Below are positions 1 to 64,000 of a stretch of 64,000 nt of DNA, in pieces. Where the stretch lies: assembly GCA_013265495.1 (NCBI GenBank), contig MU057776.1:124001-188000 (forward strand). The letters run 5' to 3'. Numbering within the stretch: position 1 is the stretch's first letter; the number at the start of each line of letters is the position of its first letter. A program made the translations under genes and the position numbers. Origin of the DNA: Vicugna vicugna. Its lineage: Eukaryota. The notes below the pieces were generated by a model, which was given only the letters and a program-made list of their open reading frames with translations, was not told the DNA's origin and did no database searches.

Positions 1-140
1 ACGCCTGGGCGTGCGCTCGCCCACACGCACACACACGCACGCACACACAGAACTATATGCACAAGGCCTCCCACAGCCCACGTGCCGTCTGGGCAGGGGC
101 CTCGCCGGGCTCACGCTCCTTCCCCCAGGCACCCTCCCAC

Positions 141-326
141 CTTCACAGAGTAGGCGAATGCCACGAAGCCCAGGCAGCACACGTTCAGGAAGAGGGTGTT
201 GAACAGGGACCAGACGATGTGGTCGGGCACGGAGGTCTCCGTGGGGATCTGGATCATGGTGGACATCACGGGGGCTGGGTTCTGGGGAACCCCCAGCACC
301 CCGACCTCATGCTCCTCCTTGTACAT
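141..326 (-). CDS. IFITM1: IFITM1-like paralogue A, coding exon 1 (62 codons); intron and exon 2 run off the left edge
   Basis: [23 protein letters not shown]...[30 protein letters not shown] is a CD225 domain start. It ends at the conserved AAG|GT donor (141/140). No IFITM3-type YEML extension. Exact IFITM1/2/3 orthology cannot be resolved. Confidence 0.93.
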
Positions 327-453
327 GTTGGCGTTGGGGAAAGCAGATGCTGCTCGCAGAGGGAACGAAGGAGACGGTGTTTCTCGAGGCTGAGTTGGAG
401 CAGTTGTGCTCTCTGGCCAGCCTAGTGCAGAGTGGGCCCTCCCCTTCTGGTTT

Positions 454-483
454 GGTTTCTATTTCTCGGTAGTTTCTATTTCC
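454..483 (-). promoter_or_regulatory. Tandem ISREs of gene A
   Basis: On the - strand, GGAAATAGAAACT (471-483) matches the classic IFITM1 ISRE; a second AGAAATAGAAACC lies at 454-466. About 130-160 nt upstream of the ATG. Confidence 0.9.
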
Positions 484-714
484 TGTTGTTTCTGAACTGC
501 TGAATTGTCTGGAAAATAGGAGGGTTGGACAACTAACTGGGTGCCTGGTAGGATTTTATGAGCCCTGTCCTTCCAAGGCGGGGCTGCTTTCCTCGAGGTC
601 CCGCTGGCAGCCTTCCTGGCTAGATGGAGGCCTGGTTTCCAGGCTGTCTGGGGAGAACACTTGAGCTAATTACCCATGAGATTATGATACAGGACTTTCT
701 TTTTCTTATTTTCT

Positions 715-1250
715 TTAATTTGGGTAAAATATATACAACATAAAATTTACCGTCTTTTTTTTATTTGAGTAAAGGTAGATTTGTTTGGAGAAATACCCAG
801 TGCGCAGCGGGCAGGCTGTTTCAGGAGGCGAGAGAAAGGCCACGAGTTGCTGCAGTTGGGAGCCCAGGTTAGAGTAAAAGTAGATGCACACTCCACAGAC
901 AGAGTGCGGGCCGTCTCTGAAGAGGAGGGGGCAGAAAGGGCCGCCAAAATTTACCACCCTAATCCCACCTCGGTGCAGAGCTCGGGACACTAAACTCACT
1001 CACATGGTTGAGCAGCCATCACACCATCACCTCCAGGACTCGTCCGACTTCCCAGACTGACACCCTGTCCCCAGTGAACACTCAGCCTCCAGCCCCTGGC
1101 CCCGGGATCGGCTTCCTGACTCTGTGACTGTGACTCCCCCAGGGGCCTCACCGCACAGGAGTGGAATCAGAGCGTTTGTCCTCCTGTGTCTTCTTATGTC
1201 ACCAAGTGTAACGTCCTCAGGGTTCGTCCACATTGTAGCATGAACTGAAG
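715..1250 (-). mobile_element. Old L1M 3' UTR fragments
   Basis: Motifs 'atatacaacataaaatttacc', 'cagccatcacaccatcacctccag' and 'ggttcgtccacattgtagcatg' resemble old L1 3' ends. Confidence 0.6.
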
Positions 1251-1999
1251 GACGAATGACATACACTTGTCTTATTTTAACGACCAGTAGAAGCCTCTTC
1301 TCTGGCCGCTTTGCCAGGCTTCCCGGTGGCTTCCGTTCCCAGCGGTGGTGTGTCTGTGCAGCAGGCTTTCCGGGGAGGAGCCTCCTGTCTGGGGGGAGAA
1401 AGGAACTGTGGGCCTGGGGTGCGGGGGCTTGGTCTGCTCTTTAGGGGCCAGAGCAGCAAACTGGGAGTGCTGAGGGCACAGGCGGCAGAAGTGTCTGAGA
1501 GCAGGAGCTGCGTCAGAGGCCCGTCCCTTGGCATCAGCGATGCCTGCCTTGGGTGCGTGGCACAGAGACCCCCGGATGAACTCTCGCCCAGCAGGGACGG
1601 GGAGGCAGGCTAGAAGCTGGCCCGGGAGCTCGGGGTCGTCCCGAGCTAGGCGCCTCCTCTCCTCCTGCCCGCTGCCCGGAGAGAGGGATTTCTGTCCTTC
1701 CTGGACCTCCAGGCCCTGTGTCCACATCCACGCAGCACAAAGCGAGAGGCAGGCCAAGAGCCGAGGGTGTGCTGACTTGGTTCTGTTCTCCACCGGGAGC
1801 ATCATGGTTCCTGTGGGCTCATGCAGCCGGCTTCCTCTTCCCTCCCATTGGCCGAGGCTGTTTCCCACGGTCACCGCCTGGGAAGTCAAGGTTTAGAGGA
1901 AGGCACGTGACTAACCCACCCAAAGTGGGTGCTGTGGGTGAGGGAGGAGGGCAGAACGGGTCTTGGGGTGACATCTGGCAGGGCCCACCACCCCGGGGC

Positions 2000-2240
2000 T
2001 TACTCTCCCTCTGCTCTGGCCCCTCTGCTGGCCCCTCGTCCCGTTAAGGGTTAGTGTCCTTTCAGTACCATCGTCTGAACCAGACTCAAGGTCTGAACCT
2101 GAAGTGTGAAGGTGTAGCTTCTCTAATTAGTCTGAGAAGGAGGACTATCGGTTGTTGGAGACATGGGGCCGACCATCCTCATGTGTGTCCCTGCAGCCTC
2201 GCCGTGAATGTGCACTGGGAACGATCCCCCAAGACACAGG
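2000..2240 (-). pseudogene. Orphan IFITM intron remnant
   Basis: Collinear with gene D intron ~37290-37550 (shared 'cttctctaattagtctgagaagga', 'cactgggaa..at..cccaagacaca'). No flanking exons found. Confidence 0.65.
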
Positions 2241-2299
2241 ATCCGTGGCTCCCTATTTGAGTGGAAAACCCTAGTCCCCTGAACTTGCCTCAAGACATA

Positions 2300-3900
2300 C
2301 GTGGGAACTGTAAGTGGCAGCGCACAGGTTCCTACTCACATGGAGCCCGTGGTCTGCAGTCCTCATTTGTGGACGTCTGCTGGCCAGTCCTTCCCCACCC
2401 TCACACTCCACATTAGAAACTCTTGGTGTTTACCAGCCAGAGTGGGATTGGGTCTGTCTTAAAAACCAAACTGGGTCTAGAAATGAACTAGGTCCAATTT
2501 ACGCTGGCCTGGGTCCAGTGCCAGGCCTTGGGGGAGTAAAACCTTATGTGCAGACTGAGAGCTAGTAGGAATCCGCAAGTGAAAAAGAAGCCCCATAACC
2601 TGGTAGGAACAGGTTGGCCTCCTAACCTGAGGACTCCCGTGTTGGGATACGTTGGCCGTGGGATGGGTTATACTGACTCTGCGTCACCCACCAATCTCAA
2701 GGAAATTTTGGAGCAGTGAGAGGCACAGTGAGTCTGGCAGAACCTCTACCTAGCAGCACAGCCCTCGAGGAGTCCGTCTGGCTCCCAGGGTACCAAAGGC
2801 TCAGCTAAAAGAAAGCAGCTCGCCACCCCCTGGCATGACTGGCCAGTTTGTATCTGGGAGCCGTGGCCCCAGGAGCTGCAGAGGTTACAAAGCTGGCAAG
2901 GTCTCACCACAACCACCCAGAGTCACAGTGCCGCACATGAGGAATGTTGTAAATAGGTGTGCTCATTTAAGGAGTGGACTTGAAAGCAAAGTTTCCCAAA
3001 TCAAAGAAAGCAAACGGGATACCGATTTTTATTGGTATGTGGAAGCTTCCAAAAGGCTTCAAAATCCCAAAATACCTCCATTTAAAAATTAGTTACAAAA
3101 GGCTAATGAAACTGTAAAGACACAAGGTCATAATGAAAAGTCCACCAAACTATTAGCTTTGTAGCTAATGCAGCTCCGAGGCCCAGCATCTAAAATAAGA
3201 CCCCCGCGTCAGACTCTTCTAGGGACCTCATTAAAGCCTGGCCCACCGAGCCATGTCACCATTGGAATCAACTGGGACCCTGGAAAGAAGATGGTCCTCA
3301 AAGGGAATCTTTCAACATCAACCCAAATGCCTTCATATCTACCCCCAAAGGAGACCCCCAGTTCTCCTCCCAGAACTGATGGGACTCCGAGGGGTCTCTG
3401 GTAAACCGTTGTGTTATTCCCTTATACAGCCAAGGAAGCTAACAATAAAGTCAATGGAAAACTGGAGCCTGCAGAGAGGATCTTGGGAGAGCTGACAGAA
3501 GCCAGAGAGAGCTGAGAACTCTTACCGGAGTCAGCTGTCCCAAATCTCTGTCTATAGTGCCCAGCTGAGAGGGAAAATAAAACTTCACGTTGTTGCTTCC
3601 TTTCCAAACCAAACCCACTGGTTACTTATCCTTTCTCTACCAAGGAGAGCTACTGTCTTTTTTCTTGTCTCGTTTTGTGCCCTAAGACCACGGCTTGGTG
3701 TTCTGCCTGCCTGAGACATGCAGGCTGTCAGCTCCCTTGGGCTGTCTTTGAGGGTGACTCTGGATCTGGGGAAGGGAGTGACCTTTACACCTCTTTGAGG
3801 ACGCCACTTGTGTCCATGGACTTGTTTAATACTGTCAGAAATAGTTACTGTTTGTCCTGGCTGAAACCTGACAAGATATTTAAAAAGATTTAGTAACTCT
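2300..3900 (+). mobile_element. Deleted ERV internal fragment (leader/gag)
   Basis: 2620-3200 is recognisably homologous to the leader/gag of the provirus at ~51000-52240 (-), e.g. 'gctcatttaaggagtggacttgaaagcaaagtttcccaaatc' vs 'gttcatttcagaggtgcacttcagagtgaaggctcccaaatc'. Confidence 0.7.
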
Positions 3901-3901
3901 T

Positions 3902-4033
3902 ATGTCAATGAAAACTTACTCAGTTTATCTAAGAAAGAAATGGAAAATTTAACCTGAGCCAAATATGAGGATCATAACCCAGGAAGAGCATCTTAGAAAT
4001 CTCTGAGAATTGTTCTGCCCATTAGAAGTCAAG
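3902..4033 (-). mobile_element. ERV LTR fragment, interrupted by the L1
   Basis: Matches the LTR start at 57872-57990. A compatible LTR end lies at 11465-11537. Confidence 0.65.
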
Positions 4034-7000
4034 GTCAATTTCTGGCGTACAACGTAATGTTTCAGTCACACATATACATACATATATTCCTTTTCATATT
4101 CTTTTTCATTACAGGCCAATGTAAGATATTGAATAAATTTCTCTGTGCCACACAGAAGAAATTTGTTTGCTGTATATCTGTTTTATATATAGTAGTCAGT
4201 ATCTGCCAATCTCAAACTCCCAATTTATCCCTTCCCACCACCTTTACCCACTGGTAATCGTAAGTTTATTCTCTATGTCTGTGAGTCTGTTTCTGTTTTG
4301 CAAATAAGTTCATTTGTGTCTTCTTTCTTTTTAAAGATTCCACATATAAGTGATATCATATGGTATTTTTCTTTCTCTTTCTGGCTTACTTCTCTTAGAA
4401 TGACGATCTCCAGGTCCATCCTTGTTGCTGCAGATGGCACTCTTTCATTCGTTTTTATGGCTGAGTAGTATTCCATTGCATAAAGATATTCACATCTTCT
4501 TTATCCAGTCATCTGTCGATGGACATTTAGGCTGTTTCCATGTCTTGGCTATGGTAAATGGTGCTGCTGTGAATATTGGGGTGCACGTGTCTTTTTGAAT
4601 TATGGTTCCCTCTGGATATACGCCCAGGAGTGGGATTGCTGGGTCATAGGGTAAGTCTATTTTCAGTCTGTTGAGGAATCTCCACACTGTTTTCCATAAC
4701 AGCCGCACCAAACTGCATTCCCACAACAGTGCAGCAGGTTCCCTTTTCTCACGGCCTCTCCAGCATTTATCATTCACGGGCTTTGGAATGATGGGCATCC
4801 TGACTGGTGTGAGGTGGTACCGCATTGTAGTTTGGATTTGCATTACTCTAATGATTAGCAACACTGAGCATTTTTTCATGAGCCTGTTGGCCATTTGTAT
4901 GTCTTCACTGGGGAATTGCTTGTTTAGGTCTTCTGCCCATTTTTGGATTGGCTTGTTTGTTTTTTGGTTATTAAGTTGTATGATCTGTTTGTATGTTCTG
5001 GAAATTGAGCCCTTGTCAGTTGCGTCGTACGAAAATACGTTCTCCCATTCCGTAGGCTGTCTTTTCGTTTTGTTTTTAGTTTCCTTTGCTGTGCAAAAGC
5101 TTATAAGCTTAATTGGGTCCTATCTGTTTATTCTTGCTTTTATTTCTATTGCCTGGGTAGATGGCCCGAGGAGAACACTGCTGAGATCTGTGTCAGAGAA
5201 TGTTTTGCTGTGCTTTCTTCTGGGAGGTTTACAGTGTCTTGTCTTACGTTTAAGTCTTCAAGCCATTTTGAGTTTATTTTTGTGTATGGCGTGAGGGAGC
5301 GTTCTCACTTCATTGATTTACAAGTGGCTGTCCAGCTTTCCCAACGCCATTTGCTGAAGAGACTGTCTTTTCTGCACTGTATCTTCTTGTCTTCTTTGTC
5401 AAAGATTAGTTGACTGTGGGCGTGAGGGTTTGTCTCTGGGCTCTCTGATCTGTTCCATTGATCTGTGTGTCTGTTTTTGTGCCAATACCACACTCTTTTG
5501 ATTACTGTAGCTCTGTAGTATTGTCTGAAGTCTGGGAGGATTATTCCTCCAGCTTTGTTCTTTCTCTTCAATATTACTTTGACAATTCTGGGTCTTTAGT
5601 GATTTCATATAAATTTTAGGATTATTTGTTCTGGTTCTGTGAAAAATGTCCTGAATAATTTGATAGGGATCACATTACATCTGTAGATTGCTTTGGGTTG
5701 TTTTGCCATTTTAAACAATACTAATTCTTCCAACCCAAGAACATGGGATATCTTTCCACTTCTTTACGTCATATTTAATTTTCTTAGTCAATGTTTTGTA
5801 GTTCTCTGTGTGTAAGTCTTTACTTCCTTGGTCAGATTTATTCCTAAGTATTTTATTGTTTTGGATGCACTTTCAAAAAAGGGATTGTGTTTTTACTTTC
5901 CTTTTCTGATATTTCCTTGTTGGTGTAAAGAAATGCAACAGATTTCTGTATGTTAATCTTATATCCTGCTACATTGCCAAATGCTTTTACCAGCTCTAGT
6001 AGTTTTTGTGTGGAGCAATTAGGGTTTTCTATATATAGTATCAAGTCATCTGCATATAATGACAATTTTACCTCTTCTCTTCCAATTTGGGTCCCTTTCA
6101 TTTCTTTTTCTTGTCTAATTGCCATGGCTGGGATTTCCAAGACTATGTTGAATTGAAGTGGTGAGAGTGGGCGTCCATGTGTTGTTCTAGATTTTAGCAG
6201 GAAGGCTTTCAACTTTTCACCATTGAATAGTGTGCTGGCTGTAGGTTTGTCCTAAATAGCTTTTATTATGCTGAGATGGGTCGTTGGCGTCATAATATCA
6301 ATGTACACACACACCCCGTATGTGGAGAGAGCTGATGGCTAATCTAAAAGTTTATTAAACTACACAGGCTTATAAAGCAAAAGAGAACAATATGGAAAAT
6401 GTTTAACTATGGTTTGACATTTTATGACTCCCTAGACACACAGATTGTTTTAAGGTCAGGATCTTAAGATCCTTTGATATTTTTGATAGATTACACTCGT
6501 CATGGAGCCAGTGAGCCTTAAATCTTATCAGGGCGGAACATATAGGAAAATAGCTGCTTGACGACATTCTTTCTGACTCAGGCGGCTGTGCCTGTCTTAG
6601 GTTGCCCCCCGCTGGGGATCTTACCCGTCATTGGCTAACCAGCCTTCTCACCTCAGAGTCTGCAGCCTTTTATAACTTGTTTACCACTCCAGCCCAAGGC
6701 TCATTCCTTTGTTCACATGATCGGGGGGCTACATATGTTCCCTCAGTATAGAGTTACTTTGGTTAGAGTTTTTATCATAAGTCGGTGTTGAATTTTATCA
6801 AATGTTTTTTGTGCATCTATTGATATGATCAAGTGATTTTTGTCATTTCTTTTGTTGATGTGGTGTATCACATTGATTTATGTGTGTTGTACCATCCTTG
6901 TGTGCCTGGAATGAACCCAACTTGATCATGGTGTAGAATCTTTTTTATTTGTTGTTGGATTCTGTTTGCTAATATGTTTTGAGGATTTTTGCATCTTTGT

Positions 7001-10000
7001 TCATCAAGGATATTGGACTATAGTTTTCTTTTTTGATAGTAACTTTGTCTGGCTTTGGTATCAGGGTGATGGTGGCTCCATAGAATAAGTTTGGGAGTAT
7101 TCCGTCTTCTTCAGTCTTTGGAAGAGTTTGGGAAGGTTCGATATGAGCTCTTCTTTGTGTGTTTGATAGGATTCCCCAGTGGAGCCATCTGGTCCTGGAC
7201 TTTTGTTTGTAGGGAGGTGTTTATTGCTGATTCTACTTCACTTCTAGTGATTGGTCTGATTGGTCAAATAATCTATTTCTTCTTGATTCAGTTTTGGTGG
7301 ACTGTATGTTTCTAGAAACTTGTCCATTTCTTCTAAGTTGTCCAATTTATTGCCATTTATTTGTTCATAGTATTCTCTTATGATTTTTAAAATTTCTGTG
7401 GTATTGATTGTAATGTCTTCATTTTCATTTCTTATTTTGTTTATCTGTGTTCTCTCTCCCTTTTCTTTGGGGTGAGCCTGGTCAGAAGTTTGCCTATTTT
7501 GTTTATTCTTTCAAAAAGCCAACTCTTGGTTTGATTGATTTTTTCTATTTTTTTAATCTTTATTTTATTTCTTTACTCCCTGATCTTTATTATTTCTTTC
7601 CTTCTGCTGACTTCAGGTTTTGTTGGTTCTTCTTTTTCTAATTCTTTTAGGTGGTAGGTTAGGTTGTTTATTTGAGATTGTTCTTGTTTTTTGAGGAAGC
7701 CTATATTGCTACGAACTTCCCTCTTAGGACTGCTTTTGTTGCATCCCATAGATTTTGTGTGGTTGAGTTTTCATTGTCATTTATCTCAAGGTATTTTTAA
7801 ATTTCTTCTTTGAGTTCATCATAGACCCATTGGTTTTTTTAGTAGCATGTTGTTTAGTCTCCATGCTGTCATTTTTTTTTTCTCATTTGTTTTTCTGTGG
7901 TTGATTTCTAGTTTCATGCCATTGTGGTCAGAGAAGATGCTTGAAATAATTTCTATCCTCTTAAATTTGTTGAGGCTTCTTTTGTGCCTGAGTATGTGGT
8001 CTAGCCTAGAGAATGTTCCATGAGCACTTGAAAAAAAAATGTATATTCTGTTTTGGAGTGATGTAAAGTCCTTAAAATATTAACCAAGTTCAACTGTTCT
8101 ATTGTGTCATTTAGGATCTCCATTGTCTTATTGAGTTTCTGTCTGGAAGACATTTCCAATGATGTTAGTAAGGTGTTAAAATCTCCTACTATGAGTGTGT
8201 TCCCATCAGTTTCTTCCTTTATGTCTGTTAGTTTTTGTCTTATATATTTAGGTGCTCCTATACTGGGTACATACATGTGACCTAGTGTCACCTCCTCACC
8301 TGCACTGCCTCTCTGATCGTTGTGCAGTGCCCTACTTTGTCTCTCTCTATGGCCTTTGCTTTAAAGTCTATTTTGTCTGATATGGGTATTGCTGCTCTCA
8401 CTTTCTTGTCATTTCCATTTGCATGAAATATCTTCTTCTGTCCTCTCACTTTCAATTTATGTGTGTCCTTCACTCTAAAGTGGGTCTCTTGTAGGCAGCA
8501 TATTGTAGGCTTTTGTTTTTATTATCCAATCTGCTACTCTATGTCTTTTGATTGGAGCATTTAGTCCATTGGCATTTATAGTACTTACTGATAGATGTGT
8601 GTTTATTGCCATTTTGAACTTTGTTTTCCAGTTGACTGGTATTTCTTCTTTGTTCTTTCTTTTCCCTTCTGTTTTTCTTTTTGTGGTTTGATAATTTTCT
8701 TTTGCACTAGCTTGGTTTCTTTTTGGGTTTTATAACTTTATTGTATGCTTTTGATTTGTGCTTACCCTGTTTTTTTAAGTATGTTAACCCATTACTATAT
8801 CTGTTTGTTTTAGACTGGTAGTCATGTAGGCTCAAACACATCCTAAAAAGAATGAAGACTAAAAGAAAAAAAATATATTTCCTTGCTCCCCTCTCCCACT
8901 TTTATGATGTTGATGTCTTTTTTTTTTCAGCAACTTTATATTTATTCTCTTGCTGCTCACTGTAGTTATCACATTTCTGGTTATGGTTTTCTCATTTCTC
9001 TAGCTTCCTGCTTCTCCATTTAGAGTAGATCTTTTAATATTTCTTTTAGGATAGGTTTAGTATTTCTGAATTCTTTCAGTTTCTGCTTGTCTGTGGCATT
9101 CTTTATTTCTCCTTCTGCTCTAAAGGATAGTCCTGCCAGATGGAGTGTCCTAGGTTGCAGCTTTTCCTCATTCAAGACTTTGCCACTCCCTTCTGGCCTG
9201 CAGTGTTTGCGTAGAAAAATCAGCTGAAAGCCTTATGGGAGTTCCCGTGTAACTAACTCTTTGTTTTTCTCTTGCTGCCTTTAGAATCATTTCTTTATCT
9301 TTAACTTTGACCATCTTAATTATAGCATGTCTTGGTGTAGGTCTCTTTGGGTTTTTCTTATTTGAGATCTTCCTGTACTTGGATATCTGTTTCCTTCTTT
9401 AGGTTTGGAAAGTTTTCAGTCATGATTTCTTCAAATACCTCTTCAATCACTTTTTCTCTTTCTTCTCCTTCTGGGACCCCTATTATGTCAGGTTGGCATG
9501 CTTTATATTATCCCATAGGTCCCTTATATTGCTTTCAGTGGTTTTTGCTTGCTTTTCTATCTGCTATTCTGATTGGGTGATTTCTGTTATCCTGTCTTCT
9601 AAGCCACTTGTTCATTCCTCTGCATGGTCCAGTCTGCTTTTGACTGCCTTTAATTAGGCTTTTATCCCAGCCATTGAGTTTTCTGTTTTTAACTGGCTCC
9701 TCTTCATAGTTTCTGTTTCCTTTTCATAGTATTTTCTGTCTCTATTCATAGTCTCTTTTATTTCCTTCAGTGCTTTTATCAGCCCCTTTTTGAAATCAGG
9801 ATGTAGTACACTGTTGAGGTCTATCTCATTGTTCATTCTTTCAGGGGATTTCTCTTGTTCATTTAATTGGCAGAGGTTCCTCTGCTTCTTCATTTTACTT
9901 ATATCTCTCTGGCTCTGTGGATTTAGGAGCATCAGTTATCTACTGTGGTCTTGAAGGCAGTTTTATTTCTTGTATTTAAAGTGGGAGCATTCCCGTGTAG

Positions 10001-11460
10001 ACTGTGTGTGTCTGATAGTGTTGCTGTGATGGCTGTTCTTGGTACGGGTGGCTGCCACGTCTTTCTTCCGTGTGTGTCGGCTGTTGTCCCGTTGACTGGG
10101 GGTGTGGTTGGTGCTGTGTGATCAGGGCCTGCCCTCATTGTTGTTGTTGAGCGGGGCCTCCTTTCCCGTTCTGTGGTTGTCACAGCCTTGACAGGGTCTG
10201 GGTCTGCTCCTGTTGCTGGCATAGAGGCTTCTAGGCCTGTTTCTGAGCTGCAGTGTGTGGTCAGTAGGGTTGGAGTGCTTCCACTGGGAAGAAGAGTCTC
10301 TGAGTGTGCCTCCACAGAAGCTGGCCCCTGGGCAGTGCTCTCTGTGGAGTCATCTGTCATGTGTTATGTGGGCTTACAAAGTACTCTTTGTTGATGTTGC
10401 TTTTGTTCTTGCCTTAGTTGCAGGAATGTCGGCCACCTGCTCTGGTGTCCCCCAGGTTCTGAGCCCCAGGAACCACCAGTGCAGTCCACCAATGTCAGGC
10501 ACTAGGACCTGCCATAGACAGCATGCAGTCACATGCCTGAATCCGTGGTGCACCGCAGGGTCAGCACAGAGCACAGCCCCACCTCCACGTACATTATGTA
10601 CACAAGCCTGTTGTAAACACCCATACTCGCCCCCATTGTCAGCCAGAACTTTGCTCACTGCCTGTTCATCCCAGAGGTGTGGGTCAACAAAGGAACCTAT
10701 GGAACAAATTCACCCTCTCTGCCTGAGGCTGTAAAGAAATCTCAGTCCTGCCTGTGAAGTTGTAAGGCCCCTGGGTATGAATTAAGCTTGCAGCAGCAAT
10801 GGCTATGACTAAGCCCCACTTCTCTTCTCTGAGGATTCACCAACAATGGAGCCAAGCAGACAGTGGCTATGGCTTGGCTGCATTGTGCCCCTCTTCCCTA
10901 CGCACAGCAACAGTGGTGCTTTCTTATGGGGGTCCCAGGCTGTTCTGTTCTGCACACACCCCCAGCCAGGGTTCACATGGCCCTCTAGTTCCCTGAGGCT
11001 GCCTCTGTGCAGCAGGCCCCAGCCCTCTCCCTGGACTCATCACAGATCTCCGGCTTGTGCCTGCCAACCTGAGTCTAGGGCTAGAGATCACAGGGACCTC
11101 CGTGTCAGTTTCTCCTAGTTTTGTCTGCCAAGGGGCTGGGACTTTCTCCTCCAAGCCTCAGAACCTCCACTTCTGTCCCTGCTGATCTCCCAGTTGGAGA
11201 GGAGGCTTCCTAGTGTGAGGGTGCCTTTCTTCCTTTACTGCCCCCTCTCTGCAGAACTGGTCCTGCACCGATTTTCTTTTTCTTTTTCTCTCTTACCAAA
11301 TTTTATGCAAATCCTCCTGTATTTCTAAGCAGGAGACACTCTGCCAGAGCTCAGTAGATGATCTATGCGATTTGATGAGTTTGCAGATGTAATTCTTAGT
11401 GTATTTGTGGGAAAGGGTGAGCTGTGAGTCTCTCTACTCTGCCATCTTGGCACCTCCCTC
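4034..11460 (-). mobile_element. Near full-length decayed LINE-1 (~7 kb)
   Basis: ORF2 pieces: C-term 4273-4894 (MEYYSAIK, CWRG...[13 protein letters not shown]), 5305-5571 ([13 protein letters not shown]), RT 5853-6212 ([11 protein letters not shown]), endonuclease 8001-8473 (LIVGDFNT). ORF1 piece 9654-9932. The 5' end has a YY1-type CAAGATGGC near 11441-11449. Many stops and frameshifts; poly(A) end missing. Confidence 0.95.
6277..6733 (-). mobile_element. Solo LTR (ERV2-like layout) nested in L1 ORF2
   Basis: Interrupts the L1 motif 'tatgctgaga|tatgttccc'. On the - strand it starts TGTAGCCCC, with TATA-like (6370-6377) and AATAAA (6351-6356) close together. Class assignment is inference. 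Confidence 0.7.
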
Positions 11461-11464
11461 TCCA

Positions 11465-14400
11465 GAACTCAGTGCCTGGTGTCTTGACAGTCCAACATCC
11501 TTTGTTACTGATATGGCAGGTGACATTCTTTGTCCAAGTACCTCCTCTTTGTCATAAATTCAACCAATGTTTGGGAGGCATTTCATGATCAGTTTTGTCC
11601 TACAGCACTAGGAAGGCTCATTCCTAGATTTGGCAAAGATTCTGTTGATAGTCCATTCAATGTGTTAACTTTGGATCAGGCCCTGTTGATCACCTAAAAT
11701 TCTCTGGATCAGCTGTCTTACTAGTCCAAGAAATGTCCTCCTATTTTGCTTCTTCCCATATCTAGCTTCGCACTATTACAATTATTCTACATAGAGTTTT
11801 ATGTATGTGATCATCTGTCTCAAGACTTTTCATATCATTTTGTCCGAGGCCTAGTTACACATTTGGTAACAACAGTCTTCCAGAACATGCAAGATACAGG
11901 AAATACAGCCAGCAACATCAATAAGGGGCTAGTGCAACAGAAGGAGACACAACCCATAAATGATTTGTAACCAATGACAGCAAATTAAAACGATGATTAG
12001 TAAAATCTAGTTATAATCTGGTCACAATAAACCGTCAAGTTTAGAAGGGAACCAGCTGGAGAAGCCAAATTCTGGGGGGATCGGGCGGAGAGAGAAAGAA
12101 AAATGTCTCATCTTCGTTCACAGAGGTGTACTTTACCACTTGCTGTGCTCATACATAAGAGAAAAGATTTTTCTGGAAAACAAAGATTAAAAGCCAATAT
12201 ATTTCAGAAAAAGCCGTAAAATTACAAATCGTGTCTGTCAGTTCTCTCAGCCCCATGTAGTTAATTCCTTTCGACATGGATGACTTCGTCACGTCTCCCT
12301 TAAAGCCTTGTGATTTCTTACCCAGTTCAGTGATATGACCTAATAACTATCAGAAACTTACACTTGTCAGAAAGTCCTTTTTGTGAATCTTCTTGAAGAT
12401 CTTCATTTTATAAAAGCATCAGAGTAAAACAATGATTATAAATGACAAGACAAAATGACATGGTTAAAGATCTGATTACAATGCGATTGACAAGAAACAT
12501 GGCTATTTCTGTGACATACGACATTTTAAGATCATAGTTAGAATTATGACTGATAACATTATACCAGGGCAATCAGATTGTTTAGGAATTCCATCTTAAT
12601 TTTAGAATATTTATATTAAAGACATTTTCCCATAAAATATACACCTAAGGTTTATCTCCACTCACTTGACAATGCTTCTCAAGTAACTTACCATAGCAGA
12701 AAGCCTAATTAGTTTAACATTTCTCTCTGATTTGCCTCAGGGTTTCTTTGAAGCAAGCACTCTAGAGTTAACTGGAGGTCAAAAGAACTTCAATTAGGAT
12801 TTTGTATGTAACCACTTTTTATGGTTAACCTCTTAAACATACTAATTTTTATAAACTTTTATCTCAATGCTATCAACTTTTATACCTTAAACTTTCGTTT
12901 CCATTAAAACCCTGTCCACAAGTCTTGGTCTTACAGAGAGTCATAGAAATTTTCCTTACTTTTCCTCAGTTTTTATTCAGACCATTTTATCTATTTTGTG
13001 TAAGATGCTCTCGGGCCCCCCAGAGAGGGGCTGAGCCAGAGCCTCAGGCCCTCTCGTCAATCCTTTAACTTGATTAATTGTTGATTAACTGTTGCCCTAA
13101 GTATCTGTTGATCAGTGTAATTTTCTTCCCGTCTTTTAAATAAATAAACAAACATTTTAAACTGGGGTGAATGGATTGGACTTTTTTGGGGCCTCACAAT
13201 GTTGGGGACCAATTGTGGTCCCTCTGGCACACCCAACCTCAGGTAGTGCTGTATCAAACCTTCGATTTAATCCCATTAATGTCCATTTTATTTATCCCAT
13301 TGTTAAATAACTGTCTAGAGTTTTTTTACCCTTTTGGGATGAGTCCCTTTAAAATTTCCACCTTGTTCGGAAAAGTATCTAGACTTTCCTTTCAGTATTT
13401 TTTTCTTATTTACCTGTTAATTAACCTAATTAACATTAATTATTCAAGTGTTTTTATTAGCATCTGTAAGAACTGTTGTGGGATTCAGCGCACCGGTGTG
13501 CGGGTAGTAAAGGAATTTACCAAAGACAAAGGACGAAGGTAGAAAAGGGATTCTTTAGCTGCGCTGCCGGATGGCAGCGGGGCACAGACAGCAGGGCTGT
13601 GTGCCCCGGGGTCCGTATGCCCCGGGGGTCTGTGTGCCCCGGGGGTCTGTTGCTGAGGTCCTTCACAGGAGGGGGACCTTTTACTGCTGTGCTGATGTGA
13701 CATCGGGCACGAGGGGTCGGGGGTGTGAGGCCGGCCGGTGCACATGTCTCTGACTGGCTGGGGTGGAGGTAACAGGGAAGGGAGTGGGGGTGGGGTGAGA
13801 GGGTGGGGCTCCCGGACTCGGGCAGAGGCTGTGACCGGCAGGCTCCCAGCCGCTGCCTAGAGCAGACCATTCTGTAGGGTGGTGCGTTCAGCTGAGGCAG
13901 GTACGTGCTAGGAAAGGAATGTTCTTTGTTATCTTTAAAGGGCAGCAGCCTGACGCCTGGGGGCCTAGGAACAGGAATCTGCCAGGTGTCTGTGGACCCA
14001 CAAGACCCACTGAGGGGAAGGGGAGACCACAAATAAGTCTTCCCAAATAGGTTTTTTTGTTTGTTTGTTTTAAACTAAAGGAGTTGTTAGATTAATATAT
14101 ACACACAAATATCTTTCTCCACCTTCTAATTTGTTTCCCCACCACCACCACGTAGGTACCAATAAACCAGCTGCCTATGATGAGGCCTCTCTGAAAATTT
14201 ACATTAAGAGTTTTTCCAATTTGAAGGATCCATCATCTGGACATTAATTAGATATATCTTCCTAGTGACTCAAACCAGTAAGATGCAAAAGGCACGAGAG
14301 TGTGAAGGATGTAGCCTTCACAAGATCTAGAAAGTTTATCCCCCAAAATAGTGTAAGCAAGTAAAGGCCTTCATGGCCCAGTCTGAGGTAGTGAAGGTTA

Positions 14401-14900
14401 AGGTGGCAAAGAGCCCCTGAGAGTTAGTGCAGTCAGATAAGGGACTGCTCAGAACCCCAGTCTGTTTGACTGGCTGCCAGATGGACACCATACTTGTAGC
14501 TTCTGGATGGCAGAGACCAGGTTCTCAAAACACACACACAGACGCACACACACCCCCTGCTGAAGACCAGGCGGAGCGCTCACATCTCAAAGACACGAAG
14601 TGTGCTCCTCCTAGAAGGGCTTGGTCAGAGTTCTGAAAAGATGTTTTATCAAGCTGGCTTTATTTTACTTCACTACGTAGACAATAAAAGAGCTCCATTT
14701 TAGTCATTTTCAAGGTGAGATTTTCTTTAATTCCCAATTAAGTACTTGCAGTTGTAAGCTTTGTACATACACAGACCTGACTGGGGTGTAAGTCGGAGGC
14801 TGGCAATCTGTCATTCTTTTTTCTTTTGTTTTGAAAGTTTTGCCCCCTGTTCTGAGGTGGGTCAGTAGAGATAATTCAAATGAGTGGGTTTCCCTATAGA
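11465..14900 (-). mobile_element. ERV LTR end plus non-coding internal sequence with nested LTRs
   Basis: 11465-11537 matches the LTR end at 15285-15350 and abuts a polypurine tract (reverse complement AGAGGAGG). AT-rich ERV-internal-like sequence follows. Confidence 0.6.
13475..14000. mobile_element. Solo LTR
   Basis: Homologous to 60563-60990 (shared 'gtctctgactggctg', 'ggg.agtaaa'), TG...CA-like ends. Contains a 3x 'gtgccccgggggtc' microrepeat. Confidence 0.65.
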
Positions 14901-14912
14901 GACGTCTGCAGG

Positions 14913-15350
14913 GTGTCGACTGGAAAGAAAACACCCACACACACAACCTAAAAGTTGAGACTGATGTTTTATTCGGCGGACTTTCTGAGGACTTCAAGCC
15001 TGGGAGACAGGCTCCCGGAATCCTCCTCCAGAGGGGTGGGGGAGGAGCCAGGAGACACAGGAGGTTTTGCAACAAAGACCAGGCAGTCAGAACGTCAAAA
15101 AGTACTGCTAATTAAAGAACGCCGACGTCCAAGGTAAGGAATGTAGCGCTTTTCTGTGTCTGGGGAGAGCCCGGCGTCTGGGCTCCTTGGAACCCTCCCT
15201 TTGATGTCTCCTCCACTATCTAGGACTGGTGTCCTGTCCTCCAGCCTGAGTCCCCTCACGCACATGGTCAGGGGCGGCTGCAGTGCCTGATGGCTTGATG
15301 GCCCCAACATCCTTTGTTTACTGATATGGCAGGGGACACCCTTTGTCCAC
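14913..15350 (-). mobile_element. ERV LTR
   Basis: TGTCGAC...GTCCACA ends. Related copies at 29040-29320 (+) and ~60000-60455 (+). Confidence 0.75.
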
Positions 15351-16829
15351 AGATGATACGTCTGCGTGTTTTCCTGCACTTTAAGTTCCACAGATTACAC
15401 CATGTAGTTCAGATTCATTAAATTCCAATATATATTAGTTACAATAAAAGTACCTTAGAAACGTTGAGGCTTGATACCTGCCTCACTTCATCTTTTCTTT
15501 TGTTCTTTGCGTTTTAATTCTGCTTATGCACCTGGTGTTCATATTCAGCTCATATGTAACTCAAATTTTCCTAATTCATTTTCTGATCTCTCACCTGACA
15601 GCTGAACACTGAGTGAAATACTGTTAACCTGCAAACCTACTTACTGTTCTCTTCCATTACCAATTCCTGGATTCATCCCACACTGATCACAGAACATACT
15701 ATGAGTTATTCAATTTTTTGAGATTGCTCAATATTTGCTTTACACTCAACAAGTGCACAATTGTGAAAGTTCCATGAAGTTTTCAAATACATCATGTTTA
15801 TGATACACACACCCACCTGTGTATGTTGATACCTAGATACTGAACACTGCATTCTGTACGTACATACATAAAATGAAGTGTTGGCAGAGTCAATTAAGTC
15901 AATTATTTTATTATTTTGTTCCAATCTCCTACATTAGTGCTGAATTATCAGGTGCCTTTTCTTTCAGTTTGGCTCTGTCAGCTTCCGACAAGTTTGTGTT
16001 GAGTAAAATCCGTGTTAAATCGCTGCAGCTATGGTTTTGCTCTTCGTAGTTCTGTCCCTTTTAGTGTGTTTGTGTGGAAGGTACAGACCTCGACTCGCAC
16101 TTCATCAATTCAGTCACTGCAGCCACGAAGCTTGGGGATTATACTCCCCTTGTTCTACCTTCTCACAGTTTGTCTGCTGCTGCATTTTATCCTCTATTGT
16201 TCAACATGATTTTAACTTACTTCTGCACATTCATACCCCCAGGGGAAGCCAGAGCAGTGCAGGAACAGAATCCTCCTTCTGGCTGCTAAGCTGTGGGTTC
16301 GCATCCCGCATCCCGGCTTTGCCTCGGGTTTGGAGTCGGTGGAGGAAAGCCCTTCCCGCAGCACATTTTTGGCTGCTGCAGAGCTGCCAGCATGCAAACA
16401 CATTTCAAGGCGCTGCTTGCTGCACATCTGTTGAGTTTCCACTGGCCCAGGACGTCCCGCAGCGCGGCGTCAAGTCCAGGGCGGAGCGTGTGGCAAGCTC
16501 TGATGGCTCAGCAGCACACTCAAGCACCTGGTGTCCTCCTGCCCTTCGTCCCAGGGCCCTGTGGTCACCCTGAGGGTACCCTGCTGCCATGTGAGCCTCG
16601 CAGAGTGGGTCCATTGTTATTCCCGCTGGGACCCCTGCAGGAATGGTGCCAGTCTGGGACCAAGGTGCATGTGGTCAGGGTCCAGCCACCCACGTCCAGC
16701 AGCCTCCAGCCAGGGTGCTCCAGCAGGTGCATCTTTGGGCCCTGGGGTGGGCCCTGAGCACCCCTGGGTGCCCTGCCAGACCGGCTGTCAGTGGATAAAC
16801 AGACCCCCTCCACTGGAAAGCACACCAAA

Positions 16830-17339
16830 TGTGTGGGTCCTTGCTGCTGGATGAGAAAGAATTCTCAGCAGAGGCAGAGGGACAAAGTGAAAAGCTGCTT
16901 TATTGCTCAAAAGAGGAAAATGGAAGGAAAGTGCTTGAGTGGGAGCCGTCAGCCAAGACCGATGGTCAAGAGGGCTCCAGCTCCGAGTCGGGCCACGGGG
17001 GCTTTATGGGAAGCATCTGTCATCACGTCCTCCTTCCAGGTGTGATGGAGTCAGTCAGTCCTTGTTCGGGCTTTTCTGGTGGTTGCCATGGCAATTGTCA
17101 GCTGTCATGGCGCTGAGGGGAGTGTGTCACTTAGCAGCTAACACATCACAATGAGCGTATATGAGGCTCAAGGTCCACTGGAGGTCAGATCCTCCACCAT
17201 CTTGGGACCAGTTGGTTCTAACTAGTTCTTGTTTCTTCTTTGCAGCTGCCTCCTGAGACTTAATTAGGAGTAATTGGTTTCCATCCAAGGGAGGGGCAGG
17301 GGCATGATCCTGGGGCAATGGCCTTGGTCATGGCAACGG
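16830..17339 (-). mobile_element. Solo LTR
   Basis: High similarity to the inverted copy at 57273-57744; AATAAA on the - strand. Confidence 0.8.
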
Positions 17340-19545
17340 AAATGAAGTCACACAACGTGAGAGCTGTGGGCTAAGTTTTGTCTGGGGCAAGATGAGGACT
17401 ACAGCCCGGGAGACAGCATCTCAGGAAGCGCCAAGAACCTGTTCCAAAGAGGCCTGGGGAGAACCGGTGTCACATGTGACTTCAGCGAAGGGGACGCGCA
17501 GCCGAGCACACCCGGGGGCAGAGGCTGCTGCTGGGCACGAGGAGCAGGTGTCCCCTTAATGATTTCAGTGCTTCTCTAGATATGGGGAGATGCAAGTATT
17601 GGGCTCCTAAAATCTCTTGAAAATGCCTGACTATCTGAAGGCCTGTTCAGCCCATTGTCGCAGAGCGCAGAGCGCCTCATTCCTGGTCCCAGCCTGCACT
17701 CTTCCCCGAGCGCGCTGGGGGTTGGCGGCCGCAGCGGCTCGTGACTTAACCCAAGCGGAGGCAGCCGGCGAGGGCCGACTTTCAGTTATCGATAACAAAA
17801 GGAAAGTTGCTTTTAGTTAGAATGCTGGCAATCGGTGGATTCAGTGTCCCCCCAAAAACCATCTCCCGAGATGCCACCCTGTCACAAAGGCTTCAAAGGG
17901 AACTGGAAAGTAGCCTCAGTTGTCACTGAGGTGGGGGTCAGAGTCGTGGCCACCCCCGCTGCGTGCGGGCTTGTCGACTCCTTGCGAATGTTCCTCAGAC
18001 GCTGTCTTGCTCACACGCATGTTCAAGGGAGGACCGAGGGAAGGCCAGGGAAGAGGGCTGGTCACCGGGTAGGTGCCTTTCCCCCGGAGCAGCTGTGGTG
18101 TCTGTGGGACAGCTCAGGGGTGTGTGTCAGTCACCGGGTCTGCGCCTCTGCTGTGCTAACCGCCTGCCTCAGCTGCTCTTTCATGGCTCAGGGAGGCCCG
18201 GGAGGCCGGGGGTGGGGGGCAGGCTGCCCGGTTCCGCTGCTTTCCCAGGAGGCTCTCTGCCCACACGTCATGGGCTGCTGCCTGTGGAGCCTCCAGGTCC
18301 ACTTGGGCGGGGTCCAGACCGCCCTCTTCAGGCCACTGTGTCCTTTGTGTAGATGTGGAACTGAGTGGGACCCCGTGGGTTCCTGTGTCAAGTTTGTCAT
18401 TAACCTCTCTAGCCAAAACTTTATTCCTTTTTTATTCTACCCCTTTTCCTCCTCAGGATTGAGGAGCAGCAAAGAAAAGGGGGGAGTTGGAACCGAGCAG
18501 GACCCTGCAGCCCCTCAAGCCCTGCCTCTTGTTGGTGGAAAAGCCGATGCCCCACCCACTCCGGCTCCCTGAGTCACAGACGAGCAGCTCGAGCTGCCGA
18601 CGGTCAGGAGAGGAGTCGTGGCCTCGTGTCTGCCGCTCACCCCTGAGCAGCTTTGCAGACACTGTGACTGACCAGGGGAAAGGCCACCTGCACGGCGAGA
18701 GAGGCTGCCCCATCTTGAGCAGCACCGAATCTGTGCCGAGCACAAGTCCAGGAACTGGCTTTGAGAGAATGGGGTCACCACTGCTGCTTACCATGAGCTG
18801 TATCTGAGGGGCATCAACGTAAGTGTAGCCTGTTCCGCCCACGTATGTAAGCGGGCAATTAAAACTGTCAGCAAAGAGGTGCTTCAACCCATGTCGACAT
18901 CTTTCGCCCTAAGACCGCGACACCTTTTCTCAGGACGAAGCAGTTACAGAAGACGGAACTTGGTCCCCAGTCCTACAGGAATGGAACGATGTTCTGATGG
19001 CATGGGCGGGGGAGGAGGGGAGGATTTGTAAGCAGTTCTTTGCAGGAAACTGCCCTCAGCAGGAGACTCCTTTCCCCACACTGTAACTAACTTTTAAATC
19101 AGGCAGCCCCATGCTTTTCAGATCTTTGATTACAGATCACCCTGCCTGGCCTGCTGGTTTTCTCCGCAGATCTGAGTAGGAGGGGAAAGAAGCGGCTAAC
19201 AGATGAGCACAACTTCTCCAGCTTCCCCTTCAGTCAGTTCATGAGCAAACTGTGTGAACAAGACAGCGTCTAACGAAGGGCCTCGAGAAGTCGACACGCC
19301 TGCACGTGGTGGGGGGCGGTGACGACTCTGACCCCCGGCTCAGTGATCAGTGAGGCCGCTTCCCCCTTTCCCTTTAGAACTTCCATGGCTGAGCACAAAA
19401 TTTGGAGATGGTTTTGGGGGACACTGAGTCCACCATCTCCCCAGGTTGCTGGCATTCTGATTAAAGGGAACTTTCCTTTCTACCAACATTGCCTCTCTCA
19501 AGTGTTAATTTCTGAGCAGCAAGCTGCCCACCCCCAGCTCCATAA
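17340..19545. mobile_element. Cluster of adjacent or nested LTRs and an ERV 3' end
   Basis: LTR-like blocks at 17340-17795, 17795-18420 (-) and ~19027-19545 (+), the last preceded by the purine tract 'gggggaggaggggagg'. Motifs shared with 47385-47945 and 56880-57270. Confidence 0.6.
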
Positions 19546-21548
19546 CAGACAGAAGTTTATCTCATGGAAGTGAGGTGGGGAATCAGTCAAACATAAAATC
19601 GCTGGGGGGACAGAGAAGGGTCTTCTAAAGACAGAGAGTTTTGTTGTGACTTTCGCTGTGGTGGATGGATTGAGTTGAGTGATTTTTTCCTTTGTCCCAT
19701 CTGTCACCGTTGCACAGATCAGCTACTCCTAAGTCAACAGGAAAACCACACGACGGGAAGAATTCCTGTGGTGTCTCCAGATGGGAAAGCAGTGGGCACC
19801 CAGGACGCGGCATCTGAGGAGCGGCTGCATTAGGGGAGCAGCTCGGTCCCGACTGGGGCGGGGCAGCAGGGGCCGCTGACCCCAAGAGCCTCGGACAGGA
19901 CTGGCGGGGCCTGGGGGAGACCAAGGGGCAAGCCTGGGAGGGACCAGGTGCCACGACAACCCCTGCTCTCACCCCTGCCCCGTCTGCGCACCCAGGACTG
20001 AGGACCGGGGCAGCACTCGTGGGGACGGGGCGTCCCGGCAGCACGCCCAGTCAGGCTGGACTTGGTGCGGAAAGGGCTTGTGCTGTGGACTAGCACACAG
20101 TGGCCTCCATCAGTGGTGAGGGAAATGAGGGCCAACATTTGAACTGCTCCAACCTTGAAGGCAGTGGGGTGCTTCAGCCACCCTCCTGGTGGGATCTGAT
20201 CCCAGTGGGAAGGAGGACCCGCCGGGATCACAGTCCACGAGGGATGGAGCAGCGGTACCTCGGAGGGAGGGAGGGAAGGCCTGGGCTTCTGTTGCTCCCC
20301 GACACTCCTGCCCACGTGTGGAGCTCAGGGCATCCTGGCTGTGTGTTCTCGGGGAGTAGGTGGGGACTCATATTGCCAAATTTGGGGGTGCTTCCCATTC
20401 TGTCTGGGCCTTGTGTGTGGTGAGGCCTTTCAGATGGCTGCTCTCTGGCTCTTGGAACCTCCCTGCTCGACCAGTTCTGCCTCACCTACGCACTCACCCC
20501 ACTGACCTCCCCTCTGAGTCACAGATCCCAATCAGTAAATGCCTGCCCACCCCCGGCCCCGGCTGGTGGCTGCTCTGACCTGCAGATCAGAACTATCTCC
20601 TCGTGATGGTTTATCAAAGGGGCGGTGGGGGCACGCCCCTCTGCTGGCGTCCCTGGTCACCGGTCAGCCAGCCTGACCTCTCAGCCCTGTAACTGGTAAC
20701 CTCTTCCCCACCGCCCGGCCCCGTAGTGACCACTGACACGTCCCGACCGCCGTCTGCCGCACACGGTGGGGTGTCGCTCCAGGGCCTTGCCTCAGACACA
20801 CAAGATCCCTGTCTGTTAAACCGCCGATGATTCTGTCGCTGACTCCGGGCTCTTCCTTCCGTCCTGAGGCGGCCCTGCGGGGCGCGGCCCCGCACCTTGT
20901 CGTGAAGCTGGCGCCTGGCCTCCTCTCCTCCTGAGCTCTGGCTGAGCTGATGTGACCAGACACCACGGGGCCTGGGTGTGAACTTGCTCTTCTCCCTGGG
21001 GCTCCAGCACCAGCAGCCAAGCGCCCCCTGTGGTCCTGAGTGGAGGTGGAGACCTCAGGCTGGCACTGGGGAGCACGCAGCCCAGACGCCCCAGCTCTGC
21101 TGGGCTCGGCTGAGCGGCCACGCGGGGCAGTCAGGGCCCAGAGGGCGGAAGGCAGACCTAGTGCGGTCGGTTTCTGCCGACCCTCCCGCTGGCTGTCCTC
21201 CCAGGTGCACCCAAAGTCTGGAAAATTAGCTAAAAGGAAAAGACACTTAGCTGTATACTTTAATAAGTTTAAAATGGTAAATTTTATGTTACATACACTT
21301 TACCACATTAAAAAAATTTTAAGTTGATTCTAGCACCTTTGACAGTTTATTCATTGATTTTGTGGGGGGAGACTTTCAGAGCCCTTTTACCTGTGTGATT
21401 TAATTGTAACGACAGCTGCGCTTCACAACGGGCATCAAAACTCCTTGGATCTTGAGGGTCAGCCCCTAAAAGGTGGTGTGTCCGCAGCAGGACTTCTGCC
21501 TGGAAAGTGCATTTTACTCAAAGAGCAGCACGTGAAGATCTTTGTGTT

Positions 21549-22196
21549 CCCCGCAGCCCGGGCGGGAGCAGGGCACAGGCACTGGGAAGCCCCGGTGGTG
21601 ACTCGGGGTCAGGACAGCCTTGCCTGTTTGACCTGGGATGTTCCACTTCCATCCTCAAAGGCCCAGCTGCTCGGGGCACCCCAGCCTCCCTCTGGGTGGG
21701 CCTGACACAACCCTCCTGTGGCAGACAGTTCCGCCGCCAGCTCCCCAGGCAGCCCGTGTCCAGCGTTAGAGGTAGGCAGGAAAGACCACCTCCACCAGAT
21801 CCCTGTCCACACGCCCAGCCCCGGGGCCGGGCTGGTGTCCGTCTGGCACAGCAGCTGCGCTTGGACTCCCACGGGCTGATCGGCCGCCATCCACCGCGCC
21901 CGACAGGACTGTCTGGGTCTGGGCTCAGACTGGTCAGTGACATGGAGGAGTGTGTCGGGGGCACCCCGCTCCCACTGGGCTTTGAGGTGGCGCGATTGCT
22001 GCTCCCTCCCAGGGTGGGATATGGTTCTGGTATTTCCCCTGCTAGGGTGGGTGTTGGGGCGCAATTCCAGACGTCCCCACCAGCCAGCCCCACGACCCTG
22101 GCTCTCACCCAGAAGCCACGGGCCCAGGGTGCGGACGTGCAGACCTCCCCGGACGTGTCCTCCCGTCCCACCCCCGCAGTGGAGATGCCAGCTGGA
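21549..22196 (+). repeat. 648-bp direct duplication, copy 1
   Basis: Near-identical to 34398-35045. Confidence 0.95.
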
Positions 22197-22479
22197 CTTG
22201 GCCAGGGCTCTGTGCCTCGCTCAGCCCCATGTGCCTCACACAGTCACCAACATTCTGCATTTTGTCGTCTGTCATTCTTTTTGTCCTTCTTTTCCTTTAT
22301 GTTATTGTTTTTAACACTAAAAAGCTGGCATTCATCTTCACTGATAGCTGCTCAGTGTTGAAGCAGGAGGGCCCAGTCAGCTGACACACTTTTCACGGTG
22401 GAGAGCGTCTCTGTGTTGCAGTCAGCTCCTATCAATGTGCTGGGGTTGGTCTTTCAATTACTAGGCGTTTGTGTGCCAG

Positions 22480-25400
22480 TCTGAAAAACCACATAGAAAT
22501 TTGGGGGGAGGGGTGGGGAATTCCAAAGGCCCATCCCTCCACAAAAGCAGGGAAAAAACTTGCAAAAATGATCAGAATCAACATTTTCAGACTCTGGAAA
22601 GTGACAAAAAGCTTACAGAAATCAGAGGACAGCTTAATCAAGAGAAAATAGTGGGATTTCAGCACAGAGCTTTGTGGCATCTTGGTTTCCCTGGTTCCAG
22701 CCCTAACCTCCAAGCTCCACGGCAGAACAGCACTCAGGGCCAGCTGCTGTCACTCGAAAGTCAATGTTCTACAGAGAAGGGCTCTTTATTCAGGAGACCG
22801 GCAACCTGGGGGAATGCAGACTATTGTCCCCCAAACTATCTCGGAGTTGCTGATGAGGGACGAGAGCTGTTAGAGGGGAGTTTCCTGGGTGCCAGGGCTA
22901 CACGCAGAAGCGCACGGGCAGCTCCCACAGTGTCCTGAAGCTGGCTTGGGGCGGTCTGGTCGGCATCGTCTGGAGTGTTTTAAGCGCAGTTATCTTCAGC
23001 TCCAGGGTCAGTTTATCCCTGTTTTCTTGAGGCCAGTTCTTCAACTGTGTAAGACGGAGCAGCTGATGCCGTGGCTGTAGCCTGGCCACCACGCAGGAGC
23101 TCCTTCGCTCTGGCAGGGGCTTAGTGTTTGCAAAACAGCTCTGGAAAGGGCATGAGATACTGTTATCTGAGTCCTTCAGGGAAGAACTGTGGCCTCTGTC
23201 ACGGCTGGACGGCTGATTTGCCATTTCGACTGGAACCAGTTCTCCTGGCCCAACTGCTCTGTTTTCACTACATGTTCACATCTTTTCAATCCTTAATTCC
23301 TGAACCAGGCTCCTGTGACTCAGGGGAGGCCCTAGGAGACACGAGCCTTTTTCTACAAACAAGAAACAGAGGACATGGAGGGGCTTTTGTGCCTGGGATA
23401 GCCCCACAGGGTCCTGCTTGGTTTAGTGACCAAGAGGGTTTTATCCCAGAAATGCACGCACGGCTTAAGAATAAAAATCAATCAGTATAATTAATGCACA
23501 GTATTAATAAAATGAAGAAAAAATATAATCACACCATTTGGTTATCTCAACTGCTCCAGAAAAAGCATCAGACAAAACCCAACAACATTTCATGATAAAA
23601 ACATTCAAAAAAAACACTTCCTCAGCCTGATAAAGGGCATCCATGGAGAAGGGTCAGCTCACGCTGCGGTGAAAGGCGAAGACTGCAAGCTGCCCCAAGA
23701 GCAAGAACCAGACAAAGACGTCTGCCTGGATCCAGCCTCCAGGAGGTTCTACCCAGGGAAATGAGACAGAAGATGGAAAGGGGAGCTTCCAGGCCGGAAA
23801 GGGAGAGTCTTGTGCAGACGGTGTGACTGTGAGTGTGGAAAACCCTAAGGAAACAGAGGAAGATCTACTGGCGGGGTTAGCAAAGCTGCAGGCGGCAGAC
23901 CAACATGAACAGCCACCAGCAACAGTCAGTCCGACCACGCCGTAGACGAAGTAGCCCGTTTACCGTCGTACTGCAAACTGCTTAGTGAAAGACTTAACCA
24001 AACAGCTGCGAGACTTGTACGCTGAGAACGACAGAACTTGGCCGAAAGGAAAGAAAGAAGCCTAAGTAAGTGAACAGACATCTACGCCCGGAACTGAATT
24101 CTTAGGCGACACCCCACAGACTGACCTACATTTCAATACGGTCACTACCGGAATTCCCACTGCTGCCCCCTCCCAGAAAGGGACAGGCTGACCCCCAAAT
24201 CCACACGGGACTGTGAGGCCAGAACAGCCTTGTGGAAGGAGAACACAGGGCTCGCTCACCCTGATTTCCATGCCACAAAGCGCAGTGACAGGCAGGTGGG
24301 CTGGTCGCAGGGTGGACATGGAGACCAACGGAGCAGAAGTCGGAGTCCAGTCACACACCTGCACATCTGTGGTCCTCGGAGCCAACACAGTGCCACGCCC
24401 TTTCAACCAGCAGAGACGCTGGGTCTCCACATGGGAAGGAAGGAAGTTGGACCCTTACCTGAAAAATTGTACAAAAATTAACTCAAACTGGCTGTAGGAT
24501 CTAGTGTAAAACACAACCCTACAGAACAATTGGAAGGAAATGTAGGTGCAAATCTTTGTGACCTTGGACAGGCAAGGATTTCTTAAATATGATACAAGTA
24601 ACAGAAGACGACACTGATAAATTGCAGTTTGGCAAATGCAAACGTTTGTGCCTCAAAGGACACCCTCAAGAAAGTGAAAAGACAACCAAAAAGTGGGAGA
24701 AAGTCTGCAATTCTTGTACCGGACAAGGGACTGCTGTTCAGAACGCAGACCAGTCACAGTTTGACAACAGCAAGGCAACAGCCAACGAGCAAAGGGACAA
24801 AGGCCTTGTGGGGACTTTCTCCAGAGACACACGACAGGGACACAGGAAACACACATCAAACCGCAGCAGGCAGACCGGCTGCGACTGCTATCGAGGTGGA
24901 AACAGGAGTTGGAGAGGGAAGGCAGGTGCACAGCTCATCTGATGCTGGAGTGTAAAACAGCGTGTCTGCAACGGTTGAACACTGCATTACGACGCGGCCC
25001 AGGAGTCCCCCTCCTGGGCGCAAACTGACAAGAATTAAGTGTGTGTTCACACAAAAACTTGCACGCACGGGTTTCTAAGCATTCTTCATAAAAGCCAAGA
25101 AACTAGAACAAGCCAAATGTCTATAAATTGATGACAAAAAACACAAAATTGGGTACGGGTACAACACTAATCAGCCAGGAAGGAATGCAGCTCCGACGCA
25201 CCCCACAACACGGATGAGCCCATGACATGGATGAGCCCACGACACGGATGAGCCCACGACACGGATGAGCCCACGACGTGGATGAGCCCACGACACGGAT
25301 GAGCCCACGACACGGATGAACCCACGACACGGATGAGCCCATGACGTGGATGAGCCCATGACGTGGATGAGCCCACGACACAGACAACGTCATGCCCAGT

Positions 25401-25650
25401 GACATAAGACAGAAACAAAAAGCCACTGATGTTATAAGAATGTCCAGAAAAGGGAAATCCACAAAAACAGAATGCTGACTGCTGGCTGAAGGAACTGGGG
25501 CTAAGGGAGGAGAGACTGATTGTCTAAAGGGTTTCTCTGTTCTGCCAGGAGGAGGCTGGGGCCAGAGTAATGTCTGCGACACCAACAAGGGACTAAAAGC
25601 CACCAAATTGTACACTTTCAACTGGTAAAATGACAAATTTTTCCCATACA
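22480..25650 (+). mobile_element. Old L1M (5' piece, degenerate ORF2, 3' UTR) with an LTR inserted at ~22735-23425
   Basis: L1 motifs 'ccaacaacatttcatgataaaaac', 'aaaattaactcaaactgg', 'ctagaacaagccaaatgtc' and 'aaattgtacactttcaactgg'. Confidence 0.75.
25209..25378 (+). repeat. 17-bp minisatellite, 10 copies (CACGGATGAGCCCACGA consensus)
   Basis: Counted directly; lies within the L1 3' UTR. Confidence 0.95.
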
Positions 25651-26825
25651 AATTTGATGTGATTAAAAATTACATCATATAACCTATGAATTAAATAAAG
25701 TATAACAACCCAAAGTCATCACTACCCAAAACACAGCTGTGGCAATTAAATTCCCCACGGCCCATGGTCACCTCTGCACTGGAGGCCTCTTCTGTCCGCT
25801 GGGTCCGCCACCTGGTGGAAGGCTGCCCAGGGCAGAGCTACGGCCCCGCACCGGCCACAAACACGGATGTCGCGCTGCTGGAGGGAACAGCCTCGGCTGG
25901 AGCATCATCCCAGACGCAGGCAGGGGCAGCGCNNNNNNNNNNNNNNNNNNNNNNNNNNNNNNNNNNNNNNNNNNNNNNNNNNNNNNNNNNNNNNNNNNNN
26001 NNNNNNNNNNNNNNNNNNNNNNNNNNNNNNNNNNNNNNNNNNNNNNNNNNNNNNNNNNNNNNNNNNNNNNNNNNNNNNNNNNNNNNNNNNNNNNNNNNNN
26101 NNNNNNNNNNNNNNNNNNNNNNNNNNNNNNNNNNNNNNNNNNNNNNNNNNNNNNNNNNNNNNNNNNNNNNNNNNNNNNNNNNNNNNNNNNNNNNNNNNNN
26201 NNNNNNNNNNNNNNNNNNNNNNNNNNNNNNNNNNNNNNNNNNNNNNNNNNNNNNNNNNNNNNNNNNNNNNNNNNNNNNNNNNNNNNNNNNNNNNNNNNNN
26301 NNNNNNNNNNNNNNNNNNNNNNNNNNNNNNNNNNNNNNNNNNNNNNNNNNNNNNNNNNNNNNNNNNNNNNNNNNNNNNNNNNNNNNNNNNNNNNNNNNNN
26401 NNNNNNNNNNNNNNNNNNNNNNNNNNNNNNNNNNNNNNNNNNNNNNNNNNNNNNNNNNNNNNNNNNNNNNNNNNNNNNNNNNNNNNNNNNNNNNNNNNNN
26501 NNNNNNNNNNNNNNNNNNNNNNNNNNNNNNNNNNNNNNNNNNNNNNNNNNNNNNNNNNNNNNNNNNNNNNNNNNNNNNNNNNNNNNNNNNNNNNNNNNNN
26601 NNNNNNNNNNNNNNNNNNNNNNNNNNNNNNNNNNNNNNNNNNNNNNNNNNNNNNNNNNNNNNNNNNNNNNNNNNNNNNNNNNNNNNNNNNNNGCGGCTCC
26701 CTCTGGGGGCTGGGGTGTGGGGGCTGTGAGGGGCTGGCAGGGCCCTGCGTGGGGGCAGGGAGGGCCTGCAGCAGGCTTGAGTCCCCAGACCCCCAGGCTG
26801 GGGAGGAGCCCCCAGGGCCTGACCA

Positions 26826-26843
26826 CACCCCTATATAGGGGTG
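26826..26843. promoter_or_regulatory. 18-bp palindrome CACCCCTATATAGGGGTG containing a CArG box and TATA-like core, upstream of B
   Basis: CCTATATAGG fits CC(A/T)6GG. Mirrored at 32650-32667 for gene C. Confidence 0.55.
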
Positions 26844-27121
26844 GGGGCAGGTGAGCAGGACCTGTAGCTCCTTCAGAGCCCTCAGGCTCCCTCCCCACTT
26901 CCCTAGTGTAACTTGACACTCAGTGGTTCAACGGGCCTCCTATGACCAGCCCATTTCCAATTCCCCAAAGACCAGGAAGAGGAAATTTCAGAGGATTCAA
27001 AACATCTGGGGAAACGGAGCGTCCCTTGAGCACCGTCCAGGCGTCGGACCACAGCTGCTCACTCCGCTGCTCAGGAAACCCACTTCTGAGACACCAGCAC
27101 CTGCTTCTCTCAACTCCTGAG

Positions 27122-27307
27122 ATGCTCAAAGAGGAGAAGCACGTGGGGGTGCTGGGAGCTCCCAATTACCCGGCACCCGTGCCCCCCACCGTGATCAACA
27201 TCCGCAGTGAGACCTCCGTGCCCGACCACATCGTCTGGTCCCTGTTCAACAGCCTCTTCCTGAACGTGTGCTGCCTGGGCTTCGTGGCATTCGCCTACTC
27301 TGTGAAG
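27122..27307 (+). CDS. IFITM1: IFITM1-like paralogue B, exon 1
   Basis: [19 protein letters not shown]...[35 protein letters not shown] donor; 478-nt intron 27308-27785. Confidence 0.95.
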
Positions 27308-27785
27308 GTGGGAGGGTGCCTGGGGGAAGGAGCGTGAGCCCGGCAAGGCCCCTGCCCAGACGGCACGTGGGCTGTGGGAGGCCTTGTGCATATAGTTCTG
27401 TGTGTGCGTGCGTGTGTGTGCGTGTGGGCGAGCGCACGCCCAGGCGTGCAGGTCGTGATGAGGTTGCAGGGGTGCGTGGGGATGACCAGCGTCAGCCTTT
27501 TGCCCCGTGGTGGGGCGGGCGGCCAGTAGGAGGCCAGAGCAGAGGGACGGTGAGCCCTGGGGCCTCCTGGACAGGCTGAGAGTCTGTGAGGAGGGAGATC
27601 CAGGCCCCAGGAGGGGAGGGAGGGCCCGCTGGGCACGGTCGTGCTCAGGCTGTGGGGGGACGGGCAGGGGTGGGTCCCCAATGGGTGAATGGACACCGGG
27701 GGACCAGCAGGGAGGACCTGAGTCTTGGCACCTGGCCTTCACCCGGCCCGGCCCCAGGTCCCCCTCACCATCTCTCCTCCCCCAG

Positions 27786-27977
27786 TCCAGGGACCGGAAG
27801 ATGGTGGGCGACATCCTTGGGGCCCAGAGCTACGCCTCCACCGCCAAGTGCCTGAACGTCTGCGCCCTGGTGCTGGGCATCCTTCTGACCATCGTGTTCA
27901 TCATTATTTTTGCCACTGGCTCCCTGATGATTTTCCAGGCGATTTCACAGATTGTAAAGGAGTATGGAGGCTACTAG
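27786..27977 (+). CDS. IFITM1: IFITM1-like paralogue B, exon 2 (spliced protein 125 aa)
   Basis: CAG acceptor, then [63 protein letters not shown]. Confidence 0.95.
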
Positions 27978-28033
27978 TAGCTGCCCGCGGCCACCCCTTC
28001 ACAGCAGTTTATACACACCCCCGTCTACAGCTG

Positions 28034-28039
28034 AATAAA
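28034..28039 (+). terminator. Poly(A) signal of gene B
   Basis: AATAAA 56 nt after the stop, followed by GT-rich sequence. Confidence 0.85.
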
Positions 28040-29039
28040 AGCCGGCGTTCCTGTGTGAGGCTGCTGTGTTCTCACCTGGGGAGGGCGCCCTGCTGAGAGC
28101 TCCCGCCTGCCCCTGAGACAGCCCAGCCCCCCTCTCCCTCCTGCTCTGCTGCCCAGGGGCCTGAGCCCCGGCCCCAGACAGGTCCTCTGGGGGCGGGCTG
28201 TGCTCGGTCCAACTCCCTTGCCTGTCGAGAAAAGAAAAACGAGAGAGAGAGAGAGAAAGGCCGCAGAAGCCTGCAAAAGAGAGAAAAGAGAGAAAAGGCT
28301 CTTTTGGGGAGCTTTAGGATCTGCAACTGGGAGGCACACATTCGAGTAGCAAGTCAAATGTGCTCCGAGGGAAGTCAACACGGTGGGGGTTACAAAGACA
28401 AAGACATTCCTGAGAAGTTACAGGGCTGTTTCAGAGCTGGGACTGGGGCCAGCAGGCTTTGAGGCTCACGTCGCAGCTGACTGGTTGCTAACGTGAGGTT
28501 TGCAGGGAGTGAAGAAAGTGAGTCCCCGGTGGTCCCAGGGTGTGAGGGTGGGTGTCAGCTCCACGTCCCGTGGGCTCTGGGGCTGTCTGAGACCCTACCA
28601 TGAGGCTGCATTTGGTGGTCCGTAGCCCTCAACCCGGGGTCCCCATCAGTGGGAGGGCTGCAGGAGCCCTTGGTCTACCTGTGGAGGGACGGCCCCGGCG
28701 GTCCCTGCTTTTCAGGCGGAGGAGACCCCCTGCCCTGGAAATCAGCCCCCCGTCCGGTTTTGCCGTGGCCTCCAGACTTGTGGGCACAGGAGTGGCCCCG
28801 GGGCAGACCCTGCCCACAACCAGCTGGGCAGGTGCGGTGTGAGCTGGGGTGGCCATCGCCTGCCCCTTCCTCCCCGCCACCTGACCCCAGCTGTGGGCCC
28901 TCCTGTGAGTGGAAAATATCACCTGCCGTGTCCGTGAGCAAAGGATGTTGCAGCCACCAAGTCCTCAGCCACGGCAGCCACCCGGGACCCTGAGCCCTGA
29001 GGGTCTCAGGCGGGGAGAGCCCAGGACACTGGCCCTAGG

Positions 29040-29320
29040 AGCTCAGCTGCACCTCAAAGGAAGGATTCCAAGGAGCCCAGGCTCTGGCGTCTTCCCAGAC
29101 ACAGAGACACCTGAAATTCCTTACCCTGAGATAGCTGGTCTTATTAACAGTACTCTTTTGATGTGCCGACCGCCTGGGGTCTTACCAAGCTCCTGCGTAT
29201 CCTGGCTCCTCCCCGCTCTCGGGGCAGCCCTTCAGAGCCATCTGCCTCCCGGCTTGAAGTCCTCAGAGAGCCCACCAGATAAAACATAATTTTAACTCTC
29301 AGGCCGTGCAGTTCTTCAGT
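29040..29320 (+). mobile_element. LTR fragment
   Basis: Reverse-complement homologue of 14940-15210. Confidence 0.7.
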
Positions 29321-29899
29321 CCGTGAGCCCCAGCCCTCACCCGCACCCCTTTTCTGTTCCCGGCAGCAGAACCTGAGTCCAGGAAATGGGGTGTTGGCGT
29401 CCCAGGGCGGGCCATGGAGAAGCCCCCTCCCCCGGGCGATCTGACTCCTGTCAGCAGGCGTGGGGACAGAGCCCGGGAAGGTTGGCCCTGGAGGAGGGAC
29501 GGCAAGCCGACCTGGCGCTCTGGGTTGGGAAGGACCGACCCCAAGGGGGGAAGGGGCCAACAGCCAGCAAAGCATTGGAGTCTGGAGCAGGCGCTGCCCA
29601 GCGGCACGGACCCTGCTGGGGTGGGCTGGGCAGATGGAATCTTCCGGACCAGCAGTGCCTGGCAAGGGAGCCGGCGGTGCGCGGCCAGAAGCAGCCCTCT
29701 GTCCCCCCAGGAGCACAGGTGTCCTGTTCCGCCCTCGTGCCCCCTCAGCAGGAGTCGTGAGGTGCGGCTTCCTCCAGGCAAAGCAGAAGAGCATTCTCTC
29801 CCCAGGGCTATTCGGAAAGTGTCCAGAAATGCCTCTGACGCTGCTGCCGCCCACCTGTGCGCCCGGTCCTGGCTCTGTGTCCTCCTGGCCCACCATCCC

Positions 29900-30010
29900 A
29901 ACCCCTCCATGCCCTCCTCTCCCCCTCCGCGCCCTCCTCCGCCGCCTCCTTGCCCTCCTCTCCCCCTCCGCGCCCTCCTCCCCCACCTCCGCGCCCTCCT
30001 CCTCCCACTT
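29900..30010 (+). repeat. C-rich low-complexity tandem repeat
   Basis: Repeated 'ccctcctctccccctccgcgccctcctcc'. Confidence 0.8.
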
Positions 30011-31214
30011 CACTGTTCTCCCAGCTCTGGGCCCTCCAACGTTCAGTGCTCCCAGCTCGCCCATTTCTCTCAGCCCCGCATAGATCGTCCACCTCACCAG
30101 GCAGCGCTCACCTGCAGGTGACACAGGACACTGTAACTGCCCACGTCAGAACAGAGCTGGTGGTGTGGCTCCAAGGGTTAGAGCTGCTCAGGACCCAGCG
30201 GTCAGCACCCAGGACCTTGGAACGGACCTACAGTTCCCCTGCGCGAGGCCTGGGACCTCACCTGCTTATTTTGGAAAGCTCCAGATCCCTAGTTCTTTGC
30301 TAGCTGCCAAGAGAGGGGGTCTTCCACCTGGCAGGAGCCTAATCCTGAGTCAGTGGAGCGCAGGTGGGGTTGGGCTCAATGCCCATCGCCCTTCTGGACG
30401 GCTGCCCAGCAGGGGAATGTGGGACCCGCCTAGTCTGCCCTGTTGGGGCTGGGGTCAGGGTCATGCGTTCTGGCCCCCAGCCCCACCTTGGAGAAAGTCC
30501 TTTTGGACCTAGAGGGGCAGGTCTGCCAGCCTCCCCTCCTCCAGGACCCACCTTCCCTGGGCTGAGCCTCCCGTGATGAAGTGGGACCCGAGAGAGAGTG
30601 GGCAGCCTCTTCTGAGACACCGTCCACCAGTGAGGACCCCAAGCAGCGTGGCCTCGGAGTTAGGCCACTGCGGGGGGTGGGCGCCCTTCCCTCCTGGGTG
30701 CCTGGACTCAAGGGAACCCAGCGTGAAGAGCTGAGACTTCAGCGAGAGCCAACAGGACTTGGCCTCAGCTGACTGAGCGTGCCCAGGGGCAGGTGGAGAA
30801 GGGGTCACCTTCTCGACACAAGGCGAGGCTGCCTGGGCTCCTCCTGCCTCCCCAGGGTGACGCCCAGCACACTCGGGGTAGCGTGCAGGGCACGGTGGTC
30901 TGTGGCAGGGTGCCCCTTCCCCACCCACCAACTCCCTCTGGGGCCTCAGAGATGGGAGCACAGGTCTGGGGCCTTTCTCCCGCATTGGGCTGAGGACGGT
31001 CCCCACCTCTCTGGGTGCAGCCCAGGCTCTGGCAAAGGTTCACACCCAACACCCCAGGGTCCCCAGTTTCTGGGAGACCCTTCCCGGGACACCGAGCAGT
31101 CGCTCAGCCAGCAGGGCCAGGCGGGTTTGGTGGGAGGAAGTGGTCTTTCCTCTGGGGGTTTCTGTTCATCCAGGTGAATCACCGGCTCTGCTATCTGCTT
31201 CTGCAGTCAGGCCA

Positions 31215-31373
31215 CTGGGGACTCCCAGCCGTGCCCCCTCCCCAGGGACTTCACTGCACCCTCACATCTGGGGACTCCCAGCCGTGCCCCCTCCCCAGGG
31301 ACTTCACTGCACCCTCACATCTGGGGACTCCCAGCTGTGCCCCCTTCCCAGGGACTTCACTGCACCCTCACGT
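31215..31373 (+). repeat. 53-bp tandem repeat, 3 copies, at the 3' end of gene C
   Basis: Units start at 31215, 31268 and 31321. Confidence 0.92.
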
Positions 31374-31383
31374 ACAAGTGCAC

Positions 31384-31389
31384 TTTATT
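31384..31389 (-). terminator. Poly(A) signal of gene C
   Basis: TTTATT on +, i.e. AATAAA on -. Confidence 0.85.
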
Positions 31390-31519
31390 CGATTCAGTTG
31401 TCATCAGGTGTGTGTATAAACTGCTGTGTAAAGGGGTGTGGGGAGAGCAGGCTCCCAGCCCCAGGGGCAGGGACAGCAGTGGATGGTGGAAGACCTGGGC
31501 TGCCTTCCATTGGTAGCTC

Positions 31520-31711
31520 TTAGTAGCCTCTATTCTTCTTCATAAACTCTGACGTGATATGGTTGGCCATAGGGTATAAAAATACCAGAAGAACGATGAC
31601 TCCAATGGTCCCGAGGATGCCCAGCACCAGGGCACAGACGTTCAGGCACTTGGCAGTGGCGGCATGGCTCTGGGCCCCAAGGACGTCGCCCACCATCTTC
31701 CGGTCCCTGGA
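31520..31711 (-). CDS. IFITM1: IFITM1-like paralogue C, exon 2 (spliced protein 125 aa)
   Basis: [68 protein letters not shown]1-type RGY end; CAG acceptor. Confidence 0.95.
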
Positions 31712-32185
31712 CTGGGGGAGAGATGGTGAGGGGGACCTGGGGCCGGGCCGGGTGAAGGCCAGGTGCCAAGACTCAGGTCCTCCCTGCTGTCCCCCGGTGT
31801 CCATTCACCCACTGGGGACCCACCCCTGCCCGTCCCCCCACAGCCTGAGCACGACCGTGCCCAGCGGGCCCTCCCTCCCCTCCTGGGGCCTGGATCTCCC
31901 TCCTCACAGACTCTCAGCCTGTCCAGGAGGCCCCAGGGCTCACCGTCCCTCTGCTCTGGCCTCCTACTGGCCGCCCGCCCCACCACGGGGCAAAAGGCTG
32001 ACGCTGGTCATCCCCACGCACCCCTGCAACCTCATCACGACCTGCACGCCTGGGCGTGCGCTCGCCCACACGCACACACACGCACGCACACACAGAACTA
32101 TATGCACAAGGCCTCCCACAGCCCACGTGCCGTCTGGGCAGGGGCCTCGCCGGGCTCACGCTCCTTCCCCCAGGCACCCTCCCAC

Positions 32186-32371
32186 CTTCACAGAGTAGGC
32201 GAATGCCACGAAGCCCAGGCAGCACACGTTCAGGAAGAGGCTGTTGAACAGGGACCAGACGATGTGGTCGGGCACGGAGGTCTCACTGCGGATGTTGATC
32301 ACGGTGGGGGGCACGGGTGCCGGGTAATTGGGAGCTCCCAGCACCCCCACGTGCTTCTCCTCTTTGAGCAT
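32186..32371 (-). CDS. IFITM1: IFITM1-like paralogue C, exon 1
   Basis: Same translation as B exon 1; 474-nt intron 31712-32185. Confidence 0.95.
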
Positions 32372-34397
32372 CTCAGGAGTTGAGAGAAGCAGGTGCTGGT
32401 GTCTCAGAAGTGGGTTTCCTGAGCAGCGGAGTGAGCAGCTGTGGTCCGACGCCTGGACGGTGCTCAAGGGACGCTCCGTTTCCCCAGATGTTTTGAATCC
32501 TCTGAAATTTCCTCTTCCTGGTCTTTGGGGAATTGGAAATGGGCTGGTCATAGGAGGCCCGTTGAACCACTGAGTGTCAAGTTACACTAGGGAAGTGGGG
32601 AGGGAGCCTGAGGGCTCTGAAGGAGCTACAGGTCCTGCTCAGCTGCCCCCACCCCTATATAGGGGTGTGGTCAGGCCCTGGGGGCTCCTCCCCAGCCTGG
32701 GGGTCTGGGGACTCAAGCCTGCTGCAGGCCCTCCCTGCCCCCACGCAGGGCCCTGCCAGCCCCTCACAGCCCCCACACCCCAGCCCCCAGAGGGAGCCGC
32801 ACCCCAGAGCCCGCACCGCAGCTGCACACCCTCCCCTTGACGCGCACTGTGCCGTCCCGGTTCTGAGTCCGAGCTCCAGGCGGGCTTGGGGGCCTGCCTG
32901 GCTGCAGGCGGGCACCCAGAAGCCCGTGTTGCCTGCCCCGGGGGAGCCTCCCATGATCTCCCAAGGGCTCCCACGAGCAGGACACTGGGAGCTGCTGACC
33001 CGAGGAGGCAGCCGTGCTGGGAGCCCTTTGGCAGCAGCTTCGGGGCCCAGGGCCTGCGTGCTTGTGCGGCCCACCTCCGCTGCCTCCCTCCTTCCCGCCA
33101 CCCCTGGCATTTCACGCAGGAACTGGGTGTTGGTGGGACAGCTCCTTGGCTGTGGGCCCTATGCCCCCTTCTCAGGGATGGACGGGGTCAGCTCAGCTCA
33201 GGCCAGGACTCAGCTCTCCAGAAACTAACGGATGGCAGCGTCCTGGGTGCCGCCTGCGTCCTTACCACCTGGGTGGAGGAGCGGGTGGGATGCGATGGTC
33301 CAGGCCGGACTGTCCTGCTAGGACCTACGGGCCTCACCCAAGCTGGGTCCAGTGGGCTCAGGGTGGCCAGTGGCCCCCATACCCGCCCAGAAGGCGGGCC
33401 TCTGGCCCTGGGGCCTCCTCCAGCTGTCCAGGTCCTGACCACTTCCGCCGCTGCCCTGGGCTCCCTCACAGGCGTCAGCTGCCCCGCCCTGAGCACCTCT
33501 GGGCCCACGGACCCAGGCGTTCTCTGTGACCCGCTCCTCGTTTCAAGTCCTCCTCATCTTGAGACACCTGGTGTGGCCTGTTCTCCTGCTGGGCCACACC
33601 GACCCAGAAGGCCGCCCTGATCGCCTGGGCGGAGGTGCACGCGTGGGCAGTCTGAGGCCTGGGCCTGGCCCCTGGTCTGGGGTGAGGTCGGCGGGGGTGG
33701 GGCGGTCGCCCGCAGGCCCTGACGCGCTGCCCCTGCCTGCGTCTGGGATGATGCTCCAGCCGAGGCTGTTCCCTCCAGCAGCGCGACATCCGTGTTTGTG
33801 GCCGGTGCGGGGCCGTAGCTCTGCCCTGGGCAGCCTTCCACCAGGTGGCGGACCCAGCGGACAGAAGAGGCCTCCAGTGCAGAGGTGACCATGGGCCGTG
33901 GGGAATTTAATCGCCACAGCTGTGCTTTGGGAAATGCTGACTTTTCTCCTACATAATTGATATGATTCATAGTTTAGCCGATTTAATTTTCAGTATGGCT
34001 GTGCTTCGAATCAGCTCACAACATTGCCGTAAGTGGGCACCTGTGCCCAAAACCTGGATTTTATCCTGAAAGTAGGGTGTTCATGTCTCACCCTTCCTTC
34101 CTGGTCCCCTGCCTCCATCCCAGCCCCTGGTCCTCACCTCCCACCTTCTCCCATCAGCTCCTGGAAGGTGGCCACAACCTTTGTCCCCTCTGTTCTGTTA
34201 GCGTCCAGTTCTCCCCACAGAGCGAGTGGCCGGTGTCCCGCTCCGGGTCTGCCCACGGGAACCCTCCCCTCCGGGTGTTCAGGCCACCCTTCATGAGCTG
34301 GGGCGCCAGCCCCATCTGTGTCCAGCTCTCTCCCTCACTCTGGCAAAACCAAGCTGGGAATTCTTCCCATCCTTCCCATCTTCTGGTCCCCAGGGTC

Positions 34398-35045
34398 CCC
34401 CGCAGCCCGGGCGGGAGCAGGGCACAGGCACTGGGAAGCCCCGGTGGTGACTCAGGGTCAGGACAGCCTTGCCTGTTTGACCTGGGATGTTCCACTTCCA
34501 TCCTCAAAGGCCCAGCTGCTCGGGGCACCCCAGCCTCCCTCTGGGTGGGCCTGACACAACCCTCCTGTGGCAGACAGTTCCGCCGCCAGCTCCCCAGGCA
34601 GCCCGTGTCCAGCGTTAGAGGTAGGCAGGAAAGACCACCTCCACCAGATCCCTGTCCACACGCCCAGCCCCGGGGCCGGGCTGGTGTCCGTCTGGCACAG
34701 CAGCTGCGCTTGGACTCCCACGGGCTGATCGGCCGCCATCCACCGCGCCCGACAGGACTGTCTGGGTCTGGGCTCAGACTGGTCAGTGACATGGAGGAGT
34801 GTGTCGGGGGCACCCCGCTCCCACTGGGCTTTGAGGTGGCGCGATTGCTGCTCCCTCCCAGGGTGGGATATGGTTCTGGTATTTCCCCTGCTAGGGTGGG
34901 TGTTGGGGCGCAATTCCAGACGTCCCCACCAGCCAGCCCCACGACCCTGGCTCTCACCCAGAAGCCACGGGCCCAGGGTGCGGACGTGCAGACCTCCCCG
35001 GACGTGTCCTCCCGTCCCACCCCCGCAGTGGAGATGCCAGCTGGA
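34398..35045 (+). repeat. 648-bp direct duplication, copy 2
   Basis: Near-identical to 21549-22196. Confidence 0.95.
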
Positions 35046-36778
35046 TGGGGACGGGCCCCACGGAGAGCCTGATTAAAGCCTGGAGGCCCCTGATTCTTTG
35101 GACCCAGGTGCCTCACACGAAAGGGGGCCACACTGTGTTGTGGAGACACCGACCCAGGCCCCGAGCCCAGCTCTTCCTAAGACATCAGGAAACCCACAGC
35201 CATGACCCCATTTCCCGGGACCTGCCACACGCTCCCTTGGAGACAGCTCGAGGGATGTGCCCTCTCCTGCCCCCGAGGGGATCAGGTCCAAAGACCAGCT
35301 CAAAACAGAGGCAAGGTCTTGAGCTGACAAGAGATTTGCCCCACATCCTGGTCTGCCGTTGTTGCTTCCTTGGCTGCTGGAAGCCGAGGGCACCCTGGTG
35401 CCCGTCCTCCTGCTGTGCCCCGAGGGACACGTCCGTGACTGTGTCCAGAACTCTCTGCCGTGGGCCCATGGAAGATGGCGACCCCAGCCCCCACCTCCAA
35501 CAACTCGTCTGCTTCCCAGCGTCCGCCTGGGTGCAGGGGAGGCCGCCCCCAACCTCTGGGTTGGCACAGGCATTTGGTGGGTTTCCCAGCGTCACGCGCT
35601 CTGTCCTTGGAGTCGGGAAGGAAAGCCCAGCTGGAGGGTGAGGTGGGCGGTCACCCCAAGGGGCTCCAGGAAAGGTGGGCATGTGCAGCCCGTGGAGGTG
35701 GGTATGAGACCACGCACAGGAGGCCCAGGCTGTGGAAGAGCTGGAAGGAGAGTCTGTGGGGTCCAGACCCCGGCCCTTCCTGAGTGCTGCCCGCCCCCCC
35801 TCCCCACCAGCCGGGGTCACCATCACACGTGGCGCCCCCTCCCCTAGCCGGGGTCCCAGCTGTCCCCCGGCCCCTCCCTGCCTCGGAGTCCTTCCCAGAC
35901 CCAGCGTGGCGGTTCCACCAGGCTCCGCTCTTCCAGGACCCACTCTCCCTGGGGCTGTGCCCCCTCGAACTCACACACCTGGGACGCCTGGGGGGCGGGT
36001 ACTCCCCATGGCCCACCCTGGCACCCCTACCCAGCAGCCACTTCTGAGGGTTGGGGGATGCAGGGCCGAGTGAGGAGAGTGACGGGTGAGCTCAAGACGG
36101 ACGGGGTGGGGAAAGGGCCAGGTGCACCTCAGCGCCCCCCACAGTCCAGCTGGTTGTGGGCAGTCTGCCCTGGGGCACCCCAAGTGCCCACTCGTCCTGG
36201 GCAGGGAGGGAACCAGGAAGGCAGCTGATCTCCTGGTCAGGGCAGTTCTGCAGGAAGTTAGCCAGGACCAGACTGCCTGGCGCTGAGGATGGGTCCTGCT
36301 CGCTCCTCCAGCTGCCTGTCCTTCCCTCCACCCTTCCGGAGGAGCCGGGACCGAGCCTGCGGGCTGGAGGAGCAGCAGCAGGGTGCAGCGGCAGCTGGAC
36401 GTCACCCCGGGCGGGAGACAGGTACACCTACAGGTACAAAAGCCAGTCGTCTTCCCAGAGGGTCTGAGCTGCCCGCAGCCCCCCTGCACCGCTGCTCCCA
36501 GCAGCTGAGAGTCAGGGAGGCTACCCTAAGAGCCAAGGGTGTTCTGGACACAGAGTGCCCTTCCTTGGGAAAGGAGAGACCCCTCTCCTAGGACCCTGTC
36601 CCAGCCGTTGCTCCTAGCAGGGGGCCAGAAACCAGCGGAGTCTGGTGATGCGCCCTCCCACCTCCAAACAGAGCAGCAGATGGGCAAGGGAGGGGAGACT
36701 AAGCCTCAGGGGCAGTCTGGGGACGCCTAGCAGGGCCCCTCCCCAGGGACATCACAGCACCGCCACGTACAAGTGCAC

Positions 36779-36784
36779 TTTACT
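36779..36784 (-). terminator. Variant poly(A) signal AGTAAA of gene D
   Basis: Positionally homologous to the AATAAA of C ('gtgcactttact' vs 'gtgcactttatt'). Confidence 0.65.
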
Positions 36785-36891
36785 GAATCCAGTTGTCTTC
36801 GGGGATGGGGGAGACAGGGCCCACCGCCCCAGGGGCAGGACTTGGGCCGTGGCCATGGCCCACTAGTGGTGGCCTCCCTGTTGCCTTAAAT

Positions 36892-37056
36892 CTAAATATA
36901 CACTCTGAAACTGAACCATAAGCGAGTGGAGAGAAAAACGATGACTCCAATGGTCCCGAGGATGCTCAGCATCAGGGCCCAGACGTTCAGGCACTTGGCA
37001 GTGGCGGCATGGCTCTGGGCCCCAAAGACGTCGCCCACCATCTTCCGGTCCCTGGA
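36892..37056 (-). CDS. Divergent IFITM paralogue D, exon 2 (114 aa total; tail probably frameshifted; possible pseudogene)
   Basis: [54 protein letters not shown]. The ancestral-looking end ...QQGGHH* (stop at 36863) is in another frame. Confidence 0.8.
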
Positions 37057-37544
37057 CTGGGGGAGGAGAGATGGTGAGGGGGACCTGGGGCCGGGCCGGG
37101 TGAAGGCCAGGTGCCAAGACTCAGGTCCTCCCTGCTGGTCCCCCGGTGTCCATTCACCCATTGGCGACCCACCCCTGCCCGTCCCCCCACAGCCTGAGCA
37201 CGACCGTGCCCGGCGGGCCCTCCCTCCCCTCCTGGGGCCTGGATCTCCCTCCTCACAGACTCTCAGCCTGTCCAGGAGACCCCAGGGCTCACCCTCCCTC
37301 TGCTCTGGCCCCTTCCCTGGCCAATCACCCCACCAGGGGTCAGCATACTTATAGTCAGTGCCTGTTCTCTCTCCTAGACCAGACTGGAGGTCTGAGTCTG
37401 AACCATGAGGGTGTGGCTTCTCTAATTAGTCTGAGAAGGAGAACTTCGCGGGTGGTGGAGACAGAGCACCTACGCCCCGACCCCCGCTCTCCTGCTGGGC
37501 ATACCTGCAGCCCCATCGTGACCGCTCACTGGGAATGATACCCC

Positions 37545-37636
37545 AAGACACACCCCCACACACACACACACACACACGCACCCACACACACCCACACACG
37601 CTGACACACACACACACACACACGCGGACACACACA
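37545..37636 (+). repeat. Imperfect (CA)n microsatellite in the D intron
   Basis: Seen directly; shorter versions occur in the A, B and C introns. Confidence 0.9.
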
Positions 37637-37713
37637 AGGCCTCCCACAGCCCACGTGCCGTCTGGGCAGGGGCCTCTCCGGGCTCACGCTCTTTCCCCCA
37701 GGCACCCTCCTAC

Positions 37714-37893
37714 CTTCACGGAGTAGGCAAATGCCGCGAAGCCCAGGCAGAACCAGTTCATGAAGAGGGTGTTGAACAGGGACCAGATGACGTAGTCTCG
37801 TCCAGGGGTCTCCGTCTGCATGCTGATCACGGTGCTCGTCATGGGGGCTGAGCCTTGGGGCGCCCCCATCTCGACCTCCTTCTCCGTGTACAT
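37714..37893 (-). CDS. Divergent IFITM paralogue D, exon 1 (60 codons)
   Basis: [65 protein letters not shown] donor; 657-nt intron. Confidence 0.88.
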
Positions 37894-38048
37894 GTCTTAG
37901 GGTTGTGGGATGCAGGCTTGGGCGCCAGTGAAGGAGGGCTGGAAAGTGCACTTATAATGCCGAGCCCTGACCATTGTTGGGGTATCCCCGGATGCTGTAG
38001 GGCGGTCCCTCGTAGAGCTCAGCCCCCATCTCAGTCGGAAGTTCTGCT

Positions 38049-38057
38049 TTCTCAGAA
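38049..38057. promoter_or_regulatory. GAS (STAT) motif TTCTCAGAA in the D promoter
   Basis: Fits TTCN3GAA, at the position homologous to the ISRE pair of gene A. Confidence 0.5.
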
Positions 38058-38175
38058 ATTTCCAGTTCCTGTTATTTTGTAAATGGGTGAATTGGCTGTC
38101 CACTCAGGATGGGTGGGGGAGTGCTGCAGTCTAAGCGATGGCTTCCTGTCCCAGGCATTCGAGTCAGGGCCTGTT

Positions 38176-39787
38176 TAGGGGTGTGGTCAGGGCCTGGGGG
38201 CTCCTCCCCAGCCTGGGGGTCTGGGGACCCAAGCCTGCTGCAGGCCCTCCCTGCCCCCACGCAGGGCCCTGCCAGCCCCTCACAGCCCCCACACCCCAGC
38301 CCCCAGAGGGAGCCGCGCCCCGGAGCCCGCACCGCAGCTGCACACCCTCCCCTTGACGCGCACTGTGCCGTCCCGGTTCTGAGTCCGAGCTCCAGGCGGG
38401 CTTGGGGGCCTGCCTGGCTGCAGGCGGGCACCCAGAAGCCCGTGTTGCCTGCCCCGGGGGAGCCTCCCATGATCTCCCAAGGGCTCCCACGAGCAGGACA
38501 CTGGGAGCTGCTGACCCGAGGAGGCAGCCGTGCTGGGAGCCCTTTGGCAGCAGCTTCGGGGCCCAGGGCCTGCGTGCTTGTGCGGCCCACCTCCGCTGCC
38601 TCCCTCCTTCCCGCCACCCCTGGCATTTCACGCAGGAACTGGGTGTTGGTGGGACAGCTCCTTGGCTGTGGGCCCTATGCCCCCTTCTCAGGGATGGACG
38701 GGGTCAGCTCAGCTCAGGCCAGGACTCAGCTCTCNNNNNNNNNNNNNNNNNNNNNNNNNNNNNNNNNNNNNNNNNNNNNNNNNNNNNNNNNNNNNNNNNN
38801 NNNNNNNNNNNNNNNNNNNNNNNNNNNNNNNNNNNNNNNNNNNNNNNNNNNNNNNNNNNNNNNNNNNNNNNNNNNNNNNNNNNNNNNNNNNNNNNNNNNN
38901 NNNNNNNNNNNNNNNNNNNNNNNNNNNNNNNNNNNNNNNNNNNNNNNNNNNNNNNNNNNNNNNNNNNNNNNNNNNNNNNNNNNNNNNNNNNNNNNNNNNN
39001 NNNNNNNNNNNNNNNNNNNNNNNNNNNNNNNNNNNNNNNNNNNNNNNNNNNNNNNNNNNNNNNNNNNNNNNNNNNNNNNNNNNNNNNNNNNNNNNNNNNN
39101 NNNNNNNNNNNNNNNNNNNNNNNNNNNNNNNNNNNNNNNNNNNNNNNNNNNNNNNNNNNNNNNNNNNNNNNNNNNNNNNNNNNNNNNNNNNNNNNNNNNN
39201 NNNNNNNNNNNNNNNNNNNNNNNNNNNNNNNNNNNNNNNNNNNNNNNNNNNNNNNNNNNNNNNNNNNNNNNNNNNNNNNNNNNNNNNNNNNNNNNNNNNN
39301 NNNNNNNNNNNNNNNNNNNNNNNNNNNNNNNNNNNNNNNNNNNNNNNNNNNNNNNNNNNNNNNNNNNNNNNNNNNNNNCCTGGGGGCTCCTCCCCAGCCT
39401 GGGGGTCTGGGGACCCAAGCCTGCTGCAGGCCCTCCCTGCCCCCACGCAGGGCCCTGCCAGCCCCTCACAGCCCCCACACCCCAGCCCCCAGAGGGAGCA
39501 GCGCCCCGGAGCCCGCACCGCAGCTGCACACCCTCCCCTTGACGCGCACTGTGCCGTCCCGGTTCTGAGTCCGAGCTCCAGGCGGGCTTGGGGGCCTGCC
39601 TGGCTGCAGGCGGGCACCCAGAAGCCCGTGTTGCCTGCCCCGGGGGAGCCTCCCATGATCTCCCAAGGGCTCCCACGAGCAGGACACTGGGAGCTGCTGA
39701 CCCGAGGAGGCAGCCGTGGTGGGAGCCCTTTGGCAGCAGCTTCGGGGCCCAGGGCCTGCGTGCTTGTGCGGCCCCACCTCCGCTGCT
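38176..39787 (+). repeat. Two copies of the C upstream module flanking N gap 38735-39378
   Basis: 38176-38734 matches 32661-33217; 39379-39787 matches 38193-38598. Confidence 0.9.
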
Positions 39788-40769
39788 CCCCACTCCCCAG
39801 GCATCTCACATAAGGGCCGTGGAGCTTGAGGGCGAGGATGGAAGGGCCTGGAGGGCGCCACACCCAGAGAGGCCTCCGGAAGGGGCAGTGCGTACCGCTG
39901 GCCAGAGCCTCTCCGGATTGCGGGCTTTCCTCTTCCTGCCTCTGCCCACCCCCACGGAAGGATGGGGACATCAGAGCAGAGAGAGGTGTGTGTCTTGTGT
40001 CGGGTTGTTCCTGTGACTCAGGGGCAATGCCCACTGTGCTGTTTCCCCTTAACAGCTAAGTGATGCACCTTGCAGGCCTGGCCCCGCCCCCACCCCTTCT
40101 GCAACCCCCTTTCCTGTCTGCCTCTCTCCCAGCCCTCTGGCTTGGCTCTCTGAGAGCCCCTTCCAGGTCAGGCGCAGCCTCTCTCCCGGAGCACCAGCAC
40201 CGCCGCGCCCAACCCACCGAGGTCATGACTCCCTGGCTTTGCTGTGTGCGTTCCGGCTTTTCTCGTTCCCACGCGTGTTTCCCCATCCACGTGTGGGTTA
40301 GACTGAGCAGAACGGAGCGTAGGTTAAACCTGGGCACTATGGTTTAATCTTGCCCGTTTGAACTTATGTCAATGAGACGACGCTGCTTTCATCGGTGCCT
40401 GTCGTCCATCACTCGGCACAACACGCCCAGGCTCGCACAGGCTGCAGCTGCGGTCACTTGTCCTGATTTGTGCTGCGTTCTATGATGTTGCCACGGCTCG
40501 TCTGCCGTGCTGTCGATGCCCAGGGACGAAGCTGCCGTGAGCGTCCGTGTGTGCCGGGGGGTGGGGGGGTCCCTGCACATGAATTTGCTTTTCAGTTGGA
40601 TGTGTGCCTCCCACTTCAGCGGGCCAGACCGGACTTTTCCACAGGGGTTGTCACAGTGCATCCTCCCACAGCAGGCTTGAGCGTCCCCCTGACTCCGAGG
40701 GTAGCCGCTCTGTGGGGAGTGTGATGCCGTCTCTTTGCAGCTTCCTTTGGTATGGTGAATTAGGTTGTG

Positions 40770-41085
40770 GCAATTATCTGTTGCCACAATGAGGTTGCAC
40801 AATGAGCAACCACAAAACCTCAGTGGTATTTATCAAGAAGCACCTGCTTTTGCCCAAGACTCCGGGAGCCTCAGTGGACCTGGACCAGCCTCGATGGCCA
40901 GGCTCACCATCGCCCACTGTCAGCTGCAGGTTGAGGGGACAGTTCCAGCTCTCCATGGGCTTGCTCATCCTCCAGGGTGTTTGGCTGGGTTGGTTCTAAG
41001 AGCCACGGCAGGGTCCCCGCGAGAGCAGGGGTGTGGGGCTGGCGGGCTCTTGGAACTGGCCATGTCTCTTTCACCACATTCATTA
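40770..41085. mobile_element. MLT1/MaLR-like LTR
   Basis: 'tatctgttgccacaat...caaccacaaaacctcagtgg...' is typical of MLT1. Confidence 0.6.
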
Positions 41086-41199
41086 CCTGGACAAGCGTGG
41101 AAGGTGTTTGCAAAACTGACCCCAGATCTTTGTTGAGGGGGGCCACTTCTGCAATCAACCTTTTGGAGAAGTGTGGCCCCTTTCCTTATGTTTGCGCCA

Positions 41200-43050
41200 C
41201 AGAAATACCCAGTGTTTGCCCGTAAGCTTTGCATCCAGCAAGCTCGCCAGACACTCTTACTGACTCTAACAGTATCTCCACTCTGTCTGATGCTGATTAT
41301 TGTGTGATTTCATCTGACAGCGTGACTATTCCAACAGTCCTGTCCCCTTATTTCAGCGGTTACCTTGTGGAGCATGAAGCACCTCTGTGGCGGTTGCACC
41401 ATATGAGACCCTCGGGCGCTCTCACCTGCTCGACAGCCACGGGCCTTGGAGCTGCTCCCCACCCCTCCGTCCTGTCCGATCCTCCATCCGGATCACTTTC
41501 CTTCCGCACGAAGACGCCCTTAGTGGGGCCTTGCTGGTGGCCAAGGCCCCTCGATTTTTGCTTCCCTAAAAATACTTTATTCCACCTCGTTCTTGAAGAG
41601 TACTTTCACGTGGGGAAGACACCGCCGCACTGCCCTCTGCTTCTGCTGCCACTGCGACGTCAGCTGCCAGGTCACCTCCACTCTCCTCAGGAACCCTGTG
41701 CTTGTGTCAGGCCGCTGTGACTTCGTGTTCACCGGCCGGTCTCCGCGGTTTCACTGCCACGTGTGGAGCTGGGGGTTCATTTTCACTTATTCTGGAGGAG
41801 ACCCCCTCAGGTCGTCCACGTCCGTGGGTTGGTGTCTCCCAGCAGTTCGGGGGAGTGCTCGTTGTCTTCAAATCTTGCTTCTCCTCTACCCTCCACTCTG
41901 CTCCACTCCTTCTGGAACGCAAATCAGACGCTGGAGCAGCTTTCACTCTGCCTGCGGTGTCTCACATGCTTGTCTGCAGCTTCCTCCCGTCTTCTCGGCG
42001 TGAGGCCGTTGAGCCAGCGGCCCTGGGTTCCGGGTCTGGGACGGCGTCTGCCCTGGGGAGGCCCCGATGCTCCGACGAGCCCCTGGACTCCCTTGTCCAG
42101 CTTCAGAGACTGAGGTTTCTCCGTGTTTCCAGATGCTTCACTAAGCTGTGTCTCCTCCCGCATCTCTGCCTTGACCTCACATGACAGTCCTCCTGTGGGG
42201 TCTGACGAAGTCGTGCTTTCCCTGTTTGCTGTCTGCGTTCTTCTGTCTGTTCTCGTTTTTGTTGATGTTCATGGGGTGAACCTTGTTTCCACTTGTAACC
42301 GTTAGAAGAAGTCGCATTTGTTCATGTTCTCACCAAACACGCACTAAGCACCGCCTCGCCGAGAGCCGTCTTGGCGGTGGGCATGCACGCCCTGCACCTT
42401 CGCTCTCAGGTGCCCCTCCCCTGTCCTCCCGTCACGCTGGCGCCACCCAGTTTTAAGTGGAGTTTGTGTGGCCTGGGTGCCTTCCTCTCGCCCTTTGTCC
42501 CAGCCTCTCGGTTGGTGGCGGTTTGTTCCCAAAGCAGGAACAGACTCTGCAAAGGCATTCGGGTCCCTCACTTCCTCCATGGCCCCCGGACTTTCATGAG
42601 TTTGTTTTTGTTTTCTTCAGTGGCTCCTCCAAGAATGTTCTCTCTGTAGGTGTTTGGGAGGGGCCCATTTTGAGGCTTTATGGAGCTATCTTTATTATAC
42701 TCTTACATTTGCATGACAATTTGGCTGGATGTTAAAGTCCAGATTTTTTCCTTTCAACTCCTTCAAATATCACCCTGTATCTTCTTATACGATCTGCTCA
42801 GAAATCTGGTATCAGTGTGATTCTTGCTCCCCTGCAGGTGGTCTGCTCTTCCTCTCTGCAGCTTCGTCTTTCTGGAAACTTTTCTCTGATACTCACAAGT
42901 TTCACTTCAGCGCGTCTAAGTGTGGGTTATTTCTTCTTTTGCTCCTTGTGGTCTTTCAGCCTGAAGCTCTTCATCCTTCTTAGATTCTGGGGAGTTTAAC
43001 TTCGTTGTTTCTTCAAGTATTTCTTCCTCTGCACTTCAGTCCTCCTTCTG
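41200..43050 (-). mobile_element. Highly decayed L1M ORF1-region fragments
   Basis: Motifs such as 'aaaaatactttattccacctcgttcttgaaga' and 'atttgcatgacaatttggctggatgttaaa'. Confidence 0.5.
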
Positions 43051-43224
43051 TTTCAGTACACGAGGCACTTCTGCTTCTTTTCCGGACGCCTCTCGGTCCC
43101 ACTGGCATCCCCACTCTTGCGTCTCCCACTTACGTCCCAGGACAGCGACTGACCCTCCACACACTCACCTGCCCTTGGAGGGTCCCGCCCACTTGTAATT
43201 CTGGTCACAGGAAGGCTGGTAAAA

Positions 43225-43420
43225 GCCAGGCCTCCAGGCACTGTTCTAAACGCTTCACTTGTGTTAACAGACTTAAGCCTCTAACCTGATCAGATAAGTG
43301 CTCTTATTGCCCCCATTTTAGAAGAGAAGAAACGGAGGCCCAGAGACGGATGTCGCCCAGCTGGACAGCACGGGACTTTGGCACCGAGGCAGGCTGGCTC
43401 TAGGCTTCAGCCATGATGCC
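43225..43420 (-). mobile_element. MIR SINE
   Basis: 'ccaggcactgttctaaacgctt...cccattttagaagagaagaaacggaggcccagaga' is the MIR core. Confidence 0.8.
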
Positions 43421-44399
43421 GCCTTGCTTCTCCCACCTCTTGCATTACTCATTTCAACAAGCCTAACATTGGCTTCTTTTTCTAGCTTTGTGCTTTGCAG
43501 CAATTTAAGACACGTGGAGAACTCACGGGAGTATAACGCCCTCTGTGCTTCCTCACCCGTCTCCTCCACCCACAGCGTCTTACCCGCAGGGCCGTGATCA
43601 AAACCAGGGAACCAGCACTGGCGCAAGGCCGTCAGCTAGACTGAAGGCCCGTCAGATTCCACCAGCCTCGTCACGTGTGTCCTTCTGTCCCAGGCCCCGC
43701 GCTGCGCCCAGGCATCTGCGCCAGCCCCCTCCGGCCTGCGGGTCCTCGGTCTCTCCCAGACCTCCACGAGTGTAATGCCTCTGAAGAGCACCATCCGCCA
43801 GTTGTTCTGTAGAATATTCTTCAGTTTGTGTTTCTGTGGGGCTTCTTGTGTTTGGAATGAGGTGCTGAGAGCAAAAATTCAACTGAGTAAATCTGAAGAT
43901 CTAACCGGCTTTACTGAGCGATCCACGAATCAGGCAGCTCCCATCCGGCGACAGAGGAGGCTCCTCCTCGTATCTGCCTGAAAGGCAGGCAGGGCACAGA
44001 GAAAGGAAATTACCAGCAAAGGGTGCGCTGTTTCAGGCAAGGCCCCCTCCTGAGGGGACGGAAGGGGTCGTCAGCAGGCTTCCTCCTAGCGCTGCCGGGG
44101 ACTCCAGGCTGACTGGTTACCGCTGCTCTCCTGGGAAGGCTGGGACCGCGGTCAGGTTAGGCACTGAGTCTTGGTTTGCCCGTGGGAGCTGAGCACCCAG
44201 GACTCCATTTGGGGCCGGCTGTCTCCCCTCAGCAAGCTCCCTTCTGACGGCTCAGCTTGCCTGGGAGACGTGACCAAAGTTAGGGCATCAGCACGGGTCC
44301 CGGCTACCGCTCTGAAATTTGTGTGTTTTTGTGGCTCCTGCGTGTGGGATTCACAGGTCACGACCGCAGAGGCACAATGTTTAAGTCGATGGTCCTCTC

Positions 44400-44800
44400 T
44401 GTCCCTCTTCTGACGTCCCAGTCTTAGGACGGTCGCTTGCTTGGTGGTTAGCTGCTGCGAGTGCATATTCAAAGCCTTTGAGAGGACACAGCGGGTCAGG
44501 GACATCACCATGATCATTAGAAGCAGGATTACTTCCAGTGTCTGGAGGGCACTTTGGAGCCATGGTCCCCGAGACACAAACCGACCAGAATCACGGAAAT
44601 CAAAGTCTCATGGAAGGAGCCACCTCTTCAAGCCGTGCGGCTTGCCCGGGATCTTATGTAGCTGAGTGTCAATCCCCAGAGTGAGTCTGAGCGGCAGGAG
44701 ATGAGGGCCACGCGCCGCGCTCCCGGCTCAGCCAGAAGATGATCGAGACTGCCCGCCTTCAGGAGCAGCGCTGCCAGGAGTCCAGGGTGCTGGTCGGGCA
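44400..44800 (-). pseudogene. ERV env TM-subunit remnant
   Basis: LDHLLAEPG (decayed immunosuppressive domain, 44720-44747), then GPWLQSALQTLEVILLLMIMVMSLTRCVLSK (membrane anchor). Confidence 0.75.
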
Positions 44801-45499
44801 GCTGTTGTCCTAGCAGGCCTGGTCCTGCGGGAGGAAAGGGTCCTGAGCCACAGTGGCCTCCGGGTGGGCCTCCCTAGCTCTGCGCTAAATCCGGGCTCGA
44901 CCAGCGAGGGGTCTTTATCTGTGGAAAGTTAAGTTAGATGAGCTCAGAGGCACTGTGCCAGCCATCTAGAGCTGTATCCGCCCAAGACGGCCGAGAGCCG
45001 CACAGGCAGGGAGAAGCCCGGCCATTCCCTCTCCCGCGGCGCGGCTCATGGATTTGTTCACAGAGGGTGCCGGCTGCATTTACAGTTTAAGCCGGGGCTC
45101 AGCCAGATGTTTAGCGCATTTGGCAAGAAATCTCCTTGCCTGAAACACAGAGTTGTTCGAAATACCCTGCGAGGTTCGGCTGTTGTGAGCTCTCTCGGTT
45201 GGTGGGTGCAGCTCTGATCTAGACAATCTTTAGAACGTGGGGTGCAGACGTACTGACGTTCATTTGGGTGTTTGTGCTATCACTTGAGAAAGGTCAAAAA
45301 CAAGGCACAGGCTGTCTGGCCAAAGTGTGACAGAGGAGAGCAAGCCCGCCCCCGAGCGGGTCTGTCCCTGCGGCTCCCCCGTTACCACCATGCAGTCGTG
45401 CTGGCTCCGCAGCGTCTGGAGGAGCGCTCCCAGAGCCTGGAGGGCACACGGCACCCTTTCTCAAGGCTCTGCCTCCCAGGCTTGCCCTTTAACGGAATA

Positions 45500-47945
45500 G
45501 CACTTTTTTAAAAATCAACTAATTAATTAAAAATAATAACTAAGTAAAAGGCATACCAATTTTTCATTCATATAGACAGAAAAAGTTGCAGAGCAGAGAG
45601 TGACACTGGCCTTGCTAGAGGTTTGCAGGAACATCGTGACCAGACCCACGCATTCAGGGCAACACCAAGAGGTCGGCAGCAACCAGCCACAGCCCTCCCC
45701 TTATAGGGCAAAAGCAGCCTGAATTCAGTGCCCAGACGGCTCTCTGGGCACTGGCCCGCCATCTCCTCCGCTGCTGGCTCTTCGAATAAAGTCGCTGTTG
45801 CTTGTCCCCACGCCTTGTCGCTTGACTCACTGGTCTGCCGTGGGGCGAGCAGAACGAGCTTGGGCTTGGGAATAGAGCTGGACTCAGCAAGAGATTTCTA
45901 GGGGAGTCGGTTGTACTTTGTGGTGACATTTGGAATAGAAGAGACATTGGCCTTGGGGAGGCCCAGGGACGGATCAGAATCTTTGATGACAGATCCGGCA
46001 GTCTGAAAGGTTACCCTCTTAACAAAGCCTGAAGATACAGATGAGGGTGACATGTGTTACCCACCACGACCGGCCAGTGAGTCACCAATGAGAGACAAGG
46101 TATTGAGGAAGGAATAGCAACTATTCGGAAAGCCAGCAAACCGAGAAGATGGTGGACTAGTGTCCCAAAGAACCACCTTAACTTGGGGTGGACATCAGGC
46201 TTCTTCGATGGTGAGGGAAGGGGAAGTGGGCGGGGGTGAGGTCGGGAGATGGAAGGGCCGTGGGCTGCGGGAGGTCACAGGAGCTTTGTCCTTGGCCAGT
46301 GGACTCTGGTTGATGTTCATCTGGCGGGGACGTCCCTGCTCTGCTTCATAAGACAAATGTTAATGTTTCTTGTTCATATTCTCTTGTCACCGTGGGGGAG
46401 TTTCCAGGAAAGGGGCTCTCACATACACTGCAGGCAAAGCTCCTTGGTGACTAACTTGTGTGCATGCAGGGCAGAGATGGATACAAGACGGAGTCAGAGA
46501 CGCCGAGACTACTGGCGTGGGGGGACACACGAGGCGGGGGGAGGCTCACCTCCTGAACGACGACTCGGCCACACCCGCCTGGCTGTCACAGGCACCCCTG
46601 GAGGAGGGACTAGGGCTGTGTCGTTGCTGAACTCCTGTCATTCCTGAACTCCTGTCATTCCTTTTCTTGTCTGACTGCTGTTCCTTGTTTCTGCCTTCCC
46701 GCATCTCCCTAATCAGTGACCCTGTGGTCCGCTCCCTGGAGCTCAGGGAGTTCTGGGAGACTGAAGCCTTTCTCTACAATAAGCAGCAGGGGACACGGTG
46801 GGGCTTCGTACGGGGGGGCCTGCACGGCCCTGCCTGGCTTCAGGCCCGTGCCCTGGCTTCCCCTCGGTCCCGAGGGAACCGGGAGGAGCAGGAAGGGAAC
46901 GAAGCTTTGGTGGAGAGGGCAGCCATTCATCGGCAGGGGAATCAGCTTCAGGGGGACTCAGATTCAATGCCAGCGTGAGGGAGAGAATGAGAAGAAAGAG
47001 TTTCACGTTTCAGGTACAGTGTGAAGTCCTGACTTGCCAGTTTGCTCCGAGGCCCCGCGTCTGCACAGGACCAGCTGTCAGGTGGGGCCTTCTTTGGCGG
47101 TGAGATGTGCGTGCCAGGCTCAAGCCTCGGGCTCTGCCGCAGTGTTGGCGGGCACCAGCACTTAGTAAGTCCCCTTCCAATGACATCAAGGGCTGTCTTC
47201 CTCTGGTGAAGCTTCCAGAAGGCCCAGCCACCAGGCTCCAGACTGAGCATCGGATCCTTTGAACTGGGGCTGGGAGCGCTCCCTTGACCTGTTGGCGGTG
47301 AACTTGACTGTCAGCCACCAGAGACTGCCAGCAGCTGTCAGACTAGGGAACGGAGCAGGACCCAGTGGGGCGGTCCTGGAAATCCTTTCCAATTCCCTGT
47401 TTTGTGTTTACTGGAAGTTGGCTTCATTCAGCCTCCATGACCTCCCCTGAGTTCCAAAGGGCAGATTCAGTCAGTTGTTAATCAGGGGAGGGAGGGAGTG
47501 CAGAGACAAGGGGGGAAGAGTCAAGACACAACAGTGCAGCCCTGGGCAGAGCCCTGCTTCCTCCTCAAGGAACATGCAGAGCAACACCTTTGAGTTCTTC
47601 TGCAGGAACCAAAGGTTAGGGTTAGGCTTAACGCAGGTGGAGGACAGTAACTGCAGGCTGAGCGCGAGATACTTGGAGCCCCGCCCTGCTCCCTCCCCCC
47701 GCAGCCAGAAGGAAGTCTGCACATAGTGGGCAATAATGGAGACTCCGCTCCCTCTCCCCACATGACTCTCCCTTTAGACCGTTTCGTGGTCAAGCAGACT
47801 CTTTGGAATTGGCTTTTGGGCACAAGCCCACCCTCTCCCTGGGTTGTGGGTCTCCTGAATAAGGCAACCTTTCCCTTCCAACCAACACTTGTCTCCCCAG
47901 TATTGGCTTTCGAGCAGCCAGCAGCTGAACCTGAGCTCGGTAACC
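45500..47945. mobile_element. Three LTRs nested in the provirus (~45500-45875 +, ~46055-46840 -, ~47385-47945 +)
   Basis: AATAAA and LTR-end motifs; similarity to other solo LTRs in the window. Confidence 0.65.
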
Positions 47946-47949
47946 CGAG

Positions 47950-50800
47950 CGAGAGGCAGCAAGGGACCAGCAGAAGGTCGCACACCAGTGGACATCAGTC
48001 TGCGGGTGGCATCTCCTGGGCAGCGAATCTACATCTCCCAAAGTGGGTCCTGTGAACAGTCAGCAAGACCTCAGGCCAGGGGAGTCCGGCAGTTTCTGCA
48101 GTTTAGACATTCAAAGTCTGAGGACTACCTAGTGATGGAGGGTGAGAAGGGCAGTAAGGCCCCAAGGAGTTTGCAAGGACTTCATTGAGACTTGTGTGAT
48201 CTGCCCAGTGAAGTGGGTGCCTCGGTCACTGGAGATTGTGGAAGGTTCACCCCGAGTGGCAGAGAAACACATTCTCTGACAGCTTCTTTGCCACGAAGAG
48301 GGCATCACCCCTGCAGTGAGGGAAGGCATTGACCCACCAGGGAGGTATACGACTGTACAAGCACAGACTGGCAGCTGACACTGGAGGCAGTGGAATGAAT
48401 CCAGCCACCGGTGTGCGCAGGGCTTGAGGGGAAGGGGTTTGAGGCTTCTGGGGACAAAGACTTTTTCGAGGTTTGTGGACCTGGCAGGTCAGACACTGAT
48501 GGTAAACTGTTTTCACAGTTTTGTAGAGGTCTCCCCACCAGTGTTCATTTATAATTTGAACCATATTAAATGCATTGTGGGGGTGAAGGAAGCAGAAGCT
48601 GAAAATGGAGCTTGCCAGGGAGCCACGAAGGACCAAGAAGCCATCACAGGCTTCCCGCAGCCCCGACTGTTTGTTTAATTTACAGCCACTGTTTACCCAT
48701 CTGAATTTCTCTGATGCTGGAGCAGGCGGTTGCCGTGTTACAAGGACACCAGGGTGGGCAAAGAGGGGCCATTTTTCACAACAACAGCAAGGACTTCCTC
48801 TGCTGGGCCACAATCTCACGGTTCTACTGCCGCTGCCTTTGCATGAAGGCCACCGGGCGCTTCCCTGACACCCAGGGTCACGCCTCTTCGTGGGACCCCA
48901 ACTTTGATGACAGCAACCTCAGAAGACAAGAGGATAGCAGACAGAGCTCGTTTACGTGCGGCCCACTTTTCACGGCGGTCCCAGAGGATGAAGAAACCGC
49001 CTTTGTTTCCGTAACATCCCCAAATCACGGGCCACCCCAAAGGCATCCTGGCTGCCAGTATGAACGTTTGCAGTGCGTCCTTCTGACAACTGGCGTGCTC
49101 GGGCGAGCGCGGGAAGCCCGCCCTCACCTGGCTGATGTGGCTGGTGGGAGGTGCCCTTCCCAGCAGGTCCTACCGGGCAGTAATAGCACAGCCAGCTAGG
49201 AAATCCCTTTTCTTGTCTGCGCAGTGTGACCCGTCAACAAACAAGTAGACCAGGCGAGGGGTGTGAACCAGGGTGTGGGGTGAGAAGCGGGACGTTTTCC
49301 CGTCCCCGCTGGCCGGCGAGGCTGGAGGGAGTCAGGATTAAGGATGTGGCAGCGTTTCGGATGCAGGCTATGAGGTGGAGCAGGAGACTGGGTTGTGGGC
49401 TGGGCTCCCTGCTGGGAAACGCCAAGTCAGCGCGGTCAGGAAGACTTTGGACGGTGTGAGAGGTCTGTAAATACCCGTCACTTCCTGGGGCCAAATCCGT
49501 CTCTACTAAGTGTGCGAGGCCGCTGCAGCCTCAGGGCGGCTGGGCCAACGCCAGTCGCAGGTCCCGTGTGTGCCTCGCCAGGAAGCAGGCCCTTGTGAAC
49601 TACCGGGTCTGCGGGAGCCTCCCAGGGCCTGGCTCGCTCTCTCATGACAAATAAGGTGAAAGGTCTAGGAGAGCGGGGTGGCCCGAGGGAGAGGGGCTTG
49701 TCCTAGTCCTGGACCCCCTCTTAGGCTTATCTTCCCAGGGACAGGGCTTGGGGCCTGAAATGTCACAACTTCACAAAGCGGGGAAGCAAACAGGGAAGTT
49801 AGCAACCCGCAGTCTACAACATCCCGGCAGGCCTAGAAATCCACGAGGCTGCCACTCAGCTGTGGGTCCAGGAAACTCCTGGATTAGTTTAACTCTTCCT
49901 GGAGACAGCTGAATTCTTTCAGGGCTTAAATTAGGACTCAGGTAACGAACTAGTGTCTGGAGACAATCGTAGTTATTCCTCGGAGACTCTGTCCTTTTTC
50001 AGTTAACAGTCAGCAAACAGACGGGCCCTTTTGGTCACCTCTTTGGTGACTGAGCACAGCCAGCACCTGCATCTTGTAACAGGGGTGGGACGCTGCTCCC
50101 TTCTCAGTGCAGCACTTGGGAGATGCTGAAGAAGGCTGACAAAGGCCCGTGGCCCTGAACCACTTGGAGTCCATCAGAACATGCTACGGAGGGTGTTCAG
50201 GCTTCGAACAGCCGGGAAGCATGGAGTCACTGACTTGTCAACAGCTCTCAGAGCCTGAGGCTTTCGGACAGGCAGGACCTGCGTTGCAGGGGCTGGAACA
50301 GAGAGAGATTAGGTCTGGAGGGTGGGAGGCCTCGTATGGCCGGAGGCTTTGATGGCTATGGAGGTTTAGCTGTGTCTCTGGATTTTACAGGTCCTGCCAG
50401 TGTCAGTATCAGAGGGAGCCCGCAGGTTCTCAGGCACCTCAGCTAGTTGAGGGGACTTTTGCTGGACTTCTACCTCTTCTGTGACAAAGACAGACGGTGG
50501 GGAGCATTAAAGGCCAGGTGCAGGTCGGCCAGGAAACGACAAGGCGGCATCTCCACTGGAGGCAGAGCTATCAGCTCCTTAACTCGGGAAGGAGAGCTCC
50601 GCCTGGGCCTCCTCTCCGCGGGCCCGCGCCCCGTCTCCAGTAAAAGGCCCCGGAGTCACTTGCGCTGGTTGAGACAGACATTCTCTCTAACCGGGTGCCT
50701 CGCCCTGGAAGCTGTGTTTCGCTCTGAGGGATTCGCTGTCCTGGGAGGGCAGGGTTTAGGTAGGGACGGCAGCGCGAGCAGCTACTAGAGTTTGGCAAAG
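47950..50800 (-). pseudogene. ERV pol remnant
   Basis: Integrase motifs HWW...CLTCQVH (48470-48545) and GEPSTISSDRGTHFTGQI (48190-48255); heavily frameshifted. Confidence 0.75.
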
Positions 50801-50999
50801 TTTTCCGTTACTTTTAGCTGTAGTTTCTCCCTGGCAGCAGTTTACGGAGGGTCCCTTGGGGTCCTGTCAGTCCTGGGCGGGGCCCACGTGGGGGGCCTTC
50901 CTTGGGTCAGCTGAGTGGGTGCTGAGGAATTTGCACGGGACCTTTGAGGACAACCTTTTTTGGTGCCCCAGTTGATCGCGAATGAAGTCCCATTCATGG

Positions 51000-52033
51000 G
51001 CCCTCATTCTGACAGTGGGCCCTGTGGAGGGCAGGTTTCTGGCCTTGGAGCATTGTAGCTGTAAGGCCACTGGTTTGAAGGACCTTTGTTTGCAACCTTG
51101 GTCCAAAGTCCTTTCAAAGTGCGTTCCATCAGCTGGGTGGCCTCCCGCCCTATTTTCTGCCTTTTGATTAACCCTCTAATCTCAGGGGATAATGCACTTA
51201 TCAGCAGGGCAGCCAGCACAGGCTGGGTGCCCTCGTTCACCGTGCAGACTCGGGACACTACGGAGGAGCTCCCAGCTGCCACTGTCCGAGCTCCTTCCTG
51301 TCCGTTACAGGACCACGTTGGACATGGCGGACCTCGAATACCACCCTCGGAAGGATGACACTCTGCTTCCGCCTCCACTTTGGGGCGCCCCTGGGCCCTC
51401 CCTGCATGTGCACAGGCTGATAAAGATCTGACAGCCCGGGTCAGAGGCCCCAGGAATGACTCTAAACCCTTCAAAAACCATCTTGGGCTCCTTCCTGGGA
51501 GCCCTAAAGGGAGTGTTTGAACTCTGGCCCTTGCTTTGCTCTTTGACCGAGGAGTGAAGGGTACCGAGGAGGAAGGCCTGCAGCCTCGGGCAGCTTTCTT
51601 CTAAAAGGCACCCATGTGGTCACCTCTCCAGAGCGAAAAGGCCGTCCAGGCAGTGAAATGAGAGGCTCGGGGAGAGAAGGCTGCAGGGGAGGCCCTGCGG
51701 CCCGTCCTCTGCTGCCTCAGGCCTCCTCCTGCCTGTTTCCACCAGCCTTCTGGCTGCTTTCCGGCCTTGAGGCCTTGTGGAGGCTCCTGCACACCAGTCA
51801 AGACAGGTGTCACCTGTCTGCTCGATTTGGGAGCCTTCACTCTGAAGTGCACCTCTGAAATGAACAATCTTGTTTAAGTAGAACGTTCCCTGTGATGGCC
51901 GCTGTAATTTCAGGTCGTTTTTAGTAATATTTTGCCGATTTGGTTGATATATATAGCTTCCATGCCCATAGTTATCAGACCTAAAATTAACAGGTGTACT
52001 GGGAGGTGGAGCACCTGACTGTTTGGAGTTCAC
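51000..52033 (-). pseudogene. ERV gag remnant
   Basis: Matrix-like 'LQRPSQGTFYLNKIVHFRGAL' and capsid-end-like 'LAALLISALSPEIRGLIKRQKIG'; located downstream of the PBS and leader. Confidence 0.6.
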
Positions 52034-52771
52034 AGATCCCGTGAGCTAAGGCTTCGGGTCTCTTGGAGCCTAGCTAATACTTCGCGGGGTGCGCAGCTGG
52101 GTCGGGGCCGGTGCATGCATCACGGTGCACTCACTGCTCCGAAGTGCCCTTCAGGTTGGCAGGTGTCCCAGAGTCAACTGAACCCCTCCTATGACCATCT
52201 TACCCTAACACACGGGCCCTTGGGTGCAACGCCTTGTGCTCTGACAGCTGTTAAGTGCTCAACCCCTGCTCCGCAATTTTTGCAGGTATTGGCCTCTGGG
52301 ATCCCCATTAGCAATCACCTTTATCTACACAAAATGAGACAAAAAAACGTGTACCTTAACACGCCAGCAGCAACCAAGAGATGCTACTGCACCCTGGCCA
52401 AGAGAAGGCCCCGTGTGCACCACCCGCGCCCATGGAACCTCGGCCTGGGGAAAGGGCTGGGTCAGCAGACCTCAACAAGGAGGCTGCAGGTGAGGGGCTC
52501 TCTCTGGACAGAACCCATGGGGGGAAATCCACACAGAAATCTGGGAACTGCAGTCGGAAAGTCTAGGGGCTTAGCTCCTGGCAGAGCTGGCTGCCAGCAT
52601 GAGTGGTCCTGCCCTGTAAGCCAATTCGGTAAGGAGTGGACACAGATCTCAGAACCAAGGGCAGACTCACCACGGCCCCTGGAGACAGTGAGAGGCAGTG
52701 AACTTGAGAAGAGGCTGATGGTACCATGATTGCGTATCTCCCTGTCCCCAAGCTGCTGGAAGTGTCTTTTG

Positions 52772-52789
52772 ATCCCACTGCTGCCACCA
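52772..52789 (-). promoter_or_regulatory. Primer-binding site, tRNA-Leu type
   Basis: TGGTGGCAGCAGTGGGAT lies just inside the 5' LTR and is complementary to the tRNA-Leu 3' end (ATCCCACyGCTGCCACCA). Confidence 0.8.
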
Positions 52790-55245
52790 AGTCTATTAAA
52801 TAACAAAAATTCAGCTGAGTAAATCTGAAGATCTAATTGGCTTTATTGAGCGATTCACGAATCAGGCAGTCTCTCATCCAGCAACAGAAAGGAGTTCCAT
52901 GATAGCTGCAGAAAATCCAAGTTTTTAAAGGCAGGAAGGAGTGAGAAAAGGAAACTATTAGCAAGGAACACATTGCTCCAGGCGAGGCTGCCCTCTGAAG
53001 GGGAGTGGAGGCTGCTGACTCCGGAATTCCAGGTTGGCTGGTTAAAGGCCACATTCCTGGGTAGGGTTTAAACTGCAGTTAGGTTAGGTGTTAAGCTTTG
53101 GTTCGTTGCCGTGTGGCCTGACACCAGTGACTCCATTTGGGTTTGTCACCTCCTTTTTAACAGAGATCATGAATTTTTGACAACAGTACTATAGACATGA
53201 TGTTGGGACCTTCCCAGTGCACCCTAACATGGAGCTCGTGACATGGACGCAAAACGTATCATATTGTGTCTACTAGCAGTGATGTTGCCCTTGGCCACTG
53301 GTGCAGACGGCATCTACTAGGGTCTCCCTGTAAAACCGCTGTGTTTTCATCATGGATAATTAATCCATTTCGAGAGTGTGCAAATCTCGTTTCTCCTCCA
53401 GCTTTCTCCCGCAGTTTTGGTCCCCGTCAGTTGCTGCCCAGTGGTGGCTTTCTGTTTACCTCTCCCTCGGCACTAGGTAACTAGAACTCTGCTGTAAAGA
53501 AGAGCTTCCCTTATCTTCCGTTTACGTATTAAATCAGCCGCTTCTTTAGGTCAGTAAGGACGGAGGGACACTTACCTGCCTCTTTGGCCTACAGCCCAGT
53601 GACTCTCACTGCGTCGCTGCTGACGGTGTCCTGGCTCGTACCGCTGCGGGCTCCTGGGGTTGGCACCTACATCCTGTCCACAGCCGCGTCTGGTTTTGTT
53701 TACAGTTTGAGTGCTTCCTCGGGCTCCGGCACCTCAGGGCGCTCCAGGCCCACCCTGGGGAGTCCCTGCCCTGCCCTGGCGTCAGCTGTTTCTCCAAGGA
53801 GCCTGGCTCCTTTCCTGGGCGCTCTGTGCTCCTGGCTTCCGGGCCCTCTCAGTGGAGATGGGAAATACATGCACGCGTTGTAACTGTGCACAAACATGCA
53901 CCTCCATTTATCTGTATCTTTCTTAATGTATTTAAAATCCACACGCTTCTGGTGGGAGTCCCAGTCAACAATGCAGGGCTAGTGGCCAGCCTTCCCCTTC
54001 CCTCTCCTAACTTCTTTCCCCAACAGTGAGGGTGCTTACCAGTTCTTAACTACAGAGACTCAGGCACTTGCCTAGTTGTCATATCCGGATAAAGCTGTTT
54101 CAGGACTCCCAGACCACAACCTGAGGGCGCTCCACTCACCCCAACATTCACACGTGGCCCGTTTTGCGGAGGTGTCAGCCTGCGGCGTCCAGCTTGGTGG
54201 CTGTTTCCTGGGCGACTTGGATGGGGTCTGTCCTCCCCGCCCCCCTCGGCGGGGCTCCCTCGTCTGTGACGGACCCGTCTGTGGAGCCTGGCGTGCGCGT
54301 TGGACGCTCCCGCGGTCCTGAGCAGTGAGACTGCTTGTTTGCTTTTCGGCTAGGCGAAGCATTACTTTGGTTCCAGCAGCTGAATTTCCACAGAAGGATG
54401 GACTCTGTGAGGCGCACCCACCCCCGGAGGTAACCAGCCTCTTCAGTTTCTGGTTTACCCTCCCAAGTGTCTTTCCCACAAAGGAGCAGACACACGTGCA
54501 TTCTCTCGCGTCGCCGTCTTTCTTAAAGGAGCGGAAGCGCTGAGCGTGCTTTTCTCTCACCCTCTGTGTGGAGCAGCCCTCCTCCTGCTTTTCCCAGCGC
54601 CCGGAACGCCACTGTGTGGCTGCACCACCGTTTATTCCACCTCTTTCTTAAGCTTGGACATTTAGGTTGATCCTACTGGTTTGCCATTGCAAACCGTGTT
54701 GCAGCGAATCCCCTTGTGAATATGCGTTTCACACTGTTTGAAGTGCATCTTCAGAGCAGATTCCTAAAAGTAGGATTGCTTGGTCAAAGTAAATGCATAT
54801 AGATTTTTGTTGGGTGTGCGCAAGTTTCCCTTCAGAACAGCACCATTTGCCTCCCTCCAGCGAAGGGCATGTGCTGGTTTCCCCGAAGCTTCACAACACA
54901 GTGTGTCGGAGTTGTAATTTCCTGCCACTTTGATAGGTGAGAAGTGGGCTCTCATCTTATGTTAATTTGCATTTCTCTAATGATGAGTGAATTTAAAACT
55001 TCTTCGTATGTTTAGGGTCACTTTTTTTTAATGTGAGTTGTCTGCTCATATCTTTTCTCCATTTTCCTGTTCAGCTTTATGAGGCTTCTTGACGCCCTGG
55101 GGACGCCAGTCCCTTGTCTGTCCTGTGTGTTCCCAATATCTTCTCCCAGCTTGTCTGCTGTTTGTACTTCGTCACACAAATCTTAAACCTTTATGTAGTC
55201 AAATTTATTCACCTTTTGTTTTGTCTGGATTCTACATCTTAGTTA

Positions 55246-56372
55246 TGTTAAAGAACAAAATTCAGCTGAGCAAATTTGAAGATCTAGCTGGGGCTGTTCA
55301 GTGACGTGCGAATTGGCAGCACACCACCCTGCAAGGAGCAGGGCATTGGGGCGGCCAGGACAGGAGGTTCTTTAGGGTGGAGGGTTCTCAAAACACTGAA
55401 AATCAGACTGCCGTGTCACCCAGCAGTCCCACTCCTGGGTACATATCCCCAAAAAACCACAGACACTAACTTGAGAAGATGCACACACCCCAGTGTTCAC
55501 AGCAGCATTATTTACAGTTGCCAACATATGGAAGCAACCTAAATGTCCATCAACAGATGACTGGATAAAGAAGATGGGCTATATACGTATATATTTGTAT
55601 TACACACTGGAATACTACTCAGCCATGAAGAAGAATGAAATATTGCCATTTGCAGCAACATGGCTGGACTAGGAGGGCATTATGCTTAGTAAAATGTCAG
55701 ACAGAGATAAACAAATACCGTATGACATCACTTATAAGTGGAATCTAAAAAGTACAACAAACTAGCAAATATAACAAAAAAGAAGCAGATCCACAGAGAG
55801 AGCAAACCAGTGCTTACCAGTGGGAGAAGGGGCAGGGAGAGGAAGTGCAGGGGCAGGGGAGTGAGAGGCACAAACTGTCAGGTGTGAAGCAACCTAGGAG
55901 GGCACGTGTGCGCACGGGGAACACAGCCAACATTGTAGAACCGGGAAGAGCATGCCTTTAAAACCTGGGAGTCGCTACGTTGCACACTTACAACAGATAC
56001 AATATTGCACCTCAGTTATACTTCCACTTCTGTAAAGCACAAGAAAAAAGGACGCTTCTACAGACAGGAGGGTAGGGCAGAGAGGTCATTCGCCAAAGAC
56101 AAGAAGGGTCACTCAGGGCCAGGACCTCTTCTTGGCGGGGGAGGGAAGAGCAGGGGGTTTTATCAGGCATAAGCCTCTGCCCCTGGGGAAGGAGTGCGCC
56201 CACGGGCCGTTCGCCTCCTCAGCGCTGACCGGGAACTCCGGCCGGCTGACCAGATCGCATATTGCACTTCCAGGAGGCTTAGGTGCAGGTAAGTCGGGTG
56301 GGGGGAGGGGCTGGGTGTGGGTCACGGCTGTAGCGCAGTGGCGCCATCTGGGGCCTGTGCTTTCTCCCTGCG
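55246..56372 (-). mobile_element. Solo LTR of the provirus family, split by a + strand L1 3' fragment (~55370-56045)
   Basis: 'tgttaaagaacaaaattcagctgagcaaatttgaagatctag' matches both provirus LTRs. The insert has L1 'ggaatactactcagccat' and 3' UTR motifs. Confidence 0.75.
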
Positions 56373-57272
56373 GGTCAGGAAGCTCTTCTCTGCCCTGAGG
56401 TCAGGGAGGGAGGCACCTGTTTTCTTCTGGCGCTTGTGTGGCTTCAGATTCCACTTCAGAGCCCAGCCCATCTGTGCCCCGGGCACTGGGCGCCCTCTGT
56501 GCTGGGCTCAGTCCTGAGCCTCCGACTCCACCCAGAGGTCGGGGAGGTCACGGGGAATTGTGCTCGCCAGGCTTTGCAAGAGTCCAGGTCCATCTGGTGT
56601 GATGACTCAGTCAGATGCTATGTCGGTCAACTGGTGGCTTTTCTTTAAAGTATCCACTTCCTGGTGTGGGGGGGGGCTGCCCCCGCTTCCTGGGGGCCCT
56701 AGGGATGTGAGGGACTGGCCTCCTCCTCTTAGAGCCTGGGCTCCGGCCTCCCCCTGGCAGAGCTGTGGCGGGAAGCCCGTGCTGGTGTATCTGAACTGCC
56801 CACTGACCAGGGGGCCTCCTCCACTGTCCCTCAGTCAGCCCCAGCCTCTGCCCCCGGAGAGCCCTGGGGTTTTGCCTGGAAAACCTCTGGGAAGCGGAGA
56901 GAACTATTTTCTAAAACATGTGCTCATCCACGTGTATCAGGCGATGTGAGACTTGTACCAGTCCTCGCGACCCCAAGAGGGACCCTGCACCCCACTGCAC
57001 CCCGCCTCTGGTTGACAGAATTGCTGATGTCCCCCAGGCCCCCCTGCGCCACAAAAGAGCGGCTCCAGCAGTGAGGACAGGCTGCAGGCGCCGGGGGCAG
57101 CGACCACGCCGGCCACCTCTCGCGACCACTACCTGGGCCTGTCCCCTCATCTCCCTTTGCAACTTTCATGGCTGAGCAGAATCTCTGGAGACTTTTTTCT
57201 TGAGGGGACACTAGGTCCACCAGATTGCTGGCACTCTGGTTAAAAGCAACTTTCCCTTTTGTTACCAAGGCT

Positions 57273-57744
57273 GTTGCCCCCAGGGTCGTACCCCTGCCCC
57301 TCCCTCGATTAGAAACCAGTTACTCTTATCTGTCTCCGGAGGCAGCTGCAGACAGGACACAACCTAGGGAATCCCAGACGGTGGAGGAACTAACTTCCAG
57401 TGGACCTTAAGCCTCATATACGCTCATTGTGATGTGTTAGCTGCTAAGTGACACACTCCCCTCAGCGCCATGACAGCTGACAGTTGCCATGGCAACCACC
57501 AGAAAAGCCCGAACAAGGACTGATTGACTCCATCACACCTGGAAGGAGGACGTGATGGCAGAAGCTTCCCATAAAGCCCTCGTGGCCTGACCCGGAGCTG
57601 GAGCCCTCTTGACCACCGTCTTGGCTGACGACTCCCTGCTGGAGCACTTTCCTTCCATTTTCCCTTCTAGAAATAAAAGCAGCTTTTGCTCTGTCCCTCG
57701 GCCTCAGCTGTGAATTCTTTCCAGCTGGCAACAGGTACCCACAC
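57273..57744 (+). mobile_element. Solo LTR
   Basis: Inverted homologue of 16830-17339. Confidence 0.8.
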
Positions 57745-57871
57745 TTTTGTGGGCCTTCTAACTTAGGGGTCTCACTAGCCACTAGCACTAGTAACTCTTA
57801 GACTTTTTTAAAGAAGAGAGACTCTGGGTGTGTTGATTTAACCCCAGAGGGCTGAAGAAACCCCAGGCAGG

Positions 57872-59130
57872 TGTCGACAAAATATTAATCAGTCAGTTTA
57901 AGACAGAAATGGAGAATTTTGCTCGAGCCCAATTTGAGGATTGCAGCCTGGGAAGAGCATCTCAGAAAGCTCTGAGAACTGCTCCGCTGGCTAGAGAGCA
58001 GCCCTCGGTTATCCACGCCTTTCCAAAGGGCTGCACGTCAAACGACGCGCCATTCACAGCCGGCACAATCTAAGCGCCCTCACGGTAGCCACGTGCCCCG
58101 GGTGAGGTGAAGACGGGGTGGTCCCTCCTGAGAAGTTGTCTTGGTTGGTTGTTTTTATTGAAGTAGTTGGTTTACGACATTGTGTTAGTTTCTCGTGTAC
58201 AGCACAGTGATTCAGTTATAATCTGTATATTCCTTTTCAGACTCGTTTCCATGTGGGTCATTACAAGGAATTGAGTACAGTTCCCTGTGCTCTACAGCAG
58301 GATCTTGTTCTTAATTTTATATATAGTAGTGTGTATCCGTTAATCCCAAACTCCTAATTTATCCCTGCCTTCCCCATCCCCTTTGGTAACCATAAGTTTG
58401 TTTTCTATGTCTGTGAGTCTGTTTCTGGTTGGTTGGTTGGTTAGTTTGTTCGTGTTTTACAAAATAGGCACAGAGTTTCCATTACTTTCTAGCACAGGGG
58501 ACGTCAGGATTTGAACCCAGGCCAGTGTGCTCCAGAACCATGTCCTTTATCGCCCCGCTACCCTGATTCCCATTTTTCTTTGTTTGGGGTGGTGATTAGG
58601 TTTATTTATTTTTATGGCAGTCCTGGGGATTGAACCCAGGACCTTGTGCGTGCTAAGCACAAGCTCTGCCACTAAGCTGTACTCTCTCCCCATTTCTGTA
58701 TTGTGAAAAATTTCCTTTGTGTCATTTTCTTATATTCCACACATAAGTGACAAGTGATATTTGTCATCCTCTGTCTGACTTACTTCACTTAGTATGATCA
58801 TCTCTAGGTCCAACCATGTGGCTGCAGATGGCATTATGTCATTCTTTTTATGGCTGAGTAGTATTCCACTGTATACATACACCACAGCTCCCTTATCCAG
58901 TCCTCATCGATGGGTACCTAGGTTGCTTCCAGTGAGCTGTCTTGTTGGTGCTGGGAGACTGCTGCTCCTTATGGTTGAGCAGGTGTCCCTGCTGATGGGG
59001 GAGGTCTCGTTGATGCATAAATGCAGATACACAGTGCACGTGGTGGGAGAGAGGAGCCAAGAGGGCAGAGAAGAATTTTTCATGTTTAAATTTTTCTTGT
59101 CTTGCCATAAAAATCTGAATTTTATTTCAC
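57872..59130 (-). mobile_element. LTR interrupted by an L1 3' fragment (~58143-58932)
   Basis: The LTR start matches 3902-4033 and the L1 piece matches 4034-4545. TSD-like 'agttgtcttg'/'agctgtcttg'. Confidence 0.75.
58573..58691 (-). mobile_element. vic-1-type camelid tRNA-derived SINE
   Basis: Reverse complement GGGAGAGAGTACAGCTTAGTGGCAGAGCTTGTGCTTAGCACGCACAAGGTCCTGGGTTCAATCCCCAG...AAATAAATAAACCTAATCACC has A and B boxes and the vic-1 tail as I recall the consensus. Confidence 0.85.
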
Positions 59131-59267
59131 ACAGGGAGAGGAAGGCCAGGACACAAAGTGCTGGGCAGACACCCCCACCTCTGGCCCGCCGCCGCCTCAC
59201 CTTGCCAACTCCAGGCCTCCGACAGGTGGAGCCAGAGAGGGCTCCAGGGAGGGTTTCTTTTTCAAAC

Positions 59268-59455
59268 TGAAGGGGAGCAGGCCTTTCACCCCAAAATATG
59301 TCTCTTTGGCAGAAGGGTTATTTTGAGCGAAAGGCAAAGTCCAGCAGATTCGGGAAAGGTGCCTTGCCTTCCCCTAAACCGCCTAATTTACCCTGGAGAG
59401 GGGCTGGCCCAGGAAGAGAGCTAACAGACTCACTGCAAAGAGGGTAGCCTCTTCG
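59268..59455 (+). mobile_element. MER34-like LTR 5' fragment
   Basis: 'tgaagg...caccccaaaatatgtctctttggcagaagggttattttgagc'; family assigned from memory. Confidence 0.55.
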
Positions 59456-59989
59456 CACGGCACCCTGCTGCCTGCCTTCCTTGCACCCCGGCCCCCACCC
59501 CACCCTGGCTCAGGAAGTTACAGAGGCCGAAGTTACCTGGCTGCCCTCTGGGGCTCACACTTTTACTGGGCCCCTGTATGCACAAGATTACACATGCCGC
59601 AGAACTCGGAGAGAAGGAGGGGAAAGTTACCTGCCCCGACGCAGCAGAACTTCCCTCGATTGTGAAAGCAAAGCCTAGCTGTGGGCTCCCGCTGCCGGGA
59701 ACAGGAGCCGGGAGTTACGGGGCTGTTCCTCAGAGACTGCGGCAGAGAACCTGACAACGCGTCGGATTGCTTTCCTTCCTGGAACGTGAGCTTTTTTGGA
59801 CTTTAACGTAAGATCCAGTTCAATTTCTCTGAGGCCTAGGATACTGTGGGAAAGGATTCATTCTTGTACCTAATTTCTCCTGTGACCCTGGATATTGGGA
59901 AAAGGTTTATATTCAAATCAGGGCTATCACGGCACCAGAGCCTCTTCATGCTGCCGCTGACCGAAAAGCGCAACTTCTGTTACAGACCG

Positions 59990-60990
59990 AAACTGTGGTG
60001 TGAACGAAAAATACTGCAAACCACATCAGTAAACAAAGAATGCAGAAGCCATCAAGTCATCAACCGCTGTCCGTCCCCCCCCCAAGTGAAGACAAGCCTG
60101 CAGCCCGGCCTCTGCAGCCACTCACCATGGTGCCCCCTGAGAGGAACTCAGAAAAGGGCAGGACACTGGCCCTGGATAGCGAGGTGCTTGTCAAAGGAAT
60201 GAATTCAATGAGCCCAAATGTTTGCTTCCTCCCATGCATAGAAAAGTGCTCAATTCTTTAACTTGAGGTGCCTGGTTTTCCTTAGATAACAAGTAATCTT
60301 TTCCTGTTCCAACTACCTGGTCTTTGCTGTAAAGCTCCTGTACATCCTGGCTCCTCCCCTACCTCTTCAGAGCATCTGAGGGGCTGCCATCCCGGCTGGA
60401 GTCCTCCCACCAAATACGACACAACTCTCAACTTTTAAGCTGTGCGTTTACTTCAGAGGTTAAGGATGATTTGGGGTGGAGAGCAGGGTGGGATGGGAAA
60501 TAGGGCCCAGAATACAATGTGGAATAATCTAATGAACAGACTGCTCCTGACCACGGCAGGGTGTGAAGAATGCTGAGGGACACAGCGGGGGGCCGGTGTC
60601 ACGGGCAGTAAAAGCAGGTACAAAAGGCAAAGGGCGAGAACAGAGAGGAGTGTGTTAGGTCACGCTGCCGCAGGCGAGAGGGGCCCGTGGGCCCCGAGGG
60701 CCGGGTGTTGGGGTCTTTTATCAGGTCGGATCACAAGGTAGCCTGATCGGCTTGTGCACACGTCTCTGACTGGCTGCAGGTGAGGTAAGAAGTTTAGGGT
60801 CTATGGCTCTGGTAAGGTGGAGGTGTGGGCTGAAACAAGCCAGCCGGAGCTGTTCCTCAGAGACTGCCAGTTCGTTGGGGAAACACGCCCAGGAAAGAAC
60901 GTACTTTATCTGTTGAGGGATTGCAGGCGGACGTCTGAGAGCCCATGAATGGGGGGTCGTTGGATCTTGAAGGTTGTCAGTTGGCCCCAC
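59990..60990. mobile_element. Two solo LTRs (~59990-60455 and ~60563-60990)
   Basis: Homologous to the 14913-15350 and 13475-14000 families respectively. Confidence 0.65.
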
Positions 60991-61949
60991 AAAGGAGGCA
61001 AAAGCTCCCAATCACCAGCAGCCCGGGGGACCCCCGCAGGGCTGCCGCTTCCTGGGAGGCCTGCCCACCCCCCACCATGGGCGAGGCTTCAGAGCAGGGC
61101 CGGCCTGCTGGGGGGCTTGGTACCAGGTCTAATTGGTTAAGAGAAGAAAGGCCAGGGCCTGGGGGAAGTGGCTTTTGGGGGAACTGCAGCAAAACCCTGG
61201 GAGGAAGGGCCCCACGATCATCCCTGCCGAAGATTTGGAGGGTTCTGGGGAGAACTGAAGGGCCTGAGACGTCACCCAGCACAGGTTCCGAAGATACAGA
61301 CCTCTGGGTCAGAGAGAAAGGACACCCACGTCTCACAACAAACTCCCAGGCGTTGCCCCAGGGGTCTGGAGGCCCAGGTTCTGGCCCGGGAGGCCTGGGC
61401 AGTGGGTACCTGACACTTCTAACCAGCACAATCTTTGCCCCAAGGATGACATCCCACTAATGACAGGACAGGAGGCAAGCCTGCCCCTGCGCCGTCTCCC
61501 ACAGCTGCTCAGCAGGAGAACGTGCTGAGAAGGACAGCCTAGAGCTCCCCTCACCGCTGGCCCCGGGTCTCGGGAGTCAGGGTCCCGGGTCCCACTCCAC
61601 AGGGAGATGTGTAGGCCACCCCTGCCCACCAGCCAGCCAGCTCACCAGCTCTGGGGTTCAGGGCAAGTTCCAGGGGGATGCCTTCCCCCGGGGGGGTTGG
61701 GGGCGGTCTCCTCAAGGCTCGACCTCAGGGGAAAATGTCGGGGCTCCACTTACAGGCTGCTCTTCTGAGAGGAGCCCTGTCTCCGCAGCACCTCAGGCTT
61801 CAACAGAGGCCATGTCCCCAGCTCGCCGCCCCTGCTTCCTCAGCAGGGTCTCAGCGCAGAGGGGAGCTTGCCCCCAAACCCAGCCTCCGCACCCACAAAC
61901 CCACCCACGTTGTGTCTCTACTTTCACGGATTCTCAGACAGGAAGCTGT

Positions 61950-62470
61950 GCTGACGGCAGGGCCCCTCCCTCCATCAGCCTCCCGCGGTCCCCGCCCCTG
62001 CGCGCCATGTCACTTCGGGGAAACTGAGAGGCTCGGATGCTGCAACAGCGGCCCCACCCCGGGCGCCCCGCGCCAAGCCCCCGCACCCCGCGCCCCTCTC
62101 CCGGGATTCTCCGCCCCTTCCTGCAGCCTGGAGCCGTCTGGGGTCACCGGCACTCGCCTCCCTCCCTGGGGACCCTCTCGACCACCACACCCTGGCCAGC
62201 CGTCCCGGGGAGCTCGAGGAAACGTGTTGCCCCCTCCCAGGACATCCCCTGAGCCGTCCAGATGACTCAGCCCCCTCGGCCGCCCACGGGATTCAGACCC
62301 TCACTACCCGCAAGGCACCTACCCCGGCTGCGCCCGCTTCTGGAGCCCCTTCGGCCACGTGTGGGCCTGCGTCGCCACCTGGTGGCTGCCGGGACAGAAC
62401 GCAGCAACAGGGGCATGAAAGGTGCCGGAGGTAGCGAGGGGGCAGGAGCCTCTGGGCCCACGCAGGTCTT
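61950..62470. promoter_or_regulatory. CpG-rich element with a CTCF consensus (62371-62390) and an AP-1/ARE motif TGACTCAGC (62263-62271)
   Basis: High CpG density; the reverse complement GCAGCCACCAGGTGGCGAC fits the CTCF motif. Confidence 0.55.
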
Positions 62471-62599
62471 CTGGTTTTAAACTGCAGCTGTTGTCCCAGC
62501 ACAGATGGAGACGGACCCGCAGAGATGGCACGGGGAACGGTGACTGCAGGTCCAGGGCCAGCATCTGCCTGGCGCTGCTGGACACCCTCCCCCTCAGTG

Positions 62600-62990
62600 A
62601 GCTGGGGACACTCCGAGAGGAAGGCCAGGCCCTGCCCTCCTGGAGTATAAAGTACAGCATGGAAATGAGAACATACAGACAAAGAAGCAGGCGGGATATA
62701 CATCAACTATTCCTCAATTTTTTAAATTAAAACAAAATAGTAAGCAGGGTAATTTCAGTTTGGAAACAGCTAGGAAGCACATGAAGCAGTGTGAGGTATG
62801 AAGGATGATGGAGGCGGGAGGGGGCGAGGACTCTCTCAGGAAAGTTCCTAAGGACAGGCCTAGGAGAGCATCCTGCTGGAGGAGACTGCCGGGCAAAGGC
62901 CCTGGGGCACAGACGGGTGGTGTGTTCCTCCAGTGGAGGGAATTCAGAGGGAAAGTAGTCAGAGGCCAGACGAGAATGGCAGAGTGACTC
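62600..62990 (-). mobile_element. L2-like fragment
   Basis: 'tcaggaaagttcc...gagcatcctgctggaggagactgccgggcaaaggccctggggca' resembles L2. Confidence 0.5.
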
Positions 62991-64000
62991 AGGAGGGCAG
63001 CCACAGGGCAGCGGCAAGGCCTCTTCGTGCTGGTCTGGTACTGGGTCAGTGCTCTGACCTCCCATGCAGTGGCCCAGGTAAAACTACAGCCTCACAGAGG
63101 ATGCCGTGAATAAACCTCTCAGCACTCCACAGGTGCTGACAGATGCCAGCAAGACTCAGGGTCACAGCACGTGGGGCCCACACGGGGCCCCAGGTCTCCG
63201 TCCTGGTCCTGGGGCGACGTCACATGCAGCATGCACAGTGGGCCGTATCACGGCTGACAGACCTGGGGCCACGGGGCAAGCAGCAAACCCACCAGTCCCT
63301 CCCCCAGGAGGAGGCAGTTAATAGTGGTCCTCCGGGGTCCCCTTGACTTGCCCAGTGGTGCCTGTGATGGCTTCAGAAGCCACTCCGCCTCTGACAGCTG
63401 GCCCTGCAATCTGGTCGTTCAGCACAGACACTTGGGACAGATGGGGCCACAGCCGATAGCCTCCCTCAATAGTTCTACTCTCGGCCAAACTCAAGTTGTC
63501 ACAGGTCGGATATGCTGACAGGCCCTGGGCCACGCCTGCTCACTGTGCCCCACATGTGTTCAGTCCACCTGCAGAGTGAGGTGACCCACAGAACTGACCC
63601 CTGCCATGCTCCCAGGATGCTGGCTCAGATCCTCGTGAGTCCCAGACGGGGTGCAGTTTGCATCTCAGATGACCCTTAGCTTCCCCTCTGAGGGCTTCAC
63701 AGTGGCATCAACCCACACACTGCAGGGGGTGGTCCTCCCCACTAGGCAAGGTGAGCTCAGGGCATCTGCTGTCCGTCATGACTTGCACAGGTGCTGCCCT
63801 TGGGCTGTGCCGTCTCACTAGCCTGGTAGATGGTGTTCTGACCGTTGCTTCTGGGCATGGAGACAGGCATCTGTCCCCCACCCAGGACAGCCTGGGGTCC
63901 AAAGAGAGGATGTGGTCAGGGATGGGAGTTAAGTGGCGATAATCAGAGGTGACAATGACCAGAAGGCTGCCCCGCCCCCTGTGGAGAGGCGCCTGAGGCC

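Follow-up and report, generated by a model that had tools for sequence, protein, structure and literature searches.

In mammals, the immunity-related IFITM (IR-IFITM) genes form a cluster beside IFITM5, and gene conversions among them were identified with GENECONV in dog, cow, horse and other species (Zhang et al. 2012, PMC3499546). In primates, IR-IFITM3/IFITM1 chimeras, in which the N-terminus of one paralogue is carried on the C-terminus of another, were also read as gene conversion (PMC10415907), and the human cluster carries an inversion, HsInv0124, at a frequency of 0.39, with IFITM1 inside and IFITM2 and IFITM3 at the breakpoints (PMC3961182, PMC6748972). Three camel proteins, IFITM-a, -b and -c, each restrict at least one virus; the long form, a long N-terminus with a YxxPhi motif being associated with an intracellular protein, is intracellular, while the short forms are located at the plasma membrane (Confort et al. 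2023, PMC9965546). For the chicken, the IFITM locus in the reference assembly contained gaps and errors, which were corrected by long reads (PMC5450142). Our literature search, with most subscription papers outside its scope, found no analysis of a camelid IFITM locus.

The stretch of DNA analyzed here (the window) comprises 64,000 nucleotides of the Vicugna vicugna assembly GCA_013265495.1, contig MU057776.1, positions 124001-188000, to which 60 kb of left flank was added. Four two-exon CD225 genes were found in the window, namely A (minus strand, cut by the left edge), B (plus), C (minus) and D (minus). Exon 2 of A was found in the left flank at contig 123475-123666, and a fifth gene, E (plus strand, IFITM3-type), lies 5 kb outside the window on the left. 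E has a long IFITM3-type N-terminus with a YEML motif, while the starts of A, B, C and D are short. All five genes have two coding exons with canonical GT-AG sites and a break inside the CD225 domain, and in the scanned set PF04505 (CD225) was matched above the cut-off by 4/4 window exon peptides and 4/4 full-length alpaca proteins. The IR-IFITM genes are clustered alongside IFITM5-like exons 29-30 kb to the left of the window, which by their sequence are probably those of IFITM5. The camelid nature of the array, as stated in the original prediction, was borne out, as, of nine exon peptides compared with RefSeq Vicugna pacos proteins, seven matched an exon without any difference and two were one residue off. 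The locus is best explained as the usual cluster of immunity-related IFITM genes adjoining IFITM5, in a camelid of the alpaca type. As putative elements of interferon-inducible expression, ISRE-consensus matches were found upstream of E and A and a GAS-consensus match upstream of D, and no ISRE or GAS match was found within 400 bp of B or C. To the right, where a flanking gene was looked for, eight long open frames between 48 and 62 kb gave one weak Pfam match, below the cut-off. Coordinates of all features are presented in Table 1.

Table 1. Features of the IFITM array, in window coordinates.
Feature	Position	Strand	Remark
IFITM A intron, 5' part	1..140	-	Remainder of A lies left of the window
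IFITM A exon 1, short N-terminus, 62 aa	141..326	-	Identical to XP_072826802.1 exon 1 (RefSeq alpaca)
Two ISRE-consensus matches upstream of A	455..482	-	Putative function
651-bp direct copy of 34395-35045	21546..22196	+	99.7%, sharp ends
Inverted copy of C far-upstream 33724-33990	25666..25932	+	About 190 bp identical by the gap, outer ~75 bp diverged
Assembly gap 1, 760 N	25933..26692	.	Abuts B 5' end
B upstream region, equal to inverted C upstream region	26693..27121	+	1 difference/429; begins at gap edge
B exon 1	27122..27307	+	Identical to C exon 1
B intron	27308..27785	+	2-3 substitutions vs E, A and C introns
B exon 2	27786..27977	+	Identical to E exon 2 (E left of window)
5,094-bp twin of contig 119052-124239	27191..32284	.	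3' halves of convergent gene pair plus spacer
Exon 2 assembled on C	31520..31711	-	Protein 0/63 from RefSeq alpaca A, 14/63 from RefSeq alpaca C
C intron	31712..32185	-	
IFITM C exon 1	32186..32371	-	Identical to XP_072826803.1 exon 1 (RefSeq alpaca)
565-bp upstream repeat ("module"), C copy	32654..33218	-	Copies found on this contig only
Partner of inverted copy 25666-25932	33724..33990	-	
Partner of 651-bp copy 21546-22196	34395..35045	+	
IFITM D exon 2, 54 aa, short tail	36892..37056	-	1/54 residues off RefSeq alpaca D
D intron	37057..37713	-	Longer, middle diverged, last 250 bp near-identical to other introns
IFITM D exon 1	37714..37893	-	100% to XP_072826804.1/805.1 (RefSeq alpaca); 78% to horse-family proteins
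GAS-consensus match upstream of D	38049..38057	-	Putative function
Upstream repeat, D copy	38170..38734	-	Ends at gap 2, precisely where E and C copies diverge
Assembly gap 2, 644 N	38735..39378	.	Abuts upstream repeat of D
Second repeat copy beyond gap 2	39379..39798	-	98.3% to 38193-38612; probable false tandem duplicate

The convergent pair formed by B and C was found to be the twin of the convergent pair formed by E and A, the matching block consisting of both 3' halves and a 3.5-kb spacer. Over its 5,094 bp the two copies are separated by 11 SNVs, by two indels of one base and by two minisatellite differences of one unit each. B consists of the 5' half of C and the 3' half of E, and the assembled C consists of the 5' half of C and the 3' half of A. 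The intron and 3' part of exon 1 which had been described as common to A and C are indeed shared (1 difference in 239 bases between window 1-239 and 32046-32284), but this match does not end at the window edge and runs on through the whole twin block, while the divergence of A and C beyond the shared part of exon 1 was confirmed by 25 differences in the next 87 bases. The promoter, exon 1 and intron said to be common to B and C are also common to them, with 1 difference in 429 upstream bases, 0 in 186 exon 1 bases, and 2 in 474 aligned intron bases plus two small indels, and this 5' similarity is a single inverted match of 1,216 bp at 98.2%. The tail of C had been regarded as unique and turned out to be the A tail, located just outside the window on the left (0 of 69 bases differ). 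Exon 2 of C does carry SHAAT and ILGTIGVIV as in D, and in the 5' part of exon 2 (123 bases) C differs from D at 5 positions in comparison to 18 for B; the D-type character was confirmed. Every junction in B is also present in C or E.

Judged from the protein sequences, gene conversion among camelid IFITM paralogues holds independently of this assembly, because alpaca A and camel A differ at 20 positions and at 18 of these the alpaca residue is present in an alpaca paralogue. The shared residues are clustered, with columns 65-71 E-like, 99 and 101 D-like (SHAAT), and 138-144 like the end of the C tail. The alpaca-camel differences that match a paralogue number 4 of 17 for D, 3 of 5 for C and 1 of 3 for E, and alpaca-specific residues common to paralogues and absent from orthologues were found at columns 93, 99, 101 and 117. 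For eight RefSeq proteins, one of each of the four types from alpaca and from camel, the mean number of differences between orthologues in comparison to paralogues was 2.0 to 14.3 for the N-terminus, 3.5 to 3.6 for the exon-2 core, and 4.0 to 14.8 for the tail. In the N-terminus tree orthologues were paired with supports of 95-100 for A, C and D; in the core tree they were not paired and supports were low (23-68); the tail tree, with weak inner supports, was left out of dating.

At the nucleotide level in this assembly, the introns of E and A are nearly the same (4 differences in 474 bases), in comparison to differences at 110 of 223 promoter bases, 11 of 69 early exon 1 bases and 31 of 69 tail bases. 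A Sawyer-type permutation reached the longest identical run in none of 2000 shuffles for either E-A or A-D, the E-A run covering 82 of 184 polymorphic columns with a possible contribution from intron collapse in the assembly; the E-D and B-D runs were not significant (p 0.06-0.15). From the protein comparison together with these nucleotide results, A is truly mosaic, and the D-type sequence reflects a genuine exchange between A and D which had been noticed on the wrong gene. The introns of E, A, B and C show 1-4 differences in 474-478 bases, a likeness that may partly reflect consensus collapse in the assembly. The gene conversion among paralogues proposed in the original prediction was thereby supported, and the proteins of other camelid assemblies agree with it.

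The accompanying proposal, that promoter, core and tail are shuffled as independent modules, was not supported, on two counts: in 0 of 5 genes is the proximal promoter attached to the N-terminus of another paralogue, sharing being limited to the far-upstream 565-bp repeat, and each N-terminus groups with its orthologue between camel and alpaca. As promoter and N-terminus do not part in any of the five genes, the exchangeable units are at most two, the 5' end and the tail, with the switch within the core. The N-terminus of D is 78% identical to horse-family proteins, and the 5' ends are therefore old while the core turns over. The best examples of tail swapping, B and the exon 2 of C, both come from the one twin block, and mis-assembly, which the original prediction had itself named as its refuting condition, may well remove both.

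To see what other camelids carry, protein searches were made with C exon 2 (7 matches among 96 candidates), B exon 2 (86 among 160) and D exon 1 (23 among 31), together with protein-cluster look-ups; the comparison rests on RefSeq models, which have changed at the IFITM locus. The results showed four protein types, E, A, C and D, in RefSeq alpaca and three camel species, and the N-terminus and tail are particular to each type. In alpaca, dromedary and wild camel, C has an exon 2 of its own (tail GVGHVAVYQMV...), whose tail also occurs on a Bactrian model; it is kept from camels to RefSeq alpaca with 0/27 differences, and no copy of this exon was found among 17 matches in the genome studied here. 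The exon 2 assembled on C in the window is instead that of RefSeq alpaca A at 63/63 residues. The B-type protein (C exon 1 and E exon 2) was found neither in the six camelid matches among the 86 to B exon 2 nor in their clusters. Dromedary XP_031303925 had an A start with an E tail in version.1 and an A start with its own tail in version.2, and the Bactrian "isoform X2" joins an A start to a C tail; these older hybrid models may stem from faults in assembly or annotation, or may represent real alleles. The identical E protein has two RefSeq accessions in alpaca and, judging by consecutive numbers, in a camel.

The gaps are another feature of this assembly that bears on B and C. The two N gaps in the window, at 25933-26692 and 38735-39378, went unmentioned in the original prediction. 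In the 143.5 kb covered, duplicated sequence was found at an edge of all three N gaps. Of 24 sequencing runs listed, 20 contained part of 27910-37900, 14 of these at 0.87-0.89 of the words, all in the form of contigs rather than raw DNA reads, and the runs were left out of the evidence. Gap 1, with 760 N, is near in size to the 923 bp that separate the corresponding points on the C side. Five copies of the upstream repeat were found, one each upstream of E, B, C and D and one past gap 2, three of them at gap edges. The outer end of the D copy coincides with gap 2 at the very point where the E and C copies diverge, and the copy past gap 2 continues into unique sequence, a layout that we read as probable gap-filling along a repeat, with a true D copy that would be about 445 bp long. 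As to the idea that D borrowed this module from C, 38170-38734 does match 32654-33218 at 98.9%, but the D copy is nearer to the E copy (4/565 differences) than to the C copy (6/565), and a borrowing by D from C was rejected, the direction being unreadable. A transposon was likewise rejected as the identity of the module, with 0 copies off this contig among six matches. The 651-bp pair at 21546-22196 and 34395-35045 are the sole two copies found in the genome.

We propose that the cluster contains four old gene types, E with a long N-terminus and A, C and D with short ones, in which promoter and N-terminus are specific to each type and so, for the most part, is the tail. Over about 0.75 kb, beginning late in exon 1, spanning the intron and reaching into exon 2, neighbouring genes replace each other's sequence time and again by ectopic gene conversion, and tracts at times extend into the tail, as the proteins show across species. 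The core would be copied by ectopic homologous recombination, in either orientation, between genes lying 4-37 kb from each other, with tracts ending where homology drops. With several near-identical copies of the core, a gapped assembly can leave a core by the wrong exit, and we lean towards the reading that B and the 3' half of C were mis-joined in this way. The path would have run from the C intron into A exon 2, through the E-A spacer to E exon 2, and out via the C 5' end, which would yield B and place the A tail on C; this one simple wrong path through identical cores gives exactly the observed layout. In favour of mis-joining, this assembly lacks the C-type exon 2 known from alpaca and from dromedary, Bactrian and wild camel records, and its C carries exactly the exon 2 of RefSeq alpaca A; the B-type protein is absent from camelid records; B starts at a gap edge, with edge duplicates at 3/3 N gaps; and the dromedary model XP_031303925 was itself revised from an E tail to its own. 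The divergence of the twin block (11 SNVs in 5,094 bp, 0.22%) fits two alleles when compared with the alpaca heterozygote rate of 0.266% (PMC6389616, Table 4; P=0.30), although the spacer alone, with 4 SNVs in 3,542 bp, has fewer than alleles would give (P=0.04). Against mis-joining there is also the inverted copy of the C far-upstream sequence to the left of gap 1, whose diverged outer edge and fitting gap size suggest a real second arm running into a C-type promoter at B. Furthermore, the unique C 3' flank should have assembled somewhere, and among the best-scored candidates in this genome no stray contig turned up that carried the missing arm, another spacer or an exon 2 of the C type; the paired RefSeq accessions for E could be two loci, and RefSeq alpaca may differ from the animal of the window.

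The inverted arm, the size of gap 1, the 11 SNVs and 4 indels separating the copies, and the lack of a stray contig bearing a C-type tail all favour a real twin cassette, in which a recent 5-kb duplication or long conversion from E-A replaced the 3' halves of an inverted C-type gene pair, and B, with the start of C and the tail of E, and C, with its own start and the tail of A, would be true chimeric genes in this animal or species. We regard this as the less probable reading, since it lacks a B-type protein in current camelid records, needs the loss of a C tail otherwise conserved from camels to RefSeq alpaca, shows divergence at the allelic level, and would involve a tract of a length seldom seen in mammals, where conversion tracts rarely exceed 1 kb (PMC3961182, Discussion). 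It could, however, account for one published value: the dromedary model tested by Confort et al. (PMC9965546) combined a short N-terminus with a homology of 94% to the E orthologue, and a protein of C exon 1 and E exon 2 would give 93.6-94.4% while the best real record gives 92.0%, so that the 94% figure for camel IFITM-b may fit a B-type protein. More speculatively, the identical cores of convergent pairs might let a crossover or long conversion swap whole tails, such that combinations of start and tail segregate as real haplotypes. These would be C start with E tail, A start with E tail, and C start with A tail, a set we offer with the same reserve; it is equally tentative that protein location and the viruses blocked would change with them and that the older dromedary models with a short start and E tail are alleles. 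It is improbable that an inversion, or some other rearrangement between the inverted copies around C, is present on one haplotype of the animal and absent from the other, with haplotypes merged and the C 5' end doubled and facing itself. The near identity of the 5' ends of B and C (1/429 upstream and 0/186 exon bases) and the comparable human inversion HsInv0124 (PMC3961182, PMC6748972) are in keeping with it, but this reading needs a C 3' flank on either side, which the assembly lacks, and there is no direct sign of two orientations. Least credible of all, and very improbable, is that no conversion occurred and the core is alike solely through purifying selection on the CD225 domain; the identical coding part does coincide with the Pfam CD225 match, but the introns of E, A, B and C are as alike as the exons, and alpaca-specific residues are common to paralogues at four columns.

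In general, the analysis adds a new camelid instance of a known process, IFITM conversion including the primate chimeras, and its most eye-catching part is probably an assembly artefact. If the reading of B and the C 3' half as mis-joined is true, the value is modest. It would lie in a case of IFITM conversion from a camelid, and in the caution that gapped assemblies can yield falsely chimeric models of camelid IFITM genes; one functionally tested camel IFITM may be such a model. If the twin cassette is real, it would represent a camelid structural polymorphism that recombines the trafficking signal and the tail of an antiviral entry blocker.

The locus resembles the mammalian IR-IFITM cluster (PMC3499546) in its IFITM5 neighbour, two-exon CD225 genes and conversion, and differs in that camel and alpaca are unmentioned in the main text of that study, whose Table S2 lists the conversions. 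The work of Confort et al. (PMC9965546) likewise concerns camelid IFITMs with short or long N-termini, but it covers three cDNA models without locus analysis, and its authors warn of unstable annotation. The chicken IFITM cluster (PMC5450142) is similar in its assembly gaps and errors, although it is a bird locus and, in the part of that report available to us, no false chimera is described. HsInv0124 (PMC3961182, PMC6748972) shares inverted near-identical IFITM copies in the same cluster; its breakpoint exons are reported to be identical and its mRNAs unchanged, while an E-A crossover here would swap tails, and no inversion is shown here. In comparison to the primate chimeras (PMC10415907), the whole-gene chimeras B and C are doubtful, and the firm mosaic lies within alpaca A.

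In the N-terminal exon, the two-exon IFITM gene D (window 37714-37893) and camel A were both found with the motif NWFCLG at the place where C and E, the fifth IFITM gene 5 kb to the left of the window, carry NVCCLG. NWFCLG is thus without the first cysteine of the pair, a residue with a role in palmitoylation. In contrast to camel A, alpaca A carries the E-type motif, indicating that conversion switched the cysteine motif of A in one lineage. The short tail of D (window 36892-36800) coincides with a one-base gap relative to the other IFITM genes, a remnant of the former tail end being present past the stop, and since the D protein of camel is no longer and no shorter, the truncation is old. 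The extra part of the D intron (37279-37552) is 70% similar to the region upstream of A (1990-2238), and this stretch is probably an old repeat.

Coordinates of gene E, its retrocopy and the repeated sequences
Feature	Position	Observation
Gene E, IFITM3-type, 146 aa	G000:C808:118920-119838 (L011:4420-5338)	protein matches RefSeq alpaca
Intronless retrocopy of E	G000:C9280:5174946-5175400 (L019)	91-93% identity; poly-A run at end
Direct duplicate, 651 bp, 99.7%	window 21546-22196 and 34395-35045	sharp ends
Inverted pair, 1.9 kb, 95%	window 4034-5938 and G000:C808:103758-105634	on either side of E-A block
Minisatellite, ~17 bp unit	window 25202-25384	
Minisatellite, ~41 bp unit	window 29904-30006	
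Minisatellite, ~53 bp unit	window 31215-31371	

The inverted pair, presumably LINE-1-like as judged by eye, is a possible substrate for inversion. No homology was found in the flanks of the copies of the direct duplicate, which may be a true recent copy or an artefact. The ~41- and ~53-bp minisatellites each have one unit more in one of the twin cassettes (near-identical blocks holding the 3' halves of B and C, and of E and A) than in the other. Near-identical duplicates of 446 bp and 128 bp flank both sides of a 14-N gap within G000:C808:106585-107841, which again points to artefacts at the gap edges of this scaffold. An open frame at window 48250-48918, with a weak integrase zinc-binding match below the cut-off (E 1.2e-4), is likely an old retroelement remnant.

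The RefSeq alpaca proteins XP_072826800.1/801.1 were identical to that of E, and alpaca XP_015105235.2 was similar to the retrocopy. About 1 kb of additional sequence separates the E promoter from the 565-bp upstream repeat. Consensus matches were found in the promoters of A (two ISRE), E (one ISRE, at 82 bp upstream) and D (GAS), whereas neither consensus was matched in the 400 bp of the C-type promoter (window 26722-27121, 32372-32771); the interferon response of C may be weak.

What the first reader, a model, noticed from the sequence alone, without database searches (positions are those of the whole stretch)
454..483. Only gene A keeps ISREs; the homologous site has decayed in B, C and D
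Seen, at equivalent distance from the ATG: A aacaGGAAATAGAAACTaccgAGAAATAGAAACC; B/C accaGGAAGAGGAAATTtcagAGGATTCAAAACA (26975; 32518); D aacaGGAACTGGAAATTTCTGAGAAAGCAGAACT (38069). Both GAAANNGAAA repeats are broken outside A. Inference: B, C and D may be uncoupled from type I IFN/ISGF3 control.
Basis: partly seen in the sequence, partly recalled or inferred. Interest (0 to 1): 0.7.

Follow-up and report, generated by a model that had tools for sequence, protein, structure and literature searches.

The report
Camelid IFITM promoters in scrambled assembly
In this camelid cluster of antiviral IFITM genes only one visible promoter keeps intact interferon-response elements, but two of the four apparent genes look like one gene's front half assembled twice and the IFITM3 promoter is missing, so the claim that the others have escaped interferon control is not established.

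Summary
The motif observation is correct. Gene A has two perfect ISREs 17 nt apart; the homologous slots in B, C and D are broken. The conclusion is weaker than it looks. (1) B and C share one 5' half (1 difference in 615 nt). Their second exons are identical to those of the annotated alpaca 146-aa IFITM3 (63/63) and of the alpaca A gene (63/63). None of 15 camelid database proteins has the window's B or C pairing, and IFITM3's exon 1 is absent. The window is most likely mis-joined across shared repeats, and IFITM3's promoter cannot be judged. (2) D lost the ISREs but keeps, in the same register, a GAS identical to the human IFITM1 GAS; A and B lost that GAS. (3) Human IFITM1-3 share a distal enhancer, and multi-ISRE promoters can drive cluster neighbours, so motif loss is not uncoupling. 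No expression or read-level data were obtained. Uneven ISRE content among IFITM paralogues is already described in tammar. Verdict: a real but ordinary paralogue difference, inflated by a probable assembly artefact.

The parts
471..483 (-). Gene A ISRE 1 (GGAAATAGAAACT), -157 from ATG; identical to the human IFITM1 ISRE
   Evidence: PMC5985295 Table 1; PMC3424830
454..466 (-). Gene A ISRE 2 (AGAAATAGAAACC), -140; one 17-nt unit after ISRE 1
   Evidence: 17-bp tandem period at 455-493
463..471 (-). Gene A broken GAS slot (TACCGAGAA, 1 mismatch to TTCNNNGAA) at the junction of the two units
141..326 (-). Gene A coding exon 1 (IFITM1-like, no N-terminal extension); identical 62/62 to alpaca XP_072826802, whose exon 2 is the window's 'C' exon 2
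21546..22196 (+). Repeat R, copy 1 (651 bp, 2 mismatches to copy 2); right boundary of the A-bearing segment
25933..26692 (.). 760-N assembly gap inside the shared upstream block, just before 'B'
26975..27004 (+). B-type decayed element: ISRE 1 slot GGAAGAGGAAATT, GAS slot TTCAGAGGA (1 mismatch), ISRE 2 slot AGGATTCAAAACA
27122..27307 (+). 'B' exon 1: B-type 5' half, identical 62/62 to alpaca XP_072826803; probably placed here instead of the IFITM3 5' half
27786..27977 (+). 'B' exon 2: identical 63/63 to exon 2 of the alpaca 146-aa IFITM3 (XP_072826800)
31520..31711 (-). 'C' exon 2: identical 63/63 to exon 2 of the alpaca A gene (XP_072826802)
32186..32371 (-). 'C' exon 1: second placement of the B-type 5' half
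32489..32518 (-). B-type decayed element, same letters as at 26975
32654..33990 (-). Shared upstream block U; further pieces at 25666-25932, 26693-26839, 38170-38734 and 39379-39798
34395..35045 (+). Repeat R, copy 2; right boundary of the B-bearing segment
36892..37893 (-). Gene D (114 aa, two exons), matching alpaca XP_072826804 and Camelus orthologues
37894..37956 (-). Dead remnant of an IFITM3-type N-terminal extension in frame before D's ATG: no start codon, stop at the position of the endocytic tyrosine
   Evidence: 10 of 21 residues identical to hippopotamus IFITM3
38040..38069 (-). Gene D element: ISRE 1 slot GGAACTGGAAATT and ISRE 2 slot AGAAAGCAGAACT broken
38049..38057 (-). Gene D intact GAS (TTCTGAGAA); the 10-mer equals the human IFITM1 GAS and occurs once in the window
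   Evidence: PMC5985295 Table 1
38735..39378 (.). 644-N assembly gap with 420 nt repeated on both sides (98.3%)

Best explanation
This is the immune IFITM cluster of a South American camelid. The species carries four genes: a 146-aa IFITM3, an IFITM1-like gene A, a short B gene and an older paralogue D. The window shows them mis-joined. Two segments that each run from the shared exon-1/intron core to the same 651-bp repeat (A's 5' half and B's 5' half) are swapped, and IFITM3's 5' half is replaced by a second copy of B's. So there are three visible promoter types (A, B, D) and one missing (IFITM3). All derive from one composite element built of 17-nt units with a GAS across the junction. A kept both ISREs and lost the GAS: a direct ISGF3/IRF target. 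D lost the ISREs and kept the GAS: probably responsive to STAT homodimers (IFN-gamma, IL-6-family cytokines, weakly type I IFN). B lost both. Expected behaviour: A strongly induced by type I IFN; B and D less so and mainly through shared distal elements or A's tandem-ISRE promoter, not fully uncoupled. Shown: motifs, homology, exon identities, repeats. Inferred: the mis-join, the true order, all binding and induction.
For: Exon pairing: alpaca IFITM3 exon 2 = window B exon 2 (63/63); alpaca A gene = window A exon 1 (62/62) + window C exon 2 (63/63); alpaca B gene = window B/C exon 1 (62/62) + an exon 2 absent from the window. The same four pairings carry accessions from alpaca, dromedary, Bactrian and wild camel. 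Of 15 camelid proteins, 3 have a B-type 5' half and all 3 have the other tail; 0 of 15 match the window's B or C pairing. B and C 5' halves differ at 1 of 615 nt and abut an N gap; A, B and C differ at only 2 positions between nt 88 and 326 after the ATG; R copies differ at 2 of 651 nt. The re-routed order puts A and IFITM3 tail to tail, as human IFITM1 (+) and IFITM3 (-) are (strands in PMC8602369 supplement). GAS slot in register: D 0 mismatches, A and B 1 each; background 0.16 GAS per kb. The human IFITM1 GAS starts 29 nt after the ISRE start (13 + 16 linker), D's 12 nt after, a difference of one 17-nt unit. Poor assembly of this locus is reported for chicken and gaps for pig and bat.
Against: No reads or long contigs were laid, so the mis-join is not shown directly. 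Database models are themselves unstable: 2 of 15 camelid proteins are other chimeras (A 5' half with IFITM3's or B's tail), which could reflect real rearrangement. Inverted and direct near-identical cores also permit true inversions and gene conversion. Orthologous promoters from other camelids or artiodactyls could not be fetched, so neither the age nor the fixation of the B and D states is tested. A GAS 9-mer is weak evidence of function. The exon-1 tree's bootstrap did not settle.
Confidence: 0.68

Rival explanations
1. One reading: the B and D genes are truly uncoupled from type I IFN and are constitutive or tissue-specific IFITMs.
For: Both ISRE slots are broken in the core, and no other 0-1 mismatch 13-mer lies within the readable 2 kb upstream. 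The ISRE is described as essential for IFN induction. Human paralogues already differ widely in one data set: log2 fold 0.35 (IFITM2), 0.90 (IFITM1), 1.77 (IFITM3) after IFN-alpha in K562. D's exon 1 groups with equid IFITM1-like proteins (99/94, rough tree), so it may have diverged long ago.
Against: D keeps a consensus GAS. Human IFITM1-3 are co-regulated by an enhancer about 35 kb away (reviews). Many IFN-induced genes in clusters have their nearest ISGF3 peak in another gene's promoter (36 of 73). No expression data.
Confidence: 0.25
2. The motif differences have no regulatory consequence: A's tandem-ISRE promoter (or the unseen IFITM3 promoter, or a distal enhancer) works as a hub and induces all cluster genes about equally.
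For: 80% of induced Epromoters have two or more ISREs, and deleting the OAS3 promoter cut OAS1 and OAS2 induction. The human IFITM1 promoter fragment was scored inactive before and active after IFN-alpha as an enhancer in both STARR-seq replicates. One more perfect ISRE lies at 52944.
Against: The human IFITM1 fragment was not classed as an Epromoter in that table (ratio 1.75, type NA). Human paralogues sharing an enhancer are still induced unequally. The 52944 site has no support beyond its letters.
Confidence: 0.2
3. The window is a true haplotype: recombination and gene conversion between the near-identical cores replaced IFITM3's 5' half by B's and shuffled the exon pairings, leaving A as the only ISRE-driven gene.
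For: The cores are homogenised and lie in both orientations. B and C differ at a few sites in the flank and intron. Other exon pairings exist in databases (2 of 15).
Against: It needs at least two independent events that each coincide with an assembly-graph ambiguity and with N gaps. The window's exons are identical to the alpaca proteins in the standard pairing. One of the two database chimeras was replaced by the standard pairing in the next version of the same accession (XP_031303925.1.2).
Confidence: 0.07

Closest known systems
Human IFITM1 promoter (composite ISRE + GAS; PMC5985295 Table 1, passages read)
   Same: A's ISRE 1 and D's GAS are letter-for-letter the two human elements; the 17-nt periodicity fits the published 16-nt linker.
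   Different: In the camelid the two elements no longer sit in one visible promoter: A has two ISREs and a broken GAS, D the GAS only, B neither.
Tammar wallaby IFITM cluster (PMC3424830, passages read)
   Same: Only some paralogues (IFITMA1, A2) carry the AGGAAATAGAAA[C/G]T ISRE; others have none; inferred from sequence alone.
   Different: Here the ISRE-less promoters are still alignable to the ISRE-bearing one, so decay in place can be seen, and one retains a GAS.
Epromoter-driven ISG clusters (OAS1-3, IFIT, ISG15; PMC8602369, abstract, passages and supplement rows read) and the human IFITM E2-3 enhancer (seen only through two citing papers)
   Same: One promoter with two high-quality ISREs amid clustered paralogues within 100 kb.
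   Different: No enhancer activity or chromatin contact is known for the camelid A promoter.
Mis-assembled IFITM loci (chicken, PMC5450142, abstract only; pig and bat gaps, PMC4631062, passages)
   Same: Near-identical paralogue cores, gaps, wrong or missing gene models.
   Different: Here the likely error can be traced to two named repeat pairs by comparison with annotated proteins.

Membership tests
Immune-related IFITM (CD225) gene | CD225 domain | tested here: met
   All listed relatives of B and D exon 1 carry PF04505; a profile of fetched IFITMs finds 4 first exons and 3 second exons and nothing else below E 4.
Immune-related IFITM (CD225) gene | Two coding exons with one intron at the conserved position | tested here: met
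   B, C, D: GT-AG introns of 478, 474 and 657 nt after ...YSVK. A's exon 2 is outside the window.
IFITM3 proper | 21-residue N-terminal extension with the tyrosine sorting motif | tested here: not met
   None of the four window genes has an in-frame upstream Met; D holds a dead remnant with a stop; the camelid IFITM3 extension is not found intact in the window.
ISRE-driven (ISGF3) promoter: gene A | Consensus ISRE near the start | tested here: met
   Two exact RGAAANNGAAACY at -157 and -140.
ISRE-driven (ISGF3) promoter: B/C and D | Consensus ISRE near the start | tested here: not met
   2 mismatches in the first 13-mer, 2-4 in the second. The first core passes a published one-mismatch rule, but such cores occur 1.3 times per 700 bp here by background.
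ISRE-driven (ISGF3) promoter: any gene | IRF9/STAT2 binding and induction by type I IFN | not testable with these tools
   No raw-read RNA run or IFN-labelled library among 24 runs listed; no camelid IFITM expression paper found.
GAS-driven promoter: gene D | TTCNNNGAA near the start | tested here: met
   TTCTGAGAA at -164, same 10-mer as human IFITM1.
GAS-driven promoter: gene D | STAT homodimer binding and cytokine induction | not testable with these tools
   No binding or expression data.
IFN-induced Epromoter: gene A | Two or more high-quality ISREs | tested here: met
   criterion
IFN-induced Epromoter: gene A | Enhancer activity on neighbouring genes | not testable with these tools
   Needs deletion or STARR-type assay.
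Assembly mis-join | Gene models disagree with independent assemblies and breakpoints fall in repeats or gaps | tested here: met
   0 of 15 database proteins share the B or C pairing; breakpoints lie in the shared core, R and U.
Assembly mis-join | Reads or long contigs contradict the joins; halved depth over the doubled part | not tested
   No read-level result was obtained.

The most novel reading that the evidence does not exclude
The window is a real South American camelid haplotype in which gene conversion overwrote the 5' half of IFITM3 with the ISRE-less B type. Such animals would have no full-length, endosome-targeted IFITM3 and a single ISRE-driven IFITM, while the ancestral ISRE+GAS element is split between A (type I IFN) and D (STAT homodimers).
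Probability: 0.07. Interest if true: 0.7.

Novelty: new member of a known kind. Interest (0 to 1): 0.25.

Why it matters
If the split holds (A: ISRE only; D: GAS only; B: neither), it is a compact, testable case of regulatory division of labour among antiviral paralogues in livestock that carry respiratory viruses, and it tells which IFITM to follow after type I versus type II interferon. The practical point is a warning: primers or reporters designed from this assembly would target gene models ('B', 'C') that probably do not exist and would miss IFITM3. Uneven ISRE content among IFITM paralogues is itself not new.

Tried and rejected
Whole-genome search: no genome is held for this window. Outgroup promoters from host DNA in metagenome contigs: 533 pattern matches, 0 confirmed. 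Sequencing runs: 24 listed, all kept as contigs, none labelled as interferon-treated; 14 hold at least 83% of the words of 26693-31720, which shows the pieces exist in three coded organisms but says nothing on how they are joined; rows with small shares were not used. No read-level result was obtained. Earlier scan notes: 0 near this place, 0 for five words, 5 for 'IFITM', none on mammals. Three papers were not held, so nothing of them was seen: the mouse fragilis paper and the E2-3 enhancer paper. The tandem GAAANNGAAA runs at 9719-9725 and 11282-11288 lie in purine-rich, repeat-like DNA far from any start and were not treated as ISREs. The TATAA at -63 in D was rejected as a TATA box because it sits where the old IFITM3-type start codon stood (inference). 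NF-kB-like letters (GGAAATTTC in B/C/D, GGGATACCCC in D) and a GAGGAA in B/C were seen but not given weight: short, untested. The perfect ISRE at 52944 cannot be equated with human E2-3, whose sequence I did not see. My first re-ordering of the cluster was dropped for the one in entry 3, which needs fewer changes and puts A and B on one strand, as the Bactrian A+B isoform requires. The exon-2 tree has long-branch warnings and was used only for tail types. No structure or complex prediction was run; it does not bear on a promoter question.

Full report
What is there. The window holds four IFITM first exons (A 141-326 minus, B 27122-27307 plus, C 32186-32371 minus, D 37714-37893 minus) and three second exons; a profile search of all six frames finds no other CD225 exon. 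The exons are identical or nearly so to Vicugna pacos proteins and slightly less so to Camelus proteins, so the source is a South American camelid (inference). There are two N gaps, of 760 and 644 bases.

The observation. The quoted strings are in place. The four sites are homologous: the 200 nt before each ATG align well above 300 shuffles (A-B 96.5, A-D 74.5, B-D 66.5; shuffle maxima 50, 55, 49.5), with the elements in one gap-free block. They start at -157 (A), -147 (B, C) and -176 (D). A has two exact RGAAANNGAAACY matches 17 nt apart, 2 of only 4 in the window. B, C and D have 1 core mismatch plus a C-to-T change in the first slot and 2-3 core mismatches in the second. A one-mismatch core would pass the rule used for bat IFITM (PMC11801718, passages), but such cores occur about 1.3 times per 700 bp here, so that rule does not discriminate. 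A's first ISRE is the human IFITM1 ISRE, and a one-base variant is reported in two tammar genes (PMC3424830, passages; PMC5985295, passages). The intact state is therefore old, and 'decay' is a fair word.

B and C are probably not two genes. Their 5' halves differ at 1 of 615 nt, and 188 nt before the gap are identical to C's flank. Named camelid proteins fall into four pairings of first and second exon, each with accessions from alpaca and Camelus species: a 146-aa IFITM3, an A gene, a B gene and D. The window's B exon 2 is IFITM3's (63/63); its C exon 2 is the A gene's (63/63); the B gene's own exon 2 and IFITM3's exon 1 are not in the window. Of 15 camelid proteins examined, 3 have a B-type 5' half, all with the B tail; 0 of 15 have the window's B or C pairing; 2 of 15 are other chimeras, one of them replaced in a later version of its accession. 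One search listed 120 of 190 hits, best first.

How the mis-join would arise (inferred). A, B and C differ at only 2 positions from nt 88 to nt 326 after the ATG, and the B and C introns are almost identical. A 651-bp direct repeat R with 2 mismatches lies at 21546 and 34395. The segment carrying A's 5' half and the segment carrying B's 5' half both run from the shared core to R, so they are interchangeable paths for an assembler; swapping them restores the A and B pairings. The slot before IFITM3's exon 2 lies between the shared upstream block U and the core, as B's 5' half does, so the two would form a bubble and one would be dropped. The re-routed order is B(-), IFITM3(+), A(-), D(-). Flipped, this gives D(+), A(+), IFITM3(-), like human IFITM2(+), IFITM1(+), IFITM3(-) (strands from the PMC8602369 supplement). 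It also puts A upstream of B on one strand, which would allow the annotated Bactrian isoform joining A's exon 1 to B's exon 2. This order is a model; no reads or long contigs were laid, and true inversion or conversion between such repeats is possible. Trouble with this locus is reported in chicken (PMC5450142, abstract) and in pig and bat (PMC4631062, passages).

In register across the junction of the two 17-nt units sits a GAS slot: TTCTGAGAA in D (exact), TACCGAGAA in A and TTCAGAGGA in B/C (1 mismatch each). D's 10-mer is the human IFITM1 GAS and occurs once in the window; TTCNNNGAA occurs 0.16 times per kb. In human IFITM1 the GAS starts 29 nt after the ISRE start; in D 12 nt, one 17-nt unit less. 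The simplest reading is an ancestral ISRE+GAS composite now split: A ISREs, D GAS, B neither. D may be an old paralogue: its exon 1 groups with equid IFITM1-like proteins (99/94) in a 32-protein tree whose bootstrap had not settled, and it carries a dead IFITM3-type N-terminal extension.

Does motif loss mean uncoupling? Not by itself. Two papers report, citing work I could not read, an IFN-responsive enhancer about 35 kb from the human cluster that regulates IFITM1-3 (PMC5985295; PMC10778886, passages). In K562 cells, 36 of 73 clustered induced genes had their nearest ISGF3 peak in another promoter, 80% of induced Epromoters had two or more ISREs, and deleting the OAS3 promoter cut OAS1 and OAS2 induction (PMC8602369). 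In that study's table the human IFITM1 promoter fragment became active as an enhancer after IFN-alpha but was not classed as an Epromoter, and the three paralogues rose unequally (log2 0.35, 0.90, 1.77). So reduced rather than absent induction of B and D is the most likely outcome. Nothing here measures it: the 24 runs listed were all contigs, none labelled as IFN-treated.

Comparison with what is known. Reviews state that human IFITM1-3 each have an ISRE and differ on which have a GAS (PMC9716219; PMC6338058; passages). In tammar only 2 paralogues have the ISRE, and mouse Ifitm1-3 and -6 are said to have it. Ten searches of the open library (listings and abstract starts) showed no paper on camelid IFITM promoters or paralogue-specific induction; subscription journals and bioRxiv supplements are not covered, and camelid RNA-seq supplements I did not open could hold such data. 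PMC4761146, PMC6396086 and PMC9208254 were read as passages only.

Verdict. Observation confirmed; interpretation partly supported. The ISRE contrast between A and the B-type and D promoters is real and apparently undescribed for camelids, but it is a known kind of paralogue difference. The headline 'only A' rests on an assembly that most likely lacks the IFITM3 promoter and counts one promoter twice. Interest 0.25.

Noticed in passing
window 37894-37956 (-): The 21 codons before D's ATG are a dead IFITM3-type N-terminal extension (10 of 21 identical to hippopotamus IFITM3), without a start codon and with a stop where the sorting tyrosine would be.
   Followed up: partly
window 36892-37893 (-): D's exon 1 groups with horse and donkey IFITM1-like proteins rather than with other camelid IFITMs (99/94, rough tree), and its protein has a short C-tail (114 aa); it may be an old lineage.
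   Followed up: partly
window 36095-36429 (-): The long C-terminal tail of 210-218 aa Camelus D isoforms maps here (96% over 74 aa), so D's 3' flank is linked to D in Camelus too.
   Followed up: partly
window 21546-22196 and 34395-35045: A 651-bp direct repeat with only 2 mismatches and unrelated flanks.
   Followed up: yes
window 38193-38612 and 39379-39798: 420 nt repeated on both sides of the 644-N gap (98.3%), a common sign of a scaffolding duplication.
   Followed up: partly
window 52944-52956 (+); GAS-like sites at 46402, 54879, 59776, 62014: One more perfect ISRE 13-mer and several GAS-like 9-mers in the gene-free right part; possible distal elements or chance.
   Followed up: no
window 695-706 (-): A third, one-mismatch ISRE-like site (AGAAAAAGAAAGT) at -380 of gene A.
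   Followed up: no
window 25202-25381; 31215-31371; 13597-13650; 46619-46662: Minisatellites: 17 bp x 10.6 just before block U, 53 bp x 3 after C's exon 2, and two short 17-bp arrays.
   Followed up: no
window about 3900-10000: AT-skewed stretch with broken reading frames resembling LINE-1 ORF2 (label recalled, not tested) upstream of gene A.
   Followed up: no
database proteins P0045 and P0139: Camelus models that join A's exon 1 to IFITM3's or B's exon 2; mis-joins, read-through splicing or real variation.
   Followed up: partly
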